From Limisphaerales bacterium (lineage in GTDB: Bacteria > Verrucomicrobiota > Verrucomicrobiia > Limisphaerales > SIBE01), in assembly GCA_044225505.1 (NCBI GenBank), contig JBGAIN010000001.1:83642-147641 (forward strand): a stretch of DNA of 64,000 nucleotides. Reading direction: 5' to 3'. The notes below the pieces were generated by a model that searched no databases, was not told where the DNA came from, and was given only the letters and a program-made list of their open reading frames with translations. A program made the translations under genes and the position numbers. This document shows positions 1 through 64,000 of the stretch, piece after piece. Every line of letters begins with the position of its first letter. Position 1 is the stretch's first letter.

Positions 1-1218
1 GAGGAGAATGGCAGCCGCGGCGGCAAAGGCCGTCCGATGCCGGCGCATTGCTTTATGCAGCCGATAGGCAGGGCTCTGCGGCCTGGCGAGGACCGGTTCC
101 TGGCGTAGGTAGCGATCGAGGTCGGAGGCTAATTCCTGCGCCGTCGAGTAACGGCGAGCGCGGTCCTTCTCCAGGCACTTCATGGCGATCCAATCCAGGT
201 CTCGATCGACCAACATGCTCCCACCGTGCGCCGGCTTGCCGACGATTGCCCGGCGTAGCCGGGCTGAAGGGGTGGGTGGCTCGACCTCCCTGATCGTCCG
301 CCGCATTCCTTCCAGTCCGGATTGAGTCAACTCCTTTGCGTCAAATGGCGTCGTTCCAGTGAGTAACTCGTAGAGCAAGACACCGAGAGAATAGATGTCA
401 CTGCGGGTATCGACGTCCGATCCAGTCATCTCCGCTTGTTCAGGGCTGGTGTAAGCTGGTGTCCCGATGAACGCATGAAAGTTGGTTAAAATGGTCTTGG
501 GCGTTAGCGGTTCTTCGATCGCTTTTGCTATCCCAAAATCAATGACTTTCGGTATCGGTTTTCCATCCTGGTTCGTTACAAGCACGTTGGAGGGTTTCAG
601 ATCCCGGTGAATGACCCCTTTTTGGTGCGCGTGCTGGATGGCTTGGCAGAGTTGAATGAACAGGTTGAGGCGCTCCTTCAGGCCGGTCTGATTCGCCTCG
701 CAGTATTCAGTGATCTGAACTCCCCGAACCAACTCCATCACGAAGTAAGGACGGCCGGTGGGGGTTGCCCCGCCATCAAGCACCCGCGCAATGCTCGGGT
801 GATCCATAAGCGCCAGCGCCTGACGTTCCGCTTCAAATCGCGCCACCACACTCTTGGTGTCCATGCCCAGCTTGATCACCTTAAGCGCAACATGACGCCG
901 AACCGGTTCGCTCTGCTCTGCGCGATAGACCACTCCAAATCCCCCTTCGCCGATCTTCTCGAGTAGTTTGTAGCGGCCAATCGAATCACCAATCCGCTCG
1001 TCGCTGAACGTGAGCTTACCCGAAACTTCCATGGAGTTGCGGAGCAGTCCGGCTTCGCCCAGTTCGAGAAAGGTGTCGGCTTGGTCGTTGGCGAGGAGCG
1101 CCTCTACACCTTCTTTGAGCTTCGGGTCGCCAACAGTCGCACGTTCAATAAAGGCCGCGCGGGCTTCGGGAGAAGGCTGCTCCAGAGCTTCTAGGAAAAT
1201 GTCACGTTCCCGGCTCAT
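1..1218 (-). CDS. Ser/Thr protein kinase (Hanks type), ECF-sigma-associated; 3' end runs off the window
   Basis: Not in the ORF track; hand translation from ATG at 1218 gives MSRERDIFLEALEQPSPEARAAFIERA..., then GEGGFGVV, VALKVIK, HRDLKPSN, IDFGIAK, GTPAYTSPEQ, DLDWIAMKCLEKDRARRY and the start of a hydrophobic segment. Confidence 0.95.
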   Translation of the reverse strand, partial: MSRERDIFLEALEQPSPEARAAFIERATVGDPKLKEGVEALLANDQADTFLELGEAGLLRNSMEVSGKLTFSDERIGDSIGRYKLLEKIGEGGFGVVYRAEQSEPVRRHVALKVIKLGMDTKSVVARFEAERQALALMDHPSIARVLDGGATPTGRPYFVMELVRGVQITEYCEANQTGLKERLNLFIQLCQAIQHAHQKGVIHRDLKPSNVLVTNQDGKPIPKVIDFGIAKAIEEPLTPKTILTNFHAFIGTPAYTSPEQAEMTGSDVDTRSDIYSLGVLLYELLTGTTPFDAKELTQSGLEGMRRTIREVEPPTPSARLRRAIVGKPAHGGSMLVDRDLDWIAMKCLEKDRARRYSTAQELASDLDRYLRQEPVLARPQSPAYRLHKAMRRHRTAFAAAAAILL

Positions 1219-1238
1219 TCATTCGGTTTTCAACATCA

Positions 1239-1276
1239 GGCTGACGTGACAAGCGGAGAAAATGTCAAGAGTCCGC
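1239..1276 (-). promoter_or_regulatory. 38-bp conserved promoter-like motif, copy 1 (upstream of kinase)
   Basis: Minus strand GCGGACTCTTGACATTTTCTCCGCTTGTCACGTCAGCC; same spacing as copies at 5093, 7725, 9935 and 19613. Confidence 0.75.
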
Positions 1277-1289
1277 CAATATCTTGATT

Positions 1290-1859
1290 CTACTCAGGAG
1301 GCTGGCGTTGCTTTTTGACTTCACGCCGAAGCCAGGCCCGGGCGTAAGTCCATAAGCTTTCGGCGGTTCTGAGGGGAAGACCCATCGTTGCTGCGGTCTC
1401 AATCATGCTCATTCCGACGAAATAACGGTATTTGACGAGACTCGCCGCGACGGGGTCCTCCTTAGTCAGCATTTCCAGCGCTTCGTCGATCGCAAGCAGT
1501 TGTTCCGGCGGCATCTGCTGCACCAGTTGATCTTCGTTAAGCTCCACATGAATTGCGCCACTGCCGCGCTTGGCCGCGTGTTTCCGTCGTGCCGAGTCGA
1601 TGAGAATCTGACGCATACCCTCGGCCGCCGCCGAAAAGAAGTGGGCCCGGTTCTCGAAGTGAGGATCGCCCTTTCCGACGAGCTTTATCCAGGCTTCATG
1701 GACCAGAGCCGTCGGCTGAAGTGTATGCCCCGGAGCCTCACTGGCCATCTTCTGGGCGGCAATCCGCTTGAGCTCAGTGTAGACGAGTGAAAGCAACTGC
1801 TCGGCGCATTGCTCATTACCAGCCCTGATCTCCCGCAGGATTCTTGTGACTTCCGACAT
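1290..1859 (-). CDS. ECF sigma factor, TIGR02999/ECF43-like (kinase-associated)
   Basis: MSEVTRILREIRAG...LVYTELKRIA...GHTLQPTALVHEAWIKL...ENRAHFFSAAAEGMRQILIDSARRKHAAKRG...WTYARAWLRRE; lies directly upstream of the kinase. Confidence 0.93.
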   Translation of the reverse strand: MSEVTRILREIRAGNEQCAEQLLSLVYTELKRIAAQKMASEAPGHTLQPTALVHEAWIKLVGKGDPHFENRAHFFSAAAEGMRQILIDSARRKHAAKRGSGAIHVELNEDQLVQQMPPEQLLAIDEALEMLTKEDPVAASLVKYRYFVGMSMIETAATMGLPLRTAESLWTYARAWLRREVKKQRQPPE

Positions 1860-2382
1860 AGCTTGCTTCTAAGACAAACCGGAGAGATGCGGGTTTCACA
1901 AAAGCCCAATCCGGGTTACCCGCGTCGCATTTGGGCCATTGGCTAAGTTAACCCAACCTAGCGCCTGTTCTCACCGATGGAAAGCGAGCGTCGCGCATCT
2001 GTCAGGGGAAAAGGCATCGAAAAACCCGTAACGCGCAGAGACTTAGGTTTGCTACGGTTCAAGCCTCGTGCAGGGCTAGCTGTTTACCGCTGCCTGGGAC
2101 CTCGACGGGCGATCCATCGTGCGGTTACAACGGACGTAGGTAGATGTAAGCTGCGGCTGTTAAGTAAGTTATAAAGAACTGTCAGTAGTGTTGTTTCCTG
2201 ACGATGCGGGCCGGATGCCCTGAGCTATTCCCTTGCTGCAACTGCGACAGCGGTTCCGGGAGTCCCGCACGAACCGGGCAGGCTAGGCGCAAGCCTAGGT
2301 CACACCCGCGTGCGTTTAGAAGCTGAGAGGAATCACGTGGCCATCCGATTTCAACGCGATGGCAAGGCCAGGAATCGATTAG

Positions 2383-4014
2383 TCATCGTTTCTCCCGGAC
2401 TTTTATAAAACGCGCTCGTTCGGCCAGCAGCGGCACTCGGGTTCGCAGGACCTGGTCGATTGCGGCGATTGGCTCCGTCAGCGTGCTCCAATCTGCCTCG
2501 ACCGCGTGGATGTCACTGCTATAAATCAGCTCAACGCGATTCGCATGATTTGCATCCAGCGGAGCGCCGGTGGTCGATTGCACAGAAAGCTCGACAAAGG
2601 CGTCGCCGACCTTCAAGGCGGCAATGGCAAGAGGTGGAAGCGCGGCGGTGGGCAGAGAAACGTCCAGGGCGACGATTTCGGCGTCGACCGCAGAGTTTCG
2701 GGCGTAGATTCGTCCGTTTGAAAGCACAGGACGATTCCAGCAGTAAAGGCTCAAGACCTTGAGCCTGGCCGTTTCTGTGTAGGCCAGGGGGTTTGTTTCA
2801 ACAAGCACAAGCTCCCCTGTCTCGGTTAGAACGATCAATGTGTTGGCGGCCTTGATAACGCTGCCATAAGAAATCGCAGCCGATCCGACAACCGTTTGAT
2901 CCCAGCGATTAATTCCCGTGGTGGCATCTAAACAGGCGAGGCGGCCCTGGCCAGTGTTCGGAGCCGGCACGGCGTAGAAAAACCCTTGATGAGACACGGG
3001 CGTCGCCCAATGGGCTTGATAACGAGTGCCGGTCTGACGGCCAGATTGAGTCGCGGAGAATGTGTCACCGGTCTTGGCGACGTGCGCTATCCAAGTACCC
3101 GAACCATAGGCTGCAGAAGCATAAACATACTCGCCAGCTACCGAAGGGGAAGCCGCCGTGGAAACGGCCGAAGGTGAGAATGAAAGCCGCCACAGCAAGG
3201 CGCCTGTCTCAGGTAAAACGGAGACTAATCCGGCGCGCGTCAGGAAGATGATTTGAGATACGCCATGAAGGGTAGAGTGAATGGGAGTGGCGTGGGTCAG
3301 TCCGTCAGGCAGATTGCTCCAGACGGTCGTTCCGTCCGTTTTATTCAGCGCCATGAGGCGGCGGGAGCCGGCGTTTGAGTTTACAAAAATGAGGTTACCC
3401 ACCAAGAGGGGGGAAGCAGCGTTTTCCCATCCGATATTTTGGCTGCCGAGTTCCGCCTGAAAATCGCGGCTCCAGACAATACTGCCATCCGTCACTTTCA
3501 GGCAGAAGAGCTTCAGTTGTGAAGTGGACACATAGACGAAATCTCCTTCGACGGTTGGCGTCGACCTGGGCCCATTGGCTCGCTGGTCGGCTTGCGCGAT
3601 GTCGTCATAGTCAGCGATATCGACGTCTCGCGCCCAGAGTTCTGTCCCGGACGTCGCGTCGAGCGCAATACAAAATTCGCGGCTTCCGCTGTCAGTCTCT
3701 CGCCTCTCCTGGGTGAAGAGGCGGCCATTGCTGACGGAGATCGAACTCCATCCCGGCCCAATTGACTTGCGCCATAGGACTTGCGGAGGATCCGTCGCCC
3801 AATTAGTTCGAATACCCTCCGGCGAGGTGTTGTCGCCGAGCGGCCCGCTGTACTGTGGCCACTCAGCCGCCAGCACCGTCCAACCGACGACGCCAATAGA
3901 AATGCACGGAACAAGCAGGCCTGTCCATACGGAATGCAAACAAGTTGCCACATTGTTGGCTGCTGCTGGCCTCGACTCGTAGTCAGCAAAACGGAACCGG
4001 GAGAGGATCTTCAT
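2383..4014 (-). CDS. Secreted PQQ-binding-like beta-propeller protein with C-terminal sorting-like domain
   Basis: AAEWPQYSGP, GPRSTP, ALDATSGTELW-type repeats and CWNRPVLSNGRIYARN; extra ~90-aa tail ending RARFIKVREKR. Start placed at MKILSR (4014) rather than 4125. Confidence 0.85.
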   Translation of the reverse strand: MKILSRFRFADYESRPAAANNVATCLHSVWTGLLVPCISIGVVGWTVLAAEWPQYSGPLGDNTSPEGIRTNWATDPPQVLWRKSIGPGWSSISVSNGRLFTQERRETDSGSREFCIALDATSGTELWARDVDIADYDDIAQADQRANGPRSTPTVEGDFVYVSTSQLKLFCLKVTDGSIVWSRDFQAELGSQNIGWENAASPLLVGNLIFVNSNAGSRRLMALNKTDGTTVWSNLPDGLTHATPIHSTLHGVSQIIFLTRAGLVSVLPETGALLWRLSFSPSAVSTAASPSVAGEYVYASAAYGSGTWIAHVAKTGDTFSATQSGRQTGTRYQAHWATPVSHQGFFYAVPAPNTGQGRLACLDATTGINRWDQTVVGSAAISYGSVIKAANTLIVLTETGELVLVETNPLAYTETARLKVLSLYCWNRPVLSNGRIYARNSAVDAEIVALDVSLPTAALPPLAIAALKVGDAFVELSVQSTTGAPLDANHANRVELIYSSDIHAVEADWSTLTEPIAAIDQVLRTRVPLLAERARFIKVREKR

Positions 4015-4046
4015 AGGTCGCAAGAATTGCTGCTTCGATCGTTTGT

Positions 4047-4814
4047 TTACCAAAGTCCAAAAGCTCCGTCCGATTCCCACAATCGGGAGGCCCGATAGGC
4101 TCGCATCTGCTTGATGTCGCGCCACGAGGCGGAACCGTCGAGCAAAGCCACATTGCCTCCCTTCGCGCCGATATCCGGCGGCCTTTCTTGAGTCGCATGA
4201 TCGTTCGCATCGAAGTAGCCCTCTTCCTTTACCACCGGACCGCGGGCGGTGTGCGGCGCAAGGATGCGCTGATAGCTAGGAGCCCAAACGTTCAAGTCCG
4301 CGACCAACGGCAATGTCGGATCATCGTCCGTTTTCTGGGGTGAAATCCAACGATTGGTCATACCGGCGACTGGCTCCCAAGGTGTTCCTCCGTGGCCTGC
4401 CAGGTAGTGGTAGCCAATGGCGATCCCATACGTGTCGTGCGTTCGCCAGCCTTCGCCTTTCGTCATCCACTGCGCCAGGCTCGGACAGTCGACCGCCTTC
4501 AAGTCGCCGGCATAACGCAGCAGATTTGTTTTCGCCAGCAAGGAAAAGATGGGCGTGTGCGTATCATCGGGATTACGGTTATCCGTGCCACCAGCTAAAA
4601 GTTTTTCCTGGTTATCACCCGCATATATGTGCACGGACAGGAGGAGTTGTCGCTGATTGTTTAAGCATGTGATGCGTTTGGCTCGCTCCTTGGCGTTGCT
4701 TAGGGACGGCAGCAGCAACGATGCGAGGATGGCGATGATGGCAATCACCACGAGAAGTTCGATCAGTGTAAATCCACGATAAATCGTGAGCATGCTCTGG
4801 TGATTGGATTTCAT
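4047..4814 (-). CDS. Prepilin-type N-terminal cleavage/methylation protein (PVC DUF1559-like, H...GGNVALLDG)
   Basis: [42 protein letters not shown]-terminal [22 protein letters not shown]-like sequence before ATG at 4814. Confidence 0.9.
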
Positions 4815-4825
4815 AAGTGCTGTCT

Positions 4826-4935
4826 TCCCTTCCTTAACTGGGACGAGCGGTTCGTAGCGCTGGTTACGACTCTTCCGCGTGTGCGCGCAGGCGCACATGA
4901 AAACGGGATGCCGCTTTGAAACAGCGGTTGGTCCA
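4826..4935 (-). repeat. ~110-bp duplicated leader, copy A (ECF-like GTAACC-N16-CGTC plus TGTGCGC-N4-GCGCACA palindrome)
   Basis: Aligns with 7476-7585; shared blocks include TTAAC.GGGACG, GGTTACGACT, GTGTGCGC and GCACATG. Confidence 0.75.
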
Positions 4936-5092
4936 GTTGCTGGATATCCATTCCCACAAGAAAGCGTGCGGTTGATCATCAGCGGGGAGGGCTTCCGGGT
5001 TGAGCCTTGGATCGCTAGCGGCCTTGCCATCCAAACGCGGACCGCCTCCGGCAAAGACTGCTCCCGGGTTACTAGATCGAGTTCCGACATGT

Positions 5093-5130
5093 GGCTGACG
5101 TCACAAGCGGACAATCGGGGGGAAGTCCGC
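5093..5130 (-). promoter_or_regulatory. 38-bp promoter-like motif, copy 2 (upstream of prepilin gene)
   Basis: Minus strand GCGGACTTCCCCCCGATTGTCCGCTTGTGACGTCAGCC. Confidence 0.75.
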
Positions 5131-5407
5131 TAAACTCTTCTCTAAATTTAATCCGGGTCCCGAGCGTCGCTTCGTCAGTCTCTCTCCTCGAACCGGAAGG
5201 CAAAGAACTCCCTGGTTTCTGGCACGCTGAGCTACAACACGTTCCGTTTTCGTCGCCAATCGACCCCGGCCCCGCTTGACCGTGTGTCGATGCACCGCGC
5301 CTGAGTTCGCGCTATCGCAGACCCGATTAAGCGGCGGCATGCTCGTGGGACGATCTGGTGGCTCCCGACGGAGGTACCCCTCTCCCGAAGCACTTCAAGA
5401 ACTCAGG

Positions 5408-7393
5408 TCATGGGGCCGAGACTCGCAGTCGGAGAAATCGTGCCTTCACATTCTGAATCGGCGTGTTATCACGCAGGACGAGCTGGGTGGGTGTCTCGGT
5501 GATAGTAACAGTCCCCTCCGGAAGAGTTGTCCACATAAGCAGATCCGTGGAAATCTCCAGCGTATAATTAGTGTCGGGTGCCGGAGTGGAACGGGTGACG
5601 GTCACTAGCAGATAATTCTGGCCAGCCGCTTCGATGATGCTCCCAGAGAGAAGGGGTCCTGAATCGGGTGTCTCATAGGCAATTCGCCAGATCGTGCCAT
5701 TGGCATCCTCAGTCACCAGCAAAGCACCATCGTGTGCGACGGTGACGCCGACCGGCCGTCCCCAAACATTGCGGTCGCTTGTGACAAAGCCTGTTAGAAA
5801 ATCATCATATCGACCGGTCGGCACCCCATCGTTCAACAGGATTCGAACAACTTTGTATCCGGTGCGGGTTGCGCGGTTCCATGACCCATGCAATGCCACA
5901 AACGCGTCGCCGTGAAACTGCCGAGGGAAAGCGGCCGGACCATTGTTGGTCGGATAGAATGTCATCTGCAAAGACGCGGAATGTGCCTGTTCCAGCACGT
6001 CGGGAACGATTGCCTTGCCAGCCAAATCCGGCCGTTCGCCCGCATGACGGGGATCTTCCAAGCTCCCCATATAATACCACGGCCAACCGTAGAAGCCGCC
6101 TTCTTTGACGCGAGTGACGTAGTCCGGCACTAGGTTGTCGCCTAAGCCATCCCGTTCGTTTGTAGAGACCCACAGGTCACCGGTCCTCGGATGAATGGCG
6201 AGTCCCACGGGGTTACGAATTCCAGTTGCATAGGGGCGCAGCGGTTGACTCCCTTCCGGGTCTGTTACCAGAATATTCGCGCGATGCGTATCGGGACCCC
6301 ACGCTGCTCCCAAGCCATGCTCCGCTTCCCATGCCGTGACTTCGGTTGGATTCTTTCGCGCCATCTGTTCTCCAATGTTTGAACTCGACCCGACGGCAAT
6401 AAACATCTGCGTGCCGTCTTTGGAGAAGACGACATCCCGCGTCGTGTGCCCGCCGGTGGTGTCGCTCAATCTCGGAATAACAATTTGGGGGGCGTCGGAT
6501 GCCGCCAGGTCTCCGTTGCGATACGGAATTCGCACCACCGAGTTATTGAGAGCAATGTAGAGCCAGCGCGGATCGTCCCCGGCTGGATAGAACGCTATCC
6601 CGAAAGGCTGGGCCAATCCTTGAGCGAAAATCTTATTGGTGGATGGCAGGTCAGCTCCATCTTCGGTCCGTATGATTCGGATGCGGTTTCGCGCCGTTTC
6701 CGACACGAAAATATCCCCATTAGGCGCTACCCGCAACAGTCGGGGATTGCTCAGGTTCGACGCAAACTGCTTCACGGTGAACCCCGCGGGCACAGACAAA
6801 GTGGCAGTGGTCGGCCGCGCTACGACGGTGGGGAAATTGCCTGCCGATGGAGTGGCATACGGTGCGGGCAAGTCGGCGACGGCGATGAAATGTTGAGCCC
6901 CGGGCGCTTCTTGCCGCCAGTCATCCGGGTCGAGACCAGTGACCGTCGGTAGTTTGTCCAAGTCAACGCCCTCTGGGACTAGAAGGGTTGCCAGATAAGC
7001 CGTCACGTCCGCGCGCGTGCTCGCGTCGGGAACCGAAACCAGCATGGTCGTGCCTGGAACCGCCGTCGTCGGACTGATCAAATATTGATCGAGCGTTGCC
7101 ATGTTCCACAACAGCCCTGAATCCTTAAGGGCTTGCGTGAAGCCGAAGTGCGGGCTTGTTCCCGCCTTCCGGCCCATCACACCAACCAGGGTCGGACCTT
7201 GCTTTATCACCACGGTATTGTCCGGGCCGAGCTTGGTGCTGTGGCAAAGAGCGCAACTCGTCTGAAAAAACTGCTCCCCGCTCTGCGCGTCGCCGGCTTG
7301 GTTGCCTTCCGCCGTCGCCATCCTCGCACCAACTGCAAACGAAAGGCTGGCGATCGAGATCCACTTTGATGGCAGTGTGATTCTCTTCATCAT
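5408..7393 (-). CDS. Secreted cytochrome c + PQQ-dependent glucose/L-sorbosone dehydrogenase fusion with C-terminal sorting-like domain
   Basis: Signal peptide; CALCH and PGTTM (class I cytochrome c); GIRNPVGL, NERDGLGDNLVPDY, ALHGSWNR and WGRPVGV (sorbosone DH family); tail YTLEISTDLLMW...ARFLRLRVSAP. Confidence 0.9.
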   Translation of the reverse strand: MMKRITLPSKWISIASLSFAVGARMATAEGNQAGDAQSGEQFFQTSCALCHSTKLGPDNTVVIKQGPTLVGVMGRKAGTSPHFGFTQALKDSGLLWNMATLDQYLISPTTAVPGTTMLVSVPDASTRADVTAYLATLLVPEGVDLDKLPTVTGLDPDDWRQEAPGAQHFIAVADLPAPYATPSAGNFPTVVARPTTATLSVPAGFTVKQFASNLSNPRLLRVAPNGDIFVSETARNRIRIIRTEDGADLPSTNKIFAQGLAQPFGIAFYPAGDDPRWLYIALNNSVVRIPYRNGDLAASDAPQIVIPRLSDTTGGHTTRDVVFSKDGTQMFIAVGSSSNIGEQMARKNPTEVTAWEAEHGLGAAWGPDTHRANILVTDPEGSQPLRPYATGIRNPVGLAIHPRTGDLWVSTNERDGLGDNLVPDYVTRVKEGGFYGWPWYYMGSLEDPRHAGERPDLAGKAIVPDVLEQAHSASLQMTFYPTNNGPAAFPRQFHGDAFVALHGSWNRATRTGYKVVRILLNDGVPTGRYDDFLTGFVTSDRNVWGRPVGVTVAHDGALLVTEDANGTIWRIAYETPDSGPLLSGSIIEAAGQNYLLVTVTRSTPAPDTNYTLEISTDLLMWTTLPEGTVTITETPTQLVLRDNTPIQNVKARFLRLRVSAP

Positions 7394-7475
7394 ATTGGTG
7401 ATTTGTAAAACCGTGGAGGTTTGAAGCAAAACTTTCGAGGTATTGGTTGCGCCGGTGAGCCCATCGCGATTAGAT

Positions 7476-7585
7476 CCCCTCCGTTAACAGGGACGGTCGG
7501 CTGGTGGCAACGGTTACGACTGTTGCGAGTGTGCGCCCAAATGCACATGGAAGAAGGGGCCCGCGTTAATCGAATGTTGGACCCA
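7476..7585 (-). repeat. ~110-bp duplicated leader, copy B
   Basis: Homologous to 4826-4935; GTAACC-N16-CGTC at 7517-7492 and imperfect palindrome TGTGCGC-N4-ATGCACA at 7530-7547. Confidence 0.75.
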
Positions 7586-7724
7586 TGGCTTGATCGCCTC
7601 CTGCTCGAGAACGTCGGCAGCGACGACGCCATCCATAAAAAAGATAGCCCTTTTGAGAGCAACTGCTCCAGGACATAGAGAAACTCTCCTCGATCTCGAA
7701 TAAATGGACTGAGTTGGGACATCT

Positions 7725-7762
7725 GGCTGATGTCACAAGCGGACAATCACACCAAAGCCCGC
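7725..7762 (-). promoter_or_regulatory. 38-bp promoter-like motif, copy 3 (upstream of dehydrogenase gene)
   Basis: Minus strand GCGGGCTTTGGTGTGATTGTCCGCTTGTGACATCAGCC. Confidence 0.75.
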
Positions 7763-7926
7763 CGATCTTTCGCAAGATCTGACCAGGTTGCCGACCGGTG
7801 ACCGTCCCTCTGCAGGACCGATCCTCCCCGGGCGTAGCATTTTCATCTACACGCACTCCACTACTGTCACGCTGGATCGTGGCCTTTCAGCGCCTAAACG
7901 ACCAGAGGTTTACTATCCTGACGACC

Positions 7927-9882
7927 TCACGGACCTAAGCGGAGTCTATAATACTTGGACGCGGCAGGCATATTCACCGCGGCCCCAACATCAAGGTAGT
8001 TCGTTGTTGTGAGATAATTACCGAGCGGGACAACCCTCTGGCCCAAATCGGTAAAACTGCGCCCGTCGATACTCGAGGCGACCTGCAAATGGTTCGTCGT
8101 TCCGCCTTGGGTGGTCCAAGTGACAAGAATGTCGCCGCCTTGCCGCGTGATGGTAGAGAAACGAAATGGTGTTGAATTTGGATCCGTCGGGTCGGTGCTG
8201 GCCTGATACTCGGCAGTGTTGTTCATCCCGTCGCCGTCCGGGTCGCCATTGGGACCGCCCCGGGGAAGCAGCTCGATGCCTTCGTTTCTGCCTAGATTAC
8301 GGGAGTAAAGCCTCTCTACGGCGTTGTTCCAGTGCTCGTGGACACCGAGACTGGCCAGGAGAGACCCGGTGCTGCCAGGGTCGTAAGAGCTGCCTGAGGG
8401 AGGGTTGCCTGCCTGGGCACTTTCGTGGAGGTAGTTGTCCACACCTTGGCCGCTACAGTTGTTGGCCATGAGCGGTTCATTCCGAAGGATGTCTACCAAA
8501 ACGGAATCAAGCGCGACGGGGTCCTGCGACGCTAGCACGCTGGCAGTCCAATTAGTGCCAAAGGACCGGAAGCGGAGCACCGTGGTGATGGCATTGTCGG
8601 AACCATAGAGACCGTCCACCAGGAACAGGAGCGTCTTCCTGCCGAGTTGCGGGTGGCCCAGGAGGTCGACAATAGGGTTGTAGGTGCCCATCGGATTATC
8701 GCGCATACCGAAGTTGTGCAGAGGTGAGGGCGTCCAGCCACCATTCCATGGGAAATAATTGGCATTCGCCCGCCAACAGACCGAGCCAAACCAGTTTTTG
8801 CCGCACCCGGTCATGCCGAACATGCTGTGCGCCGAGAGCAGAGCCAAATCGATCAGGTATTTGGCTTCGGTCACGCAGGTGGGCGGATAAGCCGTCGCCT
8901 GGTTAGCAGGACTCACGCTTGGATCGGCGAAGTGGATGGGATAGGCCGGGTCATAGACCGCACCAATGCGACCGTTGCGCGTGGTGTTGGCAACGAACCT
9001 CACGTTCTGAAAATTCGGGTCTGCATCGCCGTGGATCCGGTTGTAGAGCGGGTCGGCGATGGCCCGCGAGGCGTCATAAACCGTGACATTTGATCCGGAG
9101 ACATGCACCGTGTCGAAGAGTTGGGCCAGCAGGGCATGAAGCATCTGCGGACTTGGCATGCGACCATTGCCACTGTACGCCGGCCCGTATCCCTCTTCGT
9201 TCAGGTTAATTTTGATGGCGATCTTTTCGCCACGCTGGTAGCCAACGTCACCAGCACCGTGTGTGCGATTAAAATGGCGAAGGAGGGCGTCCCAGGCGGC
9301 CTTATCATTCTGCTCCGCCGTCAAAGTCCGCAGCGCATGCGAGAGCATTTTATCCACCGCATGTTGATCCAGGTTCTGCTCGTCCCACCAGTGACCAGTC
9401 CTGCCATCCCACTTCGTTGAGTTTGGATCGTGCACCCAAACGACTCGCCCCGGATGGATGCCCTTACCGAGGCCGATCGGGTTATTGGCTGGATCGCTCG
9501 GAACGAAAGCCGCACGAGCACCGGTGATGGTGGGCACCCAACAAATAGCTGCCAGCCCCACCGCTACCGCCGCGAAAAGTCCAGCAGCTAAGTAGCGGCC
9601 TCGTCCCGCCAGACGCTTGGCCTTGCAGTAAGCCAGACTCGACACGCCCACGGCGGTCAACCACACAATGAAACCACTCGCGATGGGAAAGGCGGCCCGC
9701 TGGCAGGGATAGCTAGCCCGCGCGGGCTTGGGGATCACACGGATCAGGAACCACAGCAGCGACACCAGTCCCATGAAAGGCATTGTCCAAGGCGCCCAGC
9801 GGTATGCCCTTTCGCTCCCGAGCAATCGACCGGTTTTCGGGTAGGTCTTCGTGGCACTCGTATCTTTTATTAAAAACTTCAT
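7927..9882 (-). CDS. DUF362-family membrane/secreted protein with DxDxDG Ca-binding motif and C-terminal sorting-like domain
   Basis: SLLWFLIRVIPKPARASYPCQRAA, GIHPGRVVWVHD, KIAIKINLN, ASQDPVALDSV, SLGVHEHWNN; GDPDGDGMNNTAEYQASTDP; tail ending SKYYRLRLGP. Confidence 0.8.
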   Translation of the reverse strand: MKFLIKDTSATKTYPKTGRLLGSERAYRWAPWTMPFMGLVSLLWFLIRVIPKPARASYPCQRAAFPIASGFIVWLTAVGVSSLAYCKAKRLAGRGRYLAAGLFAAVAVGLAAICWVPTITGARAAFVPSDPANNPIGLGKGIHPGRVVWVHDPNSTKWDGRTGHWWDEQNLDQHAVDKMLSHALRTLTAEQNDKAAWDALLRHFNRTHGAGDVGYQRGEKIAIKINLNEEGYGPAYSGNGRMPSPQMLHALLAQLFDTVHVSGSNVTVYDASRAIADPLYNRIHGDADPNFQNVRFVANTTRNGRIGAVYDPAYPIHFADPSVSPANQATAYPPTCVTEAKYLIDLALLSAHSMFGMTGCGKNWFGSVCWRANANYFPWNGGWTPSPLHNFGMRDNPMGTYNPIVDLLGHPQLGRKTLLFLVDGLYGSDNAITTVLRFRSFGTNWTASVLASQDPVALDSVLVDILRNEPLMANNCSGQGVDNYLHESAQAGNPPSGSSYDPGSTGSLLASLGVHEHWNNAVERLYSRNLGRNEGIELLPRGGPNGDPDGDGMNNTAEYQASTDPTDPNSTPFRFSTITRQGGDILVTWTTQGGTTNHLQVASSIDGRSFTDLGQRVVPLGNYLTTTNYLDVGAAVNMPAASKYYRLRLGP

Positions 9883-9934
9883 ACCCTCCCTCTGTTTTCT
9901 CTGGGATTTGATTTTATTAGTAGTTCGAGTATTT

Positions 9935-9972
9935 AACTGCCGTTACATACGCAGAACTTAATTAAAACCCGC
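9935..9972 (-). promoter_or_regulatory. 38-bp promoter-like motif, degenerate copy 5 (upstream of DUF362 gene)
   Basis: Minus strand GCGGGTTTTAATTAAGTTCTGCGTATGTAACGGCAGTT; 25/38 identical to copy 4 without gaps (hand count). Confidence 0.6.
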
Positions 9973-10383
9973 TACGTGGATTTCAATGGCTCGCAGCGTC
10001 ACAATCACTGATGGGCGCTACTCCTCCTCTCGAAGACTTCTCGCCTTTGGCAGCAAACGACTTAGCATTGGGCAGGATCGACGCGAGCCGTCGAATCGCC
10101 TTAGTCCTGACCGACACCACACAACCGGGAGCTCGGTTACTTCCCTAGCTGCTTAGCGCAGCTTCGATGATCAACTTTGAGCAGGTTGTTTTGAGCGGAC
10201 TCTGGGCCACAGCGTTGTCTGGCCTCACAAAATCTAAAATGCTTCAGATCTGGAGTCTGAATCGTGGGCCCATTTGTCGAAGACCGTATTCCTGTGGGGC
10301 TCAAGCCTCTGCCCGCTCGCTGGTTGCGGCTGCCCAGTCCCGGTTCCGGAGCCACGCTCCATGCGCCCAATCCCGTGACACCG

Positions 10384-11424
10384 TCACCTGACTTTTGAAA
10401 TCCGCAGCGCCCAAAACCGAATCGCGTCGGTAATCCATCCTTCGGCGCTTGTTCCAGTACCTGGGCCAAAGCCGTGACCCAGATTGGGGTACTTGTGAAA
10501 CTCGACGTCCGCGCCGCCTCTTCGCAAGGCCTCAACCCGTTGCTGCATAGCGAATGCCGGAGCGATTGCGTCTTGATCGCCAACGACCACAAAGGTGGCC
10601 GGTTCATTGGAAGAATAATCTGAATGGCCGGTGTAAGCCATTACAACGGTTGATGGCTTCGGAAGGTCGGCTCCTCCAAAGGATCGGACTCCGTGCGACC
10701 CGATAGCCGCGGCCATTCTTGCGCCAGCCGAACTACCCCACAGTGAATAGCTATTTGTGCCCACTCCAAGCATTTGAGCGTTGCGAAAGACAAAGCTGAT
10801 GGCTGCCGCCATATCCTGGACAGCACAAGAACTGCCACATCCCGTCCGGTATTTAAGCACGAAACCGTTGAACCCCTTATTGCTAATCTCGACGGCATAG
10901 GGAAAACCCTCGTGGACAGAGCCAACGTAGGAGAATCCTCCACCAGGCGCCACAATGGCGAAAGGCGCGCCCGGCTTTCCGTGAACGAGAAACAATCCAG
11001 TATTCGTTCGCCCGGGCTCAGCCTGCTTTTCAGCGTCCGTATAGAAATCGTAGAATATGGTTTTACCAGTGCTCACCTCGTCAATGAGATGGTTCAGTGC
11101 GCTCAGCACACGATCGGGATTTACATGGCTGTGATACGGGAGGAGGGAGCCCAAATCGCCGAGCGGCGTGTTCTGGTCAACGGCCCGATTATCCCACGGC
11201 AAAATCAAATGACCAAAGTTGCCAAATGCCGGATGGTTTACCACGTCACGGATGTGGTCGCCCAAGGTCAGGTGATCAACTTTGGTTGCAGCCATTTGTT
11301 TCTCCAAAATCGCGGCTGTGGTCCGCTGGGATTCATCACGGCCGTTCGCGTTCCTCTCTAAACGTGGAAACGCAACGAGCAAAACAAGCGTCAAGCTGGC
11401 TAATCTCAGTCTGCCGATAGTCAT
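10384..11424 (-). CDS. Secreted alpha/beta hydrolase (esterase-like)
   Basis: Signal peptide, PGGGF oxyanion loop, WGSSAG nucleophile motif, GDQD, GHGFG. Confidence 0.85.
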   Translation of the reverse strand: MTIGRLRLASLTLVLLVAFPRLERNANGRDESQRTTAAILEKQMAATKVDHLTLGDHIRDVVNHPAFGNFGHLILPWDNRAVDQNTPLGDLGSLLPYHSHVNPDRVLSALNHLIDEVSTGKTIFYDFYTDAEKQAEPGRTNTGLFLVHGKPGAPFAIVAPGGGFSYVGSVHEGFPYAVEISNKGFNGFVLKYRTGCGSSCAVQDMAAAISFVFRNAQMLGVGTNSYSLWGSSAGARMAAAIGSHGVRSFGGADLPKPSTVVMAYTGHSDYSSNEPATFVVVGDQDAIAPAFAMQQRVEALRRGGADVEFHKYPNLGHGFGPGTGTSAEGWITDAIRFWALRISKVR

Positions 11425-11475
11425 TTGGAATCCGCGGGTGCTATGGTGTCGTGAGGGCCTTTGTTGGTCACTCTA

Positions 11476-12432
11476 TCAGTTCTTTTCCGCAAAGACATGC
11501 ATCAGCCATCTGTCAAAATCGGGCACCCAATTGCCTCTGGCGCCGTAGCCGTGCGGCCATCCTTGAAGAATATTGGATTCAACCGACACGCCCGCCTTCT
11601 GTAATGCATTGGCACACGCTTGAAATTCATTAACAAAAGGGTCCTTTGTGCCGTAGCAGAAATAGGTGGGAGGCAGGCTGGACCGTCTGAACAATTCTAC
11701 GTCCTGTGATGCAACACTTAATCTGCCATAAAAGGAATAGATATGCCCAATCGCGCTGGCATCAGCGGACACCTTATCCAAGTCGTCCGGCACATATCTC
11801 GAATCAAGTGTTGTCCCATTTACTTTCCCGTTAAAATGCAGCAACAATTCGCCGCATAGAATACCTCCCGCTGAAAAGCCAGCTACGGCGATATTCTTCT
11901 CCCGTATCCCGTAATCTGGAGCGTGGCTCCGCACATACCTCACTGCTCGGGCTAGATCTAAAGCGCCTTCCTCCTGGGTATATGGCCGCACCCGGTAGTT
12001 AACTACAAAGCACTGATATCCAAGCCGGGTCAACGCTCTCGCGACAGGTTCGCCTTCATTTCGATTCCCGCGGAATGCAAATGCTCCACCGGAGCAAAGG
12101 ATAACAGCTCCCTTTACGGGAACCCCGTCCTTGGCGGGAAACACCTGCATGTTGGGAATAAAATCCGGCGGATCTGCGTGACGACTGTTGCTACTGGCCT
12201 GAGCCTTGGTGATTGCAGGGATATTATCTTTCGCCCAGAGATAAATCACAGCCCGTTCCGGCGTTGCGGGCGAGGTCGGCTGCGTTGAGTTCGTCGTTAT
12301 GGTTTCTTGTGCATTTGCTGAGATCCAGAGGGAGGCGGCGATCTGGCAGAGCGCGAAGAAAGGCTTCAGTGGCCTCCTGCTCACAGAATCTGTTGCAGCA
12401 CCTCCAAAGGGCAAGAGCTCCAGGTTTTTCAT
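11476..12432 (-). CDS. Secreted alpha/beta hydrolase (esterase-like)
   Basis: SGGAF, AGFSAGG, GTKDPF, PHGYG. Confidence 0.85.
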   Translation of the reverse strand: MKNLELLPFGGAATDSVSRRPLKPFFALCQIAASLWISANAQETITTNSTQPTSPATPERAVIYLWAKDNIPAITKAQASSNSRHADPPDFIPNMQVFPAKDGVPVKGAVILCSGGAFAFRGNRNEGEPVARALTRLGYQCFVVNYRVRPYTQEEGALDLARAVRYVRSHAPDYGIREKNIAVAGFSAGGILCGELLLHFNGKVNGTTLDSRYVPDDLDKVSADASAIGHIYSFYGRLSVASQDVELFRRSSLPPTYFCYGTKDPFVNEFQACANALQKAGVSVESNILQGWPHGYGARGNWVPDFDRWLMHVFAEKN

Positions 12433-12455
12433 ACGTGCTGCCCAAATCGTGGTGA

Positions 12456-13553
12456 CTAATCCAAACCTTTCTTTTTAAGGAATTCCGACATGAGATCGGC
12501 AATCTGCAGATTATTCAGATCCGAGAACGGGAAATGGGTATTCCCCCGAATCCCCGTCTCGGGTAAGTGCACAACGGTGACATCACCACCGCGGCGGTTT
12601 ACAGCATCCCGCCAAAGCCTCGCCATTGCCAGACGGACTCGCCAACCGTCCTGCCCCGGGTTTGCGATCGCTTCCGCCGGGATGTTGTCGCCGTAGAAAA
12701 TGATGATCGGAATCTTAGTCAACGCCACGAACTCCGACAGCGGCACGCCGAGAGCCTGGAGCGTGCCCCCGGCACTTGGCATCGCGGGAGGCACTTCTCC
12801 TTCGGGAAAGATAAAGCCGCTCCCGGGTTCGTAGGAGACGATGGCGCGGACGTTCGAGTTCTTGGTCGCGACGCGCCAACCCATACCTCCGGCATGCGAG
12901 TGGGTGACGAGAATCCCCGGCCCGATCTTCCCAAACAGCGCGGTGACCGCGGCCGAGTTCAGGGCAGGATCGAGAGGGCCCGTGTCGGGCGTAATCTGCC
13001 GAAAGTATTGGTTCAGCGCCTCTGGGTCGCGTGAAAACTGCACGCCGGGGAAGAAGTCCGGCCAGATGCCCAGTCGAAACGTGCCGAACCAGTCCTGCTC
13101 GTCAGATGTTGGGGTGATAGCCGCGGGCAGTGTGCTGCGACCCGCGCGGCCGCGGCGCGGCTGATCGATGACGTAGACCGGGAAGCGGCGACGTAAGAAA
13201 ATGTTTTGGAAGCCCTCGCGCCCATCCGGGGTGGTTTCCCAGGTCTTCGAGAACTGCCCGATGCCATGCCAGAGAACGAGCGGCAGTCTTCGAGCGCTCA
13301 CCGGGACCTGGAAAAACACGAATGCGTGATCGCCGTGCAACGTCTGGCCGGCAGGGCTGCGGTGGATGGCGTCGTAGGCGCCGCCATTGGTTATCACGGT
13401 TCCGCCCACGGCGAAGCTGCCTTGCTTCTGGATGGTCAACGGCTCGGACGTTTCACTCGCGTGTTGTCCGGTTTCAGAAGCAAAAGCTGCAGACGTCAGC
13501 AGAGCTAGAGCAACCGTTGCTATCTTCCTCACCATGCATCGGTGTTTCGTCAT
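12456..13553 (-). CDS. Secreted alpha/beta-fold hydrolase
   Basis: Signal peptide, WETTPDGREGFQNIFLRR, VTHSHAG, GNTHFPFSDLNN. Confidence 0.85.
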   Translation of the reverse strand: MTKHRCMVRKIATVALALLTSAAFASETGQHASETSEPLTIQKQGSFAVGGTVITNGGAYDAIHRSPAGQTLHGDHAFVFFQVPVSARRLPLVLWHGIGQFSKTWETTPDGREGFQNIFLRRRFPVYVIDQPRRGRAGRSTLPAAITPTSDEQDWFGTFRLGIWPDFFPGVQFSRDPEALNQYFRQITPDTGPLDPALNSAAVTALFGKIGPGILVTHSHAGGMGWRVATKNSNVRAIVSYEPGSGFIFPEGEVPPAMPSAGGTLQALGVPLSEFVALTKIPIIIFYGDNIPAEAIANPGQDGWRVRLAMARLWRDAVNRRGGDVTVVHLPETGIRGNTHFPFSDLNNLQIADLMSEFLKKKGLD

Positions 13554-13562
13554 GAGTCGTCC

Positions 13563-14660
13563 CTAAATCAGGTACTTGTCGAAGAACTCCTTCAGCTTCG
13601 CGACCGCGGGCGCCACGAACTGGGGTTTGTCGTACATATCAATGTGCGTGGCGCCATCGACAACAAAGAGCTCCTTCGGCTCCTGTGCCTTGGAATACAC
13701 CTCGTCGCTCCAGAACTTCGTGTCGGCCTTGCCACCCACCACCATCAGAATCGGGCGCGGCGAGATGGTTTCGACCTGATCGAAGGGGAAGAAGGCCATC
13801 TGCAAGGGGAGACTGGAAAACATGTAGCGATTGGGCGAATTGGGATGCTTGCCGCGTGGGGTCATGTAGTATTCGTAGCCCTCGCGATAGAGAACGGGCG
13901 TGCTGTCTGTGAATTCAGCAGCGGAGTCGGGCGAGACCTGCACAAGCCGTATGGGTTCGCCACGGGCTTCCTTGCTGCGCTGCTCACCCGCGTCCTTCAG
14001 GCGCTTCATCCGTTCCTCGTAGGACAATCGGCCCATCGCACGGCGGCGCGCGTCCCCAAGATTGAACATGCTGACCGTTGCGACCGCCTTCACGCGCAGC
14101 TCGGTCGTGGCGTTGCACATCGCATAACTGCCGCCCGCGCAGATGCCGAGCGAACCGATGCGGTCGGGATCAACTTGCGGCTGCTGCACCAGGTAGTCGA
14201 TGGCGCAGCTGATGTCATCCAAGCGTTGTGCGGGAACTTCTATCAATCGCGGCTTACCGCCGCTCTCGCCTTGGTAGGAAGCGTCGTAGGCCACACTAAT
14301 GTAGCCTTCCTCGGCAAGGTGCTGTGCATAGAGTCCAGCCGTCTGCTCCTTGACGCCACCGAAGGGATGCGTCACGACGATAGCCGGATACCTTTTGCGC
14401 TCGTCGAATCCGGGTGGCTTAAAGAGGTTGGCGGCGATACTCGTCCCCATATTCCTGGCCTGATAGCTGATGCGCTCTATCAGGACACCCTTTTTGTTGG
14501 GATAGCCGATCACTGCCGGCTCATTCACCGGACCCACGGTCCTGGTTTGCGCCGACGCCTCACGAAAAGCGAGCACAACCGCGGCGCTGGGAATCGCGGC
14601 TATGGCCGCACCGATGAATCTGCGCCGCCCGCGATCAATAATCTCATTATGTGTATTCAT
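13563..14660 (-). CDS. Tat-exported alpha/beta hydrolase with Cys nucleophile (YcjY/dienelactone-hydrolase-like)
   Basis: GRRRFIG twin-arginine signal, HPFGGVKEQTAGLYA, LGICAGG, GATHIDMYD. Confidence 0.88.
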   Translation of the reverse strand: MNTHNEIIDRGRRRFIGAAIAAIPSAAVVLAFREASAQTRTVGPVNEPAVIGYPNKKGVLIERISYQARNMGTSIAANLFKPPGFDERKRYPAIVVTHPFGGVKEQTAGLYAQHLAEEGYISVAYDASYQGESGGKPRLIEVPAQRLDDISCAIDYLVQQPQVDPDRIGSLGICAGGSYAMCNATTELRVKAVATVSMFNLGDARRRAMGRLSYEERMKRLKDAGEQRSKEARGEPIRLVQVSPDSAAEFTDSTPVLYREGYEYYMTPRGKHPNSPNRYMFSSLPLQMAFFPFDQVETISPRPILMVVGGKADTKFWSDEVYSKAQEPKELFVVDGATHIDMYDKPQFVAPAVAKLKEFFDKYLI

Positions 14661-14693
14661 AATCTGCTCCTAAGGAACTGACGCAAATGCTCG

Positions 14694-15569
14694 TCATTTC
14701 TTCTCGAATACCTCCTTAGCCACGCCGATGGCGGTTACCGCGTTAGGCCAGCCAGCGTAAAATGCCAGGTGAGTGATGGTCTCGATTATCTCATCTTGCT
14801 TTAGGCCATTTTCACGCGCCTTAACGAGGTGAGATCGAAGCTGGTCTGGACGGTTCATGGCGATGAGCGCGGCCACCGTCACCAAGCTTCGGTCGCGCTT
14901 CGACAGCTCGGGCCGCTCCCAGACATCCCCGTACAACACGTTATCCGTCAACTCCGCTAATTTGGGTGCGAACCCGCCGATCGCCCGTTGAGAGGGACGA
15001 GACTGCGCGCCGGGATCGGGCGTCAACCGCTCTCCGCTGCGGAGCGCCGCGGAATACTGCGCATCTCCGACCTTCTCCATCCATTCGACCGACTTGCCGT
15101 CGAGCGCTTCGCTGATGGCGATGTGCGCCATTGAACTATCCGGCGCAGCCCCATGCCAGTGCTTCTGGCCGGGCGGGATCCAAACCACGTCTCCTTGCCG
15201 GATCTCGTCAATGGGATCCCCCCAGCGCTGCACCCGGCCCACCCCAGCCGTCACGATCAGGATCTGACCGAGCGGATGCATGTGCCAGGCAGTACGTGCG
15301 CCAAGTTCAAACGTAACGAGGGACCCGGAGGCGCGAGCCGGAGCGTTGGCCTGGAAGAGAAGATCGACTCGGACGGAACCGGTGAAGTTCTCGGCCGATC
15401 CCGGCTTGGAGGGTTGCGATCTGCTCCGCGTGATCCTTATCGTTTCCTGGTTCTTGGATGTTGCAGCTTGGTTTGGGTGGCTTGGGTTCTCTTGCGCGTG
15501 TGTTGACGTCGAAGGCAAGCCTGTTACCAGCCACAGCGCGATGCAGATTTTACGAGATGTTACCTTCAT
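14694..15569 (-). CDS. Cupin + carboxymuconolactone-decarboxylase-like (CMD) fusion with signal peptide
   Basis: [13 protein letters not shown] and GQKHWHGA (cupin); [24 protein letters not shown] and [10 protein letters not shown] (CMD). Confidence 0.9.
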
Positions 15570-15606
15570 AGGTTTGAAGTAATGGCGCCCTCGACAGCGG
15601 TTGAAA

Positions 15607-16719
<1,113 letters not shown>

Positions 16720-16760
16720 CTACTTTCAAATTGTTCGCTTTGAAGAATATGGCCAACTTC

Positions 16761-17657
16761 TCAATTCAAATGGTTCCGAAGAAAAGTGATGACTCGATTC
16801 CTAACCTCATCCGCATCGAACATTATACCGAAATGAGGCGCGTCTCGGACAATGACCAGTTCATTTTCAACACCCACCACACTCAACCAAGCGCTCAATA
16901 ACTGGGAATGTTTTGGGGAAACCAATTCATCCTTTTCGCCGTGGATGATCAAAAATGGCGGATCATCCTTATCCACATATGTAACCGGACTGGCAACTTT
17001 GGCTAGATCCGGGCGCTTGAGAGGGGCAGCCCCTATTAGCAGACTTTCCGGTGACTTTTCATCATTACTTCCGGGAAATATTATCAATTCGGCTGGACCG
17101 TAAAAATCCACCACGGCTCTGAAGCGGAATGATTTGCTTGTCCCGGGCATAAAAAACGTTTCGATATTGTTGTTTTTCGATAAAGCCACCAATGAAGCCA
17201 GATGCCCACCTGACGAAAAACCCATAACTGCAAAGCGTTTTGTGTCGAGGCGATATTTGCCTGCGTTATCGTACAGAAATGAAATGGCACGGTTGCAGTC
17301 CTGTATCTGAGCAGGAAAAACGGCTTGGGTGCTGAACCGGTAGTCAATCGACGCCAGCGCAAATCCACTGCTGACAATTTCTGCCACGGTTTTCTTCATA
17401 TAACCAATATCAGCATGCTTATCATTGCTTAACCAACCGCCACCATGAATTAAAATGACCAACGGCATTTCACCCTTCGAATTGGCCGGCAAATAAATAT
17501 CCAAGGAGTGTTTCGGCAGGCTATCGTCGTTGTAAGACACGTTGCTGTGCAAAATAGTGCCCTGGGGAAAGGCATCGATAACTGGGTTGGTTTGGGAGAA
17601 GCCGCGCGTTACAGCTATGGAGAAGAAAAATAAGAATTGGAGGCTATGTGTTTTCAT
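16761..17657 (-). CDS. Secreted alpha/beta hydrolase (BD-FAE/HSL-like esterase)
   Basis: [25 protein letters not shown]; visibly AT-richer than its neighbours. Confidence 0.88.
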
Positions 17658-17665
17658 GCGGAGCC

Positions 17666-19429
17666 TTATTTTGCGCGTCCGTTCACGTTGGCGGCCTTTT
17701 CCATCACGTCCAGCCGCGCTTTCCGCGGATCGGGTTCGGCGGTCGGCGAACCGTCGGGCCGGAACTCAAGGATCTCATCTTTATTCGCGTCATAACGCGG
17801 CCATTTCGGCAGGCCCGGACCATTCGGATCGCCTGTCTTGGCGAAATTTGCCCAATAGGTGTTCATCATCTCGGCAACTTCTCGGTCTTTGAGCGCAACC
17901 GTGGTTCCAGTTCGGTCTCTAAGGTTGCCGAATACGTAGGGGATTTCAGATCCGTGCGCTGCACCGTACCGCATCCGCCCTTGCATTGAAGGGGAGATGT
18001 ACGCGAAGAGATACATATAGGCGGGTGCGCCCTTGGCGGCAAAGGTCCTTGCAGTTAACCGGGCCGGCTCCGCCCATACCTTGTCTGTGTTGACCATCGT
18101 GAGCATCTTAGCGAAATCCGTGGTGCCATCAGGATCGTAGGCCGCACTCATTTCACCCCTCACGTTCGCGAACTGCGACAGTAGTTCTTCCTTCGACCTG
18201 GCATTGACAAAGCCAGCCGGAACTTCCGCACTATTCGATCCTATGATCAGCGGAACATTGGCCTGCCTGCCCGCCTTGTATGCGCTCTCAGCAGTTTCAA
18301 CAACCAGTTTGCCGTCCAGAATCGGACCTGAGTAAATCGGCGGGCCTCCGGGACCATCACTTTCCTGGCCTCCGTCTACAATGTCGGCCACACTCAGGGC
18401 GCGCAGCTTCTGCAGCGCGGTCGCATCAGTGCCCTCAATCCCATGTTTGCGGGCGAAGTTGATTCCGATCGTTTCCGCTGAAACAGGGTAGAACGGATCG
18501 GCATTTTCTTCGCGGATGGGTCTTCCGGTCAGAACACCATCTCGCCCACCGCCGGACTGGCTGATCGCCTTTTGAAAGAGGCCTCGCGCATCCGGGATAG
18601 TCAGAAGTGAATGGACGGATACGCCACCGGCAGAAAAGCCGAAAATAGTCACATTATTCGGATCGCCTCCGAATGCGGAGATGTTCTGTTTGATCCACTT
18701 GAGCGCTGCGATCTGGTCCATGTAGGCGTAACTACCCTTGGGCTCTTCTGGATGCTCCTTACTCAGTGCGGGAAAAGCGAAGAAACCCAGGCGCCCGAGT
18801 CGGTAGTTGATGGTGATCAGGATAACCCCTTGTTTTGCAAACTGATTTCCGGCATTTTCAGGAGAGGCGCCGGAACCTCCTACGAAAGCCCCGCCGTGGA
18901 TCCACACCATGACCGGCAGCTTTGCTCCCTGCTCGGCTACAGCAGGTTTCCACACATTGAGAAATAGACAATCTTCCGACGAGTTCTCGCGAATTGAAGC
19001 CGTGCCACGGCTAAATCCCCTTTGGGCACAATCCGCACCGAACTTGTTCGCGTCACGTTCTCCCCGCCACGCGGGCACAGGTTGTGGCGGACGCCAACGA
19101 TTGGCGCCAGTAGGTGCAGCCGCATAGGGAATGCCCTTGAAGATGGCGACATCGCCTTCGGTTAAACCACGGACGATTCCCGACTCGGTCCGAACCGTCG
19201 GCGCTGCCCCTGGGGTTTCAGCGGCGATCGTTTTCGCACGATTGGGCGTGGCAGCCTGCTCTGGTTTGCTGTTGACGGCTTCTTGTCCGTATACCGAACC
19301 CAAGAGAGCGGCGACAACCAGCCACAGCGCGCCCGAGGGGCGCCGAAGCTTCCTGCTCATTGAATCGACTCCGGTGGCACGGCTAATCGAGGATTTCAAG
19401 TAGTTCATTCGCGGTTCCGTGTTTGGCAT
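17666..19429 (-). CDS. Type-B carboxylesterase
   Basis: [51 protein letters not shown] before ATG at 19429 (start uncertain). Confidence 0.92.
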
Positions 19430-19612
19430 CAAGTCTCCTGTGATATCTCCTTGGACGCTCAGGGGAGAGCAACGAAGGTGTGCTCCAGAATGCGGGTAGC
19501 TCATCTGCAATCGAAGAGCCAACCGCCCGACGCTCGAAGAGAGCTACGGGCAGCTCCAGCGCTTCGCGAAAGATCTTCCGCGCTCGGCCTGTTGGTCTGG
19601 ATTCTAACATTG

Positions 19613-19650
19613 GGCTGGCGTGACAAGCGGAGAATCCGATCGAAACCCGC
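19613..19650 (-). promoter_or_regulatory. 38-bp promoter-like motif, copy 4 (head of hydrolase cluster)
   Basis: Minus strand GCGGGTTTCGATCGGATTCTCCGCTTGTCACGCCAGCC. Confidence 0.75.
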
Positions 19651-19834
19651 TAACGAATTCATGTCAGGTAATCAACTGCCTTTCCCCAAGGGCCTTCCAT
19701 CAGCTCTGCCCAGGCGTAAGTCTTGGAGCGTCCAGCGCTTCGCCAACGCCTGCTTAGCTGCTATCTCGTCACGGCGTATCGCTGCTTATTGCAGACGTTC
19801 CAAAGCAAACTCGTGAACGCCATCGCCGCTAGTT

Positions 19835-20262
19835 CTGATAGCTGATGAAGCTAAGGGTGTTGACTCCTTGGATTTCAAAACGCGCTTCGTCGAAAGCGGT
19901 GTCCGCTACCTCAAAGAAGTCTATGAGGCCGTGGCGGGTTGGGCGCGCCCGGAACCACGTTCCAATCCCTATGCATGCAACTGTCAGTAACTACCGGGAG
20001 ATGTCACCGTCCCTCTCCATGCGAACGAGAATTCCCGATTGCGTTGCGTGTGGATAACGACATTACGCTCTTCTTCGAAGACGAAAAGCCTGTGGCAGGG
20101 GTCACTGTTCGAAGGGAGAGCGGCTATTCTCAGCAGAAGACATCCGTTGGCCGACCGTTTGTCTCCATGGCAGTGCTCGAAGGCCGGTCGACTTTGGCTT
20201 TCTTCTATCTTTTGTCCTGCGATTACATCAAGACGCGCGAGACCTGCTCGTTTTGCTTCCAG
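19835..20262 (+). pseudogene. Radical SAM-like gene remnant
   Basis: One frame reads ...PYACNCQ*LPGDVTV (in-frame TAA at 19988-19990). After a frameshift near 20040 it reads KTSVGRPFVSMAVLEG...CDYIKTRETCSFC (CX8CX2C); resemblance is lost after the Cys motif. Confidence 0.55.
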
Positions 20263-20365
20263 GTATTCATTCAACAGGAATCCACCTCTTGTGGAGTAGA
20301 ACGAAGCTGTCTGCCGCCTGGGCGGCTCTTTTCCATGGCCTAAAGACGACTCGCTTTTATCCGGC

Positions 20366-20823
20366 GTGAAGAGACCTCATCAGGCTATCGAAGGTCGGAC
20401 CACTACTTGGCGGATTATCGAAGATAGTGACGACGATTATATCCTGTTCCGGCGCGCGTGGCACAGGTTGCCAGTCCGCCTCCCTTCATTTGGCTCTGCA
20501 ACTGGGCTCAAGCTCGATCGTATCTCGCAGACTCAAGCTGCAAGGTTGCTGCCATCGTTTGTGACTTAAAGATGCCGAGAATGGGAGGTTTCGAGTTGAT
20601 GGAGTGGACGCGGAGACAAGAACGATTTCAATCGACGCCATTCTTCATCTTCTCCAATTCAAGCTTGCCGTTAGATCGAGAGCGGGCGTTGGCTCTCGGC
20701 GCTTTGGACGACCAAACCAAGCCTGGCGATGGTCGTGCTTTGGCCGTGACCCATCGTCAGTGTCTCGCCTCGGTGGAACGGGTATCGGGGGCTTCCAATC
20801 CGCTTGCTTGCCTCGGCGGATGA
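20366..20823 (+). pseudogene. Frameshifted single-domain response regulator (receiver)
   Basis: IIEDSDDDYILFRRAW in one frame and VCDLKMPRMGGFELMEW...IFSNS...TKP in another; shift near 20458. Confidence 0.75.
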
Positions 20824-21088
20824 GCGGGATGTGGCGCTAGTTCGATTCAGCCAGCCACAGCCGTATCGTTTTTCCTACCTGGACGTCTAAACACCTGGTG
20901 CGGAACGTTTGAGAGCCTCGTCGTCGCTATGCTTTTCCTCGTGGCAAGGCTAAGACTTTTCCCAAAAGGCCGGGCCCGCGTGCATGCTACTGCCGTTGGA
21001 TCTTGCCTCACAGGCGAAGCTCTGATCGTATAACACACTCATTCGCGTGCGTCGTTGGCGCATGCTTAAAGACGTTCTGCGCGTTGAA

Positions 21089-22546
21089 ATGCCTCACATG
21101 AAAAGGTCGAATTATTGGCGAAATTGGTTGAGCTTTGCCGGGGCAGTCGTTGCCATCGGCAGTTTCTTTGCATTCCTCCTGCTCTTTGCCATCGAGATGT
21201 TTTCGCGTGCTGGGAATCCATACATGGGCATTCTGGCCTATGTTATTGCCCCGGCATTTCTGTTCTTGGGTCTTGGAATGATGGCGACAGGCATATGGTT
21301 TCAACGGCGCAACGACCGTCAGGCAGGTGAACCAAAAGCGAGTGTGCTCTCGGTGGATCTGAGCCGCCCGGGGGATCGCCGAAAGTTGTTCTACTTTGTG
21401 GGGGCCAGTGTGGTGTTCTTGCTCTGCACGGCCGTTGGCAGCTACCAGAGCTACCATGTGAGCGAGTCGGTACAGTTCTGCGGCCAGGCTTGCCACGGAC
21501 CGATGAAGCCCGAATTTACGGCTTACCAAGCGTCGACACACGCCCGCGTGAGCTGTGTGGAGTGTCATGTGGGGCATGGCGCGGATGCTTTCGTCAAAGC
21601 CAAGATGAATGGCGTTCATCAACTCTTAGGAGTCATGACGGGCCGCTACAATCGTCCTATTAAGACGCCGATCCATAATTTGCGACCTGCCCGAGAAACC
21701 TGTGAACAATGCCATTGGCCGCAGAAGTTCGTCGGCAATATCGACCGCACCTACCATTCGTTTCTGGCCGATGAAACAAACACGGCCTACACGGTGCGTC
21801 TCTCGCTGAACGTCGGAGGTGCAGATCCCGCGCACGGACCGGTCGGGGGGATCCATTGGCACGTCAGCCAAGACAATCGGATCGAGTATCTTGCGACCGA
21901 CGACCGTCGCCAGGTCATTCCTTGGGTTCGAGTGACGAGCTCGAAAGGAGAAGTCACCGAATACCGGACTCCCCAGTTCACCAATGATGTCAGCCAGTAC
22001 GAGATACGCCGGATGGACTGCATGGATTGCCATAACCGTCCCGCACACCGATATCGCTCCCCGAACGATGCCGTCAATTTCGCCATGAGCATCGGTAAAA
22101 TTAGTCCCACGCTTCCCTGGGTGAAATCGAACGCCGTGGAAGTGCTGGTTCGATCCTACAAGACCGAAGAGGAAGGTCTGCGGACCATTGCGGAAGCGCT
22201 GCAAAAGAAGTATGCCGCTGTCCCGAACGTGAGCGCTTTAGTGGCCGAAGTGCAAAACATCTACCGTCAGAACTTCTTCCCTGAAATGAAGGCTGACTGG
22301 CGCGCTTACCCCGAAAATATTGGGCACAAGGATTGGATGGGTTGCTTCCGGTGTCACGACGACAAGCACTTTTCAGCCACCGGCAAAAGGCAGATTCCCG
22401 CTAGCGACTGCAATTCGTGCCACTCCATTATTGCGCAAGGAAGTGGCGATGAACTGGATTTGATTTCGCCGAAAGGTCAAAAGTTCAAACACCCTGGAGA
22501 CGAAGTTACCGGCGCTTGTAACGAATGTCATTCCGGTGGACTGTGA
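21089..22546 (+). CDS. NapC/NirT-like membrane-anchored multiheme cytochrome c (7 heme motifs)
   Basis: Three N-terminal hydrophobic helices; CGQACH, CVECH, CEQCH, CMDCH, CFRCH, CNSCH, CNECH. Confidence 0.9.
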   Translation: MPHMKRSNYWRNWLSFAGAVVAIGSFFAFLLLFAIEMFSRAGNPYMGILAYVIAPAFLFLGLGMMATGIWFQRRNDRQAGEPKASVLSVDLSRPGDRRKLFYFVGASVVFLLCTAVGSYQSYHVSESVQFCGQACHGPMKPEFTAYQASTHARVSCVECHVGHGADAFVKAKMNGVHQLLGVMTGRYNRPIKTPIHNLRPARETCEQCHWPQKFVGNIDRTYHSFLADETNTAYTVRLSLNVGGADPAHGPVGGIHWHVSQDNRIEYLATDDRRQVIPWVRVTSSKGEVTEYRTPQFTNDVSQYEIRRMDCMDCHNRPAHRYRSPNDAVNFAMSIGKISPTLPWVKSNAVEVLVRSYKTEEEGLRTIAEALQKKYAAVPNVSALVAEVQNIYRQNFFPEMKADWRAYPENIGHKDWMGCFRCHDDKHFSATGKRQIPASDCNSCHSIIAQGSGDELDLISPKGQKFKHPGDEVTGACNECHSGGL

Positions 22547-22905
22547 AGGTCGTCAGCACTCGACAAGAAATGAATGGAGCATAGCGAAGCTCCTGCAGTT
22601 GGGCGATGTCGCCACGAAGACTAATGCCCAGAGAAATCTCAGAAGCAGAATTGATGACTTAGTCTGTCGCCCATGCGGCACATGGCCAGAAGATCACCTT
22701 GCCGTGGCGTGTTTGAACTGACAGCGATGGAGGGCAGGGGATTTCAGGGGCACACGCCAAATCTGCGGTTTAAAGAAATTGCATTCGCCGGAGCGCCCGG
22801 ACCGGATTAGGTTAGGGTTATGGCCAGCCCAATTGCACGTGTCTCCGGTTTGTCCCAGTCTGGCTCAATGTTCCGTCCTCAGAACTTAAACCATCGTCTA
22901 CGAGT

Positions 22906-24393
22906 ATGTTGACCAGTATCCGCCCTGAGGTGACCCAATTCTTATCTTCTCAACCTCTCAAACAATTCATCGGTGGGGCCTGGACGGACGCGGCCGCCGG
23001 CGCAGTGTTTGAAACGCGCAATCCCGGCGAAGGCAACGTCCTGGCCCGCGTGGCGGCTGCCGATAAAGCCGACGTGGATCGAGCCGTGATCGCGGCTCAG
23101 GCGGCGTTTCGGACTAGTCCATGGGCGACCATGGCCGTCAATGATCGCGCCGTGATTCTCCATCGTTTGGCGGATCTGGTGGATGCTCATCGGGAGGTTT
23201 TGGCCCAAATTGAGTCCCTCGATGTGGGTAAACCGTTGAGCAATGCCATGGCTGCGGATGTTCCCAACGTAGCACAAACCTTGCGCTGGTATGCGGACCT
23301 GGCTGTGCACACGCGCCGCCGTGAGCCGGTAGCCGTATCAGGACTCGAAGCGTGGCAAGTGCGTGTGCCCTACGGAGTGTGTGGCTTTATTTTCCCCTGG
23401 AACTTCCCGTTTCTCCTGGTGGGCTGGGGGATCTCGCCAGCCTTGGCCGCAGGCAACACCGTGGTGATTAAACCTGCGGAAGATACGCCTCTGTCGACTT
23501 TGTACTTCTGCACTCTGGCCGAGCAAGCGGGGATCCCCAAAGGCGTTATCAACGTGATTACAGGTTATGGCGAGACAGCTGGCGCTGCCCTTGCGCAGCA
23601 CCCCGGCGTCCGTCGCATGTCCTTCACCGGCTCGCCGGAAGTCGGTAAATTGGTGGCCGGATCGTGCGGACGCAACCTCGTTCCGGTGAAACTCGAGCTG
23701 GGCGGCAAAGGGGCCGCCGTGGTTTTTGACGATGTGGACGTGGACGTCACCGCGGGCGCCCTCGCGGCCGCCGTGACACTCAATGCCGGCCAGGTCTGTT
23801 GCACTGCCACCCGTTGGATTGTGCACCAGCGCATTTTCGATCAACTCGTCAGCAAAGCAACCGAGGCCATGACCAAGCTTACCATCGGCTACGGCCTGGA
23901 TGAGGGCACGCAAATGGGTCCGGTCGTCAGCGAGAAGCAACGCCAGCGCGTTCTCGCCTATCTGGATAAAGGGGAGAAGCAAGGTGCCAAGCCTTTGCTT
24001 CGCGGCGGTCCGGTAACCGTGCCTGGTCATGAAAACGGGTTTTACGTCAAACCGGCTCTGTTAACCGGATCCACGGATAACCTCTGCTGGCGCGAAGAGA
24101 TTTTCGGCCCGGTCGCCTACGTCGTCCCCTTCCGCGATGAAGCAGAAGCCATCGACCTGGCGAATCGTTCTTCTTACGGCCTAGCCAACAGCGTCTGGAC
24201 CCAGAATCTCGGCCGGGCAACCCGCGTGGCCGAGGCCATGGTCGCTGGCAATAGCTGGATCAACGCGCACAACTTGTTTCCCCATGGCGTCCCTTACGGC
24301 GGCTGCAACTTGAGCGGCTGTGGCGGGGGCGTTCTCGGACCGGACACTCTCTTGGATTATTTGCGCGCTCAATCAGTCGTGCGTCCCGTCTAA
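22906..24393 (+). CDS. NAD(P)-dependent aldehyde dehydrogenase
   Basis: PWNFP, KPAEDTP, FTGS, LELGGK, NAGQVC, EEIFGPV. Confidence 0.95.
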   Translation: MLTSIRPEVTQFLSSQPLKQFIGGAWTDAAAGAVFETRNPGEGNVLARVAAADKADVDRAVIAAQAAFRTSPWATMAVNDRAVILHRLADLVDAHREVLAQIESLDVGKPLSNAMAADVPNVAQTLRWYADLAVHTRRREPVAVSGLEAWQVRVPYGVCGFIFPWNFPFLLVGWGISPALAAGNTVVIKPAEDTPLSTLYFCTLAEQAGIPKGVINVITGYGETAGAALAQHPGVRRMSFTGSPEVGKLVAGSCGRNLVPVKLELGGKGAAVVFDDVDVDVTAGALAAAVTLNAGQVCCTATRWIVHQRIFDQLVSKATEAMTKLTIGYGLDEGTQMGPVVSEKQRQRVLAYLDKGEKQGAKPLLRGGPVTVPGHENGFYVKPALLTGSTDNLCWREEIFGPVAYVVPFRDEAEAIDLANRSSYGLANSVWTQNLGRATRVAEAMVAGNSWINAHNLFPHGVPYGGCNLSGCGGGVLGPDTLLDYLRAQSVVRPV

Positions 24394-24581
24394 GGGGCGG
24401 CTGAAACGACCGAAGGCACGGTGTGGCTCTTTCGGTTTTATGGACGGGCACAGGACTTTTCGACAGATCGGGCGAGCTGGCAGCCTCTTTTCACCGATGC
24501 CGTGAAGAGGAGACATTGCGAGTCTCCTCTTCCTCGATCCAAAAAGCCTCACCGCGTTTGCCAGGACAATCGAGATCCAAT

Positions 24582-26246
24582 TCAGGGCGTGTGATAGCTG
24601 CCCCCAGTCCAACCGTTCTGAGCGGACTGGTTCAGATTTGCACCTCCGCTAACTGTGGAGTAATCGCCGCTCGCCGTGTTGGTTGCGCCTCCCGTGACGG
24701 AGGAAAGCGAACCAATGGCCGTGTTCCGATATCCTCCACCCACCCAGCTCGCAAATCCATATCCTGGACGGCCCGCAAGCGTGCCGCCAGCCACGTTCGT
24801 AAACCCACCGCTGACCGAAGACCAACTGCCAATGGCCGTGTTGTGAGACCCGCCGCTAACGGAAGAATATAATCCGCTCGCGGTATTGAATGTTCCGCCT
24901 GTAACGGACGATCCTGCTCCGCTAATCGTGTTCTCCTGCCCTGCGACAATTCCTTCGGAGGCAGAGTAGGTATGCTTCATGCCAACCACCAAGTTGTGTG
25001 AGCCCGATCGGTCCTTAGGCTGCAACGGATCGTCTTCATTGTATCCGATGATCAAGTTGCCCAATCCATTAACCCCAGGCGTGTTGCCACCGCCATTGCG
25101 GACATGCAAGTTGGCACCCTCGATGATCATGTCCGTACCCGAAACGTCCACGTAGGTAAGCTTGTTTCCGAGCGCCTGAACCTGTCCGGCTTGTGTTTGG
25201 ATCTGATCGGCTTGGGTCTGAACGTCGTGCCGGAGGTTTGCCGTGGTCGTCGTCTGTGCCGTGATCAATTGGGCCTGTGCTTGGAGGTCATTGTTAAGCT
25301 TTGCCGTGATCGTCGCCTGATCGCTGATCAGTTGCGCCTGTGCTTGAAGGCTCGATTGGAGAGCGGAATCGCCACTCAACGAATACCCGTCAAGGCTAGC
25401 AGCGTTGTAGGTGCCGCCACTCACCGAAGAATATTCGCCGCTCGCCGTGTTGGTTGCCCCCCCGCTGATAGCTGAGTAGTTGCCGCTCGCCGTGTTCCCG
25501 GACCCTCCACCGACCCAGGTGCCGCCAATTCCACTGGCCAAGTTGCCCGCCCCTCCGCTAACCGAGGAGAATCCGCCAAGGGCAGTGTTTTGAAAACCAC
25601 CGCTTACCGAAGAAAAGATCTGGCCGGCGGTGTTGAGTGTTCCGCCGGTGACAGAGGCGGCAGCACCGCTGATTGTGTTCTCCTGACCCGCCACAAGTCC
25701 ACCGTAAGTAGGGTAGGAATGCTTCATCCCAATCACCAGATTGTGGGAACCTCTGCGGGTTTTGGGCTTGGCCGGGTCGTCTTCGTTGTATCCGACGATC
25801 AGGTTGCCCAGCCCATTCGCCTCAGGCGTGCTGCCACGGCCGTTGCGGAGATGCAGGTTGGCACCTTCGATAACCATATCCGTGCCTGAAACGTTCACAT
25901 AGGTGAGCTTTGCTGCCAAATTCCTGACGGACTGCGCTTGTGTTTCCAACTTTGCCGTCAGAGTCGAGGTGATGGCGGCCTGTTCGTTGATCCGCTTAAC
26001 TTGGGATTGAAGACTCGTTTGCAGCGCTGAGATTGAGGTCGCATGCTGTTGAGTCTGCTGCTTCAAAATGGCAACGGCTGTGGACAGACTGGCCACCTGT
26101 GTTTCCAAAGCGGATACTCTTGTATCCAGACTCGTCGTTTTGTCGGTCGTCGTGGCAGCTTTAAGAGTCCCGTTCAGACTTTGAATAAGAATACTTGCGG
26201 TGAAAATGCACAGGGCAGTCAGGCGATTGGTGGCGTGTCGTCTCAT
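24582..26246 (-). CDS. Secreted fibre-like protein: two tandem [coiled coil - neck - GGxxNxA beta-roll] units
   Basis: Signal-like N-terminus from MRRHATN; duplicated KLTYV.VSGTDM.IEGANLH.RNG...NGLGNLI.GYNEDDP block and SVSGG..NTA repeats. Confidence 0.75.
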   Translation of the reverse strand: MRRHATNRLTALCIFTASILIQSLNGTLKAATTTDKTTSLDTRVSALETQVASLSTAVAILKQQTQQHATSISALQTSLQSQVKRINEQAAITSTLTAKLETQAQSVRNLAAKLTYVNVSGTDMVIEGANLHLRNGRGSTPEANGLGNLIVGYNEDDPAKPKTRRGSHNLVIGMKHSYPTYGGLVAGQENTISGAAASVTGGTLNTAGQIFSSVSGGFQNTALGGFSSVSGGAGNLASGIGGTWVGGGSGNTASGNYSAISGGATNTASGEYSSVSGGTYNAASLDGYSLSGDSALQSSLQAQAQLISDQATITAKLNNDLQAQAQLITAQTTTTANLRHDVQTQADQIQTQAGQVQALGNKLTYVDVSGTDMIIEGANLHVRNGGGNTPGVNGLGNLIIGYNEDDPLQPKDRSGSHNLVVGMKHTYSASEGIVAGQENTISGAGSSVTGGTFNTASGLYSSVSGGSHNTAIGSWSSVSGGFTNVAGGTLAGRPGYGFASWVGGGYRNTAIGSLSSVTGGATNTASGDYSTVSGGANLNQSAQNGWTGGSYHTP

Positions 26247-26860
26247 ACGGTTTGCTCTAATGGACGTTTCTTGTGAATAGTTCAGTTCCGTAAGTAGTAA
26301 GAAGAACGCCGGGACGAAGGTTCTGAAAAATCGGCAGCGATTTGGGATCGGACTCCCTGCCCGGTTGAAGCCAATCGCAAAACGATTTCCTCCCGTTCCC
26401 GTTTGGCGTCGGTATCGGCCTGCGTCGGTCGTCAAATCTACGGCACCGTGGAGGTCTGTTCGGGAATCACTCTGTCGGGGGACGTGCTCGGAGTGAAACC
26501 ATAACATCCAGGAAGGTCGGTCTGGGGCCAAGGCCGAGATGTTATAGTCGGGCGCTTGGATGAGCCGCTGGCTGGCCATCGTCAGCCCTTGGGATCGTGA
26601 GGGGTTTGCCGGCCTGCCGACGTTTAAAGCTCACCGCAGGAAACTCAACCGCGTCTTCGCCGACGCCCCTATTGAGCCGATTGACATGAACAAACCATTC
26701 CTTCGGACTGAAGAGGAATTGATCCGCTGGAACCGAGTTCAGTTGCCGCATCGCGAAACCTGGCACTAAGTGCGTAGAATTCATGTTATGCGGGGCTTGA
26801 AGGAATGCGGCGGGAGTTCGGATATCGTAACCGTTCCTTGCGTGTTCTAGTGTTAGCGCT

Positions 26861-27253
26861 ATGCGATTCCGATGGTCATGGCTCTTGCTTGTTCCTCTTA
26901 TTCTGTTTGCAGCTCTTGCGTTGCGACCCGACCCAGTCACTGCCGTGTACACGTCTGTCGGATCGGGCAGGGCTGATGGCGGAGCCACTTTAACCTTTCG
27001 CGCTTCCGGACGGCTCACCTCGGAGGGAGGCCCTATCGAATGGCGGGGGCGATACGCATCGAATGCCACAGGATATGTCACTGCACTCCGGCCCAAGCAT
27101 CCACTCGCAGTCTTTATGTCTGCCCAGCAGCAAACTCTGATTCGCTATACCACCAACAGTGAGGAGTACCTTCTCAGTTTATCTGAATATCGACCGCTTC
27201 TCGCGACTGGCGATACCAACCGCCTAGTTCAATGTCTTAAGCGAGTGCGCTAA
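26861..27253 (+). CDS. Small secreted/membrane hypothetical protein, possibly gene-cassette-derived
   Basis: Hydrophobic N-terminus; flanked by GTTAGCGC (26852-26859) and GCGCTAAC (27247-27254). Confidence 0.55.
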   Translation: MRFRWSWLLLVPLILFAALALRPDPVTAVYTSVGSGRADGGATLTFRASGRLTSEGGPIEWRGRYASNATGYVTALRPKHPLAVFMSAQQQTLIRYTTNSEEYLLSLSEYRPLLATGDTNRLVQCLKRVR

Positions 27254-27353
27254 CCCAACCGATTCGACGGAGTCGGCGATTCCCGACCGATGACGAATCG
27301 ATCACCGCTGTGCGACCAGTGCGGCCGTCGTGAGGAACAAAGAAAGGAAAGCG

Positions 27354-27788
27354 ATGAGTGTTAAACGAATGGACAACGTCCTGATCGTTGTTGACGACCT
27401 CGAGGCTGTGAAGGCGTTCTTTATAAGACTGGGCCTTCAGCTCGAGGGCGAATCGACCGTCGAAAGCCCTTTAGTCGGCAGCCTGATCGGACTCAAGGAT
27501 GTCCGGGCCACCCTCGCGATGCTGCGCACTCCCGATGGGCAGGGGATCGAGTTGGACAAATTTCACACGCCCAACGCGATCCGGTTTGGGCCGGTGGACG
27601 CGCCGGTGAACACGCTGGGCCTCCGTCGCATCATGTTCGCCGTCGAGGACATCAACGCGGTCGTTGCGCGCATGTGCGCCCACGGAGTCGAACTCATCGG
27701 GGAAATGCAGTATGAGGACACCTACCGCCTAGCCTACCTCCGCGGGCCCGAGGGCATCATCGTCGCGCTCGCCGAGCAACTTGGTTAA
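27354..27788 (+). CDS. VOC/glyoxalase family protein
   Basis: RMDNVLIVVDDLEA, IELDKF, LGLRRIMFAVED, YLRGPEGIIVALAE; AAGGA RBS. Confidence 0.9.
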   Translation: MSVKRMDNVLIVVDDLEAVKAFFIRLGLQLEGESTVESPLVGSLIGLKDVRATLAMLRTPDGQGIELDKFHTPNAIRFGPVDAPVNTLGLRRIMFAVEDINAVVARMCAHGVELIGEMQYEDTYRLAYLRGPEGIIVALAEQLG

Positions 27789-27839
27789 GGTGTCCCTGGT
27801 ATGAGGCGGAGGGGCGTTGTGGGGTTAGGCGGAAGTGCC

Positions 27840-27865
27840 ATCCGCCTCCTGACGTCGGCCGCTAC
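27840..27865 (-). repeat. GTAG-type REP-like palindromic unit
   Basis: Minus strand GTAGCGGCCGACGTCAGGAGGCGGAT (reads IRLLTSAAT on plus); partial inverted partner GAGGCGGA at 27803-27810. Confidence 0.6.
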
Positions 27866-28095
27866 CCGGGATGAGCTTAGGGTCCGTTTTCACCGGGACT
27901 CGGATGGCAAAGTTCATATGAAGAAGTCTCTTGGATTCGACTTGAAAAGAGGCGCTCGTTCTCTGTCATCCGGCGCCCAAAACGATTCTGTGGTGACTAT
28001 GCGAAGATACGATAATTCTGGATGATAGTTTCGAGAATCATTATACCGTAGTCGATTCGGTTCGCGGAAAACCAAGGCGCCGCCTTTTATTCGAC

Positions 28096-29493
28096 ATGAA
28101 AATGACAGTCACGCTGTTCGGAGCTGCGGGTGAAGTCACCGGTTCGGCTTACCATGTTCAGACTCAAAACGCTTCGGTCCTGGTCGATTTCGGAATGTTT
28201 CAAGGACGCGAGATGGTCTCCAGTGCCAATCGTGTTCCAAAGCAATTGGACGTGGATACGTTGGATGCCGTCGTGCTCACGCACGCCCATTTGGACCACG
28301 TCGGGCGTCTTCCACTGCTCGTTAAGCGCGGTTATAAGGGCCCCATCTTTGCTACCCCTGCCTCCCTTGAATTTACGAAGTTGATTCTCGAGGACGCCGC
28401 TAAAGTGCAGGAGCAAGACACTGACCGGCACAATCGCCAACGGGCGGAGAAGGATAAACCACCGGTGGAGCCGTTGTTCGGCCTTAATGATGTGGCCGGC
28501 GTCGTCGCTCTCTTTAAGCCGCTGCCCTACGAAGAGTCTTTTACGGTTGCTCCCGGAATTTCGGTCCGCATGTTTGAAGCGGGTCATATCCTGGGTTCGA
28601 CCAGTATCGAGATGACGCTCGAAAACTCTGGCGTGCGACGCGTCGTGGTGTTTTCTGGTGATATCGGACCACGCAACTCTCCCATCCTTCGCGACCCGGC
28701 CTGTCTTCATCACGGAAGCTTGGTCTTTCTCGAATCAACCTACGGAGATCGCGATCACCGACCGCTCCCTGAGACCATCGCCGAGTTTCGTGCGCTGGTG
28801 AAGGGCGCAGTGGAAAGGCGCGGCAAAATTTTTGTGCCGACGTTTGCTGTAGGACGGGCTCAAGCGCTTCTGTATCACTTGGCGAGCATGTTTGCCGAAG
28901 AAATCGTGCCGCCGTTTCCGGTAGTCCTCGATAGTCCGATGGCGATCGCCGCGACCCAATTGCATGTGCGCCACCCAGAGCTATTCGACGAGGAAATGTT
29001 GCGCCGGGCCGGTGAGGAAAACTTCCTTAAGGACTTCAAAAACCTCCAGCATTCGGTCACGGCCGACGATTCCCGGCGGTTGAACGACCTTCCAGGACCT
29101 TGTTTAATCATGGCGGGTGCGGGGATGTGCAATGCCGGCAGGATTCTGCATCATCTCCGGCACAATCTAGGCGATCCGAACTCCGTCGTGATCATTGTCG
29201 GTTATCAAGTCCCTGGATCTCTCGGGCGATCGCTCATTGATGGCGCCAAGCAGGTTTCCATTTTCGGCGAAGCCATACAGGTCCAGGCTGCCTGTCACAG
29301 TCTCGGCGGCTTCAGTGCTCACGCGGCGCAAACCGATTTGCTAAACTGGTTCTCGTGTCTGGCTCCGAAGCATCCCAGAGTTGTCCTGACGCACGGTGAA
29401 GATCGCGGTCGCCTCCCACTGGCCGAATTGATCGAAAAGCGTTTCCGATTGAAACCGTATTTGCCCGAGCTCTGGGATGTGATTGAGATTTGA
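28096..29493 (+). CDS. Metallo-beta-lactamase beta-CASP family RNA-processing nuclease
   Basis: GAAGEVTGS, THAHLDHVG, AGHILGS, ESTYG, FAVGR, GFSAHA, THGE. Confidence 0.93.
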   Translation: MKMTVTLFGAAGEVTGSAYHVQTQNASVLVDFGMFQGREMVSSANRVPKQLDVDTLDAVVLTHAHLDHVGRLPLLVKRGYKGPIFATPASLEFTKLILEDAAKVQEQDTDRHNRQRAEKDKPPVEPLFGLNDVAGVVALFKPLPYEESFTVAPGISVRMFEAGHILGSTSIEMTLENSGVRRVVVFSGDIGPRNSPILRDPACLHHGSLVFLESTYGDRDHRPLPETIAEFRALVKGAVERRGKIFVPTFAVGRAQALLYHLASMFAEEIVPPFPVVLDSPMAIAATQLHVRHPELFDEEMLRRAGEENFLKDFKNLQHSVTADDSRRLNDLPGPCLIMAGAGMCNAGRILHHLRHNLGDPNSVVIIVGYQVPGSLGRSLIDGAKQVSIFGEAIQVQAACHSLGGFSAHAAQTDLLNWFSCLAPKHPRVVLTHGEDRGRLPLAELIEKRFRLKPYLPELWDVIEI

Positions 29494-29683
29494 AAGTGGC
29501 AACGGGTGGTGCTCGAAGATCGGAGGGAGCAGCGGACCGCTCTCGCCGTGGGTGACCTGGACGGAGATGGCCAAGACGAGGCTGCGTCTGGGTTGGTGAA
29601 TAGCTTGATCATAACTACCGATAAGTCCTCCTTCACCTGCCTCGGCCGTATCTCTTACCTTGGAGCAGAGCAGATGAAATGAT

Positions 29684-30189
29684 ATGGGCAAGATGACGGA
29701 AAAACTACGTCGCGAATTTAAGCGGGAGCTCGGGACGAAGATGATCCCGTTGGCTGCCGTCCAACGAGGCGAGCACAACGCACAATCATTTCCCGGCGTG
29801 GTTGATCTTATCAAGGAGGGGCATCATCCTCTCCATGCGATTTATTCGAACGTGACGAACCTCATTTCCAAATGAGTTCACCGAGTGTGGCCACGACAAC
29901 TCCCTACGTCTTGGCCGGGTATCCGGAATCGGACTGGCTCGAGTATTTTGATCGCCATCAAATCGTTCCAGGAACGTTAGGCTGTGAAGAGCGGTTAGGC
30001 CGGCACATGAAGCGCGGCAGGGATGAATGGTATTGGTCCGAATTCGTATTTTACGGCTATGTCAACCACCGGCCGGACGCAATCTTTTTGACGGGGTTTC
30101 CCGATCGTCTCGAGACTCAACCGCACCATGAGAAGTTCGACCAAACGACGTTTCGCGAGCCGTTGATCAGGGCCGCTTTCACCGCATGA
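29684..30189 (+). pseudogene. Two short overlapping ORFs, probably the N- and C-terminal remains of one hypothetical gene
   Basis: 29684-29875 (…HPLHAIYSNVTNLISK) and 29872-30189 (…TTPYVL…RHMKRG…YWSEFVFYGYVNH…AIFLTGFPD); ATGA overlap with the SNF2 gene. Family assignment is from recollection only. Confidence 0.45.
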
Positions 30190-32939
30190 GTGAGTCTCCC
30201 TCGGCCATCTCCGATCTTTTGCTGACACCGCATGGTCTTCTCCGGGTTGATCCCGCCCCCGAACCTTCTCCATGGCCAGAACCCGAAGCGGGACGGCGGA
30301 TTGCCGCAGCGCTGACGGAAGATATTGGGCAAGGGCTGCTGCACCTGGGCACTCGGGAACTGAATGTTCCTCTGCCGCTAAGCGCCGGATGGTGGCGCGA
30401 GTTCGCCCGCCAGTACCTCACTCGGCTTTGCCACACCCCTGACCTTGAACAAGCCCGGCTCCTGGATCCCGTGCCTGCGCCGGCTGAGCCGGAACTTCTC
30501 CGTTTGATTCAAGCGGCGCCCCCGATGCTGGGGGGAGAATATCTGAATCCGGATTTGCTGGCTGTCCTTTGGCGGCGTCTGGATGAATGTGTTCGAGCCA
30601 AGGTGGCGGCGCATCCGGGCGGCGCTGGGACTTGGCTCAAAGAGGCGCATCCGCTCTGGCGTTTGGTGGGGCGTGTAAGCTTTCATTTGGCGGAGAACAA
30701 GCAGCATCCCACGCATCCGTTTGCCTTTATGGCCAGCTACGCCTCGCGCATCTCGAGCCAATCTCGGGTGCAGCATTTGCCCTTGGGCCGCGCGCTGCAG
30801 GAATATGCGGCGGCGAAGGACAAGCAGGCCTTGGTGAACCTCCTTTCGCCAGTGCAGAAAGCGGCCGAGAAGAGCGTGCTCATTAAAGAGTTGGTGGAGT
30901 CCAATCGCATCTTTAAAGCGTTGCCGTGGTCGCCGGCTGAGGCGTATCGCTTTCTCAAGGATGCCAAAGTTTGCGAAGACGCCGGTATCATCGTCCGATT
31001 GCCCGACTGGTGGAAGGGTGGGCGCCCGCCGCGGCCTCGGATCAGCGTGCGCATCGGTCAGAACCGCTCCGCGGGCTTGGGCACAGACGCTCTGCTGGAT
31101 TTCTCAGCGGATAAGACCTTGGATGGCGAACCGCTGACTGAGCAGGAATGGCAATCGCTATTGCAGTCGGCCGAGGGACTGGCGCTGGTTCGAGGAAAAT
31201 GGGTCGAGGTCAATCCGGAGAAGCTGCAGCAGGCGCTGGCCCATTGGAAACAAGTCGAGAAACTCACTCGTCGGGATGGTTTGACCTTTTTCGAGGGGAT
31301 GCGCCTGATGGCGGGATTCCAGTCGGGGGCATCGAGTCAAGCGGCTGAATCCGAAGAGCGAGAGGACCGCGAGTGGGCAGGGGTTGAGCCGGGACATTGG
31401 CTGGATGCGGTGCTGAGAGAACTCCGCGATCCAGCCCAAATTGGCGGCGAATGCAACATCCCCGGGTTGCAGGCGCAACTTCGGCCATATCAAGCGGTAG
31501 GTGTGAATTGGCTCTGGCTGCTCTCGCGGTTGGGACTCGGCGGATGTTTGGCGGACGATATGGGCCTGGGCAAGACGCTCCAAGTCCTAGCCCTGTTGCT
31601 GAGGCGCAAAAGCGATTCGGTCGCACTCGGAAATTCTGGATCTGAGAAGCAGGCACGCAAACCGAACCTGCTCGTTGTGCCAGCGTCGCTGCTGGCCAAT
31701 TGGCGTGCCGAAATCAGCCGATTCACGCCGACGCTGAAATTCCTAATTGTACACCCATCGGAAGCCGAGGACCTGAGTTCGTTAGTCGAGCCCACCCACC
31801 TGGCGAAGGTCGACCTCGTCATCACCACGTATGGCATGTTGGCGAGGCAAGAAGAATTGCGCCGATGTCAATGGGATTTGGCGATTCTGGACGAAGCCCA
31901 AGCCATCAAGAATCCCGAGATACGCCAGACTCGCGCGGTCAAAGAGTTGAAAACCCAAGGCCGCTTTGCCTTGACCGGAACCCCCGTGGAGAACCGCGCG
32001 GCGGATCTTTGGTCCATCTTCGACTTTCTCAACCCGGGACTACTCGGATCGGCGGGGGAATTTCGGAAATTCATCCGGGCCCGCGAGAGTGCCGAACGGA
32101 TCGATTACTCGCCATTGCGGAATATTACGCGGCCCTACATCCTCCGCCGCTTAAAAACTGACAAGCGCGTCATTACGGATCTCCCGGACAAAACGGAAGT
32201 CCGCACTTGGTGTTCGCTCACTAAGGCGCAAGCGGCCCTGTATCAAGAAGGGGTATCGGCATTGGCCGAAGCACTAGAGAATGCCGAGGGAATCCAGCGG
32301 AGGGGATTGGTGCTCGCCGCGATTATGCGTTTCAAGCAGATCTGTAATCACCCGTCGCAATGGTTAAATGACGGCGCTTACCTTCCCGAGGCCAGTGGCA
32401 AGTTCGCTCGCTTGCGTGAACTGGCGGAGGAGATCGCCGAGCGGCAGGAGAAGGCTCTCGTCTTCACACAATTCCGCGAAGTGACCGAACCGCTGGCGGG
32501 CTTCCTGGCCCAAGTCTTCCAAAGGCCGGGTTTGGTGCTGCATGGGGGCACGCCAGTGGCTCAGAGGCGCAAGCTCGTCGAGTCTTTCCAGCGGGACGAT
32601 GGTCCTCCCTTTTTCCTACTCACGGTCAAGGCGGGCGGGACTGGCCTGAACCTTACCGAGGCCGCGCACGTTTTGCACTTCGACCGCTGGTGGAACCCCG
32701 CGGTAGAGAATCAAGCGACCGATCGCGCATTTCGGATTGGGCAGAAGCGAAATGTGCTCGTCCACAAGTTCGTCTGTCGCGGAACGATTGAGGAGCGCAT
32801 TGACCAGGTGATCGAAGACAAGAAGACATTGAGCAGTGAACTTCTGGAAGGCGGCGGAGAAAAGCTGCTTACGGAAATGAATAACGACGAGTTGCTTCGC
32901 TTCGTCGCTCTGGACTTGAAGCGAGCGACAGAAGCATGA
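30186..32939 (+). CDS. SNF2/SWI2-family ATPase (DUF3670-type N-terminus)
   Basis: LRPYQ, LADDMGLGKT, DEAQAIKN, LTGTPVEN, KAGGTGLNL, DRWWNPAVENQATDRAFRIGQ. Confidence 0.95.
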   Translation: MSESPSAISDLLLTPHGLLRVDPAPEPSPWPEPEAGRRIAAALTEDIGQGLLHLGTRELNVPLPLSAGWWREFARQYLTRLCHTPDLEQARLLDPVPAPAEPELLRLIQAAPPMLGGEYLNPDLLAVLWRRLDECVRAKVAAHPGGAGTWLKEAHPLWRLVGRVSFHLAENKQHPTHPFAFMASYASRISSQSRVQHLPLGRALQEYAAAKDKQALVNLLSPVQKAAEKSVLIKELVESNRIFKALPWSPAEAYRFLKDAKVCEDAGIIVRLPDWWKGGRPPRPRISVRIGQNRSAGLGTDALLDFSADKTLDGEPLTEQEWQSLLQSAEGLALVRGKWVEVNPEKLQQALAHWKQVEKLTRRDGLTFFEGMRLMAGFQSGASSQAAESEEREDREWAGVEPGHWLDAVLRELRDPAQIGGECNIPGLQAQLRPYQAVGVNWLWLLSRLGLGGCLADDMGLGKTLQVLALLLRRKSDSVALGNSGSEKQARKPNLLVVPASLLANWRAEISRFTPTLKFLIVHPSEAEDLSSLVEPTHLAKVDLVITTYGMLARQEELRRCQWDLAILDEAQAIKNPEIRQTRAVKELKTQGRFALTGTPVENRAADLWSIFDFLNPGLLGSAGEFRKFIRARESAERIDYSPLRNITRPYILRRLKTDKRVITDLPDKTEVRTWCSLTKAQAALYQEGVSALAEALENAEGIQRRGLVLAAIMRFKQICNHPSQWLNDGAYLPEASGKFARLRELAEEIAERQEKALVFTQFREVTEPLAGFLAQVFQRPGLVLHGGTPVAQRRKLVESFQRDDGPPFFLLTVKAGGTGLNLTEAAHVLHFDRWWNPAVENQATDRAFRIGQKRNVLVHKFVCRGTIEERIDQVIEDKKTLSSELLEGGGEKLLTEMNNDELLRFVALDLKRATEA

Positions 32940-32952
32940 TTAGGTTAATCAA

Positions 32953-33900
32953 ATGAGCTGGAACCATTTCGGTTTTCGACCTTACGTCTCGGTCGCGGAG
33001 CGCCAACGCAATGCGCAACGCGAAATGGCTAAGCTGGCCAAGCGCGGGCTCTCCAGCCAGCCGATCAAAATCGACGGCCGGACCATCGCGAGCTCCTTTT
33101 GGGGCAAGGCTTGGTGCGACAATCTGGAGTCCTATATGGACTATGCGAACAGGCTGCCCCGGGGCCGCACTTACGTCCGCAACGGCTCGGTGGTGCACTT
33201 GGAAGTGAAACCGGGCCTCATCACCGCGCTTGTGAGCGGATCGCAGCTCTATGAGATTGAGGTTCAAATCGTCCCGGCTGCAGAAGCGAAATGGAAGACA
33301 CTTTGCCGCAGTTGCGCGGGCGGGATCGGTTCCCTGGTCGAGTTGCTTCAAGGCCGGCTGTCGAGCCAGGTCATGGAGATCATCACCCGCAGAGAAACGG
33401 GTCTCTTTCCTTCGCCTCGCGAGATCAAGATGACTTGTTCCTGTCCCGATTGGGCAGGCATGTGCAAACACATCGCTGCCGTTCTCTATGGCGTTGGGGC
33501 GCGGCTCGATCAGAACCCGCACTTGCTCTTCGTCCTGCGCTCCGTTAATCACGAAGAACTTATCGCGCAAGCCGCAGCTGTTACCGATCTTACGAGCAAA
33601 ATGACTGAGGCCACAGTGGAACTCGCCGAGAACGAAATTAGCCAGGTGTTCGGCATCGAGCTCGATGATCGCCCAACTCCGGCGAAGTCCAGCCCTCCCG
33701 TCGCACCGGTCATTTCGGCTCCGAGCACGGCAGCTCCGAAGACGACATCCGGTCGGGGCCGGCCGCCGAAAGAGAAGAAGAGCCCCAAGGCTCGTAAGGC
33801 GCCGGCGCGAAAAAGACGCATGAGTCCCGCAGCCAAGGCCCGCATTGCCGCCGCGGCGGAAGCGCGACGTCTCAAACAGAAGAAGGCCAAGCCGAATTGA
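32953..33900 (+). CDS. SWIM zinc-finger protein with basic histone-H1-like C-terminal tail
   Basis: FWGKAW, NRLPRGRTYVRNG, CSCPDWAGMCKH; tail GRGRPPKEKKSPKARKAPARKRRMSPAAKARIAAAAEARRLKQKK. Confidence 0.9.
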   Translation: MSWNHFGFRPYVSVAERQRNAQREMAKLAKRGLSSQPIKIDGRTIASSFWGKAWCDNLESYMDYANRLPRGRTYVRNGSVVHLEVKPGLITALVSGSQLYEIEVQIVPAAEAKWKTLCRSCAGGIGSLVELLQGRLSSQVMEIITRRETGLFPSPREIKMTCSCPDWAGMCKHIAAVLYGVGARLDQNPHLLFVLRSVNHEELIAQAAAVTDLTSKMTEATVELAENEISQVFGIELDDRPTPAKSSPPVAPVISAPSTAAPKTTSGRGRPPKEKKSPKARKAPARKRRMSPAAKARIAAAAEARRLKQKKAKPN

Positions 33901-34130
33901 AGTCGACGTCCAACCGGCGAGGCAGGTTAAGGCGCTGCAAGTTCTTCAAAACCTCGTTCCGTGTCGTTTGACTCATGGTTGGGTCCATTCCCGCCACGGT
34001 AACCGTTACTTCTGGCGCAACGTATCTTTTCCAGTCGCTTTATCCCTCCTCGTGTAACACGACTTTTGGCGCCTTTCGGTCTCTCTAAAACAGTCTCTAA
34101 ACCAAAGAATTGCTTGTTCTCTAGCTTTCT

Positions 34131-35402
34131 GTGACTAATCCTTCGGCTATGCGGTTCCTGTGCGCTCTAAGTCTGGTGACCAACCTCGCTTTTCTTGTAA
34201 ATGTGCCATTTTCGATGGCCGATGCGGTCGGGACCGCTCCAAGCTCGGACGCTGGGACACCCGGCCCGAAGAAACCCGGGAGCGGAACGCGAGAGACTAA
34301 AGCCACGGTAGCGAAAGGAACCTCCCCAACCAATGGGTCACCCTCGACGGGCGCTCCAGCTCGACCGTATCGGCTCCTCGGCATTCTGGATCCGGATCGA
34401 GACCGCATGGTGGCGTTCGCGATGAAGGTGCCCAGTGATTGGAAAGCACACCAGGAATTCTATCGGAAGTGGGAAGGCGCTGTCGGACTGCCACAGATTT
34501 CGATCACGCTGAATTCGCCGGACGGGCGTTCTCAGATCGTCTATTTTCCGGCGACGCAATATATTTACTCGGAAGGGCCACTGACGCAAAACCTGCGCGC
34601 TCAAAAGAGTGCGCTGGGAATCCCGACGCAGGCCTCACCGAACGAACTCGCGCCCATGCCCCCGGTCGCTTACCTCCGACAGGTTTTCCTGCCCACCCTG
34701 GCGCAGAACGGCGTTATCCTGAAGGACCTCGGGAATGAGCAAACGGCCCCGCAGACCCGCGGTGAAAATGGGCAAATCCAATCCCGAGGTTCCATCGATG
34801 GCACCCTGCCGAATGGAAATCGGGCGCGGGTGGAGTGCCGGATTTCCCAGTCATCGCGGCAGCTTGGGACCGACACTTACCATTCCTGGAGCACCGTTCC
34901 TTCGATAACGCAAACCAGCGCAAGTGATCTCGAGTCCATCCATGCTCACACGCGCATGGCGCAAGACTCGATCGTGAGGAATCCGGTCTGGATGAAGATC
35001 GAACAGGAAGCCCAGGCGCGCGGCTATCAAGCGAACCAGGACGCCAGCCGGCAACAGCACGAAGCGACGATGGCACAGATCCAGGCGAACACCGAAGCAA
35101 TGACTCGTGGCCACCAGCAGAGAATGGAAGCGATTCGGCAATTTGGCGAAGCTAACACGGCGCGCTTTAATCAGAGGATGACCGATATGGACCGCGAGCA
35201 GCGCATCCGCGTTGATACGATCCGAGGCGAGTCCAAATACGTTAATCCGACCACGGGTCAACAGGTCAAGGTCGAGGACGGTTACAAACACGTCTATTCC
35301 AGCCAGCAACACCCGAACCTTTTTCTAGGAACAGACACGCCGATTGACGCGGGCAGCCTCGATTGGCAGGAGTTGCAAAAAGTCCAGCTTGAGGATTACT
35401 GA
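34131..35402 (+). CDS. Secreted hypothetical protein
   Basis: 423-aa ORF with hydrophobic N-terminus, P/G/T linker, Q/M/A-rich helical segment and DTIRG..KYVNPTTG tail; no family recognised. Confidence 0.7.
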   Translation: MTNPSAMRFLCALSLVTNLAFLVNVPFSMADAVGTAPSSDAGTPGPKKPGSGTRETKATVAKGTSPTNGSPSTGAPARPYRLLGILDPDRDRMVAFAMKVPSDWKAHQEFYRKWEGAVGLPQISITLNSPDGRSQIVYFPATQYIYSEGPLTQNLRAQKSALGIPTQASPNELAPMPPVAYLRQVFLPTLAQNGVILKDLGNEQTAPQTRGENGQIQSRGSIDGTLPNGNRARVECRISQSSRQLGTDTYHSWSTVPSITQTSASDLESIHAHTRMAQDSIVRNPVWMKIEQEAQARGYQANQDASRQQHEATMAQIQANTEAMTRGHQQRMEAIRQFGEANTARFNQRMTDMDREQRIRVDTIRGESKYVNPTTGQQVKVEDGYKHVYSSQQHPNLFLGTDTPIDAGSLDWQELQKVQLEDY

Positions 35403-35465
35403 CGCGTTGGGCGCGAGATTGGGGTTGTTCGCTAGACCGGCGATGGCTAGGACACGCTAGTTTTG

Positions 35466-35513
35466 AAATGTCTCACACTTCGTCCACAATTGTGGACAAG
35501 ATGTGAGACATTT
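35466..35513. repeat. 48-bp near-perfect palindrome, copy 1
   Basis: AAATGTCTCACACTTCGTCCACAATTGTGGACAAGATGTGAGACATTT. Confidence 0.9.
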
Positions 35514-35656
35514 GCGCCGTCCGTTTCCAGCTCGCGGCTGCTTGATCGGAGCTGCTCTACCGCGGGTAAGCTCAGTGGCAGGGAGGAGGATTCGATCTGG
35601 ACCCGGACCAACCCCGGTCTGAGGCCGGTGAGATGCCGCTGTAACGCCGCTCCCGG

Positions 35657-35711
35657 ACCGGCCTTGCACCGGCCTTGCACCGGCCTTGGAGCGGCCTTGC
35701 ACCGGCCTTGC
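35657..35711. repeat. Tandem repeat, 5 x 11 bp (ACCGGCCTTGC)
   Basis: ACCGGCCTTGC ACCGGCCTTGC ACCGGCCTTGG AGCGGCCTTGC ACCGGCCTTGC. Confidence 0.9.
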
Positions 35712-35856
35712 CTCGAATGACCATCACCCGGAATGACTGTCAAATACGCACCGCTCAAGGTTCACCGTTCCCGGCGTGACGTTGACGAAGGATCGGGCGT
35801 GAGGTGGTGTGGGACCTTCGTGACTCCGCGAGGTGCTTCTGCAGCAATCATTTACG

Positions 35857-35904
35857 ATATGTTGCACACTTTGTCCACAATTGTGGTCACGATGTGAGAC
35901 ATTT
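35857..35904. repeat. 48-bp palindrome, copy 2 (diverged)
   Basis: ATATGTTGCACACTTTGTCCACAATTGTGGTCACGATGTGAGACATTT. Confidence 0.85.
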
Positions 35905-36041
35905 CCCAGCCCGGTTCCGGAGAACCCGAGGCAACGCACCCGTTACCCGTTCAACCTCGTGTCGCCCAAGGAACAGAGTGACGCCAACGAGTTATGCATT
36001 CGACACGTCAACACTAACGCTGGCGTTTCATTTGCAGAACG

Positions 36042-39035
36042 TTATTGCTGAGAGAGAACCGCGCGGTAAAAGCGAGGGGTATTCGTCAGAGCTTGAGGAT
36101 CGCTCAGGTCCATCGAGAGATCACCCAACGTTACCTCTTGCCACGGTTCCCACTGATTCAAGTTCGAGCTGCGCTCGAGTCTGAAGCCAACGCCGCGCGG
36201 ACCTTTTAACCGCAAACCGACGCCAGGCTGACCTGGTGTGAAACGCGGCTGAAGTTGAACCGAGCGGAAGGTGTCCAGGACCGTGATCCCCCGATCTGGA
36301 ATAAAAACGTGATCCCCCGAAATCGCGACGCTTGATCCTGAAATCGAGGAATTCCCGCCGACGCGCTGGGGATGGATTGGGTCACTGATATCGACCACTA
36401 AAGTGCCTTGCGCCCCCGAAACGTAGGCGTAGGTCCCGGCGATGGCTATCGCGCTGCCTGTCACCGCGCCAAGATGCGCCACCAGACGAGGCTTGGTGGG
36501 ATTACTGATATCGATCACATCGAAACTTGTGCCGAACCAGCCGCTACCTGTCACAAAGACATACGAACCGGAGATGGCAAGGCCCGAAACCTGGCCTCCG
36601 TCCCAGAGACTCAAGAATTGCGGATTGGCTGGGTTGGAAATATCCAAAAGCACGAGTCCGCCCGTTGGCGTCTCCTGAGTCAAATTATTGCCAATAGCCG
36701 CCAAATTCCCTGAAAACGCAATGGTCCCAGCTCCTTGAGTGTGCTTCAAGTAGCTGCCCACTTTTTGAGGCGTGGCGGGAGTTCTAACATCGAAGATCTG
36801 CAGCCCAGCGGTGTAGTCTGCCACATAGGCGAAGCCGTTTGCGATGGCCACGTCCCAAGCGGTGCCGGGTGTGTCGGAAGTATTCAGCAGTTTCGGATGC
36901 ACCGGATCTTGAATGTCAAACACCTGCAGCCCTTTCTCGCCAGCAGCAACGTAGGCGATTGTCCCGGAAACACTCGCGCGCAAGGCAGAGGTCTGACGGC
37001 TGCCGAGGAGTTGTGGGTCGCTGCGATTGGTGATCGAATATATCTCCAAGCCGAGTGATTCATTCGCCACGTAGGCGAAATCACCCGCTACCGCCAAGCT
37101 ATTCCAAGACGTTGCCCCATGGAACGTCTTCGCGGAGACGCGCTGGGGATTGGCCGGTTGGACAGCAATAGCTCGCAGAAGCCACCCGTCGCCGTACGCT
37201 CCGACATAGGCGATGTTGCCTGCCACAGCCACAGACTGGGCGTAATCCGTCGAGGCAGTTTGTCCGACCAGAATCGGCTCGGCGGGCTTGGTGACGTCGA
37301 ACATTCTTAGAGCGGAGTCGCAGAAGTAAGCATAGCCACCGGCAAAGGTCACTTTCCCTTGGCCACTCCCCACCGTCTTAAGCTCGACCGGGTTTTTCGG
37401 GTCGGAGACATCGATCAAGTAAGTGGCGGAATAGTCAATCCCGCTGACGGCGACCCAAGCGACGTTGCCGTAAACGGCAACGTGATCGACGCGAAAGTGA
37501 GGATCCCAAAACCCAACAACGGCCGTTGGCTTCCAACTTCCGACCACACCAAAAGAGAAAGGTTCAGCGGGTTTGCGAGCGTCCAGGATGAGGAGACCGG
37601 CAGTATCCGCTGCTACATAGGCATAGTTTCCTGATACGGCCACGCCTTTCACTGTTGCTCCCGCGTAAGTATAGTGCGGTTGTGGATTTTCTGGTTGAGA
37701 AATATCCGCGGTTACCAAGCCAACCGAATCGACTGCGAGGTAAGCGTAATTCCCGGAAATAGCGATGTCCCGGACAATTGCGCCTGGCTCCAACGCCGCC
37801 ACTCGCCAGGGGAAGAAGGGATCTCGAATATCGACAACTTCGAAGCCAGATTCGCCACCCGCCACATACGCGTAGTCCCCGACAACCTTAACTGCGTGAG
37901 CGAAGGATGGCGTTGGGTAGGTTCCCACGACCCGTGGTCCGGTCGGATCCTGGACGTCCGCGATGAGGAGTCCGTCAGCGCCTGCGGCCATGTAGGCATA
38001 TCGACCCGAAACGGCGACATCTTGGATGGCGTCACACGGCCCTTGTCGGCCCACGAGTTGGGGATTCTCACGCGCGCGCAAGTCCAGGATTTGTAGTCCT
38101 GAGTTCCCAACGATAAACGCACGGGTCCCGGCAACTGCAATACCGCGCATGTTGTCACAGGTCTGATATCCAGCAACACGGCGTGGGTGGGCAGGGTTGC
38201 TGACGTCGATCACGTGCGCGCCATCCGCTCCAGCGGCGATGACCAAGTCATCGGAGAACGCCACGTCCTGAATTCCTTTGGAGTCATAAGTGCCGACGCG
38301 TTGAGGAAGAGCCGGTTGGCTGATATCGATGATGTCCATTCCGGCGACTGTCGGCACACAGGCATAAATTCCGGAGATGGCCGGTTTCCGGCCCTGTTCC
38401 GGAGGTGGGCCAGACAAGCCACAGCCACCGATTCGCTTTGGGGCAGCCGGATCGCTGATATCTATCACGTGCAGGTTGCCGCTGGAGGCTGCTCCTTCCA
38501 CAAGGAACGCCAAATGCCCAGATACGGAAATGGCGCCGGCGGTCAGATTCAACGTGGAAACTCGATGCGGATTGGTCGGATCGCTCACATCGAGCGTCAC
38601 CAAGCCTTCGACCGCAGTTAGGAACGCATTCGATCCGATGATTGCTAAGTCCGTCACCTCGCCGGCGTATCGACCGACGCGCGTTGGATTGGCGAGGTCT
38701 GAAATGTCAACGACGTCCAATCCCGCGCGTGAACAGATGTAGAGAAAATGTCCTGCAACCGCGGCGCGCGCAGTGTTGCCCGACAAGTAATAACTACCGA
38801 TGGATCGAGGAGAATCGAGATCACTGATATCCACGATGCGCAGGATGTCCCAGTTGGACGTGAAGGCCAAGTTACTGGTGACTGTGACACTGGAAGCACT
38901 ACCGCCGCCGTATTGTCCAACCTGATGCAGATCGAAGTCGAGCGCACTCGCGCCGCGTGGAAGCACGCATGTCAGCACGGCCACGAACCAAGGAAGAACA
39001 GTTCCTAAACGGAGAACCAGGGTGAGCTTTCTCAT
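36042..39035 (-). CDS. Secreted LVIVD-repeat beta-propeller protein with C-terminal sorting-like domain
   Basis: Many GNYAYVA..GL.I.DIS.P..P repeats; tail FRLERSSNLNQW...DPQALTNTPRFYRAV. Confidence 0.9.
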   Translation of the reverse strand: MRKLTLVLRLGTVLPWFVAVLTCVLPRGASALDFDLHQVGQYGGGSASSVTVTSNLAFTSNWDILRIVDISDLDSPRSIGSYYLSGNTARAAVAGHFLYICSRAGLDVVDISDLANPTRVGRYAGEVTDLAIIGSNAFLTAVEGLVTLDVSDPTNPHRVSTLNLTAGAISVSGHLAFLVEGAASSGNLHVIDISDPAAPKRIGGCGLSGPPPEQGRKPAISGIYACVPTVAGMDIIDISQPALPQRVGTYDSKGIQDVAFSDDLVIAAGADGAHVIDVSNPAHPRRVAGYQTCDNMRGIAVAGTRAFIVGNSGLQILDLRARENPQLVGRQGPCDAIQDVAVSGRYAYMAAGADGLLIADVQDPTGPRVVGTYPTPSFAHAVKVVGDYAYVAGGESGFEVVDIRDPFFPWRVAALEPGAIVRDIAISGNYAYLAVDSVGLVTADISQPENPQPHYTYAGATVKGVAVSGNYAYVAADTAGLLILDARKPAEPFSFGVVGSWKPTAVVGFWDPHFRVDHVAVYGNVAWVAVSGIDYSATYLIDVSDPKNPVELKTVGSGQGKVTFAGGYAYFCDSALRMFDVTKPAEPILVGQTASTDYAQSVAVAGNIAYVGAYGDGWLLRAIAVQPANPQRVSAKTFHGATSWNSLAVAGDFAYVANESLGLEIYSITNRSDPQLLGSRQTSALRASVSGTIAYVAAGEKGLQVFDIQDPVHPKLLNTSDTPGTAWDVAIANGFAYVADYTAGLQIFDVRTPATPQKVGSYLKHTQGAGTIAFSGNLAAIGNNLTQETPTGGLVLLDISNPANPQFLSLWDGGQVSGLAISGSYVFVTGSGWFGTSFDVIDISNPTKPRLVAHLGAVTGSAIAIAGTYAYVSGAQGTLVVDISDPIHPQRVGGNSSISGSSVAISGDHVFIPDRGITVLDTFRSVQLQPRFTPGQPGVGLRLKGPRGVGFRLERSSNLNQWEPWQEVTLGDLSMDLSDPQALTNTPRFYRAVLSQQ

Positions 39036-39272
39036 AATGACATCCAAAACGCCTGCGGTCGTAACTGATGCCCTAGAGGTAATCAGACTCGCGATGATCT
39101 GACAATACGCGCATCAGAGTAAGCTCTTCCTCGATCTGTGCCGAGACGGCGGTTGTTCAGGCCTGTTCCCCTTACGACGCTTGCGCCGTTGCTTGTTTTA
39201 GAGGCAGCTTGGACGACGAGTTCAGAGCTTGATGATGAGAAGAACCGTGCCAACCTCATTCAGACTCCAGTC

Positions 39273-40427
39273 ATGTGGGCGACTCTCATTTTTATGACGG
39301 CAAGCGGCCTGTTCCTGGCGATGACCATTGGGGCATTGCTGAACTTGCGATGGGTCCGCCGATTGCCCGCGCTCGATCCCGCCGAAAAACGCGCGCGGTC
39401 AAGCAATCGACCCTTTTGTTCGGTGGTCATCGCTGCGCGCAATGAGGAAGCGCGGGTCGAAAGGACTGTGAATCATCTGCTTGCCCAAAGCGGTGTCGAT
39501 CTGGAACTCATCGTCGTTGACGATCGCTCGACGGACCGGACTTCCGAAATTCTCCGCGTGCTGGCTGAAAAGAACCAGACGTTGCGCTTGAAGCGGGTCC
39601 ATTCCTTGCCGGACGGATGGCTGGGCAAGTGTCACGCTTGCCATATCGGCGCCAGTTCCGCGACTGGGGAATGGATCCTTTTTACCGACGCCGACTGCTG
39701 GCTGGAGCAGAACCTAATCGCCCGAGCGGTACAAACCGCGGAGCGGGAGGGCGCCGATCATATCACTCTGACCGCGGGAACGGCGGCGGAGAGCTTAGCG
39801 GTCCGAGCGTGGCACCTCCTCTTTTTGACTAGTTTGCTCAATTGGATTTCGGGCGTGAACCAGGACCGGCCGAAATCGCATGTGGGCTTTGGAGCCTTCA
39901 ATTTGGTTCGAGCGAACGCTTACCGCGCTTGCGGCGGATACGAGGCCCTGCGCCTGACGGTTCTCGACGACGTGCGTTTGGGATTGCTCGTTCGTCGTGC
40001 CGGCAAGAGGACGAGGGCGTTTTTGGGAGCTTCCGATGTGCAATGTGACTGGGGAACGACCCTGGCTAGCATGGTCCGAATTATGGAAAAGAATTATTTT
40101 GCGGCTCTCGATTATCGATTGTGGCTGGCGTGCTTAGGCTGTCTGTTCGCCTTCGCCATTTTTGGGACTGCAATGGCGGGTGCATTGAGCGGAACGCCGC
40201 TGGGAATAGCCGCTGCCGTCGCGCCGTTTTCGTTGATCATTCCCAGTCTAATTTTGGCCAAGCGCTCGGACTGGTCTGTTGCAAGCGCTCTCCTCGTCCC
40301 ACTGATGCTTCCGGTGATGTTATATACGCTGGTGAACTCGGCTTGGGTGACATTGCGGCAAGGGGGAGTTCGATGGCGAGATACGTTTTACTCACTTGAA
40401 AGGTTGCGAGCCGGAACCGTGCGATAG
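39273..40427 (+). CDS. Family 2 glycosyltransferase, membrane-bound
   Basis: SVVIAARNEE, VDDRSTD, GWLGK, FTDAD, GGYEAL...DD; C-terminal TM helices and VRWRD. Confidence 0.9.
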   Translation: MWATLIFMTASGLFLAMTIGALLNLRWVRRLPALDPAEKRARSSNRPFCSVVIAARNEEARVERTVNHLLAQSGVDLELIVVDDRSTDRTSEILRVLAEKNQTLRLKRVHSLPDGWLGKCHACHIGASSATGEWILFTDADCWLEQNLIARAVQTAEREGADHITLTAGTAAESLAVRAWHLLFLTSLLNWISGVNQDRPKSHVGFGAFNLVRANAYRACGGYEALRLTVLDDVRLGLLVRRAGKRTRAFLGASDVQCDWGTTLASMVRIMEKNYFAALDYRLWLACLGCLFAFAIFGTAMAGALSGTPLGIAAAVAPFSLIIPSLILAKRSDWSVASALLVPLMLPVMLYTLVNSAWVTLRQGGVRWRDTFYSLERLRAGTVR

Positions 40428-40494
40428 CCAGGACTTGACCACGAGTCCCATCCTACCTTTGCTTGTCACTGTCGACTCCGTCATTGTTGTGAAG

Positions 40495-41007
40495 ATGCTT
40501 TATGACTTTCAGAGCCGCACCGACGCGGCCGCGTGGCAGGTGGTTAATGACGACGTGATGGGCGGCGTGTCTACGAGCGAGTTTGACGTGACGGACAGGG
40601 TAGCGCTGTTTCGAGGGGAGGTTTCGCTGGAGAACAACGGCGGGTTCGCCTCCGTGCGCTCGCTGCCTGCCCGCCACGATCTCGCTGGCTGCGATGCCTT
40701 CCTGATCCGCGTGCGCGGCGACGGCCATCGCTATAAGTTAACTGCACGCACCGACCTAAGCTTTGACAGTGCTCTCTACCAGATTGTGTTCTCAACAAAG
40801 GAAGGCGAGTGGGAGGAGCATCTTCTGCCAATGAGGGACTTTGTGGCGACCTTCCGCGGTCGCGTACTGTTCACCGAACCGCCGCTCGATGCGGCGAAAG
40901 TCACGTCCGTGGGCTTTCTGATTTCTGACCGGCAAGCTGGGGCGTTCCAACTCGAGGTGGCGTGGCTGAAGGCGTTGAAGGCATCAATGCTGCGAGCTTC
41001 GCTTTGA
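40495..41007 (+). CDS. CIA30 family protein
   Basis: WQVVNDDVMGGVS, VSLENNGGFASVR, VRGDGHRY, GFLISDRQAG. Confidence 0.9.
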   Translation: MLYDFQSRTDAAAWQVVNDDVMGGVSTSEFDVTDRVALFRGEVSLENNGGFASVRSLPARHDLAGCDAFLIRVRGDGHRYKLTARTDLSFDSALYQIVFSTKEGEWEEHLLPMRDFVATFRGRVLFTEPPLDAAKVTSVGFLISDRQAGAFQLEVAWLKALKASMLRASL

Positions 41008-41104
41008 CGGGTAGGCGATCTTTTCCGGTGTTTTTTGTCATGCTACCCCAGTTAGAGGTTTCCTGTCGGCTGTTGAGATGATCCACTGAGACCTGTCAGC
41101 ACGC

Positions 41105-42457
41105 ATGATTATGAAGACCTTGATTTCCGTAACCGCTCTCCTCATTTGCGCTCTGGCTGGCCGCGCGGCCGAGCTCGCTGCGAACCTTCCTGCACCCACG
41201 CCGCAGCAATTGGCCTGGCACGACGCTGGCGTAGGCCTGTTCTTCCACTGGGCGCCCAACGTTTACCAGGGCACCGAAGGCGACAACCGGTCCACGCCGC
41301 GTGATCAGATCAACCCAGATCGTTTTAGCGCGACCCAGTGGGTTGAGGCTGTGAAGGCGGCGAATGCGGGCTACATGATTTTCGTCGCCAAGCATGTGGG
41401 CGGTTACTGCGCCTGGCAGACCGCAACCACAGACTACTCGCTCAAGAGCTCGCCCTGGAAACATGGCAAGGGCGACATGCTCGCCGAACTCGCTAAAGCA
41501 TGCCGCGACGGCAGCGTGGGGTTGGGAGTGTATCTGTGTCCGCGCGACGATACGCAAGGGGCCGCAGATGGGGGCAAGATGTCTTCGCCGGAAAAACAAG
41601 CGGTCTACAATGAAACATACCGCCAACAACTGAAGGAAATCCTGACTGGCTATGGGCCAATGTTTGAAATGTGGTTCGACGGCGGGAACATTGTCCCCAT
41701 TAATGACCTGATTGACCTCTATTCGCCCGGCATCATTTCGTTCCAAGGCCGGCGCACCGGCGGCTCGCGCTGGGTCGGCACGGAGCACGGTTTTGCACCG
41801 TACCCATGCTGGAACACGATTCATTGGAAGCAGGGCGAGACACCGAAGGAAGGCGCTGGCAGTTCCAGCGGCAATACCTGGTGTCCGGCCGAATGCGATG
41901 TCTCTATCCTCCGTCCCCACTGGTTCTGGAGTGAAGGCAGCGACGAACGCATCCTCAGCCGGAACGACCTGATCGAAATCTATTATCTGTCCGTTGGACG
42001 CGGTGTCAACCTGCTGCTGAACGCTACGCCGGACAAGCACGGTGCAATCCCGGCGGCGCAGATGAAGCGGTTGCAGGAGTTTGGGGATGAAATCCGCGCG
42101 CGCTTCGCCGCACCTCTCGCCACGGCCAAAGGCGACGGCAACGAGCTCACGCTTAAATTCGACGGCACAAAAACCATCGATCATATTGTGCTTCGGGAAG
42201 ACATCGCTGCCGGGGAACGGGTTCGCAAATTCGTGGTAGAGGGCCATCGCCCCGACGGAAGCCGGCTCGCCTTGGCACAAGGCACGCAGGTCGGCTGCCG
42301 ACAAATAATTCCTATTCCCGCGACGGCCGTTCAGGCAGTCCGGTTGACGGTGGAAGAGAGCGTTGCGCCGGTCAGGATTCGCGAACTATCCGTCTACCAC
42401 GTGGATCGGCCCGTTCCGAAAAGCGCTTACCGTCAAGGTGCGGGGGCGGCACACTAA
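41105..42457 (+). CDS. Alpha-L-fucosidase (GH29), secreted
   Basis: PTPQQLAW, FFHW, AKHVGGYCAW, MWFDG, PAECDVSI, SVGRGVNLLLN, EDIAAGERV. Confidence 0.9.
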   Translation: MIMKTLISVTALLICALAGRAAELAANLPAPTPQQLAWHDAGVGLFFHWAPNVYQGTEGDNRSTPRDQINPDRFSATQWVEAVKAANAGYMIFVAKHVGGYCAWQTATTDYSLKSSPWKHGKGDMLAELAKACRDGSVGLGVYLCPRDDTQGAADGGKMSSPEKQAVYNETYRQQLKEILTGYGPMFEMWFDGGNIVPINDLIDLYSPGIISFQGRRTGGSRWVGTEHGFAPYPCWNTIHWKQGETPKEGAGSSSGNTWCPAECDVSILRPHWFWSEGSDERILSRNDLIEIYYLSVGRGVNLLLNATPDKHGAIPAAQMKRLQEFGDEIRARFAAPLATAKGDGNELTLKFDGTKTIDHIVLREDIAAGERVRKFVVEGHRPDGSRLALAQGTQVGCRQIIPIPATAVQAVRLTVEESVAPVRIRELSVYHVDRPVPKSAYRQGAGAAH

Positions 42458-42488
42458 AAAGCTGCGGCACATCTTGGGTTGAAACAAA

Positions 42489-44729
42489 GTGAAAAGGATC
42501 TTCCGAACCAAGTTCCCTAGCATTGCCGAAGTTGTGGTAATTCTACTGGCAGTAACAGTGGCTGTCCTATTGACCACGAGTCAGCAGACGGCGAATGCCG
42601 ACGTACCCATCTCAGAGGAACAGCCCACTTCGGACTACGAGATACGCGACGTTTCCGGTTGGACCATTCACCTGAGCCGGACATTGCTTGCCACCAACAG
42701 ACCAGCGACCGATCGTGCTCTCGATTTGCTGGCGGGACAACTTGAGGAAATCGTGCACCGCGTGCCTTCGCAGTCGGTGGCAGAGTTACGCAAAGTCCCA
42801 CTTTGGGTCTCGCCAGAGTATCCCGGCCTGCCACCTCGCGCGGAATACCACCCGAGCGCCGACTGGCTCGGCGAGCATGGCCGCAACCCTGCCATGGCGA
42901 AAGCGGTCGAGTTTACGAATGTGCGAATCTTCGAGTCCGAAACTCGGCGGATGCCAAACTTCGCGCTGCACGAACTGGCGCATGCTTACCACGACCGTGT
43001 GTTGCCGGCAGGATTTGAAAATACTTTTATCAAGCAGGGCTACGAAAAAGCCAAGCGGAGCGGCAAATACGACAACGTCGAACAACGTTTTGGCGATGGA
43101 CGCAGCGCTAAAGTCCGCGCCTACGCACTCACCAATCCGCAGGAGTACTTCGCCGAATTGACCGAAGCTTTCTTCTCAACCAACGATTTCTTCCCGATCA
43201 CTCGGGAAGAGCTCCGCCGGCATGATCCAGAGACGTTCGCGCTTCTGCAAAATCTATGGGCCGTTCCGGAAACCAGCGAGCAGTGGAGCCAATTCCGGGG
43301 ACCGAACGGCTCTGGAGTCGCCCGGGAATTCAAACCACCGGTCAAGATCGTTCCCGAAGAGCCAACATGGAAAACAGCGTTGCCGCCCGGCAAATCGTCA
43401 CCGGTTCTTTGGAATGACAGAATTTTCCTGACCGGGGTTGAAAATGGACGATTAGTCACTCTCGCTCTGGACACCGGGTCCGGTCAGGTGAAGTGGAAGA
43501 AACTGGCTCCGGAAGTTCGCCTGGAAACTGTTCATGCGGCCAACTCCGTCGCCGCCTCCACTCCATGTGCCGACCAAGACCATGTCTATGTTTATTTCGG
43601 TTCTTACGGCTTGCTCTGTTACGACCACGAGGGTCAAGAGCTGTGGGGCAAGCCGCTGCCCACGCCCCAGAGTATGTATGGCGTTTCTACGTCACCGATC
43701 CTCCACGACGAAAAGCTCTTCCTGGTCCTCGACGACGACGCGAATTTACCGGATAGTAAGCTCAGCCGGTCCAAGGTTATCGCCCTCGATAAAGCGACTG
43801 GAAAATTGCTTTGGGAAATGCCGCGGTCTTACAACCGTGGCGCCTGGTCAACGCCCATCATTTGGAGAAACGACGCGGTAACAGAACTGGTTGTTCTCGG
43901 CAACGGCCGAGTCTACGGCTACGACCCGGCGACCGGGGCTGAAAAGTGGTATGTCAGCGGCTTCGCCCGTGAACCCATCGCCATACCCGTCGCGGGGGAT
44001 GAGCGACTTTACGTTTCAGTTTCGATGCAAGGTGGTCGTGGCGACTCGGAATTGGATCCTGAACCTTTTTGGAAAGCTATGCTTCCATTCGATCGCGACG
44101 GCGACGGACGAATTGGACGAGACGAGATCACGGAAAACTTCACTCTGCCGTTCCGTCCCGAGCTGCCGGTTGGCCATCCGGGATTCGGGATGCCGTTGCC
44201 CAGCAATCCGGGGAAGCGAAAGGAAGCGCAATTCAAACTGTTCGACTGGCGTGACAAAAACCACGATGGATTCTGGACCAAACAGGAGTTCGTCGCGGAA
44301 ATGTCCGTTGGCTTTGGTCGTCCGAACCTCACCGCTATTCGTCCCGGAGGCGCAGGAGATATCACCACTTCTCATGTGGCCTGGAATCTGCAAAACGGCA
44401 TTCCGGAGATACCTTCGCCACTTTTTTACTCAGGCAGACTGTATCTTGTCCGGGACGGCGGCATCCTGAGCTGCGTCAACGCGGCGACGGGACAGGTTAT
44501 CTATCGAGAACGTCTGGGCGCCGCGGGCCAGTATATGGCCTCCCCGATCGTCGCTCACGACTACCTGTATCTCCTCTCGGCGAAGGGCGTTCTCTCCGTG
44601 GTGAGATGCGGAGAGAGTTTTGAACTCGTGCATCAGGCAGCTCTCAACACCCCGGTGGCCGCCACTCCTTCCATGGACCACAACAGTCTTTATATCCGGA
44701 CCGAGCACGCGCTCCTGGCGTTTCGGTAA
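42489..44729 (+). CDS. Fusion: zincin-like peptidase (HELAH) + PQQ-like beta-propeller with inserted EF-hand-like loops
   Basis: LHELAHAYH...YALTNPQEYFAE; WSQFRGPNGSG propeller start; DRDGDGRIGRDE and DKNHDGFWTKQE. Confidence 0.8.
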   Translation: MKRIFRTKFPSIAEVVVILLAVTVAVLLTTSQQTANADVPISEEQPTSDYEIRDVSGWTIHLSRTLLATNRPATDRALDLLAGQLEEIVHRVPSQSVAELRKVPLWVSPEYPGLPPRAEYHPSADWLGEHGRNPAMAKAVEFTNVRIFESETRRMPNFALHELAHAYHDRVLPAGFENTFIKQGYEKAKRSGKYDNVEQRFGDGRSAKVRAYALTNPQEYFAELTEAFFSTNDFFPITREELRRHDPETFALLQNLWAVPETSEQWSQFRGPNGSGVAREFKPPVKIVPEEPTWKTALPPGKSSPVLWNDRIFLTGVENGRLVTLALDTGSGQVKWKKLAPEVRLETVHAANSVAASTPCADQDHVYVYFGSYGLLCYDHEGQELWGKPLPTPQSMYGVSTSPILHDEKLFLVLDDDANLPDSKLSRSKVIALDKATGKLLWEMPRSYNRGAWSTPIIWRNDAVTELVVLGNGRVYGYDPATGAEKWYVSGFAREPIAIPVAGDERLYVSVSMQGGRGDSELDPEPFWKAMLPFDRDGDGRIGRDEITENFTLPFRPELPVGHPGFGMPLPSNPGKRKEAQFKLFDWRDKNHDGFWTKQEFVAEMSVGFGRPNLTAIRPGGAGDITTSHVAWNLQNGIPEIPSPLFYSGRLYLVRDGGILSCVNAATGQVIYRERLGAAGQYMASPIVAHDYLYLLSAKGVLSVVRCGESFELVHQAALNTPVAATPSMDHNSLYIRTEHALLAFR

Positions 44730-44797
44730 AAGAAAAGTGATGAAAACGCGTGCCGCAACCAACGAAGTGGGGTGTGATTAAAATTGGATGAGATTAA

Positions 44798-44930
44798 GGA
44801 CCGCGGCTGTGTCGTCAGACCAGCCGCAGAATTTCCGCCTTTTCAAGAGCTCCTCGAACAACACGAGGTGTTTTCGCGGATGCGGCGCTGCTGCGGCTAG
44901 GCACCGTCGGACTCGCCATAGCCGCGCCCC
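44798..44930. repeat. Inverted pair of REP-like hairpins (BIME-like)
   Basis: GGACCGCGGCTGTGTCGTCAGACCAGCCGCAG (44798-44829) and CTGCGGCTAGG...CCATAGCCGCGCCCC (44891-44930). Confidence 0.55.
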
Positions 44931-45029
44931 GTGGAATATATTGCGGTTGACCTCACCCACTTTAATTCATGCCCAACGAAGTGAGCGAACGGTGTTTGTC
45001 GTGGAGCTGGTGAACTGATAGCCTAAGGA

Positions 45030-46754
45030 ATGGAGCACATTTGGACAAATCCGATGAGAAACCAAATCCATCCTATACGCTGGCGAAGCGGCGGACGCTG
45101 CGCCCTCCGCCACGGAGCAATCCGAAATCTATTTTGGACCCTGAGTCTTAGCCTCGGACTGTTCTTGCCACTGAGATGTTCGGCCGCAGCGTCGACTCCG
45201 ATCCAGGAAGGAGAGATGGCGGGGTATCTGCTTGTTCCAAATAAAAAGGTCCCGCCGACCTACGACGCTGGGTTCTCCTTGTATGTCGCCGCCTGGCCCC
45301 TATTGCAGCAGTACCCAGGGCATCAGTTTCAAAGCGGACTGCCTGGCACCTGGATGTTTGCCCAGTATCCGGGCGCGGCTCCCACCAATCTCTACTCCGA
45401 CATCGAGGGCGGGTTGGGCTGGTGGCGTGACACGCGATTTGCTACCGAAACACCGAAGTTCATCATGGGCGGGGTAGCGCCAAATTTCAGCGAATGGGCC
45501 AACGGGCCCGGAGCAGGCAAGAATCGTGATTGGGACAAACCGGAGGGCCTCTATGGCGTGGCGCAATTTAGCCCTTGGCTGCTCTGGCCACCGGACGGCA
45601 TGAATCTAAAACAAGGGACGTGCGGGGAGCTCTTTGGCTACGGCTATCTGCCTTTGCCTCTCGTGTCGGCTAAATCCACCACGGCCGGGACCAACGTGCC
45701 GACGGGAGATAATTGTTGGACCCTGTTTTTAAACACGAAGAATTTCAAAGGGCCGGTGGCCTTCTTCACGCCCTATTTCTGGTCTCGTGGTTCGGTTGCC
45801 GAACCGCGTCTGGCTGGAATGCTGCTGGATACCCGCCCCTCCGACCCCAATCGGGCTTTGCAGATGGAAACTCAATACGTTCCTAGCGTTCAGGCCACGG
45901 ACAGCAAGGGCGAAACCTACGCGCGGATTGCTCGAACCTATTTTCCGACCGGTCCGGGCAAAGAGTCGGTGCTGGTGCATCAAATTACATCTTACAAAAA
46001 GAGCGCGCTTTGGGACGCTGTAAAAACTTGGTTTAACGGCGGTCCTGCGGCTAGCGGCACGGTCGATCCCCAAGGGGCTCTCGTGCATGCGTTCACCGGC
46101 GGAGGCGGAGCAACGTGGAGGATTTATACGGCCGAGACTCCCGAGAAGAAAAGAGTGCCATTGGCATGGAATTCATTTGCCAGCCCGACGGCGATCTCGT
46201 CGAACACGTTTGGCTACCGTTGGAATGACCAGCACGTCAAAGGCAGCGATTCCCGGGAGGGTTCGCGGGTGACGCTTCCGGAGTTTTTTCACCTCGTCAC
46301 CAACAAGCAAGAGAAGGCGGAGTGGGTACCCGTGCGTCCGGAAGAGGTCCCTGCGGAGACCGGCTTGGTGCAATACCAGTTCACTCGCGCTCACGAAGAG
46401 GCGCCCGAACCTTACGTCACTCCGGACCAGCCGACGAGCTCTTGGAAGCGCCCAGGCCCCGTGGCGGGACCGTTCCAAGCGTATCCAGGTGACGGGAGCG
46501 TGCTGACGTATTACTGGTATCGCTTCGCGGACCAACCGGCCTTGCTCAACGCCGACTTAACAGCGAAGGACCGTGAGGAATTGCAAGCACGGGTGGTGAA
46601 GCTTCACCGAACCTGGACGAAGGACCGCGAATACCTGGCGCCGCCGACGATCGGTAGACTGGCCGAGGTCGATCCCGGTCTGCTCGTCACCCCGCCGCCA
46701 GGCCTCGAAGCAGGCTATGTTCCCATCGTCACCCGACAGGCGGCGAAGGAATGA
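45030..46754 (+). CDS. Secreted protein of unrecognised family (paralogue of the C-terminal domain of 53147-55918)
   Basis: Signal peptide; shared motifs WPL..FQ.GLP, EGGLG.W, PKF, PPD, NFKGP, Y.WYRF.DQP, LVTPPPGLE.GYVPIVTRQ. Confidence 0.8.
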   Translation: MEHIWTNPMRNQIHPIRWRSGGRCALRHGAIRNLFWTLSLSLGLFLPLRCSAAASTPIQEGEMAGYLLVPNKKVPPTYDAGFSLYVAAWPLLQQYPGHQFQSGLPGTWMFAQYPGAAPTNLYSDIEGGLGWWRDTRFATETPKFIMGGVAPNFSEWANGPGAGKNRDWDKPEGLYGVAQFSPWLLWPPDGMNLKQGTCGELFGYGYLPLPLVSAKSTTAGTNVPTGDNCWTLFLNTKNFKGPVAFFTPYFWSRGSVAEPRLAGMLLDTRPSDPNRALQMETQYVPSVQATDSKGETYARIARTYFPTGPGKESVLVHQITSYKKSALWDAVKTWFNGGPAASGTVDPQGALVHAFTGGGGATWRIYTAETPEKKRVPLAWNSFASPTAISSNTFGYRWNDQHVKGSDSREGSRVTLPEFFHLVTNKQEKAEWVPVRPEEVPAETGLVQYQFTRAHEEAPEPYVTPDQPTSSWKRPGPVAGPFQAYPGDGSVLTYYWYRFADQPALLNADLTAKDREELQARVVKLHRTWTKDREYLAPPTIGRLAEVDPGLLVTPPPGLEAGYVPIVTRQAAKE

Positions 46755-47071
46755 GCCAGCAAGATTCTTGCAGGGAATTGGGCAAGGGTAATATGAACAG
46801 CACCGACAGCCTGCCGATACGATTTAGCGGCCGTGACGCTACGCCATGCGCGCGTTTCGGATTATCTTAAGAATCTGAGCGGACGCTTGACGGTTTCCAG
46901 GAAACGCATTGTCGAGGCCTTTGCCAAAGAAAGCAATGCGAGCGCACGCGTGAAGCCTTTCCGAACCGTTCAACGAGGAAGCTCTACTAGCTGTCATGTC
47001 ACGGTACAAATATCTCGGCCACGGGTCAAACCATGCAGCCACCGGTCACCGTCTATTCCAGAATCGCGGTC

Positions 47072-47812
47072 CTACTTAATGTCGCGCCAAGTCAAGGAAG
47101 CATAGCCATCTGGCAAATTTGATCCTAGTAGCGGGTCCCGTTGAAAGCGCGACCACCAGTGAAAACTGGCATGCCCATCAACAAAAAGACAGTTGCTGCC
47201 CGGCTTTTCCTCGGGCGCGTGGGCCGTTGATTTTGTGCCGGCATTAGGGACGATCCACTTGACTTTAGGTATAGCGGCGCATTCCATCATGTCTTTTTGC
47301 GACGGGTATGTGACTTCGCTAACGTAACGAGGACGGAGTACGACGAATCCCGGATTGTTCGGAACCGTGTTTTGATTGTAATAATAGAAACCGGGTAACA
47401 ACCAATAGGATCCTGGCAAGATATTGTTTGTTTGCACATTCATGCTGGCAGCGAATTGCGTCGTAAGCGGTCCTCGGTCTGCAGGGCATATATAGAAGGC
47501 GGCGTTGGTCGATACGTGATAACGGAGCGCGCCCAAAAAGTAGAAAAGATTCTGTGGTTGCGTGCTGGACGATCCAGGAAATGGAAATTGATCGGAGTTA
47601 TCCTCGGTGTAGAGCTGCATGGCAATGCCAAATTGTCGGAGGTTACTAAGGCAGCGAGCGGTATGGGCTTTGGCTTTGGCTTTAGCCAGCGCGGGAAGTA
47701 ACAATGCTGCCAAGATTGCAATGATGGCGATCACAACAAGTAATTCAACGAGCGTAAACCCATAGGAAAGCCTCGTTCGGCCGGTTTGGGCGGTGGTTTG
47801 TGGAGTTTTCAT
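47072..47812 (-). CDS. Prepilin-type N-terminal cleavage/methylation protein (H-X-DG C-terminus)
   Basis: [30 protein letters not shown]...[29 protein letters not shown]. Confidence 0.9.
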
Positions 47813-48076
47813 TGACCTCATTAGTTTGATAAGTGCACGGCAAGGGCTTGCCCTCCGATGACCTGACATGATCGGGAACTCCTGGTCCAACGCGTTACTA
47901 TGGCTCAGCCGCGCTGTGGCGGAGACTACGATACCGAACGTAGCGATAAGCGGCCGTCCCAACCGGCCCTTGGATTCGCTTCAGTCGGAAGATTTCCAGC
48001 TTACGGTTCGCGCGAGCAGACAATGCAAAGCGTAAAACCCAAGCGCGATGGGCGCGGTATTTGACAAAGTTCTTTG

Positions 48077-51000
48077 TCATTGTTTCTGTCGATCTTCCGA
48101 AGACGTCGGCCACACACGCATTTCGTCGTAACTTACAGAAACGAGCGCGTCGTCCTCCCGGAAAGCGAGTGCGGTAATTTCCTGACGATGACCGCGCAGG
48201 CGGCCAACCGGATGGTGAAAATCGAAGCTCCAAAGCGTGATGGTGCGCCCCTCAGAAATGCCGAGCGTCCTACCGTCTTTGGAGACAGCGATGGCCAGGA
48301 CGTTGACGGGTGCTGGATTGAAATCGGACGAAAACTTTCCTTCATTCAGGTCAAACGCCTTGATGCCAAAGCCACCGATAAAGAGCGAGTTGGCATCCGG
48401 GGAGAATGCTACCGAAGCAAGGATGGATCCCTGAGTGTAGTCTTTTCCGCGAAGGCGATTGTGCGCCAAGTCCCAAACCAGTGCCCAACCCGAGTGATTT
48501 GCAAGGCTCACTTGCGTACTGTCGCTGGAAAACGAGGTAGCGCCTGCTAAATCAAACGCATACGTTTCCCCGTAAGAAAACGTCCGGTACTCGGTTCCAT
48601 CCGCTGTGCCTAGGACACGGAGCAGCGGCCAACCGGGAAATGCCAAATACTTACCGTCGGGAGAAATGGCGAGTCGACCTACCGAGATGGGCGGAGGATA
48701 ATGCCGAACCCATCTAATCTGCTCCGATTCCGCATTCCAAAGGACCAGCGTCGTACCGTTAGTTGCGAAGGCCAAGGCAACGAGCTTGCCGTCTGGACTT
48801 ATGGTTTCTTGGAGGAGGTTCGTCCCGGGCATAAGATAACGCGAGCTCTCTTGAAAACTGTGTGTGTTCCAAATGCTACAGGTGCCATTCGTAAAGGTCG
48901 TGAGCAGAAAGTTACCGCCCGGCGAGAGGCTAAAGAGTTGAGACCGATTCTGGGCAACGAAAAGTCCAGATGGCAGAGCCTGTGCCGTTTTGCTTTCTGG
49001 CTCCGCATCCCGAGCCCAGACACGGACCTTGTCGTCACTCCCAGTGCTGAGCAACGTCATACCATCCGGTGAGAAGGCGAGACTATTAGCAAAACCTCGA
49101 TTGCCACGTAACCGCCGGTAAGGTGTGGCGTTGTGGGAATGAAACAAATTTATGACCTCTGTATCGTCGAGAAATCCGATCAGACCACCATCAGGAGAAA
49201 ATGTGATCGCCCAAGGGTTGTCGGCTTCGGGGGGCAATAAGGCCTTTGCGAGTTCTTTTGCAGTCGCCACCTCCCAAATTCGGACTGTGCGGTCGACGGA
49301 GGTCGAGGCAAGGCGCTTGCCATCAGGTGAAAAGGAAATGCTCAAAACGACGTCAGTGTGTCCGGAGAGCGTGGCCAGATTCGTGTTGGCAGAGTAGTTC
49401 CTAAGATGAATCGCACCCGACCGACCTGGGCAGTAAGCAAGCAACGGCTTGTTGGGCGCAAAATCAAAACCGAGCGGCCAAATCTTTTCCATAAAGCCTG
49501 GTAAGAATGCCACCTCCTCGCGTGTGGCAATGTCCATGATGTGAATGCCATCGCCGACTTCTTCGTAGGCAATCCAGCGGCTATCTGGAGAAAACCTAGT
49601 CATCTTTCGCGGGAAACGATTCGTAGAAAGGATAGATTTTACTGTTCCCGTTGTCAGATCCCAGAGGCGCATCGGATGGTTGCCTGGAATTAGTCCTGAC
49701 CCGCAGATCGTGACCAGCCATCGACCGTCCGGAGAATGCGCGGCGTCAAAGATCGGCTGATCATGGCGAAAAGTGGCAATCTTCTGACGGGTTGGAACGC
49801 TCCAGATGTGCACGAGTCCGTCAAGACCCGCCGACCAAGCCTTGTCGCCATCGGGCAAGAAGCCGGCCGCAACGACGTTATTGGAAGCATGTTGTCCCAG
49901 GGTGAAGAGTTCCTGCCCCTTTGTTTGTTTTAGATAGTAGCGCCACTCCCAGCCAGGTTCGATCGAGGGGCTAGCCAGGAAGAGCGAAGAGTTGGAAATG
50001 CCGTCATTAGTGGGAAATTGGTTGTATTTTCCAAGGAACCGAATCGCGTCAGCTGTTCGATCCTGTTCCAAAGCGGCTTGAGTCAGAAGCATGTCGGAGG
50101 CGTAAAGGCTTCGTTCCGCGATATGGCGTTGGAAGGTCTCAGCTTCGCGGGCACGGTTAAAGCGGAAGGCGGCCAAGGGAGAGCCAATTAGAATCAAAAG
50201 CAAGAGTATCGCTAGGATCGAGTAGGCGGCGGCGAGAGCCGGATTTCGTTGAGACCAACGAACGACGCGAGCCAGCCGGGTAATGGGACGGGCGCTGATC
50301 GGTTCATTGTTTAGAAGCCGCTTGAGGTCCTCGCCGAGAGCTTGGGCGGTGAGGTAACGTTTGTCCGGAACTTTCTCCAGGCATTTCAGGCAAATTGTCT
50401 CGAGATCCGCGGGAATGTGTTGATTGAGCGTCCGTGGCTTTGGCGGATCTGATAGTTCGATCGCGCGCAGCGTTGCGGCAATGCTTCCGCTCGCGAAGGG
50501 AGGCCGGCAAGTTAGCAGTTCATAGAGAATGGCGCCGACAGCGTATATATCGCTCGCGGTCGTCGCGCGCGCCGCTCCAAAACGGGCTACTTCTGGAGCA
50601 ACATAGGCAACGGTGCCGAGAACCAAATGGCTCAACGTGAGCGAGCTTTCTTGCTCGATCAGTCTGGCCAGACCGAAATCTGTAATGTAGGGAATTCCGG
50701 ACCCATCGAGAAGGATGTTTCCCGGTTTCAAGTCGCGGTGCAGGACGCCGCACCGATGCGCGTGTTCGACAGCGGCGGCAATCTCGATCGTGAGAGACGC
50801 GGCCTGCCAAGGCGTGACACGCTGGCGGGCGACAAGGGCCTGGAGTGTCCCTCCTTCCAGAAATCGCATGGATAGGTAATGCGCACCTTCATGAGCGCCG
50901 AAATCGTAGATAGGGACAATGTTGGGGTGTTCAAGTTGAGCGGCAGCAGCGGCTTCGATGTGGAAGCGGTGGATAAAATCACGGCCGGCGGACGCACCGC

Positions 51001-51298
51001 CGGAAAGAAGTTTAAGTGCAACGACTCGATTTACACCGAGTTGTCGAGCTTTAAACACAATTCCGCTACCGCCGCGCCCGACCTCTTCAAGTAGTTCATA
51101 ATCGCCAAAGAATTGTTGGTCTTGGAACTGCTCTGGAGAGTTTGTCGCCGCTTCGGGACCATCGGTAATAAGAAAGGCGAGGCACAGCGGACATAGACCT
51201 TCAGGCGAGGAGCGAGGAACAGGTGTATGACAATTCGGGCAAGAGCTGATTTCGTTTGGACCAGAAACAGTCATGTCGGCATAGTACTTTCCATTCAC
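48077..51298 (-). CDS. Ser/Thr protein kinase with TM helix and WD40 repeats
   Basis: CPNC..CPLC N-terminus, GRGGSGIV, HRDLKPGN, TDFGLA, GTVAYVAPE, TM helix, SLYASDM, GHTDVV..FSPDG..D.TVRIW repeats. Confidence 0.95.
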   Translation of the reverse strand: MNGKYYADMTVSGPNEISSCPNCHTPVPRSSPEGLCPLCLAFLITDGPEAATNSPEQFQDQQFFGDYELLEEVGRGGSGIVFKARQLGVNRVVALKLLSGGASAGRDFIHRFHIEAAAAAQLEHPNIVPIYDFGAHEGAHYLSMRFLEGGTLQALVARQRVTPWQAASLTIEIAAAVEHAHRCGVLHRDLKPGNILLDGSGIPYITDFGLARLIEQESSLTLSHLVLGTVAYVAPEVARFGAARATTASDIYAVGAILYELLTCRPPFASGSIAATLRAIELSDPPKPRTLNQHIPADLETICLKCLEKVPDKRYLTAQALGEDLKRLLNNEPISARPITRLARVVRWSQRNPALAAAYSILAILLLLILIGSPLAAFRFNRAREAETFQRHIAERSLYASDMLLTQAALEQDRTADAIRFLGKYNQFPTNDGISNSSLFLASPSIEPGWEWRYYLKQTKGQELFTLGQHASNNVVAAGFLPDGDKAWSAGLDGLVHIWSVPTRQKIATFRHDQPIFDAAHSPDGRWLVTICGSGLIPGNHPMRLWDLTTGTVKSILSTNRFPRKMTRFSPDSRWIAYEEVGDGIHIMDIATREEVAFLPGFMEKIWPLGFDFAPNKPLLAYCPGRSGAIHLRNYSANTNLATLSGHTDVVLSISFSPDGKRLASTSVDRTVRIWEVATAKELAKALLPPEADNPWAITFSPDGGLIGFLDDTEVINLFHSHNATPYRRLRGNRGFANSLAFSPDGMTLLSTGSDDKVRVWARDAEPESKTAQALPSGLFVAQNRSQLFSLSPGGNFLLTTFTNGTCSIWNTHSFQESSRYLMPGTNLLQETISPDGKLVALAFATNGTTLVLWNAESEQIRWVRHYPPPISVGRLAISPDGKYLAFPGWPLLRVLGTADGTEYRTFSYGETYAFDLAGATSFSSDSTQVSLANHSGWALVWDLAHNRLRGKDYTQGSILASVAFSPDANSLFIGGFGIKAFDLNEGKFSSDFNPAPVNVLAIAVSKDGRTLGISEGRTITLWSFDFHHPVGRLRGHRQEITALAFREDDALVSVSYDEMRVWPTSSEDRQKQ

Positions 51299-51459
51299 TG
51301 CTTCGAGAATTAGGAAAGTTAGTAACTAAAGACTTTTCAGAAGTGGAAGTTAAAGCCGTTCCAGAACGCGAGCCTGGTTGGAAGATAGGAATGGAAGTGT
51401 CCCAGAAACCCTTTTCGCCTCTGGTACGGCTGGCGGGCAACTCAGTCCGCCGACGGACG

Positions 51460-52212
51460 TTAGCTGGAAAGGATTTGCCGGAAAGATTCGAGTTCGGTCT
51501 CGAATTGATCTCGAGTGGCGACTGTTTCCGCTAACTCTTGGCGCGCAATCGCCCTTAATCGATGGCGCATGCGAGTTACGGTCATCTTGGCGGCCCCCTC
51601 AGTGATACGAAGTTCACGCGCCGCATCGGCAAAGGAACCGGCCTTGTCGCCCGTAAGAAAGCCTTTAAGCCGATCGAAAAACACGGCTCGGCCAGACAGT
51701 TGAAACTCCTCCCGCAGGCGCGCTACGCTACGGTCCAGAATTGCGAAAGCCCAATCTTTATCGTATTGCTGGTCGGGCGGTAGCGTTGAGGAAGCATTGG
51801 CATCGGCGATGACCGTATCAAACTGAAGGAATTCAACGTGGCCGCCACGTTTCTGCGCGTTCGCGCGCTTATGTTGATCCGCGAGAAAGTATTTCGCAGC
51901 GCTTAAAAGATAGGAGCGGAATCGACCTCGTTCCGGGATCGCCCGTGCGTACGATCGTGACTCAAGGAGTTCAACAAAAAATGCCTGCGTGAGATCACGG
52001 GCTTGGTCAGAGCTTCCGACAGATCGGACAAAATAGCGAAAGATCGGCCGCCAATAGTCAGCACAAAGCCTTTCCAGTGCCTGGGTTGCGATGGAACTAT
52101 TTTCACCAGCGGCGGCAGCGACAGTCGTCCAGCGAGTGGTGACGAAATGACTCTCATTTCGTTCCCTGGCCGATTGGTCCTGGTCCGAGTCCATTTCATC
52201 TAGATAGCGCAT
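51460..52212 (-). CDS. ECF sigma factor (F.TT.W-type, kinase-associated)
   Basis: FVTTRWT, LCADYWRPI, ARDLTQAFF, RGRFRSYL, AQKRGG, YDKDWA, AAKMTVTRMRHR. Confidence 0.9.
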   Translation of the reverse strand: MRYLDEMDSDQDQSARERNESHFVTTRWTTVAAAAGENSSIATQALERLCADYWRPIFRYFVRSVGSSDQARDLTQAFFVELLESRSYARAIPERGRFRSYLLSAAKYFLADQHKRANAQKRGGHVEFLQFDTVIADANASSTLPPDQQYDKDWAFAILDRSVARLREEFQLSGRAVFFDRLKGFLTGDKAGSFADAARELRITEGAAKMTVTRMRHRLRAIARQELAETVATRDQFETELESFRQILSS

Positions 52213-52248
52213 GAGCCCACGAAAGGCGAGCAGTCTAGTCGAGGGGGG

Positions 52249-52659
52249 CTACTGCAATACCGTGACGCCAAGCAACCCGCGGGCAGCGGTGCCAGCTTTG
52301 CCGAGCCGCTGGATCACATGAGCCCCGCGTTTCCGCGAATGATGCACATCTGCTTTCACATTCGTGATGAGGTTGATTTCAACAAGTTCATCGCTGATCT
52401 CGAGGCAGAATCAGCGAGACGTGTGATGTTACAGGTGAAGGCCAACCGCGTAATTACTGTGACATCGGAGCAGGAGCGGAAAGCCGCGCCAATCGAGGCC
52501 AACAGCAACGGCATCACCGAAGGCCGATCGAATGGCTGGCGGCTGATCTGCTGTAGAGGACCTGAAGGTGAGCAGCTCGAATTCGTTCAGGCGTTGGGCT
52601 CAGTCAAACGCATCTTTGATGACGCGCTCGAGGCTCGCCGGAAGATTGTCTCTCGATAA
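52249..52659 (+). pseudogene. 5'-truncated VOC/glyoxalase-like gene
   Basis: In-frame LLQYRDA...MSPAFPRMMHICFHIRD...CRGPEGEQLEFVQ lacks the first VOC half and begins only ~36 bp from the divergent sigma start. Confidence 0.55.
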
Positions 52660-53146
52660 GCGGCAAGACGCCCGCCATCTCGTCACCCGAGACTGATTCA
52701 ATCCTGTGGCCAACCCCCCGGTGACCGAACCTTCGAAAAACCCGCTGACTATCCGGGTTCATCTCACCGATGGCTCGGTTCGTTCATCTACGCAATTGTC
52801 ACGAAGCTTCCAGTAGAGAGCCAGTCCGTCATGCAATGCTTGTGGGCCAAGACGTCGATCCACATGCGTCTGGGCAGTCCCGAATTGCTGAGATCAACCT
52901 GGCCACGCTGGACGGCTATACCACTACCCAGGCGTCGCGCAAATCTCCGCAACTCCAGGCTCCCCGAGCCCGTTTACTATAGCCTGACTGCCTTGACCGG
53001 AGGACAAGTCAGCGCATTTTCGCGAGACGAGGAACTGTTGTTCCTGGCGAGGCACAGGAGGGACGCCGTATGATCCGGCGGGGAATGTTCTGTGAGGAGA
53101 TTGTCTGAAGAAAAGACGGGATCCTCTGAAAAACACCAGGCAGAGT

Positions 53147-55918
53147 GTGCACGTTATGAAGATCGCAGTATTTATCGGCCTGATATTGGGGATCGTCAGC
53201 CAGACGGCGGCCAAGCCGCTGAAAGTGTTCATCCTGGCCGGGCAGTCGAACATGCAGGGACATGCGAACGTGGCGACGCTCGATTCGATGGCCGACGATG
53301 CCAAGACGGCAACCCTCCTTGCAGAGATGCGCGACTCCGATGGCCGACCACGGGTATGTGAGAAGGTGTGGATTTCATCGGTCGGCTGCGCTGGCGATGG
53401 CTGGTCGGATGTCATTGAGCAGACGGGCAAGCTGACGACAGGCTTCGGCGCCTCGCCCGAGGAAATTGGCCCGGAATTTACGTTCGGTCTTTATCTGGAG
53501 AAGCAGCTCGACGAGCCGATCCTGCTTATCAAAACCTCCTGGGGCGGGCGGAGTTTGCATACCGATTTCCGTCCGCCCGGAGCCGGGCCATACGTGTGGA
53601 GTGACTTTGAATTGGCACGGTGCAAAGCACGGGGTGACGATTTAGAGAAAATAAAGGAAGAGAAGCTCAAAGACACCGGCGTTTTTTACCGTCACATGAT
53701 CGAGCATGTGCAGAAGGTGTTGTCGGACATCAAACGAGTCGTGCCTGAATATGATCCGAATCAAGGCTACGAGTTGTCCGGTTTCGTCTGGTTCCAAGGG
53801 TTTAACGATTTGGTCAGTGACTGGACGTATTCCCGGCAAGACGAGCCTGGGCAATACGACGTGTATGGGGCGCTCCTGGGACAGTTCATCCGCGATGTAC
53901 GCCGGGATCTTTCTGCGCCGAATCTGCCATTCGTGATTGGCATCATGGGGATTGGCGGCGTGAAAGCAGGGGAGAAACCCCCTCAGCAATCGTTTCGCAA
54001 GGCTCAGGTTGCACCCACGTTACTCCCTGAGTTTCAAGGCAACGTGCGAGCGGTGCCGACGGCGCCATTCTGGGACGACGAGTTGGACGCGTTGGAACAG
54101 CGAATGGAGAATTTGAATTTTAGGTTGGATCAGGAGGCTAAGAAAGATCCAAACCTTACCCAAACGGCAAGGGACTTGGCTCGCAGGAAAGCCGTGGCAG
54201 AAACTTTCACGGCGGAGGAGATGAAACGCCTGAAGGGCATCTCTAATGGAGGGTATCATTACCTCGGAGCCGCCAAGATTTTGGCGCCGATCGGCAAGGC
54301 TTTTGCCGAGGCGATAGTGGCATTCCAGAAGCCTCAGGATGGCGCGGCTGCGAATGCGGTCGACAAAGCTGGCCGGGTTACCTCGCATTCCGAAGGCCTG
54401 CACGGATACATAGGCTTCGGCCACGAGAAGCTTCCGCTTCACGGCGACTACAGTGCGGGCATGGGCTTCTACGCTGCGGTCTGGCCTCTGGTTGACCAGC
54501 CACTGTCCGACTTCCAGATCGGGCTTCCCAGTTCTTGGATCCAACCGGATAACTCCGACAACAAGGATAGGCCACTGGCGCCCGAAGGCACGCTCGCGCG
54601 GACCTGGAAGGAGCGGGGCCCAACCTGGGCCAGCGTTTTTCAAACCGTGGAGGGAGGGCTGGGCTATTGGGCTGGCAACCATTTCCGCTACGGGCCGCCG
54701 AAGTTTAGTATGAACGGAACTCCGCAATGTTATGACTATGAGGTCGGCTCGCCGGGTTGGTCATTCTTCTACAGCAACGAGGCTTTGCCAGATCATCGCC
54801 TTGGGATTGCGCAACTGAGCAATCGGCTGCTCATCCCTCCGGATGCGCTGCCGTTCCAGGGCCATCCCAACGGAGATTTCCTGGGCTATACCTGGATGGC
54901 GCTGCCGTTCACCGATCCTGATGGAAACGATCCGCCGACGGGTGACCAGAGCTGGACCTGCTTTCTTAGCGCCGCGAATTTCAAAGGTCCCATCGCTTAC
55001 TACATCCCCGAGACCTGGAGCAAAATTGGCAAACTGTTCAACTATCCTTTCTTGTTCGGCCGCGGTCTGGACGCGCGGCCTGGCATCATGGGCGGCGGCG
55101 CGATGGAGATTAACACGGTACCGCGCTTTGACGCCACCGACGCGCAAGGCACAACCTACTCAAAGTTGCCTAAGCTTCAGTGGCCGGTCGACGCGGAAGG
55201 TCGAGCGTTTCTCGTGCAGGACGTTACCTATTACTCGAAAGCGGCCCTCTACGACGCGTTCAAAAGCTGGCGCGACGGCGGCTCTACCTGCTCTGGACGG
55301 TTCGACGACAAAGGCGCTTTTAGGCCCAAGCTGAACACGCGTACTACTCACTATGATCAGGCCGGGAAAAAGATTGCTGGCGTTGAGCGGGCTTTCGATA
55401 CGCGCGTCTTCGAGGGTAATGTCTGGGGCCTGCAATGGTTCACCAACAACCTCAGCGCCCAAGGCCTGTTTCCTCAATATTACAAAGAGGTTGGCGGCGA
55501 ACGGGTCGCGGTGCCAGCGGCAGACGTGCCTTCCGAAACCCGGTTGCTGTCCCAGGAATTTGAGCTCGCAAAACCCGGCGAACCCTATACTTCGCCTAAC
55601 GCCGGCGCCTGGACTCGGCCCGGCCAGAAGGCGGGCCCATTTAAGGTAAAGCTCGTCGATGGATCGACGGTGACCTACTCCTGGTATCGCTTCGTGGACC
55701 AGCCTTCCTTCCAGCAATACAACTGGAGCGGAGAAAAGAAAGCGAAGCTACAGTCATTCGTGGAGAAGTTGCACGCCGACTGGCCCACGGACCGCGATTA
55801 TATGGTTGCCCCCACACGAGGCAAGCTGGTGGCGGTTGATCCCGCCCTGCTGGTAACGCCGCCTCCAGGCCTTGAAGTCGGTTACGTTCCCATCGTGACA
55901 CGACAATCTCGGGAGTGA
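53147..55918 (+). CDS. Secreted fusion: SASA-family (SGNH) carbohydrate acetylesterase + unrecognised ~500-aa domain
   Basis: ILAGQSNMQG, IGPEFTFG, IKTSWGG, VWFQGFND, SNGGYHY; from about residue 415 homologous to 45030-46754. Confidence 0.85.
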   Translation: MHVMKIAVFIGLILGIVSQTAAKPLKVFILAGQSNMQGHANVATLDSMADDAKTATLLAEMRDSDGRPRVCEKVWISSVGCAGDGWSDVIEQTGKLTTGFGASPEEIGPEFTFGLYLEKQLDEPILLIKTSWGGRSLHTDFRPPGAGPYVWSDFELARCKARGDDLEKIKEEKLKDTGVFYRHMIEHVQKVLSDIKRVVPEYDPNQGYELSGFVWFQGFNDLVSDWTYSRQDEPGQYDVYGALLGQFIRDVRRDLSAPNLPFVIGIMGIGGVKAGEKPPQQSFRKAQVAPTLLPEFQGNVRAVPTAPFWDDELDALEQRMENLNFRLDQEAKKDPNLTQTARDLARRKAVAETFTAEEMKRLKGISNGGYHYLGAAKILAPIGKAFAEAIVAFQKPQDGAAANAVDKAGRVTSHSEGLHGYIGFGHEKLPLHGDYSAGMGFYAAVWPLVDQPLSDFQIGLPSSWIQPDNSDNKDRPLAPEGTLARTWKERGPTWASVFQTVEGGLGYWAGNHFRYGPPKFSMNGTPQCYDYEVGSPGWSFFYSNEALPDHRLGIAQLSNRLLIPPDALPFQGHPNGDFLGYTWMALPFTDPDGNDPPTGDQSWTCFLSAANFKGPIAYYIPETWSKIGKLFNYPFLFGRGLDARPGIMGGGAMEINTVPRFDATDAQGTTYSKLPKLQWPVDAEGRAFLVQDVTYYSKAALYDAFKSWRDGGSTCSGRFDDKGAFRPKLNTRTTHYDQAGKKIAGVERAFDTRVFEGNVWGLQWFTNNLSAQGLFPQYYKEVGGERVAVPAADVPSETRLLSQEFELAKPGEPYTSPNAGAWTRPGQKAGPFKVKLVDGSTVTYSWYRFVDQPSFQQYNWSGEKKAKLQSFVEKLHADWPTDRDYMVAPTRGKLVAVDPALLVTPPPGLEVGYVPIVTRQSRE

Positions 55919-56190
55919 CTTCCAGAGCCGCAAAGAGGGACGGCGAGTTGCCTTTTTCGAGACTATCGATGAGATCGAGGATCTAGCTGGCTTTCTCAAT
56001 TTCATGAGCTGGTCGCATAACCACACCAACGAGATTATGCGCAGTCCTGTTTACAAGAGAACCGGTGCGATCAAGCAGCGCCGGTTGCAATCAAACTCAC
56101 CCGATGCAATCGTCGGAATCTGGTTCCCCGGCGAGAATGGGGGAACTCCTTTGTTCATCAGGACCGCCGCCTGGCCACATCCGATAGTGC

Positions 56191-59121
56191 CTAGAAGTCG
56201 TAAGCGAAAGTAAGGGCGAAACCGCGACCCTTAGTGAATGACGAATACAGTTCCGTGCCGTTCTCGCCGTAAGTCCGTTCGATTTTTGGATTGAGAAGAT
56301 TCTTGGCCGCAAACTTAACCGTCATGTGTTCCTTGACTTTCTGCGACAGAACAAAATCGAGAGTGGGGGCAGGTTGCTCGTAAACGTCTTCTGAGTTCAG
56401 GCTCGCGATACTGACCCGGGCTCCGGAAACGTTGAAAATAAGCGAGGCGGTGGTGCCGACTCGCGGATTGCTATAACTGAGGTCGAGGTTCAGGATATAA
56501 GGCGACTGGTCGTAGAGTGACCGGGTCGCTTTCGTGCCGGGTAGGAATCGTTTTTTGTTGATCAGTTCTTCTGCGGTCAATTCCACTTCCGATTGGACGA
56601 TGGAAAGGTTGCCACCAAGGCTGAAATCTTTCAGGGGTTCACCAAAGAAGTCCAAGTTCTTGCGGGCTTCGAGTTCCAGGCCGTAAAGTTTGGCGGTCGG
56701 CCGGTTGATGAAAGAGATTTGTTCGGCATCGACTTTGAGATAGCGACGTTCGATCGCGTTTTTGAGATCCTTGTAAAAGAGGCTGAAGCTAAGCAGTTCG
56801 CCGGGCCGGAAAAACCATTCCCATCGGGCGTCGTAGTTGTCGATCGAACTCATGACCAGTTGTGGATTGCCATCCAGCATGTCGTCCAGGACCGGGTCAT
56901 AGCTGAAATAGCCGGCGAGCTCACGGAATGTCGGGCGGGCAATGGTTTGACTATAGTTCAGCCGCACGTTCATGTTTGGGGTGACGTTGTAGATCAGCCC
57001 GGCACTCGGTAGAACGTCCGACTGGGTGAGCTTCACGTTGTTGGTGGGAGATCCGGTCACGCTGTTCGCGCGGTAACTGCGAGAACTGACCTCTAGATCG
57101 GTGGTTTCAAAACGGGCGCCACCGACGAGGCGCACTTTTTCAACAATGGGCAACTCGAGCATGAGATAACCGGCTTGCACGTCCAGCCGCCCGTTGTAAG
57201 CACTGCTGCGGGTTTGAACGTTCCGGTTCCAGATATAGCTCAAGCTGTTTAGGTTCGTGCGAACATCGTAAATCTGACGCAGGATTTCGTCCGTCAAGTA
57301 GGCGTTTGGATCGGAGAAGTAAGGCGCATCTCCTTCGTAGTAGATTTCTCGATCGAGAAATGTGCGTTCGGAATGACTATCATAGAGCCCGAACTTCACG
57401 TTGCCTTCTGCGTCCGTCCAATGATGGAATGGAACCGTCCAATCCAGTTTGATATTTCGATTATCTTCTTGCAGGTCGCGAAAATAGCGCGTGGGGTTCT
57501 GCGGATCGGGAAGACTGTTGGCACCGGTTTCATAAGGTCCACCATGACTGAAATCGTTGAAGAATCGAACGTCCGGCTCTTCCTGGCTCGTTCCGGTAAG
57601 AGCCACCAGCCAATCAAACTTGATATTCGCCACGTCGGGAAACAAATGGCTGCCCTTGATTTGATACGTGTTCAAGTTCCGCTCGGTGTAATAAAGCCGG
57701 AACTGACGGAACGTGGCGCCGGTATCTTCGCTCCGAACGCCTTCATCCTGGACGCGCGCTTCGTCGCTTCCGTTCTGGTTGTAGAGAAACGTGAAGTCAA
57801 GTTCGTGATTTTCGAACGGTTTGTAAGCGAGGTTGACCATTCCGTCCCAGTTCACAGTGCTAACCGATCTGGCGTCGCGAAAGAAACTACGTTCCACGAT
57901 TTGTCCCGACGGCAGACTCGCTTGCCGGCGGGAGATCCCGTTTTCGTAAGAGGAGAAATCATGCTTGTAGGTCACACCGGCAAAGTATCCAAACGGCCTT
58001 TGGAAAATGTTTGTCGAACCGCCCATGGCGAAGGAGAAATTGTGGTCCGGAGGCGGCGCTTCGTGGGAGGGTGCGAACTGGGTTGGACCAAGAGCACGCG
58101 TCGCTTGGACGATCTGGTCGACTTGCGCCTGCACCGCCGGATCGTAATTTGGGCGACCTGGGCGTCCGTTTCGCGCGGGAGGAGATGGGACGGCGTCTTT
58201 CGCCTCCCCCGCCAGTTCCCGGTTGCCGTCGTCCATAGCAAACCAATCAAGCCCGCCGCCCTTGTAGCTTAAGAAACCATTGTTCAGAGTGGACTGCGTG
58301 TTGAATCCGCCTCCCAACGAGAGGGAGAAGAACGGTTTTTCGGGAAACGACTTGGTAACGATATCGATGCCTCCGCCTGTAAATGTTCCTGGCTGATCCG
58401 GAGTGAAGGTCTTCGCCACCACGACGCGGTCGATCACCTGGGAAGGGAACATATCCAGGGAAGCAGACTGCCGGTAAGGGTCGGCGGAGGGAATACTCGC
58501 GCCATTCAAGGTCGTGGTGACGTAACGGTCGTTGAGGCCGCGAATGACGGCGAATTTTCCTTCGACAACGGCCGCGCCGGAGACTTTGGCGATCGATTCG
58601 GCCGCGTTGCCAGCCCCCACCCGTGAGAGGAAGTCCGATCCTAGTGCCTCCATCATCACGACTGACTTTTGACGTTCCACCAGGATCTTCTCCGTCTGTT
58701 CCGTGAACTCCTCGGCGGTGACCGAGAATTCTTCCATGTCGTAAAACTCAGGCCGGACATTCCCATTGACGGTCGTCATTTGGCCGGGAACGACTCGAAC
58801 ATCGGTGACGGTCGCGGTGGCGAAGCCCGGCTTCGAAAAGCGCAAAACCTGGTCTCCCGCAGGAACGTTGGCGAGTTGATAGCGGCCGTTTGCATCCGAA
58901 CTCGCGGCGAGCGTTGTTCCTCGGACGGTGACCACCACACCTGGAATCGGGCTGCCATCCCAGGTGCTCACCACCACGCCGGAAACCGTCCCGGCTTCCT
59001 GCGCCGTCGCCGCACGAAGCGACGCGAAAACAAGGACCATGAAAAAGAGAAGGTTCCTTAGACCGAGGCCCGTTCGGGTTCCGGCCAGTGACCGCCCTAC
59101 GACAACATTGAAAAAGGTCAT
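56191..59121 (-). CDS. TonB-dependent receptor with N-terminal carboxypeptidase-regulatory-like domain
   Basis: GTVSGVV...SDANGRYQL, IRGLNDRY, KTFTPDQPG, TIARPTFREL, NYDARWEWF; ends in Phe (FAYDF). Confidence 0.93.
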   Translation of the reverse strand: MTFFNVVVGRSLAGTRTGLGLRNLLFFMVLVFASLRAATAQEAGTVSGVVVSTWDGSPIPGVVVTVRGTTLAASSDANGRYQLANVPAGDQVLRFSKPGFATATVTDVRVVPGQMTTVNGNVRPEFYDMEEFSVTAEEFTEQTEKILVERQKSVVMMEALGSDFLSRVGAGNAAESIAKVSGAAVVEGKFAVIRGLNDRYVTTTLNGASIPSADPYRQSASLDMFPSQVIDRVVVAKTFTPDQPGTFTGGGIDIVTKSFPEKPFFSLSLGGGFNTQSTLNNGFLSYKGGGLDWFAMDDGNRELAGEAKDAVPSPPARNGRPGRPNYDPAVQAQVDQIVQATRALGPTQFAPSHEAPPPDHNFSFAMGGSTNIFQRPFGYFAGVTYKHDFSSYENGISRRQASLPSGQIVERSFFRDARSVSTVNWDGMVNLAYKPFENHELDFTFLYNQNGSDEARVQDEGVRSEDTGATFRQFRLYYTERNLNTYQIKGSHLFPDVANIKFDWLVALTGTSQEEPDVRFFNDFSHGGPYETGANSLPDPQNPTRYFRDLQEDNRNIKLDWTVPFHHWTDAEGNVKFGLYDSHSERTFLDREIYYEGDAPYFSDPNAYLTDEILRQIYDVRTNLNSLSYIWNRNVQTRSSAYNGRLDVQAGYLMLELPIVEKVRLVGGARFETTDLEVSSRSYRANSVTGSPTNNVKLTQSDVLPSAGLIYNVTPNMNVRLNYSQTIARPTFRELAGYFSYDPVLDDMLDGNPQLVMSSIDNYDARWEWFFRPGELLSFSLFYKDLKNAIERRYLKVDAEQISFINRPTAKLYGLELEARKNLDFFGEPLKDFSLGGNLSIVQSEVELTAEELINKKRFLPGTKATRSLYDQSPYILNLDLSYSNPRVGTTASLIFNVSGARVSIASLNSEDVYEQPAPTLDFVLSQKVKEHMTVKFAAKNLLNPKIERTYGENGTELYSSFTKGRGFALTFAYDF

Positions 59122-59130
59122 GGAGAGCGA

Positions 59131-60690
59131 TCAGGACCGCCCGGAAAGGGCCAGTTGCTCCACTTTTTCCAGGTAGCGCTGGACATTGTCGCGCGGTTTG
59201 ACCTTCTGAGCCCGCTTCAAAATCTCCACCGCTCGCGCATACTTGCGATTTTGAACCCACAACTGAGCTTGCTTCACGAAGGCATCGGCCTGGAACGCCT
59301 CGATCTTGGAAGCAACGTCGTAGCGGAATTCCGCTTTTTCGGGCTGCGCGTTGCGCGCGTAATAGTCTCCCGCCAAGAGGAGTGCTTCGCCATCGAGCGG
59401 ATCTTTCTGGATAATCTCCTCCAGAGTCTGGATCGCCTTTTCGCCTTCTCCAGTTCCCATGGCGACTTTGGACTCTAGCTTGAGCAGCTTGAGTTCATCA
59501 GTTGTGTTCAAACCGCCAGTCACACTGCGAATCTTGGCGAACAGCGCCTTGGCTTCTGGCCATGCACCCCGGCTGACCAGAATCTGCGCAGGCCGGAGGG
59601 CTTTCGTGAGATTCTGCCCGGCATCGCGATCGATGGCTTCCAAATAGCTGGCCAGAGCCAAGTCGCGAATTTCTTGGGACATGTAAAGATCTCCAAGCAG
59701 GAAAAGAGTTTGGGGAGTGGCTTTGCCCAGGCGCCGCAACATCTCTAGGTTGATCGCGGCTTTGCCTGGCTGTTCCTTCTGGATGTAAATGTTCGCTCGG
59801 AGCGTCCAGAGATTCTCGCGATCTGAGTATTGCTGGACCATTTCGTCCAGCAGCACCAGGGCTTCATCGTACTTGGCCGTGGCAACGGAGCACTTGACCC
59901 AGCCAAGTTTGAAATCAACATTTTCAGGTTCAAGGACAACCGCCTGGCGATAGGCTCCTTCAGCGGAAGCGTAACGTCCCAGGTTCATGTAGGCGAAACC
60001 GAGCAAGCCAAAGACTCTTCCATCGGCGCCCCCTTGAGTGATGGTCCGAGTCAAAGGCTTAATCGCGTCCTCATACTTGCCATCGCGAATCAGGGCAAAG
60101 CCAAGATTTTTCTGTGCGCGACGGAAGTCAGGGAACTTCACCAAGGCTGCTTCGAATTGCTTCACCGCGTTCGTCAGGTCACCGTTTTCGAACTGGAGCG
60201 TTCCGAGTAGGTAGTCAAATTGCGCGCTGCTTTCGGGCTTGACCCGAGACTGCACCAGACTCATCGCTTTGGCGCGATCGTTCGCGAGCAGCGGTTTGAG
60301 CTTCTCGTTGTAAAACTGTTGTTCTTCCGGGTTCATGCGCGGCTCGGCGTCTGAGAGGAATCCGTAGCTCCCTGCCAGGCGGCGCGCGAACTCGGGATCG
60401 TTCCAGAGACTCGCGATGGGACTATCCGCGGGTGCGGGAGCGAAGCTGGTTGCCGATGGAACCGCCGCCCTCGCCGCGGCTGCTGCCGGATCCAACTTGC
60501 TCGCCTCTTGAGCTTTCTGCCGCGAGGCCGCTTCCACCGGGGAGAGACTGCTGCAAAGCGTGAGTGCAATGAGAGCTACCCACCAGCGCTCCGACCGAAC
60601 GTGACCGGGCTGGAAAGAGGCCAAAGAGCAGCTTTCCGCTCGTGGCGGAAGGGTTCCAGAGAGGTATTTGAGCTTTCGTGGGGTCTGCAT
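59131..60690 (-). CDS. Tetratricopeptide repeat protein (periplasmic)
   Basis: TPR-like helices (FDYLLGTL..AVKQFEAAL.KFPDFRRA, LLGFAY..AEGAY); located in the TonB operon. Confidence 0.85.
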   Translation of the reverse strand: MQTPRKLKYLSGTLPPRAESCSLASFQPGHVRSERWWVALIALTLCSSLSPVEAASRQKAQEASKLDPAAAAARAAVPSATSFAPAPADSPIASLWNDPEFARRLAGSYGFLSDAEPRMNPEEQQFYNEKLKPLLANDRAKAMSLVQSRVKPESSAQFDYLLGTLQFENGDLTNAVKQFEAALVKFPDFRRAQKNLGFALIRDGKYEDAIKPLTRTITQGGADGRVFGLLGFAYMNLGRYASAEGAYRQAVVLEPENVDFKLGWVKCSVATAKYDEALVLLDEMVQQYSDRENLWTLRANIYIQKEQPGKAAINLEMLRRLGKATPQTLFLLGDLYMSQEIRDLALASYLEAIDRDAGQNLTKALRPAQILVSRGAWPEAKALFAKIRSVTGGLNTTDELKLLKLESKVAMGTGEGEKAIQTLEEIIQKDPLDGEALLLAGDYYARNAQPEKAEFRYDVASKIEAFQADAFVKQAQLWVQNRKYARAVEILKRAQKVKPRDNVQRYLEKVEQLALSGRS

Positions 60691-60715
60691 GGGATCGAAG
60701 AGGGGGTAAAAGAAG

Positions 60716-61375
60716 TTACCCAGAAATATTAAAGCGCAAGGGTTGACGCACATAGGTGCGCACGGGATGTCCGTCCTTCATGCCAGGACGAAACTTCCAC
60801 CGTCGGACGGCTTCCAGGGCTGGTTTCTCGAACTCTGGTCGTGAAGAGTTTTCGACTCGAGGATCCTCAACTCGTCCGTCTTCGCCTAAAACAAAGATGA
60901 CGGTCACGACCCCTTCGATCTTTGCTTTGCGAAGCTCCGCAGGGTAAGCGGGAGGCGTTTGAGAAATGGGCTCCGGCCGTTTTTCAAGATCGGAGACGTC
61001 AAATGCGTCTTGTTGGACTTCGCGTGGGCCAGCGCCGGAGCGGAGATCTCCAAACCCAGCCAGTGCTCCGCCAGATCCGGCGGCAACTTCGAGGTCAGCA
61101 CTGAGCGGAATCTGCTGCGGCGTGTCCGCCAGCTGAGGATCGGCAGGCGCTTCCGGCGGTTTGTCCTGTTCCGGAGGCGGGGGCGCTTCCTGCTCAGGGG
61201 GCGGGGGAGGCAGTTCGGCGGCAGACGTCTTTCGCAGTTCGAGAGTGCGCTCGGGTTTGGCGATCCGATGGGCAAACGGCAGGACCGCAAACAGAGTGGC
61301 TGTCAAGCCTACGGAGGCGCAGATGGCGACCGCCAGCCCAACGGAACTTCCCTCTGCTTGATAGACTTTCCGCAT
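60716..61375 (-). CDS. tonB: Energy transducer TonB
   Basis: N-terminal TM helix, Pro-rich linker, PAYP..GVV...DGRV...WKFRPG C-terminal domain. Confidence 0.9.
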   Translation of the reverse strand: MRKVYQAEGSSVGLAVAICASVGLTATLFAVLPFAHRIAKPERTLELRKTSAAELPPPPPEQEAPPPPEQDKPPEAPADPQLADTPQQIPLSADLEVAAGSGGALAGFGDLRSGAGPREVQQDAFDVSDLEKRPEPISQTPPAYPAELRKAKIEGVVTVIFVLGEDGRVEDPRVENSSRPEFEKPALEAVRRWKFRPGMKDGHPVRTYVRQPLRFNISG

Positions 61376-61386
61376 GAAGCCCTGGA

Positions 61387-61791
61387 TCAGCTGCGGTCCG
61401 TCGCGAGACTCACATCCTTGGCGCCGCCCAGCTTGGCCTCGTCAATAACGCGAACCACGATGCCGGAAAAAGACTTCTGATCCGCTTGGATGACCACCGG
61501 TAGCGGCTCTTTCGCGCAAAGCCGTTTCACCGTGGGACGGACCCCACCAAGCCCGATCTCTTTCCCGCCGTAAGCGATCTTACCGTCTCCAGTCACCGCA
61601 AAAATGATGCTGTTCTTCTCGACCTGACGGGCACTGGCGGCCTGGGGCTTGTCGACCTGGACGCCCGGTTCTTCGATGAAACTTGTCGTCGAGACGAAGA
61701 AGATCAGGAGAAACATGATAACGTCGATGAGCGGAATCAGATTCAGCTCGATCGGTTCTTCTGGCTCCGCCAAGGTGCGTCGAAATCTCAT
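61387..61791 (-). CDS. exbD: Biopolymer transporter ExbD
   Basis: LNLIPLIDVIMFLLIFF, VIQAD. Confidence 0.92.
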   Translation of the reverse strand: MRFRRTLAEPEEPIELNLIPLIDVIMFLLIFFVSTTSFIEEPGVQVDKPQAASARQVEKNSIIFAVTGDGKIAYGGKEIGLGGVRPTVKRLCAKEPLPVVIQADQKSFSGIVVRVIDEAKLGGAKDVSLATDRS

Positions 61792-62474
61792 ACGGCCAGC
61801 GGTTCGACGAATAGTTCAGAAGTGGCGGAGGCTGCAGATTGAGCCGGTCCGGCTTCGGGAGTTACCGACGTACGACGCGGGCGGAACTGGAAGCGGAAAT
61901 GCCGGAGGGTGATCCCTTCAAGTCGTGCCAGGAACCCGGTATATTCATTCCGCCAGCGTTTGGCTAAGAAGGCCATGACCAATCCAGGGATGGCCACCAT
62001 CATTCCGGTCTGCGTGGAAACGAGCGCTTCGCTAATACCGCGCGCGATCACATCGGAGGTTGAGCTTCCTCCAACGCCGATGGCGCGGAAGGTCAATAAC
62101 ATCCCTAACACGGTGCCGAGTAGACCAAAGAGAGGCGCTGCCACGACCAGAACGTTCACAAACGCCAGGCGCCGATCAATCTCCGAGACAGTGGCCGCTT
62201 CTACTTCCCTGAACCGTCCCTCAATCTCGCGAAGAATTCGGACTTCGTCTTGCGTGTACCGGATTAATTCCCGCAGCCTCCGAGGCGCTTCGTCTGGCTG
62301 AGTTACCCAATGGCGCAGTTGAATATCCGACACCTTGCTCAAGCCGCGGTGATAGAGCTGAACGAGTAAATGCGCTGCCGACGCATAAGTCACTAAGGCC
62401 AGCAGTGCCAGGGCTCCAAGAACCCATCCTCCGTTATGCCATGTATGCCAGGTCTCTTCTAAGAACGATTGCAT
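61788..62474 (-). CDS. exbB: MotA/TolQ/ExbB proton channel protein
   Basis: APLFGLLGTVLGM, GISEALVSTQTG. Confidence 0.9.
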   Translation of the reverse strand: MQSFLEETWHTWHNGGWVLGALALLALVTYASAAHLLVQLYHRGLSKVSDIQLRHWVTQPDEAPRRLRELIRYTQDEVRILREIEGRFREVEAATVSEIDRRLAFVNVLVVAAPLFGLLGTVLGMLLTFRAIGVGGSSTSDVIARGISEALVSTQTGMMVAIPGLVMAFLAKRWRNEYTGFLARLEGITLRHFRFQFRPRRTSVTPEAGPAQSAASATSELFVEPLAV

Positions 62475-62492
62475 AGTTCCTCCAGGTTTAAT

Positions 62493-63919
62493 TCAAGCGA
62501 ACGTCTTCTCTTGATCGGGCACGCCGTTGACAAAGCCGACGGCCGTTTTCTCCATGCCACCAATGATTCCTTTGGCTTTTCGGCTCAAGAAAGCATGGAA
62601 GAGCAGGGCGGGAATGGCCACCGCCATGCCGGTGGCAGTGCAAATAAGCGCTTCCGAAATCCCAGCTGCCAACAGCTTCGGATCGCCACTCCCAAAGCTG
62701 GAAATCATTTTGAAGGTCGAGATCATGCCCATGACAGTGCCGAGCAGCCCCATCAAGGGACCAGTCGTGGCAGCCAACGCCAGGAACGGAATTCCACGCT
62801 CGAGCCGAATCCGGGCACCGAGCATCTTTTCGTAGAGGACTTCTTCGATATACTCCTTCTTTTCAGACGCATGTTCGATAGCCGTGGCCAGGAGATCCCC
62901 CGCCATTCCCGGGACAGCACGTGCCACATCTAACGCTTTTTGGCCGTGGCCGGCTTCCAGGTGCTGCAGGGCCTTTTGGAGCTCCGTTTCTGCGATCAAC
63001 GGAATCCGGGAGAGTTGCACCCACTTCAGTGCCGCGATGATCAATGAAGCGACGCCGAGTCCTAGGAGGGGAATCATGATCAATCCCCTTTAGCCAGGCG
63101 CTCGTAAAGACTCTCTTGCAAAGCGGCGAGCTTGAACGCGTTTCCGAGTGTTGGGTCTAACGGAAGCTGGCCCGAACCGGTCGTCACCAAACTGCGGGCG
63201 GCGTCCACGAGCGCTCGATCCGCAGCCATGACCGTCGGATCGGCTTTGTTCAATTCCTGTTGTAGCAGGCCAGCAACGGTACTCGAGGAGCCGGCAAATA
63301 CCGCGACCGGCCCCACGAGCGCAACCTTCCCCGATTGAACCAATCCTTGGCGGTCCAAAGCTTTGCCCTCAAAGATCTCACCGCCGAGAGCCCCTTCACC
63401 TCGGCCCAGCGCCGTGCGTAGTAAATCAAAGCGTTGTGTAAACTTGGCGGTCGGAGAAAGGTCCGGTGCGGACGCGGCCTTTTCTGCCGCGTCGAAAACG
63501 GTCTTGTAGCGTGGTTCCTCAATGAAGCTGATGCGGGAGCGGAAAGACCGGGCATATTCGGTCAGCAAGGATTCCACGTAGCGGGTCTCCTCTGACTGTC
63601 GTTTCGCCTCGCCTTTCAACGCATTCAATTCGACGAGTTGGTTTTCTTGAAAACGCTGGGCCTTCGCCAATTCCGCGCGTTGAGAAATCAGTTTTTGTTC
63701 GAGTTCGTTCACTTGCCGGGCCAGTTGGACGCGTTCCCCTTCAACTTGTTGACGGAGAGTCGCCAATTCAGCCAAGGACTTCTTAAGATCTGCGCTCGCT
63801 CCCGAAGCAACGGCGTCTGCGTCAGCGGCATGGAGCGCTACCGGCGCGGCGACGAGCACGGCTAGAAGTATCTTCTTAGTGAGAATCATGGCAGAAACCG
63901 CTTGTTTGGCTTGGCTCAT
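62493..63919 (-). pseudogene. Long ExbB (TtpC-like; coiled coil + MotA/TolQ/ExbB domain) split by a 1-nt frameshift
   Basis: 63080-63919 ends ERLAKGD*; 62493-63083 begins IMIPLLG...GLLGTV...GISEAL. One extra G in the run at 63085-63088 gives continuous ...LAKGGLIMIPLL. Confidence 0.85.
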
Positions 63920-64000
63920 CGGATGGCGACAGGTAAGGGAACAAATCGGGCGCTTCGCTCATTGCGATAGATTTTGACAACCTCTTGCACAGAAGGCCCG
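63916..64000 (-). CDS. DUF3450-like protein, 3' end only
   Basis: GPSVQEVVKIYRNERSARFVPLPVAIR*; stop overlaps the next ATG (ATGA); expected position at the head of TonB2-like operons. Confidence 0.6.
   Translation of the reverse strand, partial: GPSVQEVVKIYRNERSARFVPLPVAIR

Follow-up and report, generated by a model that had tools for sequence, protein, structure and literature searches.

Genes and motif copies at the locus

The window, i.e. the whole 64,000-nucleotide stretch of DNA analysed here, carries an ECF sigma gene, the kinase gene that follows it and several co-oriented genes lying behind copies of a promoter-like motif:

1..1218, minus strand: 5' part of a Hanks-type kinase gene (1113 aa in full), extending beyond the window
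1239..1278, minus strand: candidate promoter copy 1 at the sigma-kinase junction, with a -35-like TGGCGG (1278-1273), a 17-nt spacer, a -10-like CGCTTG (1255-1250) and a predicted start (CA) at 1243/1242
1290..1859, minus strand: ECF sigma, 189 aa (TIGR02999 / Pfam Sigma70_ECF)
2002..2031, minus strand: weak sixth candidate upstream of the sigma gene (20 bits), with CCC in place of the near-invariant CGC
2383..4125, minus strand: PQQ_2 beta-propeller protein, second gene behind copy 2
4047..4820, minus strand: prepilin-type N-methylation gene, target of copy 2, start uncertain
5093..5132, minus strand: candidate promoter copy 2, TAGCGG-N17-CGCTTG, predicted start 5096, ahead of the prepilin-type and PQQ-propeller genes
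5408..7393, minus strand: cytochrome c plus glucose/sorbosone dehydrogenase-family protein, target of copy 3
7725..7764, minus strand: candidate promoter copy 3, CGGCGG-N17-CGCTTG, predicted start 7728, ahead of the cytochrome c-sorbosone-dehydrogenase-like gene
7927..9882, minus strand: DUF362 protein, target of copy 4
9935..9974, minus strand: degenerate candidate promoter copy 4, TAGCGG-N17-CGTATG, predicted start 9938, ahead of the DUF362 gene
10384..19522, minus strand: co-oriented cluster behind copy 5, possibly a single transcript
19613..19652, minus strand: candidate promoter copy 5, TAGCGG-N17-CGCTTG, predicted start 19616, ahead of the esterase/hydrolase cluster

The cluster behind copy 5 encodes a carboxylesterase, a BD-FAE esterase, an aldo/keto reductase, a cupin-CMD protein and four alpha/beta hydrolases. 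The sigma scores 200.1 bits against TIGR02999 (Sig-70_X6; curated cut-off 126.15), and Sigma70_ECF is its sole Pfam match (185 bits), with no separate region 2 or region 4 domains. Its region 2.2 reads QPTA, with Thr50, where DAED is expected, and this threonine is invariant in 33 of 33 aligned sigmas; the original prediction had named both the sigma type and the threonine. The region-4.2 helix bears R164, E167 and S168. The closest sigmas come from Verrucomicrobiota records, and a single-sequence PDB search retrieved no sigma. The kinase gene starts 71 nt past the sigma stop (position +1) and encodes a kinase domain with intact catalytic motifs, one hydrophobic helix at ~398-416 (the strongest hydropathy window) and WD40 repeats, and a neighbouring paralogous kinase bears TPRs. 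A PQQ_2 propeller/EF-hand gene and a CotH gene follow downstream of the kinase; these genes and the WD40 sensor lay outside the view of the original prediction.

Five copies of a 38-bp consensus had been proposed. Four of them, at 1239, 5093, 7725 and 19613, match it with 0 mismatches, and 100 shuffles gave 0 matches. The 9935 copy was absent from a consensus search allowing up to 3 mismatches and differs at 7 positions by direct comparison; its PWM score of 19.7 bits is near genome-wide chance (4 sites >18 bits in the shuffled genome). It was recovered by an independent model, trained solely on 17 sigma-adjacent sites from other genomes, which ranks the copies at 1239, 5093, 7725, 9935 and 19613 as 3, 21, 12, 28 and 8 of 18,073,676 positions in this genome. 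That rank makes the 9935 copy a probably genuine, though degenerate, one. All five copies are on the minus strand, each ahead of a co-oriented gene, as had been stated; they were also said to be intergenic, which for the 5093 copy is true only under the short prepilin start, as the ATG at 5090 shares the reading frame of that gene. The comparison of the conserved ends to a -35/-10 pair was right about the two-box form and wrong about its boundaries: its functional core consists of a hexamer (TGGCGG or TAGCGG) followed after 17 nt by CGC(T/A)TG, and begins 2 nt 5' of the 38-mer. An assembly artefact was rejected because one public contig (6,293 nt), which may come from the source sample, covers 3850-10142 and holds three copies with zero differences.

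A candidate promoter downstream of the sigma genes

In all four orthologues with 72-82% identity, the motif occurs 7-30 nt past the sigma stop. We extended the comparison to family loci, defined as TIGR02999 (ECF43-like) sigmas of Verrucomicrobiota and Planctomycetota. Unseeded EM on 119 post-sigma regions returned TGGCG..TT..TT.CGCAT in 61 of these training loci (39/56 in the kinase-linked subset), with a log-likelihood of 400 against at most 92 for shuffled input; a first EM run had picked up the kinase N-terminus instead of a promoter, and its result was then used for coding-sequence masking. In held-out loci the site was found downstream in sense orientation in 18/62, in antisense in none and upstream in 1/62. 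Sites >13 bits occur downstream in 48/117 and upstream in 2/117, and site-specific models found none upstream of the sigma gene (0/49). A strong site is lacking at 58 of the 119 training sigmas and 44 of the 62 held-out sigmas. The left box changes over the family (TGAGAC, TGGCCC, TGAAGG) and CGC is constant. The sites have two conserved boxes, a variable spacer of fixed length (16-18 nt; off by one base in two sites) and a single orientation, as expected of an ECF promoter, and a pyrimidine-purine step lies at the predicted start in 5/5 sigma-anchored sites and in 25/25 clade sites, the latter partly built into the search. The position upstream of the sigma gene that is typical of classical autoregulatory ECF promoters is not the one found here. 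Sigma autoregulation through the 2002-2031 candidate was rejected, as this candidate has no counterpart upstream of the 4 sigma orthologues checked.

Covariation between sigma and promoter was scored for 6,804 residue-base pairs over 49 non-redundant loci. The four highest pairs all link the region-4.2 helix to the hexamer: E167 with position 5 (z 11.3), E167 with position 6 (10.2), R164 with position 4 (9.3) and S168 with position 2 (6.6). Held-out bases were predicted correctly in 17/19 cases at position 5 (shuffled 9.3), 17/20 at position 4 (9.2), 17/19 at position 2 (13.9) and 12/19 at position 6 (9.2). The -35 bases follow the region-4.2 residues, more weakly in 24 phylogenetically independent pairs (p 0.008, 0.014, 0.059 and 0.19), where other residues score equally well or better. 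One E167G orthologue has TGGCAG, and for most sigmas that lack Arg at 168, as the local one does, position 2 is a base other than G. E167 and S168 align to K-S of the SigL recognition helix, whose positions we take to be equivalent to those of RpoE; on that assumption, the bases associated with the two residues show the same 3-nt offset as the RpoE contacts, and the acidic E167 stands at the position equivalent to RpoE Arg171. The RpoE contacts Arg171/-31 and Ser172/-34 have been tested, and in the published ECF specificity code adjacent helix residues likewise track two -35 bases 3 nt apart (PMC7776599).

The four strong copies also contain complementary arms, and the GCGG...CCGC inverted repeat might be the operator of a dimeric regulator or an RNA hairpin. 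We regard this as very improbable: the 25 clade sites hold no compensatory changes and 4 of them have one inner pair broken, the left arm varies over the family against a fixed CGC, the orientation is always the same, and Rfam gave no match at E up to 1 within 1-21000. A structured RNA was rejected on the missing Rfam match and compensatory pairing.

A PWM built from the four strong copies found four sites >25 bits on both strands of the 9.04-Mb genome, all in the window, and none in the shuffled genome. The motif is therefore not a dispersed repeat, an outcome in line with the original prediction. At >18 bits, the sigma-adjacent model finds 30 sites in the genome, compared with 2-17 for column-shuffled models, and 24 further sites lie outside the locus. 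The genome has 20 strong matches to TIGR02999-type sigmas (about 20 paralogues), and the R164/E167 helix is common to two others (C30, C335), so that cross-reading is possible. The motif could then be a TIGR02999 promoter that is read mainly, or also, by a same-helix paralogue within a wider regulon. Apparently orphan promoters would fit such a paralogue: G004 and G383 have the promoter, but searching them with this query yielded no orthologous sigma (best matches 51% and 53%; genome completeness 92% and 94%). We consider this quite unlikely, given that the extended clade form is limited to this locus in the present genome and accompanies the orthologous sigma in others.

Duplication history and recurrence in other genomes

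Two of the copies are followed by sequence resembling the kinase 5' end, and two leaders share a block:

4827..4917, minus strand: 91-nt block in the copy-2 leader, 71% identical to 7477-7567
7477..7567, minus strand: second occurrence of the 91-nt block, in the copy-3 leader, pairing with 4827-4917
7661..7724, minus strand: weaker, probable kinase-start remnant behind copy 3, at the same offset
19549..19612, minus strand: remnant of the kinase 5' end behind copy 5, at the same offset as at the true junction

On a kinase-start PWM, 19549..19612 scores 26.5 bits (background 99th percentile 8.3) and 7661..7724 scores 3.5 bits (background 95th percentile 2.7). Copies 5093 and 7725 have ~350 nt of alignable flank in common. 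The original prediction treated the copies as independent; in view of this flank and of the remnant at 19613, they are not. The remnants suggest that the regulon grew through junction duplication, in which the promoter and the first kinase codons would be copied in front of new genes. The 91-nt block was found in none of the 12 family genomes searched.

Conceivably, the junction copy alone is functional, and local duplications of the kinase 5' region left the remaining four behind as inert relics. The kinase-start remnants at 19613 and 7725 and the long flanks common to 5093 and 7725 are what such relics would leave, as are the hexamer deviations of all four non-junction copies (A or C within positions 1-2, rare in the family). 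Yet both boxes are kept although flanks and spacer have diverged, the 9935 copy keeps both without flank similarity, the same target types lie behind the promoter in four genomes with other gene orders (G148, G383, G232 and G004), and a non-G base at position 2 is usual for sigmas that lack Arg168. We judge inert relics unlikely.

Co-orientation with genes holds for all 24 clade sites (13 regions), and of the 12 other genomes 6 carry 2-3 copies. The recurring targets are kinase, carboxylesterase, DUF362, cytochrome-dehydrogenase, prepilin and PQQ-propeller genes; the site is absent at one dehydrogenase homologue and at six DUF362 homologues that are more distant. An order-wide pattern scan matched 29 of 401 genomes at 37 places (14 matches for the reversed-pattern control), and the 29 non-own loci inspected comprise 13 that are module-linked and 16 that resemble chance or another element. 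The three matches of a metagenome scan lie past a sigma-like 3' end, before a PQQ-propeller gene and in an unrelated intergenic region.

The variable gene order, together with a gene in G002 that sits between two copies and itself between sigma and kinase, raises the idea that recombination or cassette insertion takes place at the motif and shuffles genes near the kinase. This is highly improbable in our estimation: contigs of 4 runs, which drop rare forms, show no copy-to-copy joints, the 18 ORFs scanned include no recombinase, and the sigma-helix covariation would be left unexplained.

An ATG lies 6 nt past the predicted start in 13/25 clade sites and resembles the true start of the downstream gene at three loci (L132, L150 and L151). 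Translational coupling through this leader frame is unsupported, since it is fused or coupled with the next gene in 15/24 sites, against 12 and 9 for the other two frames. Predictions of sigma-70 promoters (9 vs 8.3 in shuffles) and terminators (26 vs 21.0) were uninformative on transcript boundaries.

A probable kinase-gated regulon and its relation to known ECF systems

In summary, we think it likely that the motif serves the adjacent TIGR02999 sigma as its target promoter, in a kinase-gated local regulon with kinase feedback. The promoter reading, already put forward in the original prediction, is supported by junction conservation, the family two-block motif, helix covariation and target recurrence, which are partly independent. 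The regulon is probably local and phosphorylation-gated, and its feedback would act on the kinase and not on the sigma. The membrane kinase would use its WD40 domain to sense a signal from outside and would phosphorylate Thr50, and the phosphorylated sigma would bind RNA polymerase, with region 4.2 reading TG/AGCGG and region 2 reading CGC(T/A)TG. Transcription would begin at the CA ~7 nt past the -10-like box. By transcribing the kinase operon (kinase, PQQ propeller, CotH), the sigma would exert positive feedback on its activator and not on itself, and the four neighbouring units, encoding exported propeller, redox and esterase proteins, would be transcribed as well. Most likely the regulon serves an envelope or compound-detoxification response.

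The arrangement resembles EcfK/PknS of Xanthomonas citri and EcfP/PknT of Vibrio parahaemolyticus, which have the same Sigma70_ECF-type sigma without the acidic DAED, a conserved Thr in region 2.2 and a single-pass Hanks kinase at +1. It differs in sensor (WD40 here, TPR there), in its Verrucomicrobiota-type host and in output (propeller, CotH, esterase and redox genes, compared with T6SS or polymyxin resistance in the EcfP/EcfK systems). A published consensus for the Thr motif is QTTA. In EcfK and EcfP, phosphorylation of the matching Thr activates the sigma, and an EcfK T51A mutant is still functional (PMC13147305, PMC8999054); Thr50 may therefore not be the sole switch here. ECF43 was described as restricted to Proteobacteria, with extracytoplasmic TPR repeats on the kinase and a predicted promoter with GTC at -35 and CAG at -10 (PMC7826278 supplement), and was later expanded from 69 to >900 members (PMC7826278). 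The local system shares the Sigma70_ECF domain, the +1 kinase with one membrane helix and the Ser/Thr motif replacing DAED, but departs from that description in its kinase repeats, host range and promoter motif. We filed the sigma as ECF43-like, outside the narrow ECF43 group. ECF62 of Planctomycetes likewise has a +1 kinase with one membrane helix and fused WD40 repeats; we compared it by description only, and the local sigma scores in TIGR02999/Sigma70_ECF, a domain named for ECF43. ECF autoregulatory promoters (PMC7776599; PMC7826278) have the same two boxes 17 nt apart, a pyrimidine-purine start and a small local regulon, but they sit upstream, whereas the site here lies downstream of the sigma gene and would drive the kinase. 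In PMC7776599, where ECF43 goes unmentioned in the main text, motif mining was confined to the upstream regions of the sigma, of its operon or of a divergent gene. Kinase-activated ECF43-like sigmas are abundant in these phyla, and in the literature, which we covered in part, we found no usable promoter for them.

For the TIGR02999/ECF43-like family of Verrucomicrobiota and Planctomycetota as a whole, we lean, with some reserve, towards a general scheme in which a post-gene promoter drives the kinase, a three-residue helix-4.2 code assigns its own -35 to every paralogue (up to ~20 in one genome), and promoter-plus-kinase-start cassettes are copied to build regulons. Differing -35 hexamers would keep the ~20 paralogous sigmas of this genome largely apart, so the helix code would explain how many paralogues avoid cross-talk, and junction duplication would be a simple route to regulon growth. 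Because the hexamer changes with the DNA-reading helix, the targets of this sigma family should be predictable: the downstream promoter and the helix code would make these regulons computable. If true, a large sigma family whose promoters escape upstream-only searches would gain target promoters that can be read, and its phosphorylation-switched sigma-promoter pairs would form a natural set whose members are insulated from one another.

Motif copies in the source genome

The original prediction held that a 38-bp motif in five minus-strand copies is the promoter recognized by the local ECF sigma factor and marks a kinase-gated regulon. The features concerned, all on the minus strand, are as follows.

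1290-1859: sigma factor gene, TIGR02999 (200 bits vs a cut-off of 126)
1239: motif copy at the junction between the sigma stop and the kinase start
5093: motif copy; target, a prepilin-type gene and PQQ_2 propeller
7725: motif copy; target, a cytochrome c-dehydrogenase
9935: motif copy; target, a DUF362 protein
19613: motif copy; target, an esterase/hydrolase cluster

The nearest relatives of this sigma, in a genome with 20 strong Sigma70_ECF hits, were found in Verrucomicrobiota records. The kinase (1113 aa) combines an intact set of catalytic motifs with a single hydrophobic helix and WD40 repeats; 3' of it, beyond the window, lie a PQQ_2 propeller/EF-hand gene and then a CotH gene. Three targets carry a similar, weakly aligned C-terminal segment of ~90 aa (2383-2680, 5408-5690, 7927-8210) closing with a motif of the type R(F/Y)(L/I/Y)R/K; the segment may be a domain that they share for export or for anchoring at the surface.

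The consensus first proposed matched exactly at 1239, 5093, 7725 and 19613 and never in shuffles (n=100); the copy at 9935 was not recovered with it, even allowing 3 mismatches. A PWM built from the four exact copies scored them at 38.7-41.5 bits, and the suggested genome scan (9.04 Mb, 342 contigs, the window being C222:83642-147641) returned only those four above 25 bits, with 9935 near chance level at 19.7 bits. Two models built from other genomes also rank the copies. Under a model of 17 sigmas with the same R164/E167 recognition helix, 1239, 5093, 7725, 9935 and 19613 ranked 3, 21, 12, 28 and 8 among 18 million positions, and 30 genome sites exceeded 18 bits vs 2-17 with 12 column-shuffled models. 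Six of the 30 fall in the window; the remainder include the junction of the sigma on contig C30 itself. A 40-nt model from seven junctions of the sigma's own clade gave 37.7, 22.7, 28.6, 32.4 and 36.8 bits in the same order, with only six sites above 20 bits genome-wide. One public contig, which may derive from the source sample, spans 3850-10142 with 0 differences; no joints between copies occur in the contigs of the four runs covered, contigs being prone to drop rare forms.

Seven further strong T(G/T)GCGG-N17-CGC(A/T/C)T-type sites (C166:6305, C260:115667, C300:5353 and 5667, C30:50504, C86:42221, C254:18593) lie outside long ORFs and lack the clade extension; they are candidate targets of the paralogous C30 or C335 sigmas. 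Elsewhere in the window we observed 45-nt coding-type repeats with a 300-nt duplication (24643-25850), two palindromic copies of 47-49 nt on either side of 11-nt tandem repeats and long inverted repeats (35465-35905), and paralogous coding stretches 9167 nt apart (46504-46738 vs 55671-55905). Where two hydrolase genes meet (12417-12450), contigs of runs X3 and X4 show a cluster of 7 substitutions plus one small insertion.

A site downstream of the sigma gene and its recognition helix

All four closest orthologues (72-82% identity) carry the motif 7-30 nt past the sigma stop. We gathered 131 distinct sigmas and masked the kinase coding sequence; 12 loci were too short, which left 119 post-sigma regions for unseeded EM. 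The output, TGGCG..TT..TT.CGCAT (a hexamer, 17 nt and CGC(A/T)T), was present in 61/119 loci and 39/56 kinase-linked ones, with a log-likelihood of 400 vs at most 92 for shuffles. Sites above 13 bits were found downstream of 48/117 training sigmas (a circular count), upstream of 2 and antisense of none; for held-out sigmas (n=62) the counts were 18, 1 and 0. A strong site is absent from about half of the training loci and most held-out loci. The motif is a family feature positioned downstream of the sigma gene.

About 8 kb from the first module lies a second TIGR02999 module (C222:72470-76456) in reversed order, a TPR kinase and then a sigma with K at 167. It has a different site of its own, TTG(C/T)CC-N17-CGCTTC, which occurs twice, before the kinase and after the sigma. 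A 473-aa basic protein with about nine short repeats (76735-78156) is encoded between the CotH gene and this second kinase.

The hexamer tracks the region-4.2 recognition helix. From 52 confident sites, 3 were removed at >85% identity; in the remaining 49 non-redundant pairs, the best four among all 189 x 36 combinations of residue and base were E167/pos5, E167/pos6, R164/pos4 and S168/pos2. The pairings reappear in separate branches of a tree made without region 4.2.

Recognition-helix residues and the hexamer that typically accompanies them
Helix: hexamer
R..E: T(G/T)GCGG
R..D: TGGCG(T/C)
R..K: TGGCCC
A..Y/F: TGAGAC
S..E: TGAAGG

For held-out prediction, sites were located blind to hexamer positions 2-6, and 20/62 passed 9 bits. 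The learnt code was correct at pos5 in 17/19 (shuffled mean 9.3), pos4 in 17/20 (9.2), pos2 in 17/19 (13.9) and pos6 in 12/19 (9.2), counts in which kin are not independent. Among 24 independent pairs, R164/pos4 gave p=0.008 and the other three leading pairs 0.014, 0.059 and 0.19, with some other residues outranking them. E167-S168 align to K-S of the SigL helix, whose positions we take to be equivalent to those of RpoE. The experimentally tested RpoE contacts Arg171/-31 and Ser172/-34 (PMC7776599) show a matching offset, absolute base numbering here being assumed.

Recurrence of the regulon and origin of the copies

An order-wide pattern search matched 29/401 genomes, with 14 control hits; 13 of 29 non-own loci examined were module-linked. 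The clade model detected 24 sites across 13 regions, all co-oriented, 19 of them in 12 other genomes (5 being training sites), and 6/12 of these genomes hold 2-3 copies. Behind the sites lie a carboxylesterase (G148, 51%), a PQQ propeller followed by DUF362 (G383, 80%) or by a prepilin (G004, 82%), a cytochrome-dehydrogenase in frameshifted pieces (G232, 39-64%) and PQQ/CotH genes (G276, G323, G091, G002). The local sigma as query found no orthologue in G004 or G383, and the site is absent at 7 more distant target homologues. Promoter copies are intact beside a frameshifted sigma and kinase in G232 (contig C9, L168/L169) and a kinase in pieces in G004 (contig C12, L172).

Near other sigma clades, second copies numbered 9 on the same strand (3 being junctions of neighbouring sigmas) and 2 on the opposite strand in 548 kb, with ~0.9 expected per strand. 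Second promoter copies lie near planctomycete sigmas at +3517 (L088) and +3337 (L082) from the junction site; the 3' flank of the former is duplicated as well, like in the window.

Behind 19613 is a kinase-start remnant at the same offset as in the true junction (26.5 bits vs a background 99th percentile of 8.3), and a weaker one follows 7725 (3.5 bits). Copies 5093 and 7725 have ~350 nt of alignable flank in common, and similar remnants, judged by eye, follow the copies in G383, G276 and G232. Because of these remnants and common flanks, the 3' part of the 38-mer is best read as a clade-specific discriminator and start region retained partly by descent. A 91-nt block (4827-4917, 7477-7567), 71% conserved inside two otherwise diverged leaders, had no Rfam match and was not found in 12 family genomes; it could be a second control element. 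Leader-ORF coupling failed its control. Five loci in several genera of the order (L136-L139, L149) share a GC-rich stretch, nearly identical between them and 40 nt or longer, with an inverted repeat behind it. This element is unrelated to the sigma and may be a small mobile element or a structured RNA.

Proposed mechanism and relation to ECF43

The observation of five copies is confirmed in part, and the promoter reading is supported by comparative evidence and extended to a post-sigma family motif, hexamer-helix tracking and a recurrent regulon. The system would work similarly to ECF43, its sigma being a TIGR02999 member; its sensor domain, its phylum and its promoter, however, do not fit ECF43 as narrowly described. 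PMC7826278 lists ECF43 for Proteobacteria only, with a predicted promoter of 'GTC in -35 and CAG in -10'; the supplement text consulted contains no CGCAT and no TGGCG. Motif discovery, as described in the available portion of PMC7776599, drew on upstream sequences only. Kinase-WD40/TPR architectures of Planctomycetota are described in PMC11032199, in whose accessible text the word 'promoter' is absent. Among the papers listed by our literature searches, none dealt with an ECF43 promoter located after the sigma gene; the motif could already be contained in Iyer 2020, Jogler 2012, Wiegand 2020, Bayer-Santos 2018 or Staron 2009.

By analogy with EcfK and EcfP (PMC13147305, PMC8999054), the kinase would phosphorylate Thr50 of QPTA, a residue invariant in 33/33 aligned sigmas, and phospho-Thr50 would supply the charge required for RNA polymerase binding. 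The activated sigma would then transcribe four units nearby as well as the operon of the kinase, and feedback would land on the kinase. We found no conserved site upstream of the sigma; read-through from the copy at 5093 or a weak site at 2002-2031 could contribute local autoregulation. A pyrimidine-purine step lies 7-8 nt past the -10 box in 25/25 sites (partly built into the search) and in 5/5 sigma-anchored sites, in agreement with expectation for ECF starts. The make-up of the targets, with exported propellers and CotH beside esterases and redox enzymes, suggests that the regulon may serve an envelope or compound-detoxification response.
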